Part shown: in pieces, positions 1 through 41,562 of the stretch
How the letters are laid out: each line of letters opens with the position of its first letter
Numbering within the stretch: the first letter of the stretch is position 1
Source: an uncultured Lentimicrobiaceae bacterium
GTDB taxonomy: Bacteria > Bacteroidota > Bacteroidia > Bacteroidales > 4484-276
NCBI GenBank assembly: GCA_964395075.1
Contig: CAYNDN010000001.1
Coordinates: 13,182-54,743, forward strand
DNA: 41,562 bases
Reading direction: 5' to 3'
The notes under the pieces: model-generated
Databases searched by the model: none
What the model was told of the DNA's origin: nothing
Seen by the model: only the letters and a program-made list of their open reading frames with translations
Program-made: the position numbers and the translations under genes

Positions 1-1
1 A

Positions 2-334
2 GGAAATTTTGTAATTGTTGGCGGCGACTGGAATCAAAACCCTCCCGGCTTTGACCCGGGCCTGGTCAAGTCGGGTGATATTGCTGTAAAAAATGACCTG
101 GGAAGTATATCCACGGATTTTATGCCTGAAGGATGGATATGGGCTTTTGACGAAACATCACCATCCAATAGGTCTGTTGTTGAAACTTACCGCTATGGTA
201 AATCGTTAACCACTACTATCGATTACTTCTTACTCTCACCAAATATTGAAAACCAATCAGTTGTGGTAAGTGACCTCCGGTTTGCATCTTCAGATCACAA
301 TCCTGTTTTCCTGACCATTTTGTTTAAAGAATAA
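2..334 (+). CDS. C-terminal fragment of an endonuclease/exonuclease/phosphatase (EEP) family protein; the 5' end is off-window
   Basis: The frame is open from nt 2 to the TAA at 332-334, whereas the ORF track only starts at the internal Met at 122. The translation reads GNFVIVGGDWNQNPPG...FASSDHNPVFLTILFKE. The GDWN and SDHNP blocks are the typical C-terminal catalytic motifs of EEP enzymes. Confidence 0.7.
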   Translation, partial: GNFVIVGGDWNQNPPGFDPGLVKSGDIAVKNDLGSISTDFMPEGWIWAFDETSPSNRSVVETYRYGKSLTTTIDYFLLSPNIENQSVVVSDLRFASSDHNPVFLTILFKE

Positions 335-423
335 AATTGTCGAATATTAAATTTCATTTGAAAAAAAATAATTTGAGGTAACACCGGTATTTATTGGCAT
401 GGAGAAAGATTTCATATAGGCAC

Positions 424-451
424 TTGATAAATCTCTGTTTAAATAATTTTG
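424..451 (+). promoter_or_regulatory. Candidate Bacteroidota sigma-A promoter for the 521 gene
   Basis: TAATTTTG at 444-451 fits the Bacteroidetes -7 consensus TAnnTTTG exactly. A TTG sits 17 nt upstream at 424-426. The site lies about 70 nt upstream of the ATG at 521. This is a motif match only. Confidence 0.3.
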
Positions 452-520
452 TTTTGCGTTTATTTTATTTACCTTTATGCCTCTCTTTCATGAAGTTCCT
501 GTAAAAACACCTTAAAACTA

Positions 521-3091
521 ATGAAGACAACTTCAATATCGATATGGTTAGCCGCCCTGTGGTTTTTGGTATCTCCTGCGTTTTCGGGAGAAGTATCCGC
601 TGCTGTTTTATTGGGCGAAGATTGGGATAACCCTTTTTTGCAAAAGAACATTTCGTTTCAAAATATAGCTGAAGTTCCTGTAAACGCCAGTTTGTTTCCT
701 GATAATAATTTGAAAGCACCTACATACCCTGATCCTTTTCCTGAAAGCGACAGTTTGGTGTTGTTTGCCGGAAATGATACAACAATTTGTCTTACGGGGC
801 TTTACATTGAGGTATCTGGTGTTGCACAAAACTTTTATTATACTTCATGGGCAACCACAGGAGATGGTTTTTTTACCCAGGATACCAGTTTAAAAACCGA
901 ATATTTTCCCGGATTACAAGATATAGCCAATGGAGTAGCTGATATATATCTCGTAGGAATTATCGTAGAACCGCAATATGTGCAAATAATTGATTCTCTC
1001 AGAATTGAAATTGTCCAACCACCGGTTTGTTTTGCCGGAATTGATGATTTCTTATGCGAGGGCGACACATACCAGGCCAATGCAGAAGCCACCTCGTTTT
1101 CAGAATTAATATGGAATACATCCGGCGATGGTACTTTCGCTAACATCAACACTTTAAGCCCAACATATTTTCATGGCAGCAATGATTTAGCCAATGGCCA
1201 GGTTTTATTGGAGCTGGTTGCTTTTCCCAATGCCCCCTGCATTGTGCCTGATTTTAATCTGATGACATTGAATATTATTAAAAAGCCGATAGTGAATGCA
1301 GGGAACGACACCATTTTATGTGAAGGTCAAACCGTTCAACTGAATGCTGAGGTTATTAATGGGAATGGGGTTTTCTGGTCAAGTGCAGGTGATGGAACAT
1401 TTACGGAAATGATGGTTGCTAATCCGGTTTATATTCCCGGTCCTGTGGACATTGAAAACGGAGGATGTATGCTGGCAGCAAATGTTGCTACGGTTTTTCC
1501 ATGTGAGCCATGCCCGGGAGATAGTCTCTGGTTAGAAATAATCCCCCAACCTGATGTAAGTATAGGAGGCGACCAAACAATTTGTGAAAACGAACCACTT
1601 TCCTGTAATGCCACAGTTGAAAATTTTGAATCACTCCAATGGCAGGTACTTGGTGGAAATGGTTATTTTGAGGATGCATCCCAAATGAACACCATCTATC
1701 ACCCCGGTGAACATGAAAAAACCACCGGCATGTTCTACATCATATTGATAGTAACTGCCGATCACCCATGTAATTCCGGAATCAGTGCTTTTTTTAAAGT
1801 TGACATCGTAAATCAGGCAATTATTTCAGGCGGGCCCGATCAGTTGATTTGCAGTACCGACACAGCAAATTTTTATAGCATGGGCCTGAATTTTGAAGAT
1901 GTTTTTTGGGAAACAAACGGAGATGGTAGTTTTTTAGGAGATAACCAACTGAGCAGAAAATATGTTCCCGGAATTCAGGACATACAAAATGGTATTGTTG
2001 AAATATATATTTGTGCCACATCATCATCACCATGCGATGTGCTTATCTGCGATACGGTAGCGTTGTCGTTTCAACAACCTGCGGAAATTAATGCCGGACC
2101 CGATGTTTCAATATGTCAGGATGTTTTGTTGGCTGGTGAAGTTGAGCATTCAACACAAATTTATTGGAGCACAACAGGTGATGGAACTTTCGAAAATCAA
2201 AATGCTTTGGAAACGGTCTATCATGCAGGCACTGAAGATATTGAAAACCTAAATGTAACCTTGTCGCTGTTCGCTGAATCTCAGTCGCCCTGCGAAACAC
2301 TGGTTTCAGATAACCTTTCATTAATCATCGACCGGCCTGTTCTGGAATTTGCTGAGTTATCAGATCAGGAAGTTTTTGCCGGCGAATCAGTAAGCATGAG
2401 TCTGTTAATAGCATCACAGCAGGAGGTTTCCTATCAGTGGTATCATAATGGCGATATTATTAATGGTCAAAATACATCCCAACTGGTCTTAAATAATTGT
2501 CAGCCCACGGAAGCGGGACGGTATTATTGCATGTATTGGAATGATTGCTTTAGTTATTGTGGCGATACTGCCATGATAACTGTTTATTCACCTTCATCGC
2601 AGATGATAGCATTTACCGATGGGTGGAATGCGGTGTCATCCTACGTTTTGCCTTCGTCCACTGAAATTGAGGTAGTTTTGTCGCCAATAATCGATGAAAT
2701 TGTTATTTTATATGGTTCTGATGGGGTTTTTTATCCGGGTCAGGATGTTCAAACTTTTTCGAATTGGGATGATAACAAAGGGTATATTTTTAAAACCACA
2801 TCTGCTGTTAACCTTAACATAAATGGATTTGTAAAGCATCCTGCTGATGAAGTTACCCTTCAGCCAGGGTGGTCCTTGCTTCCGGTTGCACAGGGCTGTC
2901 CGGTGGCACCAGATATTTTATTCGGTGATTTTTCACAGATAACAGTCATCAAGGAGGTAGGTGGGTATAGGATTTGCTGGCCAGACAATAATATTTTCAC
3001 ACTGGAAAATATAAATCCCGGAAAAGCTTATGAGGTTTTCAACGCTTCAGATGAAGACGTTACAATAACTTTTCCGGGATGTGATGATTGA
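521..3091 (+). CDS. Secreted repeat protein: six ~88-aa modules, an Ig-like domain and unnamed C-terminal domain A, with no T9SS sorting domain
   Basis: 856-aa ORF with an N-terminal signal peptide (MKTTSISIWLAALWFLVSPAFSG). It carries six tandem modules with the pattern AG-D-x-x-IC ... W-x-(T/S)-x-GDG-x-F ... Y-x-PG-x-x-D-I-x-NG ... PC. An Ig I-set-like segment follows (YQWYHNGDIINGQNTSQLVLNNCQPTEAGRYYC). The last ~165 aa are homologous to segments of the 19722 and 26411 proteins. Confidence 0.85.
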   Translation: MKTTSISIWLAALWFLVSPAFSGEVSAAVLLGEDWDNPFLQKNISFQNIAEVPVNASLFPDNNLKAPTYPDPFPESDSLVLFAGNDTTICLTGLYIEVSGVAQNFYYTSWATTGDGFFTQDTSLKTEYFPGLQDIANGVADIYLVGIIVEPQYVQIIDSLRIEIVQPPVCFAGIDDFLCEGDTYQANAEATSFSELIWNTSGDGTFANINTLSPTYFHGSNDLANGQVLLELVAFPNAPCIVPDFNLMTLNIIKKPIVNAGNDTILCEGQTVQLNAEVINGNGVFWSSAGDGTFTEMMVANPVYIPGPVDIENGGCMLAANVATVFPCEPCPGDSLWLEIIPQPDVSIGGDQTICENEPLSCNATVENFESLQWQVLGGNGYFEDASQMNTIYHPGEHEKTTGMFYIILIVTADHPCNSGISAFFKVDIVNQAIISGGPDQLICSTDTANFYSMGLNFEDVFWETNGDGSFLGDNQLSRKYVPGIQDIQNGIVEIYICATSSSPCDVLICDTVALSFQQPAEINAGPDVSICQDVLLAGEVEHSTQIYWSTTGDGTFENQNALETVYHAGTEDIENLNVTLSLFAESQSPCETLVSDNLSLIIDRPVLEFAELSDQEVFAGESVSMSLLIASQQEVSYQWYHNGDIINGQNTSQLVLNNCQPTEAGRYYCMYWNDCFSYCGDTAMITVYSPSSQMIAFTDGWNAVSSYVLPSSTEIEVVLSPIIDEIVILYGSDGVFYPGQDVQTFSNWDDNKGYIFKTTSAVNLNINGFVKHPADEVTLQPGWSLLPVAQGCPVAPDILFGDFSQITVIKEVGGYRICWPDNNIFTLENINPGKAYEVFNASDEDVTITFPGCDD
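761..2338 (+). repeat. Six in-frame tandem coding repeats with a 264-nt (88-aa) period
   Basis: Module starts read from the sequence are 761 (LFAGNDTTIC), 1025 (VCFAGIDDFLC), 1289 (IVNAGNDTILC), 1553 (DVSIGGDQTIC), 1820 (IISGGPDQLIC) and 2084 (EINAGPDVSIC). The spacings are 264, 264, 264, 267 and 264 nt. The copies are diverged at the nucleotide level. Confidence 0.8.
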
Positions 3092-3103
3092 TGGTTAGTC
3101 TAA

Positions 3104-5263
3104 TTAACCTTCTTTCCTGCTTTCGATCAATATTTCCAAAATTTTAATGCCGGCTTCGGTCACAACTGTTCCAGGGCCAAAAATAGCTACCGCACCAGCT
3201 TCATAAAGGAAGTTATAATCCTGGTGAGGGATCACACCACCCACAATAACCATGATGTCTTCACGACCCAGTTTTTCGAGTTCCTTAATAACCTGTGGAA
3301 CAAGGGTTTTGTGCCCGGCAGCGAGGCTTGAAACGCCCAGCACGTGCACATCATTTTCTACGGCCTGGCGTGCAGCCTCTGCGGGGGTTTGGAATAATGG
3401 TCCGATGTCCACATCAAAACCAATGTCAGCATAGCCCGTTGAGACAACTTTTGCACCGCGGTCGTGGCCGTCCTGGCCCATTTTGGCAATCATGATCCGC
3501 GGACGCCGTCCTTCGATTTCTGCAAATTTGTTGGCCAGCTTTGTGGCTTTGGCGAATTTTTCGTCGCCTTTTGTCTCTGATGAATACACGCCTGAAATTG
3601 ATCTGATTACTGCTTTATACCTTCCAAAAACTTTTTCGCATGCATCTGATATTTCTCCAAGTGATGCTCTGCGTTTAGCTGCTTCTATCGATAACTCCAG
3701 CAGGTTGCCTTCACCTGTTTCACAGGCTGTGGTAATTGCTGAAAGTGCTTCCTGAACAGCTTCTTCGTTGCGCTGTGCTCTTAGTTTTTTCAAACGCTCA
3801 ATTTGGGATTTTCTTACAGCGGTATTGTCTACTTCAAGAATCTCCAGTGGATCTTCCTTTTCCAATCTGTATTTGTTCACACCTACGATGGTGTCTTTGT
3901 GGGAGTCGATCCTGGCTTGCTTACGGGCTGCAGCCTCTTCGATGCGCATTTTGGGCACACCGGTTTCAATGGCTTTGGCCATGCCGCCCAGTTTTTCAAC
4001 CTCTTCAATCAGCTTCCAGGCTTTGTGGGCTATCTCATGGGTGAGTTTCTCAACATAATAAGAACCCGCCCATGGGTCAACAGCTTTCGTAATATCGGTT
4101 TCTTCCTGTATGTAGATTTGGGTATTCCTGGCAATCCTTGCCGAAAAGTCTGTGGGCAGTGCAATAGCTTCGTCAAGTGCATTGGTGTGCAGCGATTGTG
4201 TATGGCCAAGTGTAGCACCCATGGCTTCTACACATGTACGGGCAACGTTGTTGAATGGATCCTGCTCTGTAAGACTCCAGCCTGAAGTCTGGCTGTGGGT
4301 ACGCAGGGCCATCGACTTGGGGTTTTTCGGGTTGAACCGCTTAACAATTTTTGCCCACAGCATTCTGGCTGCACGCATCTTGGCAATCTCCATAAAATGA
4401 TTCATACCAATGGCCCAGAAAAAGGAGAGGCGCGGTGCGAATGAATCGATATCCATACCTGCTTCCACACCTTTTTTCAGGTATTCCAAACCATCGGCCA
4501 GTGTGTATGCCAGTTCAAGGTCGGCGGTGGCGCCGGCCTCCTGCATGTGATACCCTGAAATACTTATGGAATTGAATTTGGGCATGTTTTGCGAGGTATA
4601 TTGAAAAATATCCGCAATAATGCGCATTGAAGGTAACGGTGGATAGATGTATGTGTTACGCACCATGAATTCTTTCAGGATGTCGTTCTGGATGGTACCT
4701 GTAAGCTGTTCCAGTTTTGCGCCCTGTTCAAGGCCGGCAACAATATAAAACGCCAGCACCGGAAGCACTGCACCATTCATTGTCATGGAAACCGACATTT
4801 TGTCAAGTGGTATCTGATCAAAAAGGATTTCCATATCGAGGATCGAATCCACGGCTACACCGGCTTTTCCCACATCGCCTTCTACGCGTGGGTGATCAGA
4901 ATCGTAACCACGGTGAGTGGCGAGGTCAAAAGCAATAGACAAACCTTTTTGTCCTGCTGCCAGGTTCCGGCGGTAAAAAGCGTTGGATTCTTCCGCAGTT
5001 GAAAAACCTGCATACTGGCGGATAGTCCAGGGACGCATAACATACATGGTGGAGTATGGGCCGTGCAGGTATGGCGGGATACCGGCGGCATAGTCCAGGT
5101 GCTCCATTTTTTCCAGGTCGGCCTTGGTGTAAACTGACTTTACGGGAATCTGTTCCGGTGTGAGCCAGTTTTCTTCTATTTTATTTTCACGCTCCCATTG
5201 CTGTGCATCATATCCGGCACGTGGCGCTGATTTAATATCTATATTCTTGAAATTCGGTTTCAT
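3104..5263 (-). CDS. mutB: Methylmalonyl-CoA mutase large (alpha, catalytic) subunit, B12-dependent
   Basis: 719 aa. It has the canonical MCM N-terminal block ([60 protein letters not shown]). The C-terminal cobalamin-binding domain carries the DxHxxG motif ([11 protein letters not shown]) and GGVIP. Confidence 0.95.
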
Positions 5264-5281
5264 AAATTCAATTTTAAAAGG

Positions 5282-7183
5282 TTAAGCAATGCCAAGCATT
5301 TTCTGGAAGTTTGTTAATGTTTCCAGCACATTGGATTTAACATGAATGAAATGCTTCAATCCTTTTTTCTTGAGTTCATCGATGGTATCTTTTGGATATC
5401 CGGCAATGACCACGATGGCTTTTTCACCCATTTTTTCCAGAATATCAGGGGCAATCACCGGGTAGTCGTCATCTGTAGCGCAAACCACAACTATTTCGGC
5501 TTTGCTTTCCAGTGCAGCTTTAACGCCATCATCTACGGTTTTAAATCCGTTGTTGTCGATGATTTCGTAACCGGCGCAAGCAAAAAAGTTTCCTGAGAAT
5601 TGTGACCTGGCACGGCGCATCGAGAGGCTGCCGTAAGTGAGCATGAATGCCGCCGGGCGCTTGTTTTTTCGTGAGAAAGTGTCAGTTTTGGCACGCATTT
5701 GCTCAAATGGCTGGGCTCCGCGATAGGGCTTCAGGGTTTCCACAATTGCATTTTCCATGGAGTAATCGGCTGGCTCCATTACTATGTCCCGGATGCTTTC
5801 ATCAAGATGTTCTGTGTAATTGGGATACTGGTTCGATCCCACCAAAACTTTCTTGCGTGAAGCAATCGCTATGTTGCGGCCCTCAGCGTTTTCTTTGATT
5901 TGTTTCTGAATGATGCCTTTTTTGAATGCTTCGATAAACCCACCCTGATCATCAATTTCAAGAAAAAGCTTCCAGGCTTCTTCAATCAATGTATCTGTTA
6001 GGTTTTCGATGTAGTAGGAGCCGGCGCCCGGATCAACAATTTTATCAAGATAGGATTCCTCTTTCAACAGCAACTGCTGGTTGCGGGCAATGCGCTCCGA
6101 AAATTCGGTGGGTTGCTGATAAATGGCGTTAAACGGTTTTACGGTGAGTGAATTGGTTCCGCCAATAATCGCCGACATACTTTCGGTTGTTGAGCGGAGC
6201 ATGTTCACATAGGGATCGTAAAGTGTTTTGTTCCAGTCGGCGGTAACCGAGTGGATGTGTGTGCGGGTGATTTCAGCGTTGGACGGGCCATAAGCATTCA
6301 CCACTTTTGCCCATAGAAAGCGGGCAGCACGAACCTTGGCAATCTCCATAAAATAGCTTGATCCAACAGCAAAATGGAATTTGATGTTAGGGGCAATGTC
6401 ATCTATGGAAATACCTTTTTCGGTGAGCCGGCTAAGGTACTCGTTTCCATACGCCATGGCAAAGGCCAGCTCCTGAACGATGTTTGATCCTGAGTTTTTA
6501 AAATGTGTAGCATTAACTGAAAGCGTACGGAAATGCGGGATGTGCTTGCTGTCTTCAATGATGCCGGCGCAATCCTCAAAATCCTGTTTTTCACTTATAT
6601 AAAAGTTGCCACCAACTATCAGGTTGTTTATGGGGTCGAAGTTAACCGCACCATGAATTTTTTGCAAATCGCGGTTATATTTTTTAATCAGCTCCAGATA
6701 GATATTTAAAATGTTTGGTGCCTGTTTTCCGCAAGTAAAATTCACCTCCACAATCTGAGCATAGATGTTCTCCATCAGTTGCTCAATATCATCGGTCGAA
6801 TATTCGTGGTTTTGATCCAGCACAAATCCCAGTGAATCAACACCCTTCATCAGGATATCAAGTGCTTTCTTATTGGCCTCTTTGATATCTTTTACAGCAA
6901 TGTTCTGACGCACAAACCAGTTGTTTTCCTTTTTGCGGCCGCTGCGCACAAACGGAAAATCTCCGGGAAACACATCTAAATATCCAAGCTTTTCCAGGTC
7001 TTTTTTTCGGTAGTAAGGGTTTACCCTGAATCCCTCCGGAGTATGCCAAACAAGTTTATGCTCATAATCGGCACCTTTCAGGTCTTTGTTAATCACAGCT
7101 TCCCATTGTTCGGTGCTAACCGGAGGGAAGTTTTCGAAGAGCTTTTTTTGCTCCTCCTGCTTTTTGAAATCATCCATAATCAA
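5282..7183 (-). CDS. mutA: Methylmalonyl-CoA mutase small (beta) subunit
   Basis: 633 aa, lying 18 nt upstream of mutB on the same strand. It is MCM-like over the TIM-barrel region (FMEIAKVRAARFLWAKVV, RIARNQQLLLKEES). The C-terminal Rossmann-like domain has no DxHxxG cobalamin ligand motif, as expected for the non-catalytic subunit. Confidence 0.88.
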   Translation of the reverse strand: MIMDDFKKQEEQKKLFENFPPVSTEQWEAVINKDLKGADYEHKLVWHTPEGFRVNPYYRKKDLEKLGYLDVFPGDFPFVRSGRKKENNWFVRQNIAVKDIKEANKKALDILMKGVDSLGFVLDQNHEYSTDDIEQLMENIYAQIVEVNFTCGKQAPNILNIYLELIKKYNRDLQKIHGAVNFDPINNLIVGGNFYISEKQDFEDCAGIIEDSKHIPHFRTLSVNATHFKNSGSNIVQELAFAMAYGNEYLSRLTEKGISIDDIAPNIKFHFAVGSSYFMEIAKVRAARFLWAKVVNAYGPSNAEITRTHIHSVTADWNKTLYDPYVNMLRSTTESMSAIIGGTNSLTVKPFNAIYQQPTEFSERIARNQQLLLKEESYLDKIVDPGAGSYYIENLTDTLIEEAWKLFLEIDDQGGFIEAFKKGIIQKQIKENAEGRNIAIASRKKVLVGSNQYPNYTEHLDESIRDIVMEPADYSMENAIVETLKPYRGAQPFEQMRAKTDTFSRKNKRPAAFMLTYGSLSMRRARSQFSGNFFACAGYEIIDNNGFKTVDDGVKAALESKAEIVVVCATDDDYPVIAPDILEKMGEKAIVVIAGYPKDTIDELKKKGLKHFIHVKSNVLETLTNFQKMLGIA

Positions 7184-7874
7184 CCGCTTTGGTTTTATTT
7201 AATTTTGATGTTATATACTTAATAAACAACTTGTTTAATCTAAAACTGCCGGCAAAATTATAATAATAAGAATTGCGGTTTGAGAAGTTGTTGTTAAAGG
7301 CCTAACAATATCGGTTACAAAGTCTGACAGTGAAATGACCCGGATGGGATTCTAAAGTTAAACTGCTGTTTTGGATACGTTTCTGGTTTTTTGGAGTTCT
7401 TCAACATCTGTTTAGTCTATTAACCTTTCAGAAGCAATTTTTTATGGGGTTCAAACAGGGCGTCCATTGATTACTTTAAATGTTATTCTTTTAAAGCTGG
7501 CATCTGATAATTGAGCAAGTTCTTTGGCATACATGGCCTTGATCATTTCATGGGCGATCCTGAAATTTTCAAGTTTACAAAACGCTGTAATTACAATTAC
7601 ATATTTGGCAATTAGTCACTTCAAAAAAATAAACCTGTTTTCATCAACTTTACCAAAAACACGCCCCTTTATCAACAATTGTCAATATCTGATTCCCGAA
7701 TCCTGTCTTTTTGTCAGCAAAAATGTCAGTGTGTTAAATTGAGAGACGAAATTGATTTATAATCCTGTACACCACAGAGCTAAAGGGTTTTGAGTGTTTT
7801 TACTTCATAATGATAACCCCAGGCTTGCCATAAACCACCTAAAAAAGAAATCATTATCGCTGTTGGCACAATGA

Positions 7875-7905
7875 TTGACAAACGGCGGGTCGATTCATAA
7901 AGTTG
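7875..7905 (+). promoter_or_regulatory. Candidate dnaK promoter
   Basis: TTGACA (7875-7880), a 17-nt spacer, then TAAAGT (7898-7903). The same site read as TAAAGTTG (7898-7905) is one mismatch from the Bacteroidetes -7 box TAnnTTTG. It ends 32 nt upstream of the dnaK ATG. This is a motif match only. Confidence 0.3.
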
Positions 7906-7936
7906 AAATTTAAAATTTAAAAAGGAAAAATATATT

Positions 7937-9862
7937 ATGGGAAAAATAATTGGAATCGACTTAGGAACCACAAACTCATGTGTGGCTGTGATGGAAGGTA
8001 ACGAACCTGTTGTAATCCCCAATTCGGAGGGACGTCGCACTACACCTTCAATTGTTGCCTTTACAGAAAATAATGAACGCAAAATTGGTGACCCTGCAAA
8101 ACGTCAGGCCATCACCAACCCAACCCAAACCGTTTATTCAATTAAGCGTTTTATGGGCGAACCCTGGGATCGTGTGCAAACCGAAACCAACAGGGTATCG
8201 TACAAAGTTATAAAAGGTGAAAACAACACACCACGTGTAAAAATTCAGGAGCGTCAGTACACCCCGCAGGAAATCTCAGCTATGGTACTCCAGAAAATGA
8301 AGAAAACCGCTGAAGATTATCTCGGAACAACCGTTTCAGAAGCTGTGATTACTGTTCCTGCTTACTTTAGCGATTCTCAGCGGCAGGCTACCAAAGAAGC
8401 CGGTGAAATTGCAGGCCTGAAAGTAAAAAGGATCATCAATGAGCCAACAGCCGCTTCGCTGGCTTATGGCCTCGATAAAAAGCATGATGATAACAAAATT
8501 GCCGTATTTGACCTGGGTGGAGGTACTTTTGATATTTCAATCCTTGAACTGGGTGACGGTGTTTTTGAAGTAAAATCAACCAACGGTGATACACACCTTG
8601 GTGGTGATGACTTTGACCAGGTAATTATCGACTGGCTGGCACAGGAATTTCAGAACGATCACAACATCAACCTGAAAAAAGACCCGATGGCACTCCAGCG
8701 TTTGAAGGAAGCTGCCGAAAAAGCCAAGATCGAACTCTCAAGCTCCAGCGAAACAGAGATCAACCTGCCGTACATTATGCCGGTTGACGGAATCCCGCAA
8801 CACCTGGTACGTAAACTTACCCGCTCAAAATTTGAGCAGCTTGCCGACACATTGATCAAAAGAACCATAGAGCCTTGTAGGCTTGCGCTGAAAGATGCCG
8901 GTATCTCTGCATCAGAAATTGATGAAGTGATCCTCGTGGGTGGTTCAACACGTATGCCGGCCATTCAGCAGGTGGTAAAAGATTTCTTTGGTAAAGAGCC
9001 TTCAAAAGGTGTGAATCCGGATGAGGTTGTTGCCATTGGAGCGGCTATCCAGGGTGGTGTTTTAACTGGTGAGGTTAAGGATGTATTACTGCTTGATGTT
9101 ACTCCACTCACATTGGGTATCGAAACTCTTGGTGGTGTGATGACAAAACTGATCGCATCGAATACGACCATCCCAACCAAGAAATCAGAAACATTCTCAA
9201 CTGCTGCCGATAATCAGCCATCTGTTGAAATTCATGTTTTGCAGGGTGAGCGTTCAATGGCAAAAGACAACAAAACCATTGGCCGTTTCCACTTAGACGG
9301 TATTCCACCGGCACCACGCGGAGTTCCTCAAATTGAAGTTACTTTCGATATTGATGCCAACGGTATTTTAAATGTATCAGCAAAAGATAAGGGAACCGGT
9401 AAAACACAAAGTATCCGCATCGAGGCCTCATCAGGATTAACTGAAGATGAAATCAACAAGATGAAAGCCGAAGCCGAAGCCAATGCTGACGCAGATAAAA
9501 AAGTGAAAGAGCGCATTGACAAGTTGAACCAGGCTGACTCGCTGATCTTCCAGACAGAAAAGCAACTTAAGGAGTTCGGCGACAAGATTCCTGCCGACAA
9601 GAAGAAGCCAATCGAAGACGCACTCAATGAGCTGAAAGAAGCCCACAAGGCTGAAAACATCGAAGGTATAGATGCTGCAACTGCAAAGCTGAATGAGGTA
9701 TTCCAGGCAGCAAGCCAGGAAATGTACAATGCCGGGCAACAGCAAGGCGGACAGCCCGGAGCTCAACCCGGACCCGATCAGCAACCCGGCGGACAGCAAG
9801 GCGGCGGTGGCGACGATGAGGTTACCGATGTTGATTTTGAAGAAGTGAAAGACGATAAATAA
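7937..9862 (+). CDS. dnaK: Molecular chaperone DnaK (Hsp70)
   Basis: 641 aa with the Hsp70 signatures [25 protein letters not shown] and [14 protein letters not shown]. The tail is a Gly/Gln-rich acidic segment ending EEVKDDK. Confidence 0.97.
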
Positions 9863-9882
9863 TAGTAATAATTGGATATTGA

Positions 9883-9912
9883 AAGCCCCGAAATTTTTCG
9901 GGGCTTTTTTTA
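9883..9912 (+). terminator. Rho-independent terminator of dnaK
   Basis: aaaGCCCCGAAAtttttCGGGGCttttttt. This is a GC-rich perfect stem (GCCCCGAA/TTCGGGGC) followed by a T7 run, 21 nt after the dnaK stop. Confidence 0.85.
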
Positions 9913-10054
9913 TGCTTTAGTTGTTAACAATAGGGCTTTTACGTTTTTGGATTTTTCTAATTTTAATGCCTTTTTCTTAACAAAAATTTAAATTCTTTTA
10001 CAAGCGAAATAGCCTTTTAATTAACATCTTTGTCAACTATTTAAATTGCGGAAT

Positions 10055-12808
10055 ATGAAGCACTTTTATTCTCTGTTTCTCATCTCTCTTTCACTCATTT
10101 TTCCTCCGTTTACCGGACTTAACGCTCAGATTCCCGATAACTGGCAGGACGATACCGGCATCGTAACTTTCAAATCATCCGAAATTGTTTTTGAAGGCAA
10201 TTTTAGCTGTGGAATAGAAGTCAACACCGGCACACAGGCCGATTGTGATTTATCCAACCTGATATCAATTCCCGTATCCGCAGGCGAAACTTTTAAAATC
10301 TCATTCTGGTATTTCACCACCGAACATGTGAGAATGCGTGCTGCACTCGACTGGAATGAAGGCAACGCAACATATTCCCCAAATTATGCCGGCCCCACAA
10401 GCACCGGCGATTGGGAAGAGTTTGTTTATGAAAGCACTGTTCCTGAAAATGCAACCGCCGTTAACCTGCGCGTTCGCTGTTACGATGTTAGCGGATTTTC
10501 AGCACCTGAAACCCAGTATCTCGACGAGGTCACCTTTGAAAGTCCGGTGGGCAACCCTTTAACAGTAGCCAACGGATATTTCGAAAACTGGCCAACAGCT
10601 TTACCGGAACCAACATATTACCCCACCGATTTTTCTGCAAACTCAACCGGCTTGCAAATTCAACTCGATTGGGTTGATGCCATTGGAGAACAACTTCCCG
10701 ATGCGTATCTGATTCTGATAAATGATGACGATGAATTTGTTCCGCCTGCTGACGGCAACTTTGTTATTGACGACCTGGAACTGGAAGATGGCGAGGGTGC
10801 CGTAAATGTGGCTTTTGGCGAGGAGCAAATCGTGGTTTCGAATCTCCTGCCCGAAACAACCTATTATTTCAGAATCTATTCATATACCAATTCCGGAGCG
10901 GAAGTAGATTACAAAACCGATGGTATTCCACCATCTGCCGAGGCAACCACAGGAGAACTGCAACCGGAATTATCAGTGTTATCGCCGCAGGAGGGCGTTA
11001 CCTGGTATCGCGGAGTTGTTTTTGATATCGTTTGGTCTTCATTGAATTTAAACGGTGATGTATTGATCGAGATTACCGGAAATGCCTCATCAGGAAATCC
11101 TGCCTGGGTAGAACTGGCCACAGTTGCAGTAGCCAACGGTGTTTACGGCTGGTATATCCCTACCGATTATCCTTTTGGGAGTGATTACCAAATTCGCCTG
11201 ACGAGCCAGTTATTGCCACTGGAAGCATTAAGTGGAATTTTTTCGATAGATGATGAGCCGGAAATTCCATTGGTGGTGATCAACGAAATTATGTACAACC
11301 CACCATCAGCACTCGGCGATGACGATAATTGGGAGTTTATTGAAATTTATAACAACGACACAGAATCAGTTGATCTGAGTGGGTGGTCGTTTTCTGATGG
11401 CATAGATTTTAACTTTTCTGATGGCACCATTCTAAATGCCGGAGCCTATTTGGTGATAGCCCGTGTTCCGGATACCATTGCAGATTTTTACGGAATTTCA
11501 AATCTCACAGGCCCTTTTGAAAACGGCACAGCTTTAAACAATGGCGGTGAAAATGTAGAGCTGTCAGATGGCAGCGGAAATGTGGTTGATTTTGTTGATT
11601 ACGATGATGGTGGCGATTGGCCCTCAGAACCCGACGGTGACGGGCCGTCTTTATCCCTTATTAATCCCGATTTTGATAATAATCTGCCCGAAAGCTGGGA
11701 AGCCAGTGTTGTGCCTTTTGGTACGCCCGGCGTGATCAACAACCCCGAAGAACCTTTCATCGCGGTAACATATCCCAATGGTGGCGAAGTATTACAAAAA
11801 GAGCTCACCTACGATATTACCTGGACCTTTGACGATTTAAACGGAAATGTTTCCATCAAACTGGTGAGCCAGTCCGGCGGCACAACCATGCTGGATGAAT
11901 CCGTGGATGTTACGCAAAACACATGGGAATGGGAAATTGCGGATACTATCCCGACAGGAGATGATTACCTGATAAAAATCACCAGCCTCGAAAACCCCGA
12001 TGTTACCGATGAAAGCGACAATGTTTTTTCAATCATCGACCTGCAGCCACTGCCCGATCTGGTGATCACCGAAATCATGTATAACCCGCCTGAAAACGGT
12101 ACCGATTCACTTGAATTTATTGAGATTTATAACAACGACGATTTTACCGTTATGCTGGAAGGATTCTATTTCAGCGATGGGATAGAGTTCACCTTCCCGG
12201 ACATCAGTCTTGAACCCGCAGCATACCTTTTGGTAGCTGTTGACTCGCTGGCTATGCACAACACCTTTGAGGTAGCTGCCTGGCAATGGTCTGGCGGAGC
12301 TTTGAGCAATGGTGGCGAAACCGTTGAGTTGATGGATAGTTTTGATAACTTCGTAGATGTTGTTACCTACTCAGACCAGCTTCCCTGGGATACGCTTGCC
12401 GATGGTGGCGGACCTTCACTCACACTTTGCGATCCTGATTCCGATAACAGCCTGCCCGAAAACTGGCTCGTTTCTGCTGAATTTGCCGCCCTTAACGATG
12501 AAGGAGCTGAAATTTATGCAACACCCGGCGGCCCTTGTGTTACAACCAGAGTTATCGAATCTGAAAACAAATTGGATATACATATTTTCCCCAATCCGAA
12601 CAATGGTATTTTTACGCTAAAAACGGATACCGAATCACCGGTAAACATCTCAATTCAGGCTTTATCCGGAGTTAAAATCCTGGAAAGGCAACATGTTTCG
12701 GGAACCGTGGGTGTTAATGAGCAACTCCAACCCAGCGTTTACGTGCTCACCGTTGAAAACCTCATTACTGGCGAAACTACTTACAGGAAATTAATTATAC
12801 AGCAATAA
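10055..12808 (+). CDS. T9SS type-A cargo protein: CBM4/9-like N-domain, FN3-like module, two (Kre9-like Ig + lamin-tail domain) units, Por_Secre_tail CTD
   Basis: The ORF track starts at TTG 10046; the ATG at 10055 (MKHFYSLFLISLSLIFPPFTGLNA|Q) is the more likely start. LTD signatures occur at ~11270-11745 (VVINEIMYNPP...WEFIEIYNN...NNGGENVEL...DGDGPSLSL) and at ~12056-12540 (VITEIMYNPPENGTDSLEFIEIYNN...SNGGETVEL). The C-terminus (IHIFPNPNNGIFTL...YVLTVEN...RKLIIQQ) is a typical T9SS type-A sorting domain. Confidence 0.88.
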   Translation: MKHFYSLFLISLSLIFPPFTGLNAQIPDNWQDDTGIVTFKSSEIVFEGNFSCGIEVNTGTQADCDLSNLISIPVSAGETFKISFWYFTTEHVRMRAALDWNEGNATYSPNYAGPTSTGDWEEFVYESTVPENATAVNLRVRCYDVSGFSAPETQYLDEVTFESPVGNPLTVANGYFENWPTALPEPTYYPTDFSANSTGLQIQLDWVDAIGEQLPDAYLILINDDDEFVPPADGNFVIDDLELEDGEGAVNVAFGEEQIVVSNLLPETTYYFRIYSYTNSGAEVDYKTDGIPPSAEATTGELQPELSVLSPQEGVTWYRGVVFDIVWSSLNLNGDVLIEITGNASSGNPAWVELATVAVANGVYGWYIPTDYPFGSDYQIRLTSQLLPLEALSGIFSIDDEPEIPLVVINEIMYNPPSALGDDDNWEFIEIYNNDTESVDLSGWSFSDGIDFNFSDGTILNAGAYLVIARVPDTIADFYGISNLTGPFENGTALNNGGENVELSDGSGNVVDFVDYDDGGDWPSEPDGDGPSLSLINPDFDNNLPESWEASVVPFGTPGVINNPEEPFIAVTYPNGGEVLQKELTYDITWTFDDLNGNVSIKLVSQSGGTTMLDESVDVTQNTWEWEIADTIPTGDDYLIKITSLENPDVTDESDNVFSIIDLQPLPDLVITEIMYNPPENGTDSLEFIEIYNNDDFTVMLEGFYFSDGIEFTFPDISLEPAAYLLVAVDSLAMHNTFEVAAWQWSGGALSNGGETVELMDSFDNFVDVVTYSDQLPWDTLADGGGPSLTLCDPDSDNSLPENWLVSAEFAALNDEGAEIYATPGGPCVTTRVIESENKLDIHIFPNPNNGIFTLKTDTESPVNISIQALSGVKILERQHVSGTVGVNEQLQPSVYVLTVENLITGETTYRKLIIQQ

Positions 12809-12845
12809 ACTTTCAAAATATAAATATTCTAATAGCTAAAAAACG

Positions 12846-15800
12846 ATGAAGAAAACTACAATTTTATTTTTGATTGCCATTTTTGCAATGGCGGGTACCA
12901 AGGCACAATTGCCTGACAACTGGTCTGACGACACAGGTATTGAAATTTTCCAGGAAAACACCGAAGTGCATGGTGGAACATATAGCGCAGGTGTTGTTGT
13001 AAATACTGAAACACAAGGCAATTGCGACTTTGCCAACGAGGTAACTATTCCTGTAAATGCAGGCGACTCCTATACTGTTTCTTTTTGGGCGTTTACAAGT
13101 GCAAACGTTCGCATTACTGCCGCCCTCGACTGGGATAATGGCGCAGAATATCCGGGAACCTACGTTGGTCCGGCAACTTCCGGCTGGGAAGAATACATTC
13201 AGGAAGGTACAGTTCCTGATGGAGCAACAACATTGAATATCCGTTTGCGATTTTATGATGTTTCCGGGTTTGAACCCGGGCAGGTTCAGTATGTTGATGA
13301 TGTAACTTTTGAATCTCCAACAGGAAATCTATTGACAGTAGCCAATGGCGATTTTGAAATATGGCCCGGCCTTTCACCCGAACCCACCGATTACCCCGAA
13401 GAATTTGAAGCATCAGCAGCCGGACTAAGTGCCGTGCTTTCATGGATTGATCCGGCAGGAGGCCAGCTGCCTGAAAACTACCTGATCAAAGCCAGTGTAG
13501 AAGACAACATTTCCAATCCTGAAGATGGCAGCTACATGCCGGATGATCTTAACCTTGCGGATGGCAGTGGTGCCGCCAATGTTGCATATGGCGAAGAAGG
13601 ATTTACATTTTCTGGCCTGACGCCGCAAACAACATATTACTTTAAGATTTTCCCTTACACAAATTCAGGCACAAATGTAGATTACAAGAATGATGGGACA
13701 CCACCTTCAGCGATGGCTGAAATTGCCCAAATCGTAATTATCGAAGCCCAGGATTTTGATGCATCTTTTGGAAGCTGGACACCTGTAAGCCTGGTTGGTG
13801 ATGCTGTTTGGGATCGCGATAACACATTCGGAGTAAATGGCACGCCCTGTGCTCAGATAACTGGTTATGAGAGTGGCAGTGGAACCACATTTGAAAATGA
13901 AGATTGGCTGATCTCTCCACCCATGGATTTTACAGAATACGAAAATGAAATCCTCACATTTTATTCAGCTGTGGGTTATATTACCCCGGATGAGCAATTC
14001 GCTGTTCGTGTTTCAAACGATTACGACGGAATCGGAAATCCCAATGATTTCACCTGGACTGACCTTGATCCAACACTTCCTGATGGAGGTTCAAACTGGG
14101 TTTGGACCTATTCAGGTGAGCTCGACATTTCAGGATTTGATGGTGACAATGTTCATGTGGCCTTTGTGTACTTCTGTGGCACCGACGATGCGGCCACCTG
14201 GGAGGTGGATGAAATCATGATCACCGGTGAGGGTGAGGCCGTAATCACTCCTGAGCCAACCAACTATCCAACAAGTTTTACAGCTACGGCATCAGGTACT
14301 GCGATCAACCTTTCGTGGATGGATGCTACCGGCGAAACCGTTCCAGCGGGATACCTGGTACTGGGAAGCGATCAGGACAATATTGCTCTACCGGTTGATG
14401 GAACACCTGTTTCCGATGATGCTGCTTTGAGCGATGGATCAGGCGCACTGAATATTTTACCCGGAATTCAAGCAGCTTCATTCTCGGGCCTGGCATCAGG
14501 AATGACCTACTATTTCAAGGCTTTCCCCTACACCAATTCAGGTAACCTGATTGATTACAAAACCGATGGAACGCCACCGGCTGCTGAGGCAACCACAGAA
14601 GTTTCAACGGATATTTTGTTTACCGATTTTAATGACAGTTGGGGTGGATGGACACCGGTGAGCCTTGTTGGAAATCAGATTTGGGACAGAAACAATACTT
14701 TTGGGCTTGAAGATTCGCCATGTGCAAAAATGAGTGGTTACGACGGAGAACATTTTGCCAATGAAGATTGGCTTATCTCACCTGTCTTAAACCTTTCAGC
14801 AACCAATAATGAAATTGTCAATTTCTACTCCGCAACAAGTTTCACAGGGCCGGCACTTCAATTTTTAGTATCAGATGATTACGATGGAACCGGAAATCCC
14901 AACGACTTTAACTGGAGCGATTTTTCTCCATTTGTTAATTGGTCAACAGGTGGTTATGAATGGACACTTTCTGGTGATATCGATCTCTCAGCATTTACCG
15001 ACCAGACTATTTATCTGGCTTTTAAATATACCTCTTCAAATCAGGAATCAGCTATTTGGGAAGTTGACAATATTTTTGTAACACAAGGTGAAGCAAAACC
15101 TGAACCCAGTAACTATCCAACCTCTTTCAGTGTTTTTGCACTTCAGCAAACCATTACTGCAACATGGGCTGATGCAAGTGGAGATGCTATCCCTGATGGA
15201 TACCTGCTTTTGATCAGCGATCAGGAAACAATTTCGCTACCTGATGACGGCACACCTGTGACTGATGATACCGATTTTAGTGATGGCAATGGTGCAATGA
15301 ATGTTATGCCCGGAACAGAAACCTCTACATTTATCGGACTACAGGAGTTAACAACTTATTATCTTGTTATTACTCCCTACACCAATTCTGGTTCCCTTAT
15401 TGATTATAAAACAGATGGCTTTCCACCAAGCGGTTCTGTGGCAACTGAAGAAGCAGCCCCGGAATTGCTATTCACAACATTCGACCTGGATTGGGAAGGC
15501 TGGACTCCGGTAAGTGCTATTGGTGATCAGGTTTGGAGCAGGGATAATTCTTATGGTATCGAAGGCACACCTTGTGCTCAAATGAGCGGCTATGAAGGTG
15601 AAGCTTACGAAAATCAGGATTGGCTCGTTTCACCGGTCATTGATTTAAGTGCCACCGTTAACGAGAAGTTAATATTTTTCTCAGCACTGGGTTACTCAGG
15701 CCCTGCTTTGCAATTATTTGTTTCCAGCGTGTATGATGGCTCTGGAAACCCCGCTGATTTCCCGTGGGATGAACTTACCGATCAGGCTGTATGGCCTGAA

Positions 15801-16208
15801 GATGGATCTTTTTTTGAATGGACTGAATCCGGAATTATCGATCTCGAAGATTATACTAACGAAACCATTTATATTGCTTTCGTTTATTCTTCCGAAGATG
15901 GGAATGCTGCAACATGGGAGGTTGACAATATTAAAGTAACAGGATATCCCAGCAGCCTGCCCGAAAACCTGCCATCAGTAAACCTCAACATCTGGCCAAA
16001 CCCGGCAAATGATGTACTGTACTTCAGTGCTGATGAAGCGGTTTCATCCATCGAGATTTATACAGTTACCGGATCGTTGGTTATCCAGTCAGATTTTGAT
16101 AAAATCTCCGGACAGGTTGATTTGGGAAGTCTCGATCAGGGCATTTATATGGCCAGGATAGTAACAGCAGAAAATAAAATTCTCAGCAGAAGAATCGTAA
16201 TACAATAA
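12846..16208 (+). CDS. T9SS type-A cargo protein: CBM4/9-like N-domain, three (FN3-like + choice-of-anchor-J/cleaved-adhesin-like) units, CTD
   Basis: 1120 aa with signal peptide MKKTTILFLIAIFAMAGTKA|Q. The N-domain is paralogous to those of the 10055 and 16247 genes. FN3-like modules start with PEP(T/S)(D/N)YP at nt 13377, 14250 and 15098. Each is followed by a ~175-aa beta-sandwich-like domain with W(T)PVS..GD.VW.RDN...PCA.(I/M)(T/S)GY...NEDWLISP. The CTD reads LNIWPNPANDVLYF...GIYMARIV...RRIVIQ. Only 37 nt separate it from the upstream gene. Confidence 0.9.
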   Translation: MKKTTILFLIAIFAMAGTKAQLPDNWSDDTGIEIFQENTEVHGGTYSAGVVVNTETQGNCDFANEVTIPVNAGDSYTVSFWAFTSANVRITAALDWDNGAEYPGTYVGPATSGWEEYIQEGTVPDGATTLNIRLRFYDVSGFEPGQVQYVDDVTFESPTGNLLTVANGDFEIWPGLSPEPTDYPEEFEASAAGLSAVLSWIDPAGGQLPENYLIKASVEDNISNPEDGSYMPDDLNLADGSGAANVAYGEEGFTFSGLTPQTTYYFKIFPYTNSGTNVDYKNDGTPPSAMAEIAQIVIIEAQDFDASFGSWTPVSLVGDAVWDRDNTFGVNGTPCAQITGYESGSGTTFENEDWLISPPMDFTEYENEILTFYSAVGYITPDEQFAVRVSNDYDGIGNPNDFTWTDLDPTLPDGGSNWVWTYSGELDISGFDGDNVHVAFVYFCGTDDAATWEVDEIMITGEGEAVITPEPTNYPTSFTATASGTAINLSWMDATGETVPAGYLVLGSDQDNIALPVDGTPVSDDAALSDGSGALNILPGIQAASFSGLASGMTYYFKAFPYTNSGNLIDYKTDGTPPAAEATTEVSTDILFTDFNDSWGGWTPVSLVGNQIWDRNNTFGLEDSPCAKMSGYDGEHFANEDWLISPVLNLSATNNEIVNFYSATSFTGPALQFLVSDDYDGTGNPNDFNWSDFSPFVNWSTGGYEWTLSGDIDLSAFTDQTIYLAFKYTSSNQESAIWEVDNIFVTQGEAKPEPSNYPTSFSVFALQQTITATWADASGDAIPDGYLLLISDQETISLPDDGTPVTDDTDFSDGNGAMNVMPGTETSTFIGLQELTTYYLVITPYTNSGSLIDYKTDGFPPSGSVATEEAAPELLFTTFDLDWEGWTPVSAIGDQVWSRDNSYGIEGTPCAQMSGYEGEAYENQDWLVSPVIDLSATVNEKLIFFSALGYSGPALQLFVSSVYDGSGNPADFPWDELTDQAVWPEDGSFFEWTESGIIDLEDYTNETIYIAFVYSSEDGNAATWEVDNIKVTGYPSSLPENLPSVNLNIWPNPANDVLYFSADEAVSSIEIYTVTGSLVIQSDFDKISGQVDLGSLDQGIYMARIVTAENKILSRRIVIQ

Positions 16209-16246
16209 TCAGATTAACAATTTAAAAATATTCAAATCATAGTCAC

Positions 16247-19200
16247 ATGAAAAAACTAACAGTGCTTTTATCCATAATTCTTTTTGCAATTTCAATGCAG
16301 GCGCAACTCCCGCTGAATTGGGTCGGAGATTCTGATATTGAACCGTTCCAGGAAGCAACCAACGTACACGAAGGCAGCTTCAGTTGTGGAATTATCGTAA
16401 ACTCAGGAACACAGGCCAGCTGCGATTTTGAAAGTGCGGAGGAGATTCCCGTGAATGGCGGCGATTCATTTAAAATGTCATTCTGGGGCATTGCCAGCGA
16501 ATTTGTTCGTGCCCGTGCCAAGATTGTCTGGTCGGACGGAAACACCACCTATGCCACAACTTATCTGGGGCCAAATACCGGTGGCTGGGAAGAATTTTCT
16601 TTTGAAGGCGAAGTGCCTGCGGATGCTACAGGAGCTACTGTTGGCATACGTTACTATGACGTATCAGGTTTTACTCCCGGCGAAATCCAGTACCTCGATG
16701 CCGTTACTTTCGAATCACCCACCGGAAACCCGTTGATGGTTGAAAACGGTGATTTTGAAGACTGGCCGGGCCTGGATCCGGAGCCGGATAATTACCCAAC
16801 AGATTTTACTGCCGAAACCCTTGGTCTCAGCGTTTCATTGTCGTGGACGGATGCCGTGGGAAGCCAGCTACCTGCCGGTTACCTCATCAAGGCAAGCACC
16901 GACAACAACATCACCCTGCCCGAAGATGGTACATTCGTTCCCGATGATCTGGATCTTTCTGATGGAACAGGTGCAGCCAACGTTGCTTTTGGTGAGGAAG
17001 GATTCAGCTTCACCAATCTTGAGGGAGCAACAACTTACTATTTCAAAATTTTCCCATACAGCAATTCAGGTGCAAATGTTGACTATAAAACAGATGGAAC
17101 ACCACCATCAGCCGAAGGGCAAACCTCTGATGTTGTAATTATTGAAGAACAGAACTTTGATGAAAGCTTTGGAGAATGGAGCCTGGTAAGTGTGCTGGGT
17201 GACGAAGTTTGGACCAACGATAATAATTACGGACTGGAAGGCACACCATGCGCACAAATTACCGGCTACGTGAGTGGGACTATCTACCCTAACGAAGACT
17301 GGCTCATTTCACCGGCTATGGATTTTAGCAGCTACGAAAATGAGGTTTTCTCATTCTGGTCGGCTGTTGGATACATCACTGCAAATGAAGTTTTTGGTGT
17401 GCGCATTTCAACTGATTATGATGGAGGCCCTGATCCAAATACTTCTACCTGGACCGACCTCGAACCTGTTTTACCTGATGGCGGAACGAACTGGGAATGG
17501 ACCTATTCTGAAGATATGGATGTTTCGTCGTTTGACGGTGATAACGTTTACGTGGCGTTTATTTACTATTGTGATGATCAGGATGCCTCAACCTGGGAAG
17601 TTGAAAATGTAATGATCACCGGTGAAGGCGAATATACACCCAATCCGGAACCCACAAATTATCCAACTGATTTTTCAGCCATGGCTCAAGGACAGGACAT
17701 CGACCTCTCATGGACCGACGCCACAGGAGCCCAATTGCCGGCCGGATATGTTGTGATTGGTTCAGATGATGGCAGTTTTGAAGTTCCCGTTGACGGAACG
17801 CCGGTTGCCAATGATCCCGACTTCAGCGATGGCTACGGGGTTTTAAATGTTGCACTTGGAACTCAAGCCTGCAGCTTCAACGACCTCATGGGTAACACCA
17901 CCTACTATTTTACCATTTATCCTTATACAAACTCCGGAGCTTACATCGATTACAAAACCGACGGAACTGCCCCCGAAGCTGAAGCCACAACTGTTGAGGT
18001 TTCTTCGTTGCTGTTCACCGACTTTAATGATGACTGGGGTGGCTGGACCACCATCAGCCTGGTGGGTGACCAGCAATGGAGCCGCGACAATACTTACGGA
18101 CTGGAAGATACACCCTGCGCCCTGATGAGTGGCTACCAGAGTGGAAACTTTGAAAATGAAGACTGGCTGATATCACCGCCACTGGATTTTTCGGAAACCA
18201 GCAACGAAGTACTTAAGTTTTTCTCAGCCAAAAATTACACCGGCCCACAGCTTGAACTCAGGGTTTCCACCGATTACGACGGTGCAGGAAATCCAAACGA
18301 TTTCACCTGGACCAACCTCACCAATGAAGTAAACTGGTCCGGTGGCGCATTTGCATGGACAGAATCGGGAACCATCTCACTGTCGCCGTTTACCAGCCAT
18401 ACTTCGGTTTACATTGGTTATCAGTTTTTTTCCACAGATGAAGCTTCAGCAAATTGGGAAATTGATAACGTAGAAGTAATCATGGAAGAGGCTCCCCCGG
18501 AACCCACCAATTACCCCGCCAATTTCAGTGCTGAGGGATATTCAAATGACATTACCCTTTCGTGGACAGACGCCACCGGCGAAGTGTTGCCCGAAAAGTA
18601 TTTATTGCTCGCCAGCGATGATGATGATATTGAACTACCTGAAGATGGCGTCCCGGTAACTGATGACCCTGATCTGTCGGATGGGTCGGCAGCATTAAAT
18701 ATCAGCTATGGCGTTGAAGAACATACCTTTAGTTACCTTGAAATGGGCACCTGGTACTACTTCAGGATTTTTCCCTATACCAATTCAGGTTCACTGATCG
18801 ATTACAAAACCGATGGAACACCTCCCTCCACCTCACAAAAGACATGGGACAGCTATCCTTTAGAAGACATACTATACACAACTTTTGACGAAGACTGGGA
18901 AAACTGGGAGCAGATTAGTATTGCTGGAGACCAGGTATGGGATCGGGATAATACCTTTGGCATCGACGATACACCATGCGCAAGGATCAGTGGATTTAGC
19001 GGTCAGTCCAATGAAAACGAGGATTGGTTAATATCACCCCAGGTTGATGTAGGTGGTTCTTGGTTTGGTGATCAACTCATTTTTAATTCAGCGGTTGGTT
19101 TTAGCGGTCCTGATCTTCAGGTAAAAATTTCTGCCAATTACAATGGGAATGGTGATCCATACAGTGCTGACTGGACTGATGTTACTGAATATGCAAACAT

Positions 19201-19624
19201 GCCTGACGGAGATCCCTTCTGGGAATGGACAAACTCCGGAATTCTCTACCTTGAGGAAATAATCACATTTTACATGGATTATTTGCATGTTGCTTTTGTA
19301 TATGTTTCAACTGTTGACGAATCAGCCACCTGGGAAGTGGATAATATACAGGTGAGGGCTGCATGGGTTACGGGCATCGAAGAAATCAATACCCCGTTCA
19401 TCGACCTTTATCCAAATCCGGGTACAGGTATGTTTAATTTCGAAGTTAAAACTCCGGTTCAGCAAATTGGAATTTATACCATGACCGGTAGCCTGTTGAA
19501 ATTGGCAGAGCCTGACGGAACAGCATTTCAAATGGATTTATCGCATCTGAATAAGGGGATTTATTTTGCCCGGATTGTTGATTCGGATGCAAATATCATT
19601 ACGCAAAAAATAGTGATTAAATAA
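16247..19624 (+). CDS. T9SS type-A cargo protein, tandem paralogue of the 12846 gene with the same architecture
   Basis: 1125 aa with signal peptide MKKLTVLLSIILFAISMQA|Q. It is collinear with the 12846 product and, by eye, roughly half to two-thirds identical. The NEDWLISP motif occurs in all three units. The CTD reads IDLYPNPGTGMFNF...GIYFARIV...QKIVIK. It starts 38 nt after the upstream stop. Confidence 0.9.
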   Translation: MKKLTVLLSIILFAISMQAQLPLNWVGDSDIEPFQEATNVHEGSFSCGIIVNSGTQASCDFESAEEIPVNGGDSFKMSFWGIASEFVRARAKIVWSDGNTTYATTYLGPNTGGWEEFSFEGEVPADATGATVGIRYYDVSGFTPGEIQYLDAVTFESPTGNPLMVENGDFEDWPGLDPEPDNYPTDFTAETLGLSVSLSWTDAVGSQLPAGYLIKASTDNNITLPEDGTFVPDDLDLSDGTGAANVAFGEEGFSFTNLEGATTYYFKIFPYSNSGANVDYKTDGTPPSAEGQTSDVVIIEEQNFDESFGEWSLVSVLGDEVWTNDNNYGLEGTPCAQITGYVSGTIYPNEDWLISPAMDFSSYENEVFSFWSAVGYITANEVFGVRISTDYDGGPDPNTSTWTDLEPVLPDGGTNWEWTYSEDMDVSSFDGDNVYVAFIYYCDDQDASTWEVENVMITGEGEYTPNPEPTNYPTDFSAMAQGQDIDLSWTDATGAQLPAGYVVIGSDDGSFEVPVDGTPVANDPDFSDGYGVLNVALGTQACSFNDLMGNTTYYFTIYPYTNSGAYIDYKTDGTAPEAEATTVEVSSLLFTDFNDDWGGWTTISLVGDQQWSRDNTYGLEDTPCALMSGYQSGNFENEDWLISPPLDFSETSNEVLKFFSAKNYTGPQLELRVSTDYDGAGNPNDFTWTNLTNEVNWSGGAFAWTESGTISLSPFTSHTSVYIGYQFFSTDEASANWEIDNVEVIMEEAPPEPTNYPANFSAEGYSNDITLSWTDATGEVLPEKYLLLASDDDDIELPEDGVPVTDDPDLSDGSAALNISYGVEEHTFSYLEMGTWYYFRIFPYTNSGSLIDYKTDGTPPSTSQKTWDSYPLEDILYTTFDEDWENWEQISIAGDQVWDRDNTFGIDDTPCARISGFSGQSNENEDWLISPQVDVGGSWFGDQLIFNSAVGFSGPDLQVKISANYNGNGDPYSADWTDVTEYANMPDGDPFWEWTNSGILYLEEIITFYMDYLHVAFVYVSTVDESATWEVDNIQVRAAWVTGIEEINTPFIDLYPNPGTGMFNFEVKTPVQQIGIYTMTGSLLKLAEPDGTAFQMDLSHLNKGIYFARIVDSDANIITQKIVIK

Positions 19625-19636
19625 AACAACTTACAA

Positions 19637-19670
19637 AGGTATTCCGGCGAAATCCGGGATACCTTTTTTA
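19637..19670 (+). terminator. Rho-independent terminator closing the 10055-12846-16247 transcription unit
   Basis: AGGTATTCCGG-cgaaat-CCGGGATACCT forms an 11-bp stem with one G-U pair, followed by TTTTTT. It starts 13 nt after the 16247 gene stop. No comparable hairpin exists in the 37- and 38-nt spacers upstream. Confidence 0.85.
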
Positions 19671-19721
19671 TTGCAATTTTTTTTCATCAAAATAAATTAC
19701 AAACTTTAAAAACCCAACACA

Positions 19722-22700
19722 ATGAAAAAGCTTTTACAATTTATGCCGCTACTGATTTTGCCGGTAGCATTCATCTTAATGTCGTACAGTTCAGGCTCTC
19801 CGGGCGGCCGTTCCGGCTCTCCCGGCGATGGCGGAAATAGTTGTGTGCAATGCCACAGCAGTTTTCCAACCATTAGTGTTACCGACTGGATAACATCCGA
19901 TATCCCCGCCGGGGGCTATGAGCTGAGTGAAGTTTACAACATCACCATGACAGGTATCCATGAAGGAGTATCGAAATTCGGTTTTGAATTTACTGCTGAA
20001 GACAGCGAGGGAAACAAAGTGGGAACACTCTCCATTTTAAACCCTACCGAAACCCAGCTTACCAACGGGACGGTGGCAGCCACACACACCTCCCAGGGTA
20101 CAACACCAATAGGAGATTCAAAATCCTGGACTGTGGAGTGGACCGCTCCTGACGATCCGGCTGGCGATGTTACCTTTTACGCTTCGTTAAATGCTGCCAA
20201 TGGAAATGGCAGCACCTCAGGTGATCAGATTTACCTGGGATCGCTCACCGTTGGCGAAGTGGGCTCAGGCGGTGGAGCTTCTGATCTGTTTTTCTCAGAA
20301 TATGCCGAAGGTTCCAGCTATAACAAATATGTTGAGATTTATAATGGTACTGGTACAGCTGTTGATTTATCAATATATGAAGTTAAGATTGCAAGTAACG
20401 GAAATGCTTGGGGAAATACTCAAGCCTTGAGTGGTGATTTAGCGGATGGTGATGTTTTTATTCTTGCTCATGCTTCCGCATCTACTGAAATTCTTGCATT
20501 GGCAAATATCACCAATAGTAGTGTGATAAACTTTAATGGTGATGATGCGATGGGTCTTTTTAAAGATGGTATACTCATTGATGCTATCGGCGTTGAAAAT
20601 GAAGACCCGGGTTCGTACTGGCCTGTTGCCGGCGTGAGTAATGGAACACAAAATCATACCCTTGTAAGAAAGCCCGACGTTTGCGAACCCACAACCGACT
20701 GGGCACTTTCTGCAGGCACCAATGCCGACGATTCGCAATGGATCGTTAATCCTCAGAATTATTGGGACAACCTTGGTTTTCATATTTCAAACTGTCAGGG
20801 TGGCCAGATTGTGGCTACACCTGAGTTTTCTGAGCCCGGCGGAACCTACACCGAACCCATCAGTGTATCGATAACCTGCGCCACAGCCGGTGCAGATATT
20901 TATTACACCACCGATGGAACCGATCCGGATGAAAACTCAACTCCTTACCTCCTGCCCATCAGCATCAGCGAAACTACAACCCTCAAAGCCAGGGCTTACG
21001 CTGACGGCTTTGATCCGAGCTTTATCGCCACAGCGGTTTACAATTTCCCGGAAACGGTTTCAACACTTGCTGAACTTAGAAATGGAACAATTGGAAACAC
21101 TTACCTCTTAACCGGCGAAGTATGGCTCACTTATCAGCAAAGCTTCCGCGGACAAAAATACATTCAGGATGCAACCGCTGGTATCCTAATCGACGATGAT
21201 GCCGGAATCATCACCACTGTTTACCAAATTGGCGATGGAATCCAGGGAATCTCAGGAACCCTCGGAGAATATGACGGCATGATGCAATTTGTTCCGGATA
21301 CTGATCCGGGCGATCCGGTTTCTTCAGGAAACTTCCCAACACCTCAGGTTGTAACACTCGATGAGTTGTTTACCAATTTTGAAGATTATGAATCGGAACT
21401 TGTTCAGGTTAATGATATAACATTTACCGATGGTGGTGGAACTTTTGATAATGGCCAAATATATCCAATTTCGGATGCTTCAAAGGCCGATGCCAATTTC
21501 AGGTCCACATTCTGGTATGTTGATTATATCGGAACCACAATCCCGGATATTGCTTTGGACATTGTTGGCTTACCCAATGCTTACGACAATGAAAACTACA
21601 TCACCAGTCGCAACCTCAACGACTTCCTGCTCGGTAACATCGTAGCAACACCCTATTTCGAACCGGAAGGTGGCCAGTATGAAAACCCGGTAATGGTTGA
21701 AATTCTTTGCGACACAGATGATGCTGAAATTTACTATACAACCGACGGCACCGATCCCGACCAAAGCTCAACACTGTTTATCGATCCCTTTGAGATTTCG
21801 GAAACCACAACTGTTAAAGCTCGTGCTTACAAGGAAGGATTCGATCCCAGTTTGATTGGTACAGCCCAGTATTATTTTGCTGAAACCGTTGCAACACTGG
21901 CAGAACTTCGTGCAGGTGTTATCGGGAACACTTATACGCTTGATGGTGAAGTATGGATTACATTCATGCAAAGCTACCGAAATCAGAAATTTGTTCAGGA
22001 CGAAACAGCAGCTATTTTAATTGATGATAATGATGGAATCCTAAACTCAGATTTAGAAATTGGTGATGGAATAACCGGCCTTTCGGGTGTTTTGGACGAA
22101 TACAACGGCATGTTGCAATTTGTTCCGGATGCCGATCCGGGCGACCCAACCTCATCAGGAAACTTCCCGGAACCACAACTGGTAACCATCAACGAATTGT
22201 TTGCCAATTTTGAAGATTACGAGGCCGAGCTGGTAAAAATTGAATCAGCAACATTTGCAGATGCAGGCGGAACTTTCTCCACAGGTACCGTTTATCCGAT
22301 CTCAGATGATTCGAAAGCCAATGGTAATTTCAGAACATCTTTCTACGATGCTGATTACATCGGATCGGACATTCCCGCTGCTCCTACTGACATTATCGGG
22401 TTGCCCAATGCCGTTTACAACGAAAACTATATCACAGCCCGATCCGATGCCGACCTGATCGTAAACCAGGTGCCCCCGGAAATTGTGGTACAGACCCCCA
22501 ACGGCGGCGAAACCTGGCAGCAAACCAAAACCTATACTATCGAATGGCTTAACCTCAACTTTGCCGGCAATGTAAACATCAACCTCCTCCGGGGAGCATT
22601 CACAAATATAGCCCTTGCACAGGACATTCCCAATACCGGAAGCTGGTCGTGGACCATTCCTGAGAGCATCACTCCGGCAGCCGATTGGAAAATAAGGGTA

Positions 22701-25700
22701 GCTGGTGTAACTGCCGGCGATCCGTTTGATAACAGCGACGATGTGTTTGAAATCATCGAGCCTTTGCCTGATCCGGATATCGTGATCAACGAAATTATGT
22801 ATGACCCACCTGAATCTGGAACAGATAGTTTAGAATATATCGAACTATATAATAATAGTGGGTTTGATGTAGAGATTTCTGGTTGGAGTTTTTCTGAAGG
22901 AGTAAGCTATACTTTTGAAGAAGGACAGATGATTCTAAATGATGAGTATCTTGTTATTGCAGGTAATGCATCTGCTGTTTCAAATACTTATGGTATAACA
23001 GGCGTTTTGCAATGGACCTCTGGTGGATTAAGTAACGGTGGTGAGGATATCATTTTGATAAATGAATTGGGTGTTGAAATGGATATGGTTGATTATGACG
23101 ATTCACCTCCATGGCCAACAGAACCAGATGGAAATGGTCCTTCTTTAGAGTTAATTGATCCTAACCTGGATAACAGCTTGCCCGAAAGTTGGATGGGTAG
23201 TATAGAGCCTAATCCAAATGGAACCCCCGGTGCTGTGAACTCGGTATTTGGTGCTGAATTTATTACGCTGGTAGCACCCAACGGCGGCGAAACTTTCGAG
23301 CAGGGCAGCTCGCAGGAAGTATCGTGGACTTACAGCGGATTTGATGGTGACCTTAAAATCGGGATCATCGACGTGGTGCTTGAAGATACCACAACCCTGG
23401 CCGAAAATGTGCCGGTTGAATTTGGCCTGTGGGACTGGGAAGTTCCAGGTGATTTCACTACCGGCGACAACTATAAAATACTGATTTCGGAAATGACAGA
23501 TGGCGAACCCATGGACGAAAGCGATGCTGTGTTCAGCGTGGTTGAACAAATAATTCCCGTTATTACGGTTACCGCTCCCAATGGCGGTGAATCATGGACT
23601 CAGGGAACCTCCCGCAATATTACATGGGTGTCGGAATTTGTGACCGTTGATGTAAAGGTTGAACTGTCTGACGGTACTGATGCAATCATACTACTTGAAG
23701 ATTCTATTCCGGTTGCCAATGGTTTATTTGTTTGGGAAATTCCCGCTGACCAAACTGCTGGCGATACATACAGTGTTATCGTTTCTACAATGGACGGAGT
23801 TGTATCAGATATAAGTGATGCACCGTTCTCAATTGTTGAACCGGAACCTGTTCCTGAACTCGTAATTAATGAGATTATGTATAACACGCCTGGCCTCGAT
23901 AACGAATGGTGTGAAATCTATAATCCTGGTACTGAAACCATCAACCTTGAAGGATTTTACCTGCTCGACAGTGATGACGACCATACGCCGGTAGTGTTCC
24001 CGGCTGGTTATAGCATTGCTCCGGGACAGTATTTTACAATATCACTTGAACTATTAAATCCCCCTTTGGCATTCGTTCCCGACTTTGAGGGCATTGCGGA
24101 GTGGGCACTGAATAACGGAGGTGACGAACTCAGGCTTTTCCATTCCTCCGCACAATTAATTAATGCCGTAGCTTACGATGATGGTGGCGACTGGCCATCT
24201 GAACCGGATGGAAACGGCCCTTCACTTTCATTACTTGAACCGATACTCGACAACAGCCTCGGTGAAAACTGGGCCGGCAGCCTCCAGGACAACGGCACAC
24301 CGGGAAGCGAAAACTTCCCGACAACACCGACCATTACAGTGGTTACACCCAACGGCGGCGAATCCATTCAGCAGGGAACCACCTACGATATCACCTGGAC
24401 GTATGCCAACTACGACGGCACTGTGAAAGTTGAGCTCATAACACCGGACAAGGCGGCTACAACACTTGGCTACGCAGCTCTAGCTGATATGATGTTTGCA
24501 TGGATGGTTTCAGAAGATACCGGAGATAGCTACACCGTAATGGTTTCCGATTCACTTACCGGCGATCCGATGGATGAAAGCGATGCACCATTTTCAATCG
24601 TTCCACCGGCAGAACTTCCGGATATCGTAATCAACGAAATCATGTACAATGCGCCGGAATCAGGAACCGATTCTCTCGAATTTATTGAGCTTTACAACAA
24701 TGGCGCTGAAATAGTAAACCTCGAAAACTGGTACTTCAGCCAGGGTGTTGATTTCACCTTCCCGAACTATGAACTGGCAGCCGGTGATTATGTGGTTGTT
24801 GCTTATAATGCTGATGTAATGCTCAATAATTTTGGTGTTACAGCTTTGGAATGGACAGGCGGTGGCTTGAGCAATGGTGGTGAAGACATCGAACTCCGCA
24901 ATGCAACTGACGATGTTGTGGATTATGTGGATTATGATGATGGTGGTTTCTGGCCCAATGCGCCGGATGAATATGGCCCGTCACTGGCTCTGGCTGATCC
25001 TGCTTCTGACAACGAACTGCCTGAAAACTGGAAACCCGAAACCGTGTTTGCTTTCGATCATGTTGTTGGCATTCCGGTTTATGCTTCTCCGGGAGCCATG
25101 AATTTCAGCACACCCGGACAGGGAATTTTGGTTTCATCCGGCTGGACAGGTGTTTCAACTTACAATGACCTGGATAATCCGGCAGTGGAACAAAACATGA
25201 GCAGTGTTGTGGATGACCTTGTTGTGATGCAGGATTTCGCGAATATTTATTATCCGGCGTTCAACATCAATACCATCTTAACCTGGCAACCCGACAATGG
25301 TTATCAGCTTAAAATGGATGCAACCCGCTATCTTGTGCTTTACGGAACAGTTTCAGCTGACCAGACAGTTGATCTAACCGCAGGCTGGAACAGTCTGCCG
25401 GTATTGAGTGATTGTGATGTGGAAGCAGCTACATTGTTTACAGACGTAACAGAAGTTGAGTTTGTTAAAGAGATGGGCGGAGATAAAATCTGGTGGCCTG
25501 GCGGAAGTCTGTTTACACTTGATTTCCTTGAACCTGGCAAGGCATATTACATCAAGGTTAGTGCCGATGTAAGCATCACATTTCCGGCATGTACATCCAA
25601 ATCAGGGTTTGAAATTTCTGAAACTTCTTTCATCAACCATACAACCTGGAACGATGCTTCCCCGACCGCTGTTTCTCATGCAATAGGTATTGAAGCAACC

Positions 25701-26252
25701 GCACTTGAGCAATTCAACAAAGGTGATGTGATTGGTGCTTTCACCCAGGAGGGTTTTTGTGCAGGTATGGTTCAGGTAAATCACGAAAGTGCAACGCTGA
25801 TGGTTTGGGGTGATGATATTTACACCAATACAGCAGATGGGCTGTCAGAGGACGAAAACATAATCTTCCGATTTTTTGATGCCGCCACCGGTGAAGTTGT
25901 TGAGCTTGTGCCTGAACTTGACGCGCGATTCGAAAACAGCGGTCAGTTTAAAACACACGGCATTTCTTATATCATTGGGTTCAAGGCTGGTGCAACCGGC
26001 ATAAACGAACTGCAGGCAATTTCAGAAATTTACCCCAACCCAACATCAGGGCTGCTGAATATTTCGGTTGATGCAGATGCTTTTGACAGGATGGAAGTAT
26101 ATTCAGCAATTGGCAGAAAAGTAATGGAGAAGAATATTACTGAAAGCCAGATGGTAATTAATCTTAAAAATCTTGATAACGGTTACTACTTCATTAAATT
26201 TGTAAATTCAGTGAGTGGAGAATTCGAAAGCAATAATTTTATCAAGCAGTAA
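19722..26252 (+). CDS. Giant (2176 aa) multidomain T9SS type-A cargo protein
   Basis: Signal peptide MKKLLQFMPLLILPVAFILMSYS. Approximate module order from motifs:
- Reeler-like domain with CVQCH (19794-20262).
- Class-I LTD, DLFFSEYAEGSSYNKYVEIYNGTG (20281-20790).
- Two copies of [Fn3_assoc/chitobiase-C-like (ADIYYTTDGTDPD) + YhcR-type OB-like (KYIQDATAGILIDD...GTLGEYDGMMQFVP)] (20808-22469).
- Kre9-like Ig domains (PNGGE(T/S)W..G..Y.I.W) alternating with three class-II LTDs beginning near 22780, 23860 and 24625.
- Unnamed domain A (25117-25602).
- Unnamed domain B (25640-26010).
- CTD (IYPNPTSGLLNISV...GYYFIKF...NFIKQ). Confidence 0.9.
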   Translation: MKKLLQFMPLLILPVAFILMSYSSGSPGGRSGSPGDGGNSCVQCHSSFPTISVTDWITSDIPAGGYELSEVYNITMTGIHEGVSKFGFEFTAEDSEGNKVGTLSILNPTETQLTNGTVAATHTSQGTTPIGDSKSWTVEWTAPDDPAGDVTFYASLNAANGNGSTSGDQIYLGSLTVGEVGSGGGASDLFFSEYAEGSSYNKYVEIYNGTGTAVDLSIYEVKIASNGNAWGNTQALSGDLADGDVFILAHASASTEILALANITNSSVINFNGDDAMGLFKDGILIDAIGVENEDPGSYWPVAGVSNGTQNHTLVRKPDVCEPTTDWALSAGTNADDSQWIVNPQNYWDNLGFHISNCQGGQIVATPEFSEPGGTYTEPISVSITCATAGADIYYTTDGTDPDENSTPYLLPISISETTTLKARAYADGFDPSFIATAVYNFPETVSTLAELRNGTIGNTYLLTGEVWLTYQQSFRGQKYIQDATAGILIDDDAGIITTVYQIGDGIQGISGTLGEYDGMMQFVPDTDPGDPVSSGNFPTPQVVTLDELFTNFEDYESELVQVNDITFTDGGGTFDNGQIYPISDASKADANFRSTFWYVDYIGTTIPDIALDIVGLPNAYDNENYITSRNLNDFLLGNIVATPYFEPEGGQYENPVMVEILCDTDDAEIYYTTDGTDPDQSSTLFIDPFEISETTTVKARAYKEGFDPSLIGTAQYYFAETVATLAELRAGVIGNTYTLDGEVWITFMQSYRNQKFVQDETAAILIDDNDGILNSDLEIGDGITGLSGVLDEYNGMLQFVPDADPGDPTSSGNFPEPQLVTINELFANFEDYEAELVKIESATFADAGGTFSTGTVYPISDDSKANGNFRTSFYDADYIGSDIPAAPTDIIGLPNAVYNENYITARSDADLIVNQVPPEIVVQTPNGGETWQQTKTYTIEWLNLNFAGNVNINLLRGAFTNIALAQDIPNTGSWSWTIPESITPAADWKIRVAGVTAGDPFDNSDDVFEIIEPLPDPDIVINEIMYDPPESGTDSLEYIELYNNSGFDVEISGWSFSEGVSYTFEEGQMILNDEYLVIAGNASAVSNTYGITGVLQWTSGGLSNGGEDIILINELGVEMDMVDYDDSPPWPTEPDGNGPSLELIDPNLDNSLPESWMGSIEPNPNGTPGAVNSVFGAEFITLVAPNGGETFEQGSSQEVSWTYSGFDGDLKIGIIDVVLEDTTTLAENVPVEFGLWDWEVPGDFTTGDNYKILISEMTDGEPMDESDAVFSVVEQIIPVITVTAPNGGESWTQGTSRNITWVSEFVTVDVKVELSDGTDAIILLEDSIPVANGLFVWEIPADQTAGDTYSVIVSTMDGVVSDISDAPFSIVEPEPVPELVINEIMYNTPGLDNEWCEIYNPGTETINLEGFYLLDSDDDHTPVVFPAGYSIAPGQYFTISLELLNPPLAFVPDFEGIAEWALNNGGDELRLFHSSAQLINAVAYDDGGDWPSEPDGNGPSLSLLEPILDNSLGENWAGSLQDNGTPGSENFPTTPTITVVTPNGGESIQQGTTYDITWTYANYDGTVKVELITPDKAATTLGYAALADMMFAWMVSEDTGDSYTVMVSDSLTGDPMDESDAPFSIVPPAELPDIVINEIMYNAPESGTDSLEFIELYNNGAEIVNLENWYFSQGVDFTFPNYELAAGDYVVVAYNADVMLNNFGVTALEWTGGGLSNGGEDIELRNATDDVVDYVDYDDGGFWPNAPDEYGPSLALADPASDNELPENWKPETVFAFDHVVGIPVYASPGAMNFSTPGQGILVSSGWTGVSTYNDLDNPAVEQNMSSVVDDLVVMQDFANIYYPAFNINTILTWQPDNGYQLKMDATRYLVLYGTVSADQTVDLTAGWNSLPVLSDCDVEAATLFTDVTEVEFVKEMGGDKIWWPGGSLFTLDFLEPGKAYYIKVSADVSITFPACTSKSGFEISETSFINHTTWNDASPTAVSHAIGIEATALEQFNKGDVIGAFTQEGFCAGMVQVNHESATLMVWGDDIYTNTADGLSEDENIIFRFFDAATGEVVELVPELDARFENSGQFKTHGISYIIGFKAGATGINELQAISEIYPNPTSGLLNISVDADAFDRMEVYSAIGRKVMEKNITESQMVINLKNLDNGYYFIKFVNSVSGEFESNNFIKQ
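20808..22469 (+). repeat. Internal in-frame duplication, 2 x 831 nt (277 aa), of the Fn3_assoc + OB-like cassette
   Basis: Copy 1 starts at 20808 (IVATPEFSEPGGTYTEP...). Copy 2 starts at 21639 (IVATPYFEPEGGQYENP...). They are collinear throughout (YYTTDGTDPD(E/Q), VKARAY(A/K)(D/E)GFDPS, TLAELR.G.IGNTY.L.GEVW(L/I)T, MQFVPD.DPGDP.SSGNFP.PQ(V/L)VT). Protein identity is high but the nucleotide copies are not identical. Confidence 0.85.
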
Positions 26253-26278
26253 TAATTTCTTAATCATATAAATCATGG

Positions 26279-26357
26279 GGTTGCATTAAATGGTATTGTT
26301 CTGATGATTCTCATAACGGAATTTTTCAAAGCAAAATCAGTTGGTGCAACCTTTTTT
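26279..26357 (+). terminator. Possible terminator after the giant gene (weak)
   Basis: GGTTGCA (26279-26285) can pair with TGCAACC (26345-26351), which is followed directly by TTTTTT (26352-26357). The intervening 59 nt is long. A minimal local hairpin gttg-gtg-caac is also possible. I have not evaluated folding. Confidence 0.3.
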
Positions 26358-26410
26358 ATTGATTTTTAATTTCAAAACAAAACATATTTATTCATTAAAA
26401 TTTTAACGTT

Positions 26411-29400
26411 ATGAAGAAAGTTTCACTATCAATTTTGTTTTTTTTGGCATTTGGGCTGGTAACCACCATCAACGCCCAGCCTTATAATGTCACCTTTCAG
26501 GTGGACATGTCACAATACGGGGGGTCTTTTACAACACCTGAGGTGAATGGTAATTTCAATGATTGGTGTGGTGGCTGTTTTGTGCTTGAGGATCTTGATC
26601 AGGATAATGTCTGGACAGGCACTGCACAATTGGAAGCCGGTGTTTATGAATATAAATTTGCGCACGACAGTTGGGCAGGGCAGGAATATTTAACGCCGGG
26701 GTCTCCCTGTACCATCACTACCAATGGATTTACCAACAGGCTTCTCGAGGTTACTGAAGATGTAACTTTACCTGTAGTTTGCTGGGAGAGCTGCGAAGCT
26801 TGTGGTGTTGTCGTTGAGCCGGTTGATGTTACTTTTCAGGTTGATATGAACGAATATGACGGTACATTTGCCAATGTTTACCTCAGTGGTGAGATGAATG
26901 GCTGGAATGGAACTGCCAATCAAATGCAGGATCCTGACATGGATGGAGTTTACGTAATTACACTATCACTGTTACCTGTTGCTTATGAATATAAGTTTAC
27001 GGTTGATGATTGGTCAGACCAGGAATTTTTTATTGAAGGCCAGATATGCACAGTTTCGGCTTTTGGTTTTACCAACAGGTATGTTGAGGTTACCGAAGCA
27101 GAAGTACTTCCTGTAGTTTGTTGGGAAAGTTGCTTTAGCTGTGGTGAACAGGTAAATGTAACTTTACAGGTAGATATGAACAATGAGGATGTTTCTGAAA
27201 ATGGGGTACATGTAGCCGGAAATTTTCAGGGATGGAACCCTGGTTCAACTCAATTAACTGACACAGGAAACGGCCTGTACACCTACTCGATGACTGTTGA
27301 TCCTGGCTTTCAGTTAGTTTACATTTTTATCAATGGCAACGACTGGGACTTCCAGGAAGCCGTTCCTGCTGAATGTGGGCTGGACAATGGCTTTGGTGGT
27401 TACAATCGCTATTTCGATGTACCTGAGTATGATGTTGTAATCGATGTGGTTTGCTTTGGTAGTTGTGGACTTTGTAACGGCCCAACCGACGAACTTATTA
27501 TTTCAGAATATGCTGAAGGCTCAGGAAGCAATAAATATGTGGAATTGTACAATGGAACAGGAGCCACTATCGATTTGTCGGAATATAATACCCACCGAAT
27601 AAGCAATGGCGGGCTTTGGGTTGATGAATACATTTATCCACTGGAAGGATTTTTGGAAGATGGTGAAGTTTATGTGATTGGCAACAATCAGGCGAATGCT
27701 TATATTCGGGACAGGTCAGATGTTGAAACTTCTTTAACCTGGTTCAATGGTAATGATGCTGTTGGCCTGTCGAAAAATGATGGCCAGGGCGGATGGACTA
27801 TTATCGACCAGGTTGGGGAAGAAGGAGATGCTGAATATTGGGATGTTGCAGGCGTTTCAAGTGCAACAGCCGGACACACACTGGTAAGGAAGATGGATGT
27901 TTGCGCACCAAACACTGACTGGCCTTCATCTGCCGGAACAAATACCGAAGATTCTGAGTGGATTGTTTATGGAGAAGATGATTGGAACAACCTGGGATAT
28001 CACAGCCATTTGTGCGGCGGTTCCCCAATTGTTGCTACTCCTTCTATTTCTGTCCCCTCAGGCTTGTATTTTGCGGCTTTCAATGTTGAATTATCCTGTG
28101 CAACACCCGGCGCAACCATATTCTATACCACTGATGGTTCCGATCCTGACCAGGGATCGGAAGAATATACAGGACCATTCGAAATTGCTGACGATACCGA
28201 ACTTAAAGTAATTGCAGTTGCTATAGGATACGGAAACAGTTTTGCAGCTTCGGCTTCTTACGATCTTGAACTTGCAACCGTTGTAGCTAACCTCGCCGAA
28301 TTGCGTGATGCTTATGGCGAAAAAGATGATTATTATCTGCTTGAAGGCGAGGTAGTGCTTACATTCCAGCAAAGCTATAGAAATCAAAAATTCATCCAGG
28401 ATGAAACTGCAGGTATTTTGATTGATGATTATTCCGGCGTGATTACAACAGATTATAACCGTTATGATGGAATTACCGGACTTGTTGGAACATTAAATGA
28501 ATATAAAAACATGTTGCAGTTTGTTCCTGCCGTTGATCCTGGTGCAGCTACTTCAACAAACAATGAAGTTGTTCCTCAGGTTATTCAACTATCAGAATTC
28601 ACAGGTAACTTTGAAGAATATGAAGCAGAGCTGGTACAAATTCTTGATGTAACTTTCGAAGACGCAGGCTCTTCTTTCTCAAATGGTACAGAGTATCCAA
28701 TCAGCGATGCCAGCAAAGGCGAAGGTGTTTTCAGAACATCTTTCTACTATGTAGATTATATTGGTTCGGCTATCCCACCTGTTGAAATTGGTGTAACAGG
28801 TATTGGTAACTCCAATGATGATGGTGATTTCATTACCGCGCGCGACTTTGGTGATTTGGATATCCCGGATTACGTAATTGTAACTAACCCAAATGGAGGC
28901 GAACAGGTTGAATTTGGAACCGGTTACGATATTTCGTGGGAAACAAACCTCGAAGATGGAACATTGGTTGATGTATATCTCTACGAAAATGACGGTAAAG
29001 CAGAAGAACTCCTTGCAGAAGACCTGTTAATCGAAACCGGCTTGTTCACATGGAATGTAACCCAATCTTATGGAGATAATTATAAAGTGAAAATAGCGGT
29101 TGACGATTCGATGCTCGAAGATATGAGCAACGACTTCTTTTCCATCGTTCCGCCCATCGACATCAAGATTACAGAGATTATGTACAACTCTCCCGAAGGT
29201 GGTGCCGATTCACTGGAATTTGTTGAATTCTACAACAATGGTGAAGGCATCGTAAACCTGATGGACTGGGAAATGACCCAGGGTGCTAATTTTACTTTCT
29301 CCGAGCACTTCCTCAACCCCGGTGAGTATGTACTTGTGGCTGAAAGTGCTGATGCAATGATGAATACTTTTGGTGTTGATGCGTATGAATGGAGTGGCGG

Positions 29401-30787
29401 ACTGAGCAACGGCGGTGAAGACATCGAACTCACTGACAACTCCGGAATTGTACGTGCTTATGTTGACTATGACGACGGTGGTGATTGGCCAAAAGCTCCG
29501 GATGGATATGGCCCTTCACTTGAGTTTTGTGATCCTTCGCTCGATAATGAAGATCCGTTAAACTGGAGCGCATCAACAAAACTTGTTACCATTAATGGTG
29601 ATGGTGCCGGAATTTATGCAACACCAATGGCCGGATGTAACGAAGACCCCGCTCTTCCGATGTATTATTCTTATGGTTGGACAGCCATTTCGAGCAACCT
29701 TGTTCCAGCTGAGCCAGCCATGGGCAATGTGTTTGCACCAATAAACTCACTGGTTATTCTCCTGAACAACAATGGAATTTACTGGCCTGAATTTAATGTT
29801 AATACAATTGGCGACTGGGATAGCCACAGTGGTTATAAAGTGAAGTTTGATGGCGGAACATACATGGTTTATTCCGGTACCCCCGTTGAATCTCAGGAAT
29901 ACAACTTTGTGCCCGGAACATTCTTTGTGCCGGTTCTCAGTGATGATCCTGTTTCCGTTGAAGATTTGATTGTGCCACTTGGTGATGCAGTAGAATTTAT
30001 GTTCGACCTGGAAAATGGAGCTGTTTACTGGTTCGACGGTGGAATTGTTCCCGGCGTTCAGGGAGCGCTTGAAACTTTAGAGCCAGGTTATGCTTACCTC
30101 ACCAAATTCAATGCAACCGGCACAATCGACTTTGGTGTTGAACCCACAAAAGCTGCTCCTCAAGAGGCTATTGTTATCGATAACACAACTTCATGGAACG
30201 ATGTGATGATTTCAGGAGAACAACATATTATCTCAATTTCAAAATCTGCATTGGCAGAACTGGAAACAGGTGATTTCATCGGTGCATTCAACAGCAAAAG
30301 TGTTTGTGTTGGTTTAACACAATACAACGGTGATCGCAACGCACTTCCAATGATCGTTTATGGTGACGATATGACCACGGATGAAACCGACGGCATGGTT
30401 GAGGGTGAAGCGATCTCATTTAGGATTTATCGTTACGGTGAAGAGATAGACGCACAGGCAGTTTACAACTTCAGTATGCAAAACCATGACGGATTGTTCG
30501 CTGAAAACGGCCTTTCAATGATTGAAGCATTCAAGGTAGGAGCTACGGGAATTGCTGACCAAAATGCAACCTACAGCATATATCCCAACCCGGGCAATGG
30601 TCAATTCAACATTGACATTGTTGGCGACTATGAAGTTACGGTTACCAATGCCCAGGGTCAGGTGATTTACCTTGGCCAGATCAGCGGAAATGCCGTGATC
30701 AACCTTTCAGATCAGTCTGAAGGAATCTACTTCATCAGGCTTACCGGTGAATCATCCTCGATGATAGAAAAGGTGATTGTGAAGTAG
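26411..30787 (+). CDS. 1458-aa T9SS type-A cargo protein: three CBM20/48-like repeats, class-I LTD, Fn3_assoc, OB-like, Kre9-like Ig, class-II LTD, domains A and B, CTD
   Basis: Signal peptide MKKVSLSILFFLAFGLVTTINA|Q. Approximate module order from motifs:
- Three ~111-aa repeats starting V(T/N)VTFQVDM and ending VVCWESC..CG.
- Class-I LTD, LIISEYAEGSGSNKYVELYNGTG (27487-27990).
- ATIFYTTDGSDPD (Fn3_assoc).
- KFIQDETAGILIDD...GTLNEYKNMLQFVP (OB-like, to ~28860).
- PNGGEQVEFGTGYDISW (Kre9-like).
- Class-II LTD, IKITEIMYNSPEGGADSLEFVEFYNN (29160-29640).
- Domain A (29653-30150).
- Domain B (30184-30560).
- CTD, IYPNPGNGQFNI...GIYFIRL...KVIVK. Confidence 0.9.
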   Translation: MKKVSLSILFFLAFGLVTTINAQPYNVTFQVDMSQYGGSFTTPEVNGNFNDWCGGCFVLEDLDQDNVWTGTAQLEAGVYEYKFAHDSWAGQEYLTPGSPCTITTNGFTNRLLEVTEDVTLPVVCWESCEACGVVVEPVDVTFQVDMNEYDGTFANVYLSGEMNGWNGTANQMQDPDMDGVYVITLSLLPVAYEYKFTVDDWSDQEFFIEGQICTVSAFGFTNRYVEVTEAEVLPVVCWESCFSCGEQVNVTLQVDMNNEDVSENGVHVAGNFQGWNPGSTQLTDTGNGLYTYSMTVDPGFQLVYIFINGNDWDFQEAVPAECGLDNGFGGYNRYFDVPEYDVVIDVVCFGSCGLCNGPTDELIISEYAEGSGSNKYVELYNGTGATIDLSEYNTHRISNGGLWVDEYIYPLEGFLEDGEVYVIGNNQANAYIRDRSDVETSLTWFNGNDAVGLSKNDGQGGWTIIDQVGEEGDAEYWDVAGVSSATAGHTLVRKMDVCAPNTDWPSSAGTNTEDSEWIVYGEDDWNNLGYHSHLCGGSPIVATPSISVPSGLYFAAFNVELSCATPGATIFYTTDGSDPDQGSEEYTGPFEIADDTELKVIAVAIGYGNSFAASASYDLELATVVANLAELRDAYGEKDDYYLLEGEVVLTFQQSYRNQKFIQDETAGILIDDYSGVITTDYNRYDGITGLVGTLNEYKNMLQFVPAVDPGAATSTNNEVVPQVIQLSEFTGNFEEYEAELVQILDVTFEDAGSSFSNGTEYPISDASKGEGVFRTSFYYVDYIGSAIPPVEIGVTGIGNSNDDGDFITARDFGDLDIPDYVIVTNPNGGEQVEFGTGYDISWETNLEDGTLVDVYLYENDGKAEELLAEDLLIETGLFTWNVTQSYGDNYKVKIAVDDSMLEDMSNDFFSIVPPIDIKITEIMYNSPEGGADSLEFVEFYNNGEGIVNLMDWEMTQGANFTFSEHFLNPGEYVLVAESADAMMNTFGVDAYEWSGGLSNGGEDIELTDNSGIVRAYVDYDDGGDWPKAPDGYGPSLEFCDPSLDNEDPLNWSASTKLVTINGDGAGIYATPMAGCNEDPALPMYYSYGWTAISSNLVPAEPAMGNVFAPINSLVILLNNNGIYWPEFNVNTIGDWDSHSGYKVKFDGGTYMVYSGTPVESQEYNFVPGTFFVPVLSDDPVSVEDLIVPLGDAVEFMFDLENGAVYWFDGGIVPGVQGALETLEPGYAYLTKFNATGTIDFGVEPTKAAPQEAIVIDNTTSWNDVMISGEQHIISISKSALAELETGDFIGAFNSKSVCVGLTQYNGDRNALPMIVYGDDMTTDETDGMVEGEAISFRIYRYGEEIDAQAVYNFSMQNHDGLFAENGLSMIEAFKVGATGIADQNATYSIYPNPGNGQFNIDIVGDYEVTVTNAQGQVIYLGQISGNAVINLSDQSEGIYFIRLTGESSSMIEKVIVK
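26480..27480 (+). repeat. Three tandem CBM-like coding repeats of ~111 aa each
   Basis: The VTFQVDM-type starts lie at nt 26486, 26828 and 27156, giving spacings of 342 and 328 nt. Each repeat contains W...(D/T)..(D/N)G(V/L)(W/Y)...YEYKF (YIFI in repeat 3) and ends with a Cys cluster: CWESCEACG, CWESCFSCG and CFGSCGLCNG. Confidence 0.7.
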
Positions 30788-30814
30788 GAAATTATAAAAT
30801 GTTCTCTTTTAAGA

Positions 30815-30849
30815 AAAAGCAGGCAGTAATGTCTGCTTTTTCTATTTTT
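30815..30849 (+). terminator. Rho-independent terminator of the 26411 gene
   Basis: AAAAGCAGgc-agtaat-gtCTGCTTTT forms an 8-bp perfect stem plus two further pairs, followed by tctattttt. It starts 28 nt after the stop codon. Confidence 0.7.
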
Positions 30850-30869
30850 ACGCTATAAATTTGGAATGT

Positions 30870-31646
30870 ATGGAAAACCTTAAATTAGTAGATACAACCC
30901 CTGACAACATCCACGAATTTGGTATGTGCGGATACAAAAACACCAAAAATGAAGGCTATCAACGAAAGTTGGATTGGACCAAAGATCGCTTTAACGATGG
31001 TATGCGCTATAAAATGCTTGTGTCTGAAGAAAAGGGCGCAATTGGTGGCATCGAATATTTACCGGGAGAGCATGCCTGGCGGCCGGTGAATGCGAAAGGT
31101 TACTTTTTTATTCATTGCATTTTTATCATGAAAAGGGATGCCAAAGGCCAGGGTTATGGACAAAAAATGATTGAATCATGTGTAAACGATGCCCGGCATT
31201 CCGGGATGAAAGGCGTTGCAGTGGTCACCCGGAAAGGATCGTGGATGGCTGGGAAAGATGTATTTCTCAGGCTCGGATTTGAACTGTCGGATAAAGCAAA
31301 ACCTGATTTCGAGCTATTGGCTTTCAGGTTTGATAATAATGAGCTACCACCTTCATTTATAAAGGACATGGATAAGAAGTTAGATAAGTATCAATCCGGC
31401 CTGTATATTTTTACATCAGGCCAATGCCCATACACTTTAAAAGCTACAAAAGAAATTGCCGAAGCAGCAGAAACGGAATTTAATATTAAACCTGCCATTA
31501 TTAATCTTGAAACTGGTGAGCAGGCCAGAGGTGTGCCATTTCCCTTTGGCTCATTTGGCATTGTGCTTAATGGAAAAGTTGTGGCTGATCACCCTGTGAG
31601 CCAGACAAGATTCAGGAACATTATGAAGAAGGAGATGAAAATTTAA
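30870..31646 (+). CDS. GNAT-family N-acetyltransferase fused to a C-terminal YoaP-like domain
   Basis: The ORF track starts at TTG 30861; the ATG at 30870 (MENLKLVDT...) is more likely. The GNAT acetyl-CoA motif A is present (IFIMKRDAKGQGYGQKMIESCV). The C-terminal ~90 aa (TSGQCPYTLKATKEIAEAA...GSFGIVLNGKVVADHPVSQTRFRNIM) resembles the YoaP-like domain fused to GNAT in B. subtilis YoaP. No signal peptide. Confidence 0.75.
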   Translation: MENLKLVDTTPDNIHEFGMCGYKNTKNEGYQRKLDWTKDRFNDGMRYKMLVSEEKGAIGGIEYLPGEHAWRPVNAKGYFFIHCIFIMKRDAKGQGYGQKMIESCVNDARHSGMKGVAVVTRKGSWMAGKDVFLRLGFELSDKAKPDFELLAFRFDNNELPPSFIKDMDKKLDKYQSGLYIFTSGQCPYTLKATKEIAEAAETEFNIKPAIINLETGEQARGVPFPFGSFGIVLNGKVVADHPVSQTRFRNIMKKEMKI

Positions 31647-31671
31647 ACATGAGGGAGGACCGCATTATTAT

Positions 31672-33168
31672 TTACCTCACCACGGTAACTGTGCCTTGTT
31701 TTTCAACCAGCTCACCACGAGCATTCCTGAAATTAATTACATAAACATAGGTTCCTGCCGGGACAATTTCGCCGTTGTATCTACCGTTCCAGCCTTCATC
31801 CTTGTTGTCGCTTACGAAGATTTGCTGTCCCCATTTGTTGAAGATAGTCATTTCGTAAAACCCTTCTTCAATGAAATCCAAAACTGGTTTAAAATCAATT
31901 CCACTTTCCGGCAATAGCGCATTGGGAATTAAAATGTTGGTTTCCAGTTCAACAACAACTTTGTTGGAGAAGCTTTCCGTGGGGCCGGTTCCATTTTCAA
32001 GGGCTTTAACATAGTAGGCCAGGTTTCCCTTGCTGCCGGTTAAGTTTGAAACATCATCTGAATGGCTGGTTTCACCGGCTGACAATGTAGCCAGAGGCCC
32101 GGCAGGATCAGGTGCTCCGTCAACTTCACGATATACTTCATATCCTGAAATATTGTCCCATCCTTCATAAGCATTCCATTGCAGATCGATCATGGGGCCC
32201 GCTGATTTTTGTGCGCTGAGATGAACCGTCCTGGAATCATTTTCAGTTATGATCTCTGCTTTATCGCAAAAATCATAAACTTCAATCCGGTATTCATAAC
32301 TCTGTAAATTAAAATTTGCCGAATTATCAATAAATGTGATTTCAGGACTATAGTCTATCGTATCAACATTTTCACCTATGAAATTAAACACGCCGTCGCC
32401 ATCATTGCGAAACACCTTAAACCGGGAAACTTCTGCGTCATCAGCCTGCCACGAAAGTTTTACATGCTCAAAGTTATCTACTGTAACCACCAGGATGCGC
32501 GCTTCTTCAGGTTTATCATACGTTACCGTGTTTTCTGATTTTTCACATGAAGTGGATGTTCGGGTTTTATCCTGGCTGAAAGCCCTTATTTTGTATGTGT
32601 ATTGTACATCTGGTAGCAAATCCTCATGTAAATAAAAATTTTGTGATGCAGGAGTTGTCCCAACAATTTCGTAATCTCCACCATCAACAGATGCTAAAAC
32701 CCAATAACCACCTAAACCGCCGGGCATATTTCTGTATTTAGTCCATTCCAATTGGATGGAATTTGAGCATGTATCGTATTTTGGCTGATTAAGATTAATT
32801 GTAAACAAGGAATCTGTCCAATCGGAATCTTGATTAACGCCAAATCCTTCAGCATAAATATTGTAAATTATTGAGTTAGCACATGCCTGAATTGATAAGT
32901 CACGGTAAAATGAAGTATCAATCCCAGGCACAGTATCAATCCGTTCTGATATAGAGTTGATTTTTCTAACAATAACATATCCACTTGTTATGCCAACATC
33001 GGTATTTGGAATCCATGAAATGGTTGGGTGATTTTCAGTATCAATTGAAATTGTATCAAGTTGGGGTTGCTGTGCTTCTACTTGAGCATTTATAGAATTA
33101 ACCAAAACAACAAATTGGACAACACAAAATAGCTTAATAAATAGTAGTCTTTGAGTTTTAATCAGCAT
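31672..33168 (-). CDS. Secreted FN3-repeat protein with a T9SS type-B (gliding-motility-associated, CHU_C-like) C-terminal domain
   Basis: 498 aa with signal peptide ...FVVLVNSINA|QVEAQQ. Several FN3-like units contain L(E/S/Q)W. The C-terminus is LIPNALLPESGIDFKPVLDFIEEGFYEMTIFNKWGQQIFVSDNKDEGWNGRYNGEIVPAGTYVYVINFRNARGELVEKQGTVTVVR. This matches the type-B sorting-domain pattern (IPN.F.P...F.P......I.IFNRWGQ.(V/I)F......W(D/N)G...G...P.G.Y.Y.I......K.G.V.(L/V).R). Confidence 0.85.
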   Translation of the reverse strand: MLIKTQRLLFIKLFCVVQFVVLVNSINAQVEAQQPQLDTISIDTENHPTISWIPNTDVGITSGYVIVRKINSISERIDTVPGIDTSFYRDLSIQACANSIIYNIYAEGFGVNQDSDWTDSLFTINLNQPKYDTCSNSIQLEWTKYRNMPGGLGGYWVLASVDGGDYEIVGTTPASQNFYLHEDLLPDVQYTYKIRAFSQDKTRTSTSCEKSENTVTYDKPEEARILVVTVDNFEHVKLSWQADDAEVSRFKVFRNDGDGVFNFIGENVDTIDYSPEITFIDNSANFNLQSYEYRIEVYDFCDKAEIITENDSRTVHLSAQKSAGPMIDLQWNAYEGWDNISGYEVYREVDGAPDPAGPLATLSAGETSHSDDVSNLTGSKGNLAYYVKALENGTGPTESFSNKVVVELETNILIPNALLPESGIDFKPVLDFIEEGFYEMTIFNKWGQQIFVSDNKDEGWNGRYNGEIVPAGTYVYVINFRNARGELVEKQGTVTVVR

Positions 33169-33222
33169 GATAAGTATCCTTTTTTAACTACTCTCAGTAT
33201 ATTGATGAAGAATTAACTTCAA

Positions 33223-34500
33223 TTATTTACCCACAACCAAAGTTACCAGCGTGTGAGGGTCAAGATATTTAACGGTTAATTCCCTGATTTCTTTTGCAGT
33301 AATGTTTTTTATGGTTTGAATATACCGGTTGAAGTAATCCATTGTGAAGCCGTAATCCACAACAGACTTCACCATTTCTGACAATGCAAAAGGTCCGTCA
33401 GCATTACGCAGAAAATTGCCCAGCATGTAGTTTTTAACCAGGTTGAGTTCTTCATCAGGAACCAAATCCGTAGCAAGTCTTCTGATTTCCATAAAAATCT
33501 CATCCACAGCTTTTTCGCGCACATCCACGCCAACCTCAGAAGAAATAGTAAAAAGGCCACTGTGTTTTAATGAAGTTACCATTGAGCCAATTCCATATGT
33601 GTAGCCTTTGTCCTCGCGGATATTGCTCATCAACCGCGAACCAAAATACCCGCCGAGGATCGTGTTTACAACCTTCATTTTAATGAAGTCAGGATCCGTT
33701 TTGTTGAAGAGTACTTTGCCAATGCGTAATGCCGATTGTAACGAATTTTCTTTTTCAATTAACTGAAATTTATCAGGTGTGGTTACCGGAACCTGCATCT
33801 TCATTTCTGCATGGTTGAGGTCAACTCTGTGCCGGCCAAAATATTGGTTTAATGTTTCTCTGATATTTTTGGGGATTTGCCCTGAGATCATTATGTAAAA
33901 ATGGTTTGAGGCATAGAATCGTTTGTGAAAATCCCGTATTACATCCGGATTTACATTTTTATAATCCGCTTCGCTGAGTGGGGTGGAGTAGGGGTGGCAT
34001 TTACCAAAAATATATTCTGAAAACCTTAACCGGGCAACATATTTCACCTTTTCAAGATTCACCAGAAACTCATGCCGTGATTTTGAAATGATCGTTTGAA
34101 TCTCATCTTCAGGGAACCTGGGTTGCAGCGCCACTTCCTGAACCACAGGCAATAAATTTTGGAAGTGTTTGCCAAGGCAATAGAGTGTAATCCGTGCATC
34201 ATCCTTATTTACTGAATTCCGTAAAAAAGCACCATAAAAATCCACTTTTTCAGCAATTTCTCTCGATGTAAAACCGGTGGTTCCTTCCTGCAGGCATTTG
34301 TTTGTTTGTGCGGCCTGCAAAGGTATATGCTGATAAATGGTGCCGGCATTAAAAATGAGATCAAGTTTAAGCAGGTCTTCACTTCCCGCATTTACGGTGT
34401 AAACCTTTATACCGTTGTCGAGGGTGAATTGTCCGGGTTCAACCAGCTTTAACGATTCAATATCGTGGCCCTGGGGTTGTATTTTTCTAAAATCTTGCAT
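33223..34500 (-). CDS. M16-family (pitrilysin/insulinase) peptidase-like subunit lacking the HxxEH zinc motif
   Basis: 425 aa with M16-like architecture, collinear with the upstream gene. No HxxEH is present. Its start codon overlaps the upstream stop (TAATG). Confidence 0.8.
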   Translation of the reverse strand: MQDFRKIQPQGHDIESLKLVEPGQFTLDNGIKVYTVNAGSEDLLKLDLIFNAGTIYQHIPLQAAQTNKCLQEGTTGFTSREIAEKVDFYGAFLRNSVNKDDARITLYCLGKHFQNLLPVVQEVALQPRFPEDEIQTIISKSRHEFLVNLEKVKYVARLRFSEYIFGKCHPYSTPLSEADYKNVNPDVIRDFHKRFYASNHFYIMISGQIPKNIRETLNQYFGRHRVDLNHAEMKMQVPVTTPDKFQLIEKENSLQSALRIGKVLFNKTDPDFIKMKVVNTILGGYFGSRLMSNIREDKGYTYGIGSMVTSLKHSGLFTISSEVGVDVREKAVDEIFMEIRRLATDLVPDEELNLVKNYMLGNFLRNADGPFALSEMVKSVVDYGFTMDYFNRYIQTIKNITAKEIRELTVKYLDPHTLVTLVVGK

Positions 34501-35747
34501 TAGCTTTTTTGATTTTTAGATTTGTAAATGAGGGTTGAGCAATTTCCCGGTCTGAAAACCTGTTGTGTAGTTTCCAAAAAGTGCTCACGGGTTACAGCCT
34601 GGTATTTGGCCGCTTCATGATTAACGAGATCAGCATCGCCAAGCAACTCAGCAAAGGCCAGGTTTATGGCTTTGTCAAGCACGTTCATCCTGGAGAAAAT
34701 CAGGGTTGATTCAATCTTGTTTTTCACTTTTTGCAGTTCATCCTTTTCAGGAGGTGTTTTGGTAATTTCCTGAATTTGCTCATGAATTGCTGCTTCAGCT
34801 TTTTCGATGCTTACGCCGCTGGCAGGCTTGCCTGAAACCACAAAAATGCCTTTATCAAAACTTCCCATGATATAGGCGTCCAGTTCGGTAAACAGCCTTT
34901 CATCCTTCACCAGTTTTTGATAAAACCGGGAGGAATTGCCATTTCCCAAAATGTCCGAAATAAGGTCGGTGGCATGGTATTCTTCATCAGTTCTTGAACA
35001 CATATGCCAGGCCTTGTAGATGGCGTTGGCCGGCACATCGCGTTCCACTTCCAGGTGCCGGTCGGTTAATTGCTCCGGTTCTTGAGGAAGGTTTCTTTGG
35101 TAGCTTTCGGCATTTGTTATCGGGGCAAACCACTTCTCAGCCATGCGTTTGATCTCGTCCGTTTTCACATTTCCTGATACCACCATTACAGCATTTTCGG
35201 GGTTATAATGTTTGTTGTAAAATGCCCTCACATCGTCCATGGTTGCACCGCTAATGTGGCTGATCTCCTTCCCGATGGTTGGCCAGCGGTACGGGTGTTT
35301 TTCGTAAATCACAGGCCGGAGTAGCATCCACACATCGCCGTAAGGCTGGTTGAGGTGCGTTTGCCTGAACTCCTCTGTAACTACGTTTCGCTGCACTTCT
35401 AAGCTTTTTTCAGAAAAAGCCAGTTGATACATCCGGTCGGATTCGAGCCAAAACCCGGTTTCAAGGTTTTGGGTAGGGATGGTCAGGTAATAGTTGGTTA
35501 TATCGTTGGATGTGAAAGCGTTGTTTTCTCCGCCCACCTTCTCCAGGGGCTCATCGTATTTGGGAATATTTACCGATCCGCCAAACATGAGGTGTTCAAA
35601 AAGATGCGCAAAGCCGGTTTTGTTTGGGTCTTCATCCCGCGCCCCCACATCGTAAATAATATTTAAAGCTGTAATCGGAGTGGATGTATCGCGATGAACA
35701 ATCACCCGCAGTCCGTTTGAAAGTTGAAATTTATCAAAGTTTATCAT
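34500..35747 (-). CDS. M16-family zinc metallopeptidase, catalytic-type subunit
   Basis: 415 aa. The inverted zincin motif HxxEH is present in GFAHLFEHLMFGGS, followed by the conserved ENNAFTSNDITNY region. No obvious signal peptide. Confidence 0.88.
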   Translation of the reverse strand: MINFDKFQLSNGLRVIVHRDTSTPITALNIIYDVGARDEDPNKTGFAHLFEHLMFGGSVNIPKYDEPLEKVGGENNAFTSNDITNYYLTIPTQNLETGFWLESDRMYQLAFSEKSLEVQRNVVTEEFRQTHLNQPYGDVWMLLRPVIYEKHPYRWPTIGKEISHISGATMDDVRAFYNKHYNPENAVMVVSGNVKTDEIKRMAEKWFAPITNAESYQRNLPQEPEQLTDRHLEVERDVPANAIYKAWHMCSRTDEEYHATDLISDILGNGNSSRFYQKLVKDERLFTELDAYIMGSFDKGIFVVSGKPASGVSIEKAEAAIHEQIQEITKTPPEKDELQKVKNKIESTLIFSRMNVLDKAINLAFAELLGDADLVNHEAAKYQAVTREHFLETTQQVFRPGNCSTLIYKSKNQKS

Positions 35748-35954
35748 GCAAAATTATTTTGGCTGCAAAAGTAGTTTAAGTATGGAAGAGAGCGCATCCG
35801 GATTTCGTATGTTGCAAATCAAAATATTTAAATTTAAAGTACAGAATTTTAGTAAGATAGCAAGTTGTCTTTACAAAACCCCCAAACTTCCTAAAAACAT
35901 TTAAAAAGAATCCCTATTTTAGCAAAAAATTTGTGAATTATTATCTTTCTAGCT

Positions 35955-37235
35955 ATGCACAACACTGAAGCATCTCCGCGTGTATATTACGATCCTGTGT
36001 TTATTCAAAACGGTAATCTTGAAAAACTGGGAAACCTTGGAAGAAAAAAATATTTTCAGAAAAAGAGCATCATCAATTTTTTGTATTCCCGGGGCAAATT
36101 GTCGAATCCCGAGATTTGCAAACTGGCGAATATGAGTTCTCCGTCAATTCATAAGTTACTCAACGAATTAATGGATGAAGGGCTGGTGAGGGAAGAGGGC
36201 ATGGGGCATTCCATCGGCGGACGAAGGCCTAATATTTTCGGGTTGGTCCCGGGTGCAAAGTTTGTGATCGGTATCAGTATAGGCCAGAACTTCAGTGAAG
36301 TTGCCATTTTTAACCTGCATAACGAGATACAGGAAGATGTGAAGATTTACAATAAACCCCTCGAAAATTCTCAGCTTTTTGTTGACGGTCTTCATGCATT
36401 TTGCCTTAACGTTTTGGGAGGTTTTAAAATTAGTGAAGGAAAAGTCCTCGGAATAGGTATCGGAATTTCAGGCCTGACCGATCCAGCTACAGGAAAGAGT
36501 TATTCGTGGTTGAATTATTCCACCAAAACAGTGAAAGAACTTTTTGAGGAAAGGTTTCATAAACCGGTTTTTGTGGAGAATGATGCCCGTGTGATGGCCC
36601 TCGGCGAATTTGAATTTGGAAGTGCCCGCAACAAAAACAATGTGCTTTGCCTGAATATTGGTGCCGGAATAGGGATGGGGATGATTTTGAATGGAATGGT
36701 TTACCACGGAAACTCAGGCTTTGCCGGTGAGTTTGGTCACATCAAGGTGAAAGAAGAAGGTGAGCTATGTATTTGTGGTAAACGCGGATGTCTCGAAACA
36801 TTTGCTTCCGGTGTTGCTATTGTTAAACGGGCAGTAAAAGAGATTGGTGCCGGAATGACTTCCAAAATTTCGGAACTTGTTAATGGTGACCTCAAAGCAG
36901 TTAAAAGCAGCACAATTGTTGAGGCCGCGCAACAGGGTGATCACCTGGCCATTGATCTTCTGGCTGAAATCGGAGAGAATCTCGGCAAAGGGCTGGCAAC
37001 CCTCATCCACCTTTTTAATCCTGAGGCCATTATAATCGGTGGAAACCTTTCGCGTGCCGAGCAGTTTATTGTGGATCCCATTCAGCAAACCCTCAATAAA
37101 TATACGATCTACAACATCAAAAAAGATACGGAAATCATTACTTCTTCGCTTCACGAAAAGGCAGCAGTAATGGGGGCCATGTCGCTGGTGATGAATAATA
37201 TTTTTGAAGATGTTCGTAACCATCAGCAGGTTTAA
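35955..37235 (+). CDS. ROK-family transcriptional regulator (NagC/Mlc/XylR-like)
   Basis: 426 aa. It has an N-terminal winged-HTH region (IINFLYSRGKLSNPEICKLANMSSPSIHKLLNELMDEGLVREEG), the ROK signature GNSGFAGEFGHIKV and the zinc motif CICGKRGCLET. The kinase phosphate-1 motif (G-I-D-x-G-G-T) is degenerate here (IGISIGQN), which favours a regulator over a sugar kinase. Confidence 0.8.
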   Translation: MHNTEASPRVYYDPVFIQNGNLEKLGNLGRKKYFQKKSIINFLYSRGKLSNPEICKLANMSSPSIHKLLNELMDEGLVREEGMGHSIGGRRPNIFGLVPGAKFVIGISIGQNFSEVAIFNLHNEIQEDVKIYNKPLENSQLFVDGLHAFCLNVLGGFKISEGKVLGIGIGISGLTDPATGKSYSWLNYSTKTVKELFEERFHKPVFVENDARVMALGEFEFGSARNKNNVLCLNIGAGIGMGMILNGMVYHGNSGFAGEFGHIKVKEEGELCICGKRGCLETFASGVAIVKRAVKEIGAGMTSKISELVNGDLKAVKSSTIVEAAQQGDHLAIDLLAEIGENLGKGLATLIHLFNPEAIIIGGNLSRAEQFIVDPIQQTLNKYTIYNIKKDTEIITSSLHEKAAVMGAMSLVMNNIFEDVRNHQQV

Positions 37236-37279
37236 TCAATCAAACGAAAATTCTGATTTTCAACAATAACCAAAATGAA

Positions 37280-37915
37280 ATGGGCGGGGATGAACTGATT
37301 AAAATTGTTGCTTTTGGTGATTCCATTACAGAAGGCACTTATGGTGGTGCTGATGAACCCCGGGGATGGACCTCCCTCCTTGAAAGCATGTTTGCCCGGT
37401 GTGACCTTAAAGTGGAAATTTTAAATTCAGGAATCCCCGGCGAAACAGCCCCTTTTGGTTTAAGAAGATTTCCCTACCACGTTATTGCCGCAAAGCCGAA
37501 GATTGTGCTCATCATGTACGGAGCCAATGATTCATACGATCCCTATGGAACTGGTAATCCTGCAGTTACGATAGATTTGTTCAGCCAATCAATTTCTGAA
37601 ATGATTTCCCGGGCACAGGCTCACAATATTCTTCCGGTGCTCATGACCACAACACCACTTTTTCTTTTTGACGAATTGAGCGATCACCAAAATGCTCTAC
37701 TTAGCTCATACATGGACATGATGCGTGAAATTACCATGAAGAATAATCTAAATTTGATCGATCATTTTGTTGAGTGGATGGGCCGCACAGGGCGAGGTGA
37801 AGATGTTCAGCAATATTTACCCGATGGTGTTCATCCAAATTCCGGTGGAAATCAGATAATCGCAGAAACCATTTTTAAACCGTTATCCAAAATCATCAAA
37901 AAAGAAATAATCTAA
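37280..37915 (+). CDS. SGNH/GDSL-family hydrolase (esterase)
   Basis: 211 aa. Block I is FGDSITEG (Ser nucleophile), block III is YGANDS and block V is DGVHPN (Asp/His of the triad). No signal peptide is visible at the annotated start. Confidence 0.85.
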   Translation: MGGDELIKIVAFGDSITEGTYGGADEPRGWTSLLESMFARCDLKVEILNSGIPGETAPFGLRRFPYHVIAAKPKIVLIMYGANDSYDPYGTGNPAVTIDLFSQSISEMISRAQAHNILPVLMTTTPLFLFDELSDHQNALLSSYMDMMREITMKNNLNLIDHFVEWMGRTGRGEDVQQYLPDGVHPNSGGNQIIAETIFKPLSKIIKKEII

Positions 37916-37921
37916 ATAGCT

Positions 37922-39283
37922 ATGGAAAAAGACTTTACGCGAAGAAATTTCATCAAAACTACAGCTGCTGTTGGTTTTGGCATGATGGCAGCTCCATCGG
38001 TTGTACTCTCCAACCCGCTTAAACCCGAAAAAACCCGCATAGCACTTATTGGCGTCGGGCTGCGTGGTCAGAATCATCTGAACAACCTCCTGCAACGAGA
38101 TGATGTGGAGATACCTGCTATTTGTGATACTTCTCAGCATATGCTGGATAAATCACTAAAAATGATTGAGCAGCGCGGATGGAAAAAACCTGAAGTTTAT
38201 ACCGGCGATGATTACGCTTACCGCGATTTGCTGGCTCGTGATGATATCCAGGGTGTGATCATCTCTACTCCCTGGCTGTGGCACCCAATCATGGCTGTGG
38301 ATACCATGAAAGCCGGAAAGTATGCCGGGCTGGAAGTTTCGGCAGCAAACACGGTTGAAGATTGCTGGGACCTTGTCAACACATACGAGGAGACCGGTGC
38401 GCCCTGCATGATCCTTGAAAATGTGTGCTACCGCCGCGATATTATGGCCATTCACAATATGGTGAAGCAAGGGATTTTTGGTGAGTTGGTGCATTGTCAT
38501 TGCGGCTATCAGCACGATCTGCGGGCAGTTTTGTTTAACAATGGCGAGCAGCCTTATGGCGGCGGTTTAAAGTTTGGGCCTGAGGCTTATTCCGAAGCAC
38601 AGTGGCGCACCGAACATTACCTGAAACGCGATGGCGATGTTTATCCCACACATGGCATTGGCCCTATTGCCAATTACCTGGACATCAATCGTGGAAACCG
38701 GTTTGTTTCCCTCACCTCAACCTCAACAAAGGCCAGAGGCCTGCACAATTATATTGTTGAAAATGGAGGTGCAGATCATGAGCATGCCAACCTGAAATGG
38801 AAAATGGGCGACATTGTAACAACAACAATATCCACGGCCCTGGGCGAATCGATTATTCTTATTCACGACACAACTTTGCCACGCCCTTATTCTCTTGGTT
38901 TCAGGGTGCAGGGAACCAAAGGTTTGTGGATGAAGGACGGCAACCAGATTTATATCGAAGGAACCAGCAGCCCCCACCGCTGGGAAGTTTCAAAACCGTA
39001 CCTGGAAAAATATGACCATCCGTTGTGGAAAAAATACGAAGAACAGGCCGTTGGCTCCGGGCATGGCGGCATGGATTTCTTTGTGTTGAATGCTTTTGTG
39101 GAGGCGGTAAAGAGAAACATCGATCCTCCTTTGGATGTATATGATGCCGCAGCCTGGAGTGTGATTACCCCGCTTTCGGAGCGATCGATTGCCAATGGTG
39201 GCACACCGCAGGATTTCCCTGATTTTACAGGTGGGCGATGGGTAAAAAGAAAGCCGGTTTTTGGAATTGGTGATGAATATTAA
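37922..39283 (+). CDS. Tat-exported Gfo/Idh/MocA-family NAD-dependent enzyme, GH109 (alpha-N-acetylgalactosaminidase)-like
   Basis: 453 aa. It has a twin-arginine signal (TRRNFIKTTAAVGFGMMA) and the Rossmann motif IALIGVGLRGQNH. Its length, the Tat signal and its context next to a GH2 gene fit GH109-type NAD-dependent glycosidases. A plain oxidoreductase cannot be excluded. It starts 6 nt after the SGNH gene stop. Confidence 0.65.
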   Translation: MEKDFTRRNFIKTTAAVGFGMMAAPSVVLSNPLKPEKTRIALIGVGLRGQNHLNNLLQRDDVEIPAICDTSQHMLDKSLKMIEQRGWKKPEVYTGDDYAYRDLLARDDIQGVIISTPWLWHPIMAVDTMKAGKYAGLEVSAANTVEDCWDLVNTYEETGAPCMILENVCYRRDIMAIHNMVKQGIFGELVHCHCGYQHDLRAVLFNNGEQPYGGGLKFGPEAYSEAQWRTEHYLKRDGDVYPTHGIGPIANYLDINRGNRFVSLTSTSTKARGLHNYIVENGGADHEHANLKWKMGDIVTTTISTALGESIILIHDTTLPRPYSLGFRVQGTKGLWMKDGNQIYIEGTSSPHRWEVSKPYLEKYDHPLWKKYEEQAVGSGHGGMDFFVLNAFVEAVKRNIDPPLDVYDAAAWSVITPLSERSIANGGTPQDFPDFTGGRWVKRKPVFGIGDEY

Positions 39284-39306
39284 GATATTTGATCTCATTA
39301 TTTTAA

Positions 39307-41562
<2,256 letters not shown>

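Follow-up and report, generated by a model that had tools for sequence, protein, structure and literature searches.

Results

The window, i.e. the whole 41,562-nucleotide stretch of DNA analysed, comes from an uncultured anaerobic Bacteroidales bacterium and contains an island of ~20 kb made up of five neighbouring ORFs, G1 to G5, all on the plus strand. G1 ends at 12808 and starts at an ATG at 10055 or a TTG at 10046 (917 or 920 aa respectively), followed by G2 (12846–16208; 1120 aa), G3 (16247–19624; 1125 aa), G4 (19722–26252; 2176 aa) and G5 (26411–30787; 1458 aa). The initial annotation gave these same lengths, except that the 920 aa it paired with the ATG of G1 correspond to the TTG at 10046; the G1 orthologue in L001 has 917 aa, which agrees with the ATG start. 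The island is preceded by dnaK (7937–9862, plus strand; own terminator at 9881–9908), whose upstream position is conserved in Bacteroidales. The G1/G2 and G2/G3 spacers are 37 and 38 nt long and show no RNA folding (0 and −0.1 kcal/mol), and an intrinsic plus-strand terminator with a 13-bp stem lies 3′ of G3 (hairpin 19635–19666, U-run to 19672; −18.8 kcal/mol, z −5.4), which bears out the G1–G3 operon with a strong terminator that had been proposed. Terminators had also been attributed to G4 and G5, and both could be located on the plus strand: a probable one 3′ of G4, with a long hairpin at ~26277–26353 and a U-run to 26360 (−32.4 kcal/mol, z −5.0), whose outer stem, GGUUGCAUUA/UAAUGCAACC, is kept in two relatives, and an intrinsic one 3′ of G5 (hairpin ~30812–30843, element to 30850; −20 kcal/mol, z −4.5). 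Judging from spacers and terminators, G1–G3 would be co-transcribed, with G4 and G5 as separate units. Outside the island proper, U856 (521–3091, plus strand) encodes a secreted acidic protein with module A (see below) at its C-terminal end (aa 689–854) and no Por_Secre_tail, and is a sixth protein sharing island modules.

By inspection, all five proteins begin with a Sec-type signal peptide (basic n-region, hydrophobic core and A-x-A/AQ-type end). The very C-terminus of G2–G5 matches Por_Secre_tail (TIGR04183/PF18962; 34.7–48.8 bits, cut-off 23), and the C-terminal domain (CTD) of G1 is borderline (22.3 bits against the TIGR04183 cut-off of 23), its orthologue having PF18962. Thus, the signal peptide and sorting domain claimed for every protein occur in all five, with the G1 CTD just below cut-off. 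In AlphaFold2 and Foldseek analysis, the modelled G4 CTD superposes on solved T9SS CTDs (8glk_D, TM 0.77, and 8qb1). Since no T9SS machinery component (SprA, PorV, PorU, etc.) is encoded within the window, it is the CTDs alone that point to export of G1–G5. From what is established for T9SS cargo with such domains, each protein would be exported by Sec and carried across the outer membrane by its type-A CTD, which would then be cleaved, and the PorU sortase would tie the protein to anionic LPS, presumably anchoring it at the surface. The sole type-B CTD belongs to a 498-aa T9SS cargo protein encoded at 31672–33168, which is unrelated to the island proteins; assignment of G1–G5 to the gliding adhesins (SprB/RemA type) was rejected, as their CTDs are type A and not type B (TIGR04131/CHU_C). 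As described earlier, the proteins are very acidic and poor in Lys and Arg (15.3–16.6 % D+E and 2.3–3.0 % K+R, compared to 12 % K+R in DnaK and mutase), G4 having a very large net negative charge (~335 D+E versus 61 K+R), and no K/R-rich patch was apparent at the sequence level. Low K+R characterises the entire family (median 3.1 % across 240 homologues) and, since U856 shows it too, is not special to the island.

Domain scans revealed how these long proteins are assembled. In G1, the signal peptide is followed by a CBM4-like N-domain (aa 29–179), fn3 (193–285), two Kre9_KNH plus LTD pairs (313–389/409–519 and 576–652/671–775) and the borderline type-A CTD (847–918). G2 and its full-length paralogue G3 (55 % identity) share one architecture, with signal peptide, CBM4-like domain, three pairs of fn3 plus choice-of-anchor J/DUF5017, and Por_Secre_tail. 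The choice-of-anchor J/DUF5017 domain corresponds to the NEDWLISP domain first described; it occurs as three stretches in each protein (six copies; NF038128, 137.9 bits in G2 and 131.2 bits in G3, cut-off 30), and none of the three copies departs from the NEDWLISP motif. G4 starts with a choice-of-anchor V/Reeler-like domain with CVQCH (aa 16–175), followed by an ExeM-type LTD (187–377, nt 20280–20852; matching residues 24–199 of ExeM NF033680, E 9e-20), CHB_HEX_C/Fn3_assoc (372–436), DUF5689 copy 1 (445–635, nt 21054–21626; tandem-OB, HIN-like fold model), a second CHB_HEX_C (649–713), DUF5689 copy 2 (722–912, nt 21885–22457; PF18942 E 4.5e-8, above cut-off), the series Kre9+LTD, Kre9, Kre9+LTD and Kre9+LTD (925–1738), modules A (1795–1957) and B (1972–2095), and Por_Secre_tail (2103–2176). 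In G5, the signal peptide precedes three starch/glycogen-binding-type modules (aa 38–349, nt 26522–27457; X25_BaPul_like, AMPK1_CBM/CBM48 and a weak third copy), an ExeM-type LTD (360–554; NF033680 match at 361–538, E 5e-18), CHB_HEX_C (549–613), DUF5689 (624–816, nt 28280–28858; PF18942 E 3.4e-8), Kre9 (826–899), LTD (917–1020), modules A (1078–1244) and B (1258–1382), and Por_Secre_tail (1390–1458). The island thus contains two LTD classes, one canonical and one resembling the ExeM N-terminus. Pfam and NCBIfam scans assigned modules A and B to no family, and AlphaFold2 models analysed with Foldseek gave Ig-like β-sandwiches for them, plus the T9SS CTD. All modules listed in the initial annotation were therefore found, the CBM4/9-like N-domain being weak, and the domain it called OB-like indeed has an OB fold and can now be identified as DUF5689 (DdbD family). 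Shuffling of a shared module set was likewise evident from cross-matches among G1–G5: the N-terminus of G1 resembles G2/G3 (45–48 %) and its C-terminus G4 (42 %), while long blocks are common to G4 and G5 (40–49 %).

No catalytic family was identified when G1–G5 were scanned with Pfam and NCBIfam, both as full-length proteins and segment by segment wherever no domain had been assigned, and PF07675 (Cleaved_Adhesin) was absent among Pfam hits at E ≤ 0.01. A PDB sequence search with the island proteins returned the CTD and the CBM4-like domain only, and AlphaFold2 plus Foldseek found no enzyme-like neighbour for modules A and B. In this check, which had been set beforehand, the earlier view that no catalytic domain is recognisable was thus upheld by all four approaches. 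That module A, module B, choice-of-anchor J or choice-of-anchor V is a new catalytic domain, making these proteins secreted hydrolases or redox proteins, nevertheless deserves mention, as A and B belong to no family, choice-of-anchor J is of unknown function, and the conserved CxxCH in the G4 N-domain could bind haem. We consider it very improbable, since all four are predicted or known small all-β sandwiches with no enzyme-like structural neighbours, no invariant catalytic-type triad is evident in alignment A2, and the domain map drawn from the island's own modules leaves inter-module gaps of ~75 aa at most.

Gene order in related Bacteroidota, proposed earlier as a check, showed that the linkage is kept and the genes are not dispersed. 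Both checks thus favour the reading first put forward, a dedicated apparatus free of enzymes with a putative surface-binding or coat role. The order dnaK-G1-G2-G3-G4-G5 is identical in a relative at the 74 % level, and relatives at the 60 % level have a six-gene version of the island. Moreover, where a Bacteroidales MAG locus includes dnaK, a family member lies directly downstream of it in 38 of 40 cases, and of the 79 loci drawn from species-representative genomes of Bacteroidales, 54 have two or more family members side by side. Many anaerobic Bacteroidales have, 3′ of dnaK, an older two-gene core comprising an LTD protein and a choice-of-anchor-J protein, and the island is probably an expansion of this core specific to Lentimicrobiaceae.

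DUF5689 (PF18942, gathering score 28.6) occurs in three copies, two in G4 (52.9 bits for the whole protein, in two stretches; 33.7 bits for aa 700–920) and one in G5 (34.1 bits for aa 610–830). For the AlphaFold2 model of G4 copy 1 (pLDDT 88.3, pTM 0.77), the best 36 PDB matches in Foldseek (probability ~1.0, with modest TM-scores of 0.30–0.44) were all tandem-OB nucleic-acid binders: the HIN domains of p204, IFI16, AIM2, p202 and MNDA, several of them solved with dsDNA, and Teb1, TEBP and RPA. OB folds also bind oligosaccharides. Basic residues R453, R476, K479, R594 and R630 are conserved in copy 1, and five of the six K/R residues in G4 440–660 are invariant or nearly so among 20 diverse copies. 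The DUF5689 modules of G4 and G5 may bind DNA, as the fold modelled for copy 1 suggests; given the large negative charge and the lack of a K/R patch, this would depend on the handful of conserved basic residues or on bridging by divalent cations. The same tandem-OB/HIN resemblance has been reported for B. thetaiotaomicron DdbD, whose DNA binding was deduced from structure in that 2025 paper (PMC12478041), and our search of the literature on the family found no biochemical proof of DNA binding by any DUF5689 protein. In Riemerella, markerless deletion of RA0C_RS04920, which combines DUF5689 with DUF5017/choice-of-anchor J, abolishes natural transformation (PMC8459023).

A further connection comes from the LTD-CHB_HEX_C-DUF5689 cassette: G4 189–730 is 46–50 % identical over 445–570 aa to cassettes in Endonuclease_1 proteins of 2300–2800 aa (PF04231, E 4e-40), which are equally K/R-poor (~3 %). 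In P0097 and P0101, from relatives, LTD, CHB and DUF5689 are fused with fn3-CAJ and the CTD in a single polypeptide. In ExeM the LTD is dispensable for activity in vivo (PMC6085458). The window itself contains no nuclease, DdbC-type TonB transporter or competence gene. LTD, CHB_HEX_C and Fn3_assoc are also found in carbohydrate-active and CotH-type proteins. Since published work now connects DUF5689, ExeM-type LTD and choice-of-anchor J with the handling of extracellular DNA, a sharper guess at the ligand can be made than the term 'surface-binding' used initially allows.

Other modules point to glucans. The G5 N-terminus matches AMPK1_CBM (56 bits), X25 (49 bits) and CBM48 (35 bits) in Pfam, and its homologues also carry CBM_20, while a PDB sequence search relates the G1–G3 N-domain to the CBM4 of xylanase 1k42 and laminarinase 1gui (E 8e-4 to 3e-3), a match that is sub-threshold in Pfam (~20 bits versus a cut-off of 25.9). 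The island was ruled out as a PUL, since SusC/SusD pair, glycoside hydrolases and PUL regulator are all missing from the window and from 79 related loci. These modules could still denote pure glycan adhesins, non-catalytic like SusE/F SGBPs or cellulosome scaffolds, that hold the cell on particulate polysaccharide such as starch or glycogen granules, β-glucan or chitin and whose OB, LTD and CHB_HEX_C domains bind sugars and not DNA. CHB_HEX_C_1/Fn3_assoc being chitobiase accessory modules, the oligosaccharide binders among OB folds, and strongly acidic proteins being a priori poor DNA binders would all fit. We judge this reading possible but rather improbable, because the CBM4 assignment is below cut-off, the PUL-type genes do not adjoin the island here or in relatives, every one of the nearest structural relatives of DUF5689 binds nucleic acids, and the nearest relatives of the cassette outside the family lie in Endonuclease-I proteins, not glycosidases.

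Discussion

From their module content, polymer capture appears to be the most likely job of G1–G5, and we propose, with about an even chance of being right, that they may constitute a polymer-capture coat, T9SS-anchored and free of nucleases, whose targets would be extracellular DNA and glucans. A surface layer of long, strongly negative, modular binding arms would form. G4 and G5 would represent the recognition half of an extracellular DNA machinery (ExeM-type LTD, CHB_HEX_C and DUF5689/DdbD) detached from its nuclease, and G2/G3 would provide six copies of choice-of-anchor J/DUF5017, the partner module of DUF5689 in the Riemerella DNA-uptake protein. To these, G5 would add starch/glycogen-binding modules and G1–G3 a CBM4-like one. 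Polymers from dead cells, extracellular DNA first but α- and β-glucans too, would be captured at the surface for foraging, attachment or matrix building, with hydrolysis and uptake left to proteins encoded elsewhere.

Both the S-layer in Tannerella and the electron-dense layer on the surface of Porphyromonas are built from type-A CTD cargo, a precedent for a purely structural role in which an anionic S-layer- or glycocalyx-like brush would protect against particles, phages, proteases or cationic peptides, its modules serving as spacers and its K/R depletion guarding against trypsin- or gingipain-like proteases. Such a role, which we regard as unlikely, would account for the extreme, uniform acidity and K/R depletion throughout the family, for the long arrays of Ig-like, fn3, Kre9 and LTD sandwiches, as in stalks, and for the weak Foldseek contact of modules A and B with S-layer and adhesin arrays. 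It sits poorly with the strong conservation of ligand-type modules (invariant NEDWLISP, DUF5689 Arg/Lys) and with bona fide starch-binding modules in G5; nothing points to self-assembly, and the retention of five to six distinct paralogues next to one another speaks for separate specificities.

A polymer-capture coat would have partial counterparts among known systems. DdbD (B. thetaiotaomicron ddbABCDEF) and RA0C_RS04920 have PF18942 and a predicted tandem-OB/HIN-like fold in common with G4/G5 and are exposed at the cell surface in Bacteroidota, as G4/G5 would be. The RA0C_RS04920 pairing of DUF5689 with choice-of-anchor J/DUF5017 is found across neighbouring genes in the island and in one polypeptide in P0097 and P0101. 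However, DdbD-type proteins are lipoproteins of ~450–500 aa encoded beside a TonB-dependent transporter (DdbC) and nucleases, whereas G4 and G5 are T9SS type-A cargo of 2176 and 1458 aa. G1–G5 lack a lipobox Cys, and genes for a TonB-dependent transporter or a nuclease are absent from the window and from related islands, so the island is not a ddb locus and has the module alone in common. The extracellular ExeM/Xds/NucH proteins (LTD + OB + EEP) have the same LTD subtype (NF033680 residues 24–199) followed by an OB-type module, but also an EEP nuclease and a GlyGly-CTERM/rhombosortase anchor, in place of which G4/G5 have a T9SS CTD, many extra modules and no nuclease. G4 and G5 were rejected as ExeM members, as they score 70 and 64 bits where the cut-off is 1300 and match neither EEP nor any other nuclease family. 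Giant Endonuclease-I fusions of uncultured bacteria (P0144–P0147, P0178, P0200 and P0217) contain repeated LTD-CHB_HEX_C/Fn3_assoc-DUF5689 cassettes, like G4, but differ from G4/G5 in having Endonuclease_1 (PF04231), PKD domains and another C-terminal motif. Hits neighbouring these fusions are labelled Cloacimonadota.

Among T9SS type-A cargo, the non-catalytic surface proteins P. gingivalis HagA/adhesin domains, T. forsythia TfsA/TfsB and BspA resemble the island proteins in Sec signal, Por_Secre_tail, expected A-LPS anchoring and big β-sandwich architecture, and the F. johnsoniae nuclease NucA (PDB 8glk) is a precedent for DNA-directed cargo. Unlike HagA/TfsA/TfsB/BspA-type cargo, the island has no Cleaved_Adhesin, LRR or S-layer family match, and its LTD, Kre9_KNH, DUF5689 and CAJ repertoire and tandem clustering beside dnaK have not been described for these systems or NucA. 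SusE/SusF-type SGBPs are also non-catalytic surface arrays of tandem binding modules, and the G5 N-terminus is of starch-binding type, but the island proteins are far larger, are not lipoproteins, lie outside any PUL and would use another secretion route.

New here, at the level of sequence and models, are the assignment of the 'OB-like' domain to DUF5689, the apparent kinship of the G4/G5 cassette to Endonuclease-I cassettes, the combination of DUF5689 and choice-of-anchor J shared with the Riemerella protein, and the predicted starch/glycogen modules of G5. Read conservatively, these genes form a clean and conserved ~20-kb cluster of purely non-catalytic T9SS cargo in uncultured organisms. 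More tentatively, and with the odds against it, the island could exemplify an undescribed class of T9SS-anchored, nuclease-free extracellular-DNA receptors, a 'DNA-capture coat' of LTD, DUF5689 and choice-of-anchor J modules at the dnaK site of uncultured anaerobic Bacteroidales, which would concentrate environmental DNA and glucans from lysed cells and would have expanded to 20-kb islands of five to six genes in Lentimicrobiaceae-like lineages. Extracellular DNA is a major pool of phosphorus, nitrogen and carbon in anoxic sediments and digesters, and how abundant uncultured Bacteroidales obtain it is poorly known. If giant T9SS cargo binds DNA, capture at the surface would be a step apart from hydrolysis and uptake, type IX secretion would be connected with the Ddb and natural-transformation systems published in 2021–2025, and LTD, DUF5689, choice-of-anchor J/DUF5017 and bacterial Kre9_KNH, widespread modules classed as domains of unknown function, would gain a role. 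Such a DNA-capture coat may help cells to forage for phosphorus and nucleobases or to build a matrix, or may provide a route to natural transformation that is linked to the T9SS.

Layout of the giant gene island

The island comprises five consecutive giant ORFs on the plus strand, as the initial annotation had it, here termed 5′ to 3′ G1 (10046/10055–12808; 920 aa, or 917 aa from the ATG), G2 (12846–16208; 1120 aa), G3 (16247–19624; 1125 aa), G4 (19722–26252; 2176 aa) and G5 (26411–30787; 1458 aa). Translation of G1 probably begins at the ATG at 10055, because an 81%-identical orthologue has 917 aa. Only 37 nt separate G1 from G2 and 38 nt G2 from G3, both spacers being unstructured in RNA folding. 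A hairpin with a 13-bp stem and U-run (19635–19672; −18.8 kcal/mol, z −5.4) lies 3′ of G3, an unusually long one of ~77 nt, also with a U-run, 3′ of G4 (26277–26360; −32.4 kcal/mol, z −5.0), and a classical terminator directly 3′ of G5. These short unstructured spacers, together with the hairpins after G3, G4 and G5, argue for a G1–G3 operon with a closing terminator followed by G4 and G5 as separate units, which is how the genes had been partitioned before. In the post-G4 hairpin the 10-bp outer stem (GGUUGCAUUA/UAAUGCAACC) is kept in two relatives, down to ~65% protein identity, whereas the sequence inside it has diverged; just 5′ of the G5 start, an AT-rich box (TTATTCATTAAAA, 26385–26410) is likewise conserved. 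Scans for sigma-70-type and Bacteroides-type (TTTG...TAnnTTTG) promoters were at chance level, with none found 5′ of G1, G4 or G5, and Rfam, tRNA and tandem-repeat scans of the window gave no match.

Module architecture and search for catalytic domains

Pfam and NCBIfam scans recovered nearly all the modules named in the initial annotation, and HMMs built from the module copies in the island itself yielded a domain map. G1 consists of a CBM4-like module, fn3, two Kre9_KNH–lamin-tail domain (LTD) units and a T9SS type-A C-terminal domain (CTD; Por_Secre_tail/TIGR04183), and G2 and G3 of a CBM4-like module, three units of fn3 plus choice-of-anchor J/DUF5017, and a CTD. In the N-terminal half of G4, a choice-of-anchor V/Reeler domain and an ExeM-type LTD precede two successive CHB_HEX_C–DUF5689 pairs, followed by Kre9–LTD, Kre9, two further Kre9–LTD units, the unnamed modules A and B, and the CTD. 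G5 opens with three starch-type modules (X25, AMPK1_CBM/CBM48), an ExeM-type LTD, CHB_HEX_C and DUF5689, and continues with Kre9, LTD, modules A and B, and the CTD. By profile matching, the island is thereby assigned members of the DUF5689, LTD, choice-of-anchor J and Kre9_KNH families. Choice-of-anchor J corresponds to the sandwich previously recognized by its NEDWLISP motif, which is invariant in a 13-sequence alignment. G2 and G3 align over their whole length at 55% identity, G1 is chimeric, joining an N-terminus of G2/G3 type to a C-terminus of G4 type, and G4 and G5 have long blocks in common, confirming the proposed shuffling of one module set. No DNA-level repeats were found among the module copies in a repeat scan of the window; the duplications are therefore old and have diverged at the DNA level.

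The choice-of-anchor V/Reeler-like N-domain of G4 (aa 16–175; 19767–20246) is optional. It contains CVQCH at 19842–19856, and a CxxCH motif (CVQCH, CTQCH or CTGCH) is kept in all four homologues having the domain, which other G4 orthologues lack entirely; this motif could be a candidate c-type haem attachment site on T9SS cargo. Elsewhere in the window, module A also occurs in an 856-aa secreted protein (521–3091, plus strand) that, like the island proteins, is acidic and poor in K+R (2.2%). It combines Cys-rich ~90-aa repeats and an Ig domain with a C-terminal module A (aa 689–854; 35% identical to G4 1795–1957), and lacks Por_Secre_tail. Several G4 homologues (P0131, P0132, P0135–P0142) likewise stop directly after module A, with a '...FPxC' end, so that module A may be able to serve as a C-terminal end domain by itself.

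We considered whether the island might encode a cryptic enzyme. Modules A and B are the sole modules without a family. Their model (19 homologues, pLDDT 74) shows all-beta sandwiches and its Foldseek neighbours were only generic Ig/FN3 arrays at TM < 0.2, so we left both unnamed. No catalytic family was detected in G1–G5 with Pfam and NCBIfam at permissive thresholds, either in the full-length proteins or in their unassigned segments scanned on their own, and PDB sequence searches returned T9SS CTDs and, weakly, CBM4 modules alone, G4 matching the CTD only. Since, moreover, the longest stretch outside any module in the domain map is ~72 aa, the alternative that these are simply secreted enzymes is not borne out, and the earlier impression that no catalytic domain is recognizable holds.

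Export signals and protein composition

All five proteins have Sec-like signal peptides at their N-termini, and the terminal 75 residues of G4, modelled with AF2, superpose in Foldseek on solved T9SS CTDs (8glk_D, TM 0.77). The island proteins are thus placed by their sequences among T9SS type-A cargo, with export predicted. The minus strand at 31672–33168 encodes a 498-aa protein that combines fn3 with a T9SS sorting domain of type B (CHU_C/TIGR04131), so both CTD classes are in use in this organism. Beyond it on the same strand (33223–35747) lie paired genes for M16-family (insulinase-like) peptidases, the first with an active and an inactive domain and the second with an inactive domain only, and further downstream a ROK-family regulator/kinase and a GDSL hydrolase.

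The strong acidity and K/R poverty noted at the outset, like the signal peptides, proved common to all five proteins: D+E amounts to 15–17% and K+R to only 2.3–3.0%, compared with 12% K+R in DnaK and methylmalonyl-CoA mutase of the same window. Across 240 homologues the median K+R is 3.1% (5th–95th percentile 2.2–4.3%), and K/R-poor members come from MAGs of digesters, meromictic lakes, the Black Sea, peat and other habitats. Because the window's cytoplasmic proteins are normal and the depletion is family-wide over many habitats, we rejected alkaliphily or halophily as its cause; protease resistance or repulsion from anionic LPS are possible reasons.

Conserved linkage in Bacteroidales

The family has >530 database proteins for G3 and >1000 for G4, labelled in databases by domain only. 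Among species-representative genomes it was found (at least 561 matches) only in uncultured Bacteroidales, Lentimicrobiaceae, Prolixibacteraceae and Marinilabiliales MAGs from anoxic habitats. A relative at 74–81% identity has the identical order mutase–dnaK–G1–G2–G3–G4–G5, and relatives at ~60% have six genes (1178, 951, 1107, 1118, 2014 and 1450 aa). At least two adjacent family members occur in 54 of 79 non-redundant loci, and of the 40 loci with dnaK, 38 have a family member immediately downstream of it. The alternative of genes scattered through related genomes is thus not borne out. The commonest form is a gene pair encoding an LTD protein and, after it, a ~540-aa choice-of-anchor-J protein; the five-gene island appears to have grown from this old, conserved two-gene core by expansion within its lineage.

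Directly 3′ of this pair, 47 of 81 Bacteroidales loci carry a conserved protein of ~520 aa (515–525 aa; e.g. L062:12045–13622, L039:14672–16219 and L013:13869–15413) that has a signal peptide but lacks a CTD and belongs to no Pfam or NCBIfam family; in many loci a PKD-repeat protein of ~2400–2600 aa follows. Sought as a possible missing component, the ~520-aa protein was absent from the window. We found no description of the island proteins or of the dnaK-linked cluster in the literature.

Relationship to DNA receptors and extracellular nucleases

The domain initially described as OB-like is DUF5689 (PF18942), present in three copies. For a model of G4 440–660 (pLDDT 88.3, pTM 0.77), the best 36 PDB neighbours were all tandem-OB nucleic-acid binders, at modest TM (0.30–0.44): the HIN-200 domains of p204, IFI16, AIM2, p202 and MNDA, several with dsDNA, then Teb1, TEBP and RPA. 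This agrees with the same structural resemblance reported for DdbD by Sharan et al. (PMC12478041). In a Bacteroides DNA-utilisation locus, DdbD is the DUF5689 protein that partners DdbC, a TonB-dependent transporter, and Sharan et al. relate DdbD to Riemerella RA0C_RS04920. The latter combines DUF5689 with DUF5017/choice-of-anchor J; its clean deletion abolishes natural transformation, and it has been proposed as a surface dsDNA receptor (PMC8459023). Moreover, the LTDs ahead of DUF5689 in G4 and G5 give profile matches to the LTD at the N-terminus of ExeM, an extracellular nuclease, and the G4 189–730 cassette is 46–50% identical to repeated cassettes of 2300–2800-aa proteins with a genuine Endonuclease I domain. 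In island relatives the LTD–CHB_HEX_C–DUF5689 cassette is fused to fn3, choice-of-anchor J and a CTD in one protein, which shows that both halves of the module set belong together.

The giant Endonuclease-I proteins (P0144–P0147, P0178, P0200 and P0217), with their repeated LTD–CHB_HEX_C–DUF5689 cassettes, have in place of Por_Secre_tail a common C-terminal motif, '...MKFFKIEASTD...AK', which may be another type of sorting signal. Por_Secre_tail proteins are among their neighbours (locus L082 for P0146).

Several known systems do not fit: the island is no ddb locus, having no lipoprotein, DdbC or nuclease, and its proteins are no ExeM-type nucleases, having no EEP domain; PUL membership and a SprB-type gliding adhesin were also rejected, the defining feature of each being missing.

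That DUF5689 itself binds DNA is so far an inference, and further points count against a DNA ligand. The charge of the island is extremely negative, with no basic patch at the sequence level, as an anionic structural coat would have it; nuclease, transporter and competence gene are all absent from the window; and the LTD is dispensable for ExeM activity in vivo (PMC6085458). The objection from acidity is weakened, however, because the Endonuclease-I-bearing relatives are K/R-poor to the same degree, and is further tempered by the DUF5689 module, in which five of six K/R residues, namely R453, R476, K479, R594 and R630 of G4, are invariant or nearly so. A pure glycan adhesin is a further rival, besides the anionic coat and the cryptic enzyme considered above. 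Separately, the N-terminus of G5 is credibly an alpha-glucan-binding array.

The best-supported reading is that the island encodes T9SS-exported, surface-anchored, non-catalytic polymer-binding proteins. G4 and G5 would be a nuclease-free counterpart of the recognition arms in extracellular nucleases and DNA receptors, G5 in addition binding starch or glycogen, and G1–G3 would supply further choice-of-anchor-J, CBM-like and LTD arms. A T9SS-anchored, nuclease-free coat for eDNA capture in uncultured anaerobic Bacteroidales is an attractive, if unproven, possibility.

Follow-up and report, generated by a model that had tools for sequence, protein, structure and literature searches.

Two giant proteins with T9SS sorting domains from an uncultured Lentimicrobiaceae bacterium carry nuclease-type recognition modules and may hold extracellular DNA

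We analysed a stretch of 41,562 nucleotides from an uncultured Lentimicrobiaceae bacterium (the window) and found two neighbouring genes in which modules of secreted nucleases occur without a catalytic domain. With moderate confidence, we propose that both genes encode T9SS-exported, probably surface-tethered proteins displaying the substrate-recognition front end of ExeM/NucH-type and Bacteroidota extracellular nucleases, which would hold rather than cut extracellular DNA. DNA is the putative ligand on the grounds of homology, gene fusions and gene context. Since no nuclease was present in either protein, extracellular DNA would most likely be held at the surface and not cleaved.

Organization and predicted export of the two cassette proteins

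The two proteins, of 2176 aa (19722-26252, + strand) and 1458 aa (26411-30787, + strand), are encoded by uninterrupted open reading frames, and their features are collected in Table 1. An earlier note, made from the sequence, had described at nucleotides 20281-22469 (residues 187-916 of the 2176-aa protein) a lamin-tail domain (LTD), a chitobiase-C/Fn3_assoc-like domain and an OB fold, the last two duplicated in tandem (2 x 277 aa), with the whole cassette recurring at 27487-28860 in the second gene. We found that this region consisted of an ExeM-type LTD and two tandem 277-aa units, each composed of a chitobiase-C/Fn3_assoc domain and a domain of ~197 aa. The duplication was confirmed by a gapless alignment of the two units over 275 residues (63% identity, E 3e-128). 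The recurrence was equally clear, with residues 175-652 of the 2176-aa protein and 347-831 of the 1458-aa protein sharing 48.6% identity (E 8e-124) and all domains found in the latter, which has a single full copy (LTD + chitobiase-C + DUF5689). Beyond the cassette, the C-terminal part of the 1458-aa protein was 40% identical to residues 1538-2170 of the larger protein. A CxxCH motif was read from the translation at residues 41-45 of the 2176-aa protein, within its N-terminal domain.

Table 1. Features of the two cassette genes and of the upstream paralogous genes
Feature	Coordinates	Strand	Evidence
Three upstream paralogous T9SS genes	10046..19624	+	Pfam, NCBIfam; paralogy
Signal peptide and choice-of-anchor V/Reeler-like N-terminal domain, 2176-aa protein	19722..20246	+	NCBIfam NF041895 E 2.5e-29; Pfam Reeler E 2.5e-5
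ExeM/NucH-type LTD, residues 187-362	20280..20807	+	Pfam LTD; NCBIfam ExeM; tblastn; motif
Chitobiase-C/Fn3_assoc copy 1, residues 363-441	20808..21044	+	Pfam PF13290, PF13287
Double OB-fold domain (DUF5689 subfamily) copy 1, residues 442-639	21045..21638	+	Pfam; AF2; Foldseek; hhalign
Chitobiase-C/Fn3_assoc copy 2, residues 640-718	21639..21875	+	Pfam; tandem repeat alignment
Double OB-fold domain (DUF5689 subfamily) copy 2, residues 719-916	21876..22469	+	Pfam 34.2 bits; 63% identity to unit 1
Four Kre9/KNH-like Ig starts (PNGGE motif) alternating with three generic LTDs, residues 917-1755	22470..24986	+	Pfam LTD (4 stretches), Kre9_KNH; NEIMY/PNGGE positions; paralogy with gene 10046
Two unannotated all-beta modules, residues 1756-2100	24987..26021	+	Without Pfam/NCBIfam match; AF2 pLDDT 82
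T9SS type A C-terminal sorting domain, 2176-aa protein	26028..26249	+	Pfam Por_Secre_tail E 5e-11; TIGR04183
Three CBM48/X25/AMPK1_CBM-like modules, N-terminus of 1458-aa protein	26480..27475	+	Pfam PF16561, PF22058, PF02922
ExeM/NucH-type LTD of 1458-aa protein, residues 359-538	27485..28024	+	NCBIfam ExeM positions 25-182, E 5.2e-18; motif
Chitobiase-C/Fn3_assoc of 1458-aa protein, residues 539-616	28025..28258	+	Pfam
Double OB-fold domain (DUF5689 subfamily) of 1458-aa protein, residues 617-815	28259..28855	+	Pfam 34.5 bits; core kept in ortholog
Kre9-like Ig, generic LTD, two unannotated beta modules, T9SS type A sorting domain (1458-aa protein)	28886..30784	+	Pfam; paralogy

The first two domains of the cassette proved to be what the earlier note had taken them for. 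Pfam LTD (PF00932, gathering threshold 34.3) matched the 2176-aa protein in 4 stretches (223 bits) and the 1458-aa protein in 2 (102.8 bits). Within the larger protein, the NCBIfam ExeM model (NF033680) was matched only by the first LTD stretch (residues 187-377; model positions 24-199, E 8.7e-20). In tblastn, endonucleases annotated as ExeM/NucH in Runella, Nostoc, Deinococcus, Pseudoalteromonas and Aeromonas had N-terminal LTDs ~40% identical to residues 187-359, and the motif SEYxEGSxxNKxxExYN was common to the window LTD and these endonucleases; the N-terminal ExeM-type LTD that characterizes ExeM/NucH proteins is thus present. CHB_HEX_C_1/Fn3_assoc was found in two stretches of the 2176-aa protein (Pfam, E 3e-39 and 9e-33).

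The C-terminal T9SS sorting domain (PF18962) was recognized in both the 2176-aa and the 1458-aa protein (E 5e-11 and 1.6e-12 respectively), and TIGR04183, with 34.7 and 48.8 bits, was likewise above its cut-off of 23. Together with a signal peptide, these matches identified both proteins as T9SS type A cargo. Their N-termini, MKKLLQFMPLLILPVAFILMSYSSG and MKKVSLSILFFLAFGLVTTINAQ, contained no cysteine when read by eye, and hence no SPII lipobox. Both proteins are predicted to be exported by T9SS and are probably tethered to the cell surface. The five genes at 10046-30787 form a mosaic paralogous array. Gene 10046 encodes CBM4_9, Fn3 and two LTDs, and genes 12846 and 16247 each encode CBM4_9, Fn3 and three choice-of-anchor J (DUF5017) domains; in relatives, choice-of-anchor J occurs together with DUF5689 and Endonuclease I. 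A terminator scan placed a strong terminator-like hairpin at 19635-19666, at the end of the upstream three-gene group, and a promoter scan found 39 promoters versus 38 expected.

The DUF5689 domain and its double OB fold

The third domain was identified as Pfam DUF5689 (PF18942), as all three copies passed the curated cut-off of 28.6 bits (37.8, 34.2 and 34.5 bits), the isolated copies covering model positions ~41-216 of 217. Judged by sequence, the window copies are a divergent subfamily, at ~35 bits versus ~195 bits for canonical members. In the AlphaFold2 model (pLDDT 93.2) the domain was all-beta with two OB-like barrels, the first of which was spanned by the sequence motif given in the earlier note. 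When this structure was compared with the PDB using Foldseek, the best matches were all tandem-OB DNA binders (the HIN domains of p204, IFI16, p202 and AIM2, as well as Teb1, POT1 and TEBP-alpha; E 1.7e-4 to 1e-2). The HIN-200 domains (of AIM2, IFI16, p202 and p204) likewise have two consecutive OB folds in ~200 residues and bind dsDNA independently of sequence, but they are eukaryotic, intracellular and basic, whereas the window domain is bacterial, extracellular and acidic. With a TM of 0.3-0.43 and an rmsd of 7-15 A, the likeness is only a fold analogy or very remote homology at no detectable sequence similarity (7-14% identity); Pfam HIN had no match in the domain, which belongs to HIN-200 neither by sequence nor by the relative orientation of its two OB folds. 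A PDB sequence search with the OB unit returned 0 matches at E<=10.

The relation of this domain to ExeM was seen only by profile-profile comparison, HMMER alone being not significant. Compared with the YhcR-like OB region of ExeM/NucH proteins, the third domain gave a probability of 93.7% in hhalign with a 6-sequence profile and 96.6% with a 126-sequence profile (E 5.2e-10, 98 columns). The best of 60 column shuffles reached 22.8, against 52.9 observed, and in the ExeM/NucH proteins the match was confined to the OB region that separates the LTD from the EEP domain. At this profile-profile level, the window proteins therefore have the YhcR-like double OB that follows the LTD in that family. 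By contrast with hhalign, hmmsearch with an 8-sequence OB profile against six ExeM/NucH proteins gave nothing convincing (best E 0.0075), and neither the isolated OB units nor the unannotated C-terminal region had any NCBIfam match at E<=10, which puts the OB unit beyond the direct reach of the ExeM HMM. The YhcR-type OB fold proposed earlier was thus supported at the fold level, by the tandem-OB PDB matches, and at the profile level, but what had been described as a single fold is in fact double.

Each OB unit had 6-9 K/R versus 30-36 D/E (net charge ~ -24), and the 2176-aa protein overall had 61 K/R versus 336 D/E. Such strong acidity is unusual for a nucleic-acid binder; the OB regions of ExeM and the nuclease-fused DUF5689 copies are also acidic. 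Given this acidity, the polyanion binding suggested in the earlier note is unlikely to occur by simple electrostatics. The OB unit contained 35 invariant positions, and its loop signature was very strongly conserved across phyla; in the 2176-aa protein, the conserved loop includes Q471/Q472, R474, K477 and D481, around the stretch FRGQKYIQD. This conservation would be unexpected for a mere spacer, and it bears on the idea that these are structural cell-coat or gliding-type proteins whose beta-domains only build a long stalk with no specific ligand. The giant size, the many Ig-like repeats (Kre9-like, Fn3, CHB_HEX_C), the T9SS export and the five-gene paralogous array would all suit such a stalk, but the sorting domain is of type A, whereas SprB-like gliding adhesins use type B, and we regard this explanation as improbable.

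Catalytic domains in the window and in relatives

Pfam and NCBIfam detected no nuclease domain in the 2176-aa or the 1458-aa protein, nor elsewhere in the five-gene array. PF03372 (Exo_endo_phos) had no match in the two proteins, which thus do not have the C-terminal EEP domain of ExeM/NucH members, and the whole-protein NCBIfam ExeM scores (70.4 and 64.5 bits) were below the cut-off of 1300. Endonuclease I, PLD and EEP queries in phmmer found nothing in any window ORF except a fragment at 2-334, and the EEP domains of three ExeM proteins found nothing in the window. These results agreed with the earlier claims that no EEP or other nuclease domain follows the cassette and that its modules are uncoupled from catalysis. 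A cryptic catalytic domain was also sought in residues 1756-2100, the sole stretch left without annotation, and rejected: the AF2 model (pLDDT 82) had no PDB match at E<=1e-3 and a TM of at most 0.19, with Foldseek returning only beta-sandwich fragments of GH2 enzymes (TM 0.15). As modelled, this region is not a recognisable enzyme and not EEP-like. Homologs of it (P0162/P0163) carried alpha/beta-hydrolase Pfam domains, but only a non-catalytic module was held in common.

The fragment at 2-334 had been called an EEP-family enzyme. It contains GDWN and SDHNP motifs, which we take to be typical of the EEP C-terminus, but it had no Pfam or NCBIfam match. Without similarity to the ExeM EEP domains, it was rejected as a partner nuclease. 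The fragment and the array are ~10 kb apart, with oppositely oriented mutase genes and dnaK in between, and the distance to the 2176-aa gene is ~19 kb. The next gene after the fragment (521-3091) has one beta module in common with both proteins, and this was the only link. None of the 17 main window ORFs had a Plug/TonB_dep_Rec match in Pfam, queries with TonB-dependent transporters matched no window ORF, and the neighbourhood of the array within the window had no nuclease, transporter or competence gene.

A word-indexed homolog search returned 6 relatives only, and an exhaustive search was needed. The LTD + DUF5689 architecture without a nuclease was then found in at least 226 species representatives and recurs in thousands of protein clusters, so that the nuclease-less arrangement is common, not unusual; cultured relatives with this architecture include Psychroserpens, Dokdonia, Aquimarina and Mesonia. 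Among 56 homologous proteins from a library clustered at 50% identity, 41 had a T9SS CTD, and none of the 25 Pfam families listed of the 30 found was a nuclease. In a Bacteroidales MAG, an ortholog of the same length was 50% identical, with the OB core among its best-conserved stretches. It is therefore very improbable that the genes are decayed remnants which have lost a catalytic domain and their function, a reading we rejected because the ORFs are intact and the ortholog conserved. The same module set does occur in nuclease fusions elsewhere, and the array is a paralogous mosaic, as might be expected of remnants, but neither signal peptide nor T9SS CTD is damaged, and the homologs had no nuclease among the Pfam families listed and mostly carried a T9SS CTD.

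We found the same OB subfamily fused to Endonuclease I within one ORF at three loci, L027 (order LTD-OB-LTD-EndoI), L073 (EndoI-OB-LTD-LTD-OB-LTD-OB) and L084, and at seven further loci it adjoined Endonuclease I or PLD genes and TonB-dependent transporters. A protein with two OB units was followed by EndoI in an operon-like order at L035, L043 and L056. At L085 and L087, an OB protein, an LTD protein, a TonB-dependent transporter and an OB-PLD protein were grouped, with EndoI also present in L085, and L018 resembled this arrangement. At L008, a protein like that of 1458 aa adjoined a TonB-dependent transporter and a DUF5689-PLD protein. The order in Flammeovirga was TonB-dependent transporter, DUF5689-DUF6359-LTD, DUF5689-Endonuclease I. 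DUF5689-Endonuclease I and DUF5689-PLD fusions were found in Bacteroidota and Cloacimonadota (L004, L027, L073, L084, L085, L087, L018, L060), often with LTD, choice-of-anchor J and a T9SS CTD; they have the same OB subfamily as the window proteins and, unlike them, the nuclease in the same polypeptide. The signature LTxQQxxRNQKYIQDATAGILIDD was identical in fused and nuclease-less copies. No nuclease lay within 10 kb in 70 of the 80 related loci.

Proposed capture of extracellular DNA and comparison with known systems

ExeM cannot degrade naked plasmid DNA in vitro without its OB region, which is classed with YhcR_OBF-like folds; the LTD contributes, and a targeting role has been proposed for it (PMC6085458). 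ExeM/NucH/Xds (NF033680/NF033681; Shewanella ExeM, PMC6085458) are secreted and envelope-associated, as is predicted for the window proteins, and like these have an N-terminal LTD with SEYxEGSxxNK followed by the homologous double OB region. The window proteins differ in having no EEP catalytic domain, in the chitobiase-C domain inserted between LTD and OB unit, in the duplication of that unit, and in a T9SS CTD instead of GlyGly-CTERM/rhombosortase sorting. The likeness to Bacillus subtilis YhcR runs via the ExeM OB region: in YhcR, OB folds of the YhcR_OBF-like type lie N-terminal to a secreted, wall-anchored, sugar-nonspecific nuclease, and it differs in its SNase and metallophosphatase/5'-nucleotidase domains and its LPXTG anchor.

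Two DUF5689 proteins have been implicated in the handling of extracellular DNA and are non-catalytic and surface-exposed, as the window proteins probably are. DdbD, encoded in the DNA-utilisation locus ddbABCDEF of Bacteroides thetaiotaomicron, has been suggested from models to be the DNA-binding lid of the transporter DdbC, with a HIN-like tandem OB predicted as for the window domain (PMC12478041). RA0C_RS04920 of Riemerella is essential for natural transformation (PMC8459023), and its partner domain, choice-of-anchor J/DUF5017, is also present in window genes 12846 and 16247. Both are lipoproteins of ~450 aa encoded beside a TonB-dependent transporter, with a proposed lid role. In contrast, the giant, multi-modular window proteins carry an SPI signal together with a T9SS CTD and lack both the adjacent transporter gene and the SPII lipobox of a DdbD-type/SusD-like lid. 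The link of the cassette to DNA is supported because of the fusion or adjacency with Endonuclease I, PLD and TonB-dependent transporters, together with the DUF5689 literature.

The name OB fold covers oligosaccharide as well as oligonucleotide binding. The proteins might accordingly be adhesins for glycans or particles, in which OB folds and LTDs bind polysaccharide or cell-surface glycan or serve as spacers, and the same modules in nucleases would provide matrix anchoring instead of substrate binding. The CBM48/X25-like modules that start the 1458-aa protein, CBM4_9 in the paralogs, the chitobiase-C domain before each OB unit, the extreme acidity, the absence of a DNA-related gene from the window and the targeting role proposed for LTDs (PMC6085458) are consistent with glycan binding. 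We nevertheless consider it rather unlikely, since the top structural matches were all nucleic-acid-binding tandem OBs, the homology is to the very OB region that ExeM needs to degrade naked DNA, fusion or adjacency with Endonuclease I, PLD nucleases and DNA-uptake-type transporters is repeated, and a DUF5689 protein is genetically required for transformation (PMC8459023).

In the DNA-capture mechanism that we favour, the proteins would be exported by Sec and then secreted by T9SS, whereupon the CTD would be removed and the protein attached to the outer surface. Carried on a single long acidic stalk, the multiple OB units and LTDs would together bind extracellular DNA by avidity, whatever its sequence. 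Divalent cations would probably be needed for DNA binding because of the net charge of each unit. The DNA, held uncut, might serve attachment to matrices or particles that contain extracellular DNA, or might be presented to nucleases or transporters encoded elsewhere; we infer both the cation requirement and these physiological roles. More tentatively, such proteins could represent a widespread class of the FCB group, giant, multivalent, T9SS-displayed "lectins" for extracellular DNA, in which nuclease-accessory modules (ExeM-type LTD, double OB/DUF5689, choice-of-anchor J) were freed from catalysis and capture DNA in a cation-dependent manner despite extreme negative charge, to adhere to matrix or particles or to initiate DNA scavenging and uptake. 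The five-gene array at 10046-30787 might then be one island for the capture of extracellular DNA.

Besides being a major nutrient pool, extracellular DNA contributes to the structure of biofilms and of marine and digester particles, where Bacteroidota and their relatives are key degraders. The study of DNA recognition at the surface of Bacteroidota is recent, with work on Riemerella competence (2021) followed by that on the Ddb loci (2025). If the cassette does not bind DNA, the role of LTD and OB modules in the nucleases themselves needs rethinking. If LTD + DUF5689 binds DNA, a function would be provided for thousands of T9SS proteins annotated as "lamin tail domain-containing" or hypothetical, and a connection would be established between the DUF5689 family and the classical ExeM/YhcR OB region. 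It would also reveal a non-catalytic layer of DNA capture, analogous to SusE/F in glycan utilisation and testable via a small, well-folding 200-aa domain.

Domain composition of P1 and P2 and their gene array

The window resembles part of a Bacteroidota genome, with genes for methylmalonyl-CoA mutase, DnaK, M16 peptidases, a ROK regulator and GH109. It carries five same-strand genes in a row. Their products were large, extremely acidic mosaic paralogs of one another, and all five ended in a type A sorting domain (CTD) of the T9SS (type IX secretion system). The last two genes encode P1 (2176 aa) and P2 (1458 aa). The earlier note had described in P1 a cassette of a lamin-tail domain (LTD), a chitobiase-C/Fn3_assoc domain (CHB) and a third domain, and every element was reproduced by Pfam, NCBIfam and motif checks. 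The reported tandem duplication of 2 x 277 aa was likewise found (63% identity, gapless, E 3e-128), and the cassette recurred in P2, where it was 48.6% identical to that of P1.

Table. Coordinates of features in the window and in P1 and P2
Feature	Window	Residues	Composition or context
Truncated ORF	2-334		window start; 110-aa fragment
Ig/PKD-like gene	521-3091		856 aa; next after truncated ORF
Terminator-like hairpin	9881-9908		after dnaK
Five-gene array	10046-30787		
Paralog gene 12846	12846-16208		CBM4_9, Fn3, 3x choice-of-anchor J (DUF5017)
Paralog gene 16247	16247-19624		CBM4_9, Fn3, 3x choice-of-anchor J (DUF5017)
Terminator-like hairpin	19635-19666		after gene 16247, before P1 gene
P1 gene (+)	19722-26252		
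P1 signal peptide		N-terminus	
P1 choice-of-anchor V / Reeler-like domain		16-175	
P1 CxxCH motif	19842-19856	41-45	C-V-Q-C-H
P1 ExeM-type LTD		187-362	
P1 two tandem units		363-639, 640-916	CHB + ~197-aa domain each
P1 stalk		917-1755	Kre9-like Ig domains alternating with three generic LTDs
P1 pre-CTD region	24987-26021	1756-2100	two unannotated beta modules
P1 T9SS CTD		C-terminus	
P2 gene (+)	26411-30787		
P2 carbohydrate-binding triplet	26480-27475		three tandem CBM48 / X25 / AMPK1_CBM-like modules before LTD-OB cassette
P2 cassette		359-815	LTD + CHB + third domain
P2 pre-CTD region	29531-30577		two beta modules
Type B cargo gene (-)	31672-33168		498 aa; Fn3 + CHU_C / TIGR04131

The first LTD of each protein was of the ExeM kind, and the remaining LTDs were not. 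It alone matched the NCBIfam ExeM model (positions 24-199, E 9e-20). Annotated ExeM/NucH extracellular endonucleases from Runella, Nostoc, Deinococcus, Pseudoalteromonas and Aeromonas have an N-terminal LTD to which it was ~40% identical and with which it had the SEYxEGSxxNKxxExYN motif in common. The resemblance to ExeM/NucH proposed earlier was thereby borne out. The N-terminal domain of P1 matched NF041895 (E 2.5e-29) and Pfam Reeler (E 2.5e-5). It contains a CxxCH motif, the classical site of covalent haem c attachment, which is odd for a T9SS surface protein. The triplet in P2 consists of modules of the alpha-glucan-binding type, and its combination with the LTD-OB cassette was kept at two related loci (L008 and the ortholog locus L009); a binder of the starch/glycogen type would thus be joined to a putative DNA-binding cassette in one polypeptide.

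Genes 12846 and 16247 (55% identity) matched the C-terminal half of 'M949_1556 family lipoprotein', an NCBIfam model named after a Riemerella locus tag. Their choice-of-anchor J domain is a third module recurrent in DUF5689-associated nuclease and competence proteins, being the partner of DUF5689 in a Riemerella competence lipoprotein and fused to Endonuclease I (EndoI) at three other loci (L018, L084 and Flammeovirga L004). With three copies in each of these genes, the entire array is therefore made of nuclease-accessory modules. Both terminator-like hairpins were strong, with stems of 12 and 13 bp followed by a T-run. Since one of them precedes the P1 gene and the scan found no strong hairpin between the P1 and P2 genes, these two may form their own transcription unit apart from the three upstream paralogs, splitting the array 3 + 2. 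Just downstream lies a gene for a T9SS type B cargo protein, so both cargo classes are clustered in the window.

A double OB domain related to the ExeM OB region

All three copies of the third domain scored above the curated threshold of Pfam DUF5689 (PF18942), modestly (34-38 bits versus 28.6), which marks them as a divergent subfamily. Modelled confidently from eight sequences with AlphaFold2 (pLDDT 93.2, pTM 0.87), the domain consisted of two successive beta-barrels. Foldseek against the PDB matched it almost exclusively to tandem-OB nucleic-acid binders (E from 1.7e-4), namely the HIN-200 domains of p204, IFI16, p202 and AIM2, and also Teb1, POT1 and TEBP-alpha. TM-scores were just 0.3-0.43 because the two barrels differ in relative orientation; the individual OB folds superposed at ~3 A. 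The OB fold suggested by the earlier note thus held, with the correction that, as modelled, a double rather than a single OB is the right description.

The kinship with the YhcR/ExeM-type region, also put forward earlier, emerged from profile-profile comparison. Six ExeM/NucH genes were taken from a plasmid collection, their LTD ... EEP layout (EEP being the catalytic domain) was confirmed, and the region between LTD and EEP was excised. An 8-sequence OB profile searched with HMMER against these six proteins gave no convincing link (best E 0.0075), and NCBIfam returned nothing at E<=10 for the isolated OB units. With hhalign, a 277-sequence subfamily profile aligned in register to the 6-sequence ExeM profile (93.7%, E 1.8e-7), and the OB region was its sole match in the full-length ExeM alignment; the best of 60 column shuffles scored 22.8 versus 52.9 observed. 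Against a 126-sequence ExeM profile the match reached 96.6% (E 5.2e-10, 98 columns). GEVWLT of the DUF5689 unit aligned with GVVT of ExeM, KYIQD with GFFIQD, G-L-EY-G-QF with GKV-EY-QTQL, and EDYE-ELV with E-YEGMLV. The ExeM region has been described as a pair of YhcR-type OB folds, and its deletion abolishes DNA degradation, the LTD being merely contributory (PMC6085458).

Absence of a catalytic domain and association with nucleases elsewhere

As the earlier note had stated, no EEP or other nuclease domain accompanies the cassette. Pfam and NCBIfam detected no catalytic domain in P1 or P2, and phmmer with EndoI, PLD and three ExeM EEP domain queries against all window ORFs >=60 aa returned only the 110-aa fragment at 2-334. 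The sole unannotated stretch of P1, its pre-CTD region, gave an all-beta model from 11 sequences (pLDDT 82) with no PDB match at E<=1e-3 (TM at most 0.19). The first of its beta modules recurs at the C-terminus of 458-aa proteins (P0162/P0163) with an alpha/beta hydrolase as their N-terminal part (dienelactone hydrolase/PETase-like Pfam matches); this module is thus accessory and mobile. The truncated ORF ends in GDWN...SDHNP, which we take to be motifs typical of EEP enzymes; it matched nothing in Pfam or NCBIfam and did not resemble ExeM EEP domains. The following gene has a ~165-aa beta module in common with P1 residues 1795-1957 (35% identity, E 5e-25), a weak link between that neighbourhood and the array.

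Searched exhaustively with HMMER, 1.84 billion cluster representatives yielded 3551 proteins at E<=1e-3, of which 980 reached E<=1e-30; many were giants with 2-6 unit copies. Among the top matches, 57 had one full copy, 78 two, 13 three and 5 four or five. Pfam scans of 56 homologs found DUF5689 in 53, the T9SS CTD in 41, Chitobiase-C in 27 and LTD in 14; no homolog had a nuclease family among the 25 Pfam families listed of 30 found. In species-representative genomes the subfamily was encoded at no fewer than 226 loci (>=226), in Bacteroidota (Bacteroidales, Lentimicrobiaceae, Flavobacteriaceae, Saprospiraceae and Cytophagia-type lineages) and also in Cloacimonadota, Ignavibacteriota/Chlorobiota and Balneolaceae. 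A Bacteroidales MAG (GCA_028708985.1) encoded a P2 ortholog of the same length near methylmalonyl-CoA mutase genes (50% identity), the OB core being among the best-conserved stretches. Given this spread and conservation, the nuclease-less cassette is an established architecture and no oddity of the window.

Eighty related loci were surveyed for fusions, taken as stop-to-stop ORFs, and for neighbours. Members of the same subfamily were fused to EndoI as LTD-OB-LTD-EndoI (L027), EndoI-OB-LTD-LTD-OB-LTD-OB (L073, 2798 aa) and choiceJ-EndoI-OB (L084), and the signature LTxQQxxRNQKYIQDATAGILIDD...GDGITG..G.L.EYNGMLQF was identical in nuclease-fused and nuclease-less copies. More canonical DUF5689 was joined to PLD-type domains at L018, L060, L085, L087 and L008, and to EndoI at L004. 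A protein with two OB units directly preceded an EndoI gene at L035, L043 and L056. L085 and L087 combined an OB protein, an LTD protein, a TonB-dependent transporter and OB-PLD, with EndoI too in L085; at L018, EndoI-choiceJ was followed by a 2041-aa choiceJ/OB giant and then OB-PLD; and at L008 a P2-like protein adjoined a TonB-dependent transporter and DUF5689-PLD. An EndoI or PLD-type nuclease lay <=10 kb away in 10 of the 80 loci, a raw count; the same-ORF fusions need no background rate for comparison. L004, on plasmid p1 of the cultured Flammeovirga kamogawensis (NZ_CP076130.1 188454-196924), is compact and encodes, in order, a TonB-dependent receptor, a DUF5689 + 2x DUF6359 + ExeM-type LTD protein and a DUF5689 + choice-J-like + EndoI protein; roles of the accessory modules could be tested there genetically.

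DUF5689 has been connected with DNA in print. A DNA-utilisation locus of Bacteroides thetaiotaomicron encodes DdbD, annotated with DUF5689 alone, as partner of the TonB-dependent transporter DdbC; the authors modelled DdbD as HIN-like and proposed it as a DNA-binding lid (PMC12478041). Natural transformation in Riemerella requires the lipoprotein RA0C_RS04920, which combines DUF5689 with DUF5017/choice-of-anchor J (PMC8459023).

Proposed role in extracellular DNA binding

The OB units contained 6-9 K/R versus 30-36 D/E each, and P1 overall 61 versus 336 (pI ~4). All five array proteins had a computed pI of ~4.05, with D/E exceeding K/R 5-7 fold, and the cytoplasmic proteins of the window (pI 5-7) were free of such acidity. 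These values suggest a surface coat that is highly polyanionic and may be cation-loaded. Such acidity makes plain electrostatic polyanion binding, one form of the earlier proposal, implausible. It is no bar to DNA binding, since ExeM OB regions (pI 4.05-5.9) are acidic too, as are nuclease-fused DUF5689 copies (pI 4.1-4.4), and the other form, binding of extracellular DNA (eDNA), was supported as far as computation goes by literature, fusions and neighbours. The charge pattern points to DNA contact that is cation-bridged or base/backbone-specific, via the few conserved polar and basic loop residues (R..K, QQ, QD).

In the window the array was accompanied neither by a nuclease or TonB-dependent transporter gene nor by a competence gene, and the same was true of most related loci. 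A less probable reading takes P1, P2 and their paralogs for glycan adhesins, in view of CBM48/X25, CBM4_9 and chitobiase-C in the same proteins. We consider it moderately probable that P1 and P2 instead bind eDNA multivalently without cutting it. They would be exported by Sec and then the T9SS, lose the CTD and attach to the cell surface, tethering being expected of type A CTD cargo. The ExeM-type LTD and one or two CHB + double OB units, on a long acidic Ig-like/LTD stalk, would then bind eDNA, which would be left uncut and provide anchorage in matrices or particles rich in eDNA. Another option is that DNA might be held for nucleases and transporters encoded elsewhere, a role analogous to that of SusE/F in glycan utilisation.

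The analysis supported a sharper identification of the third domain, as DUF5689, a double OB and homolog of the ExeM OB region that is nuclease-fused in other genomes. Lacking the catalytic domain, P1 and P2 fall outside the ExeM/NucH family, and they are not DdbD-type lids either, because they are no lipoproteins and have no transporter partner; they are a T9SS-displayed, multi-copy, nuclease-less variant of both module sets. Databases contain this architecture in abundance, and a link between DUF5689 and DNA has already been proposed, so the novelty is moderate; what the result offers is a functional prediction, concrete and easy to test, for a very large class of uncharacterised proteins.
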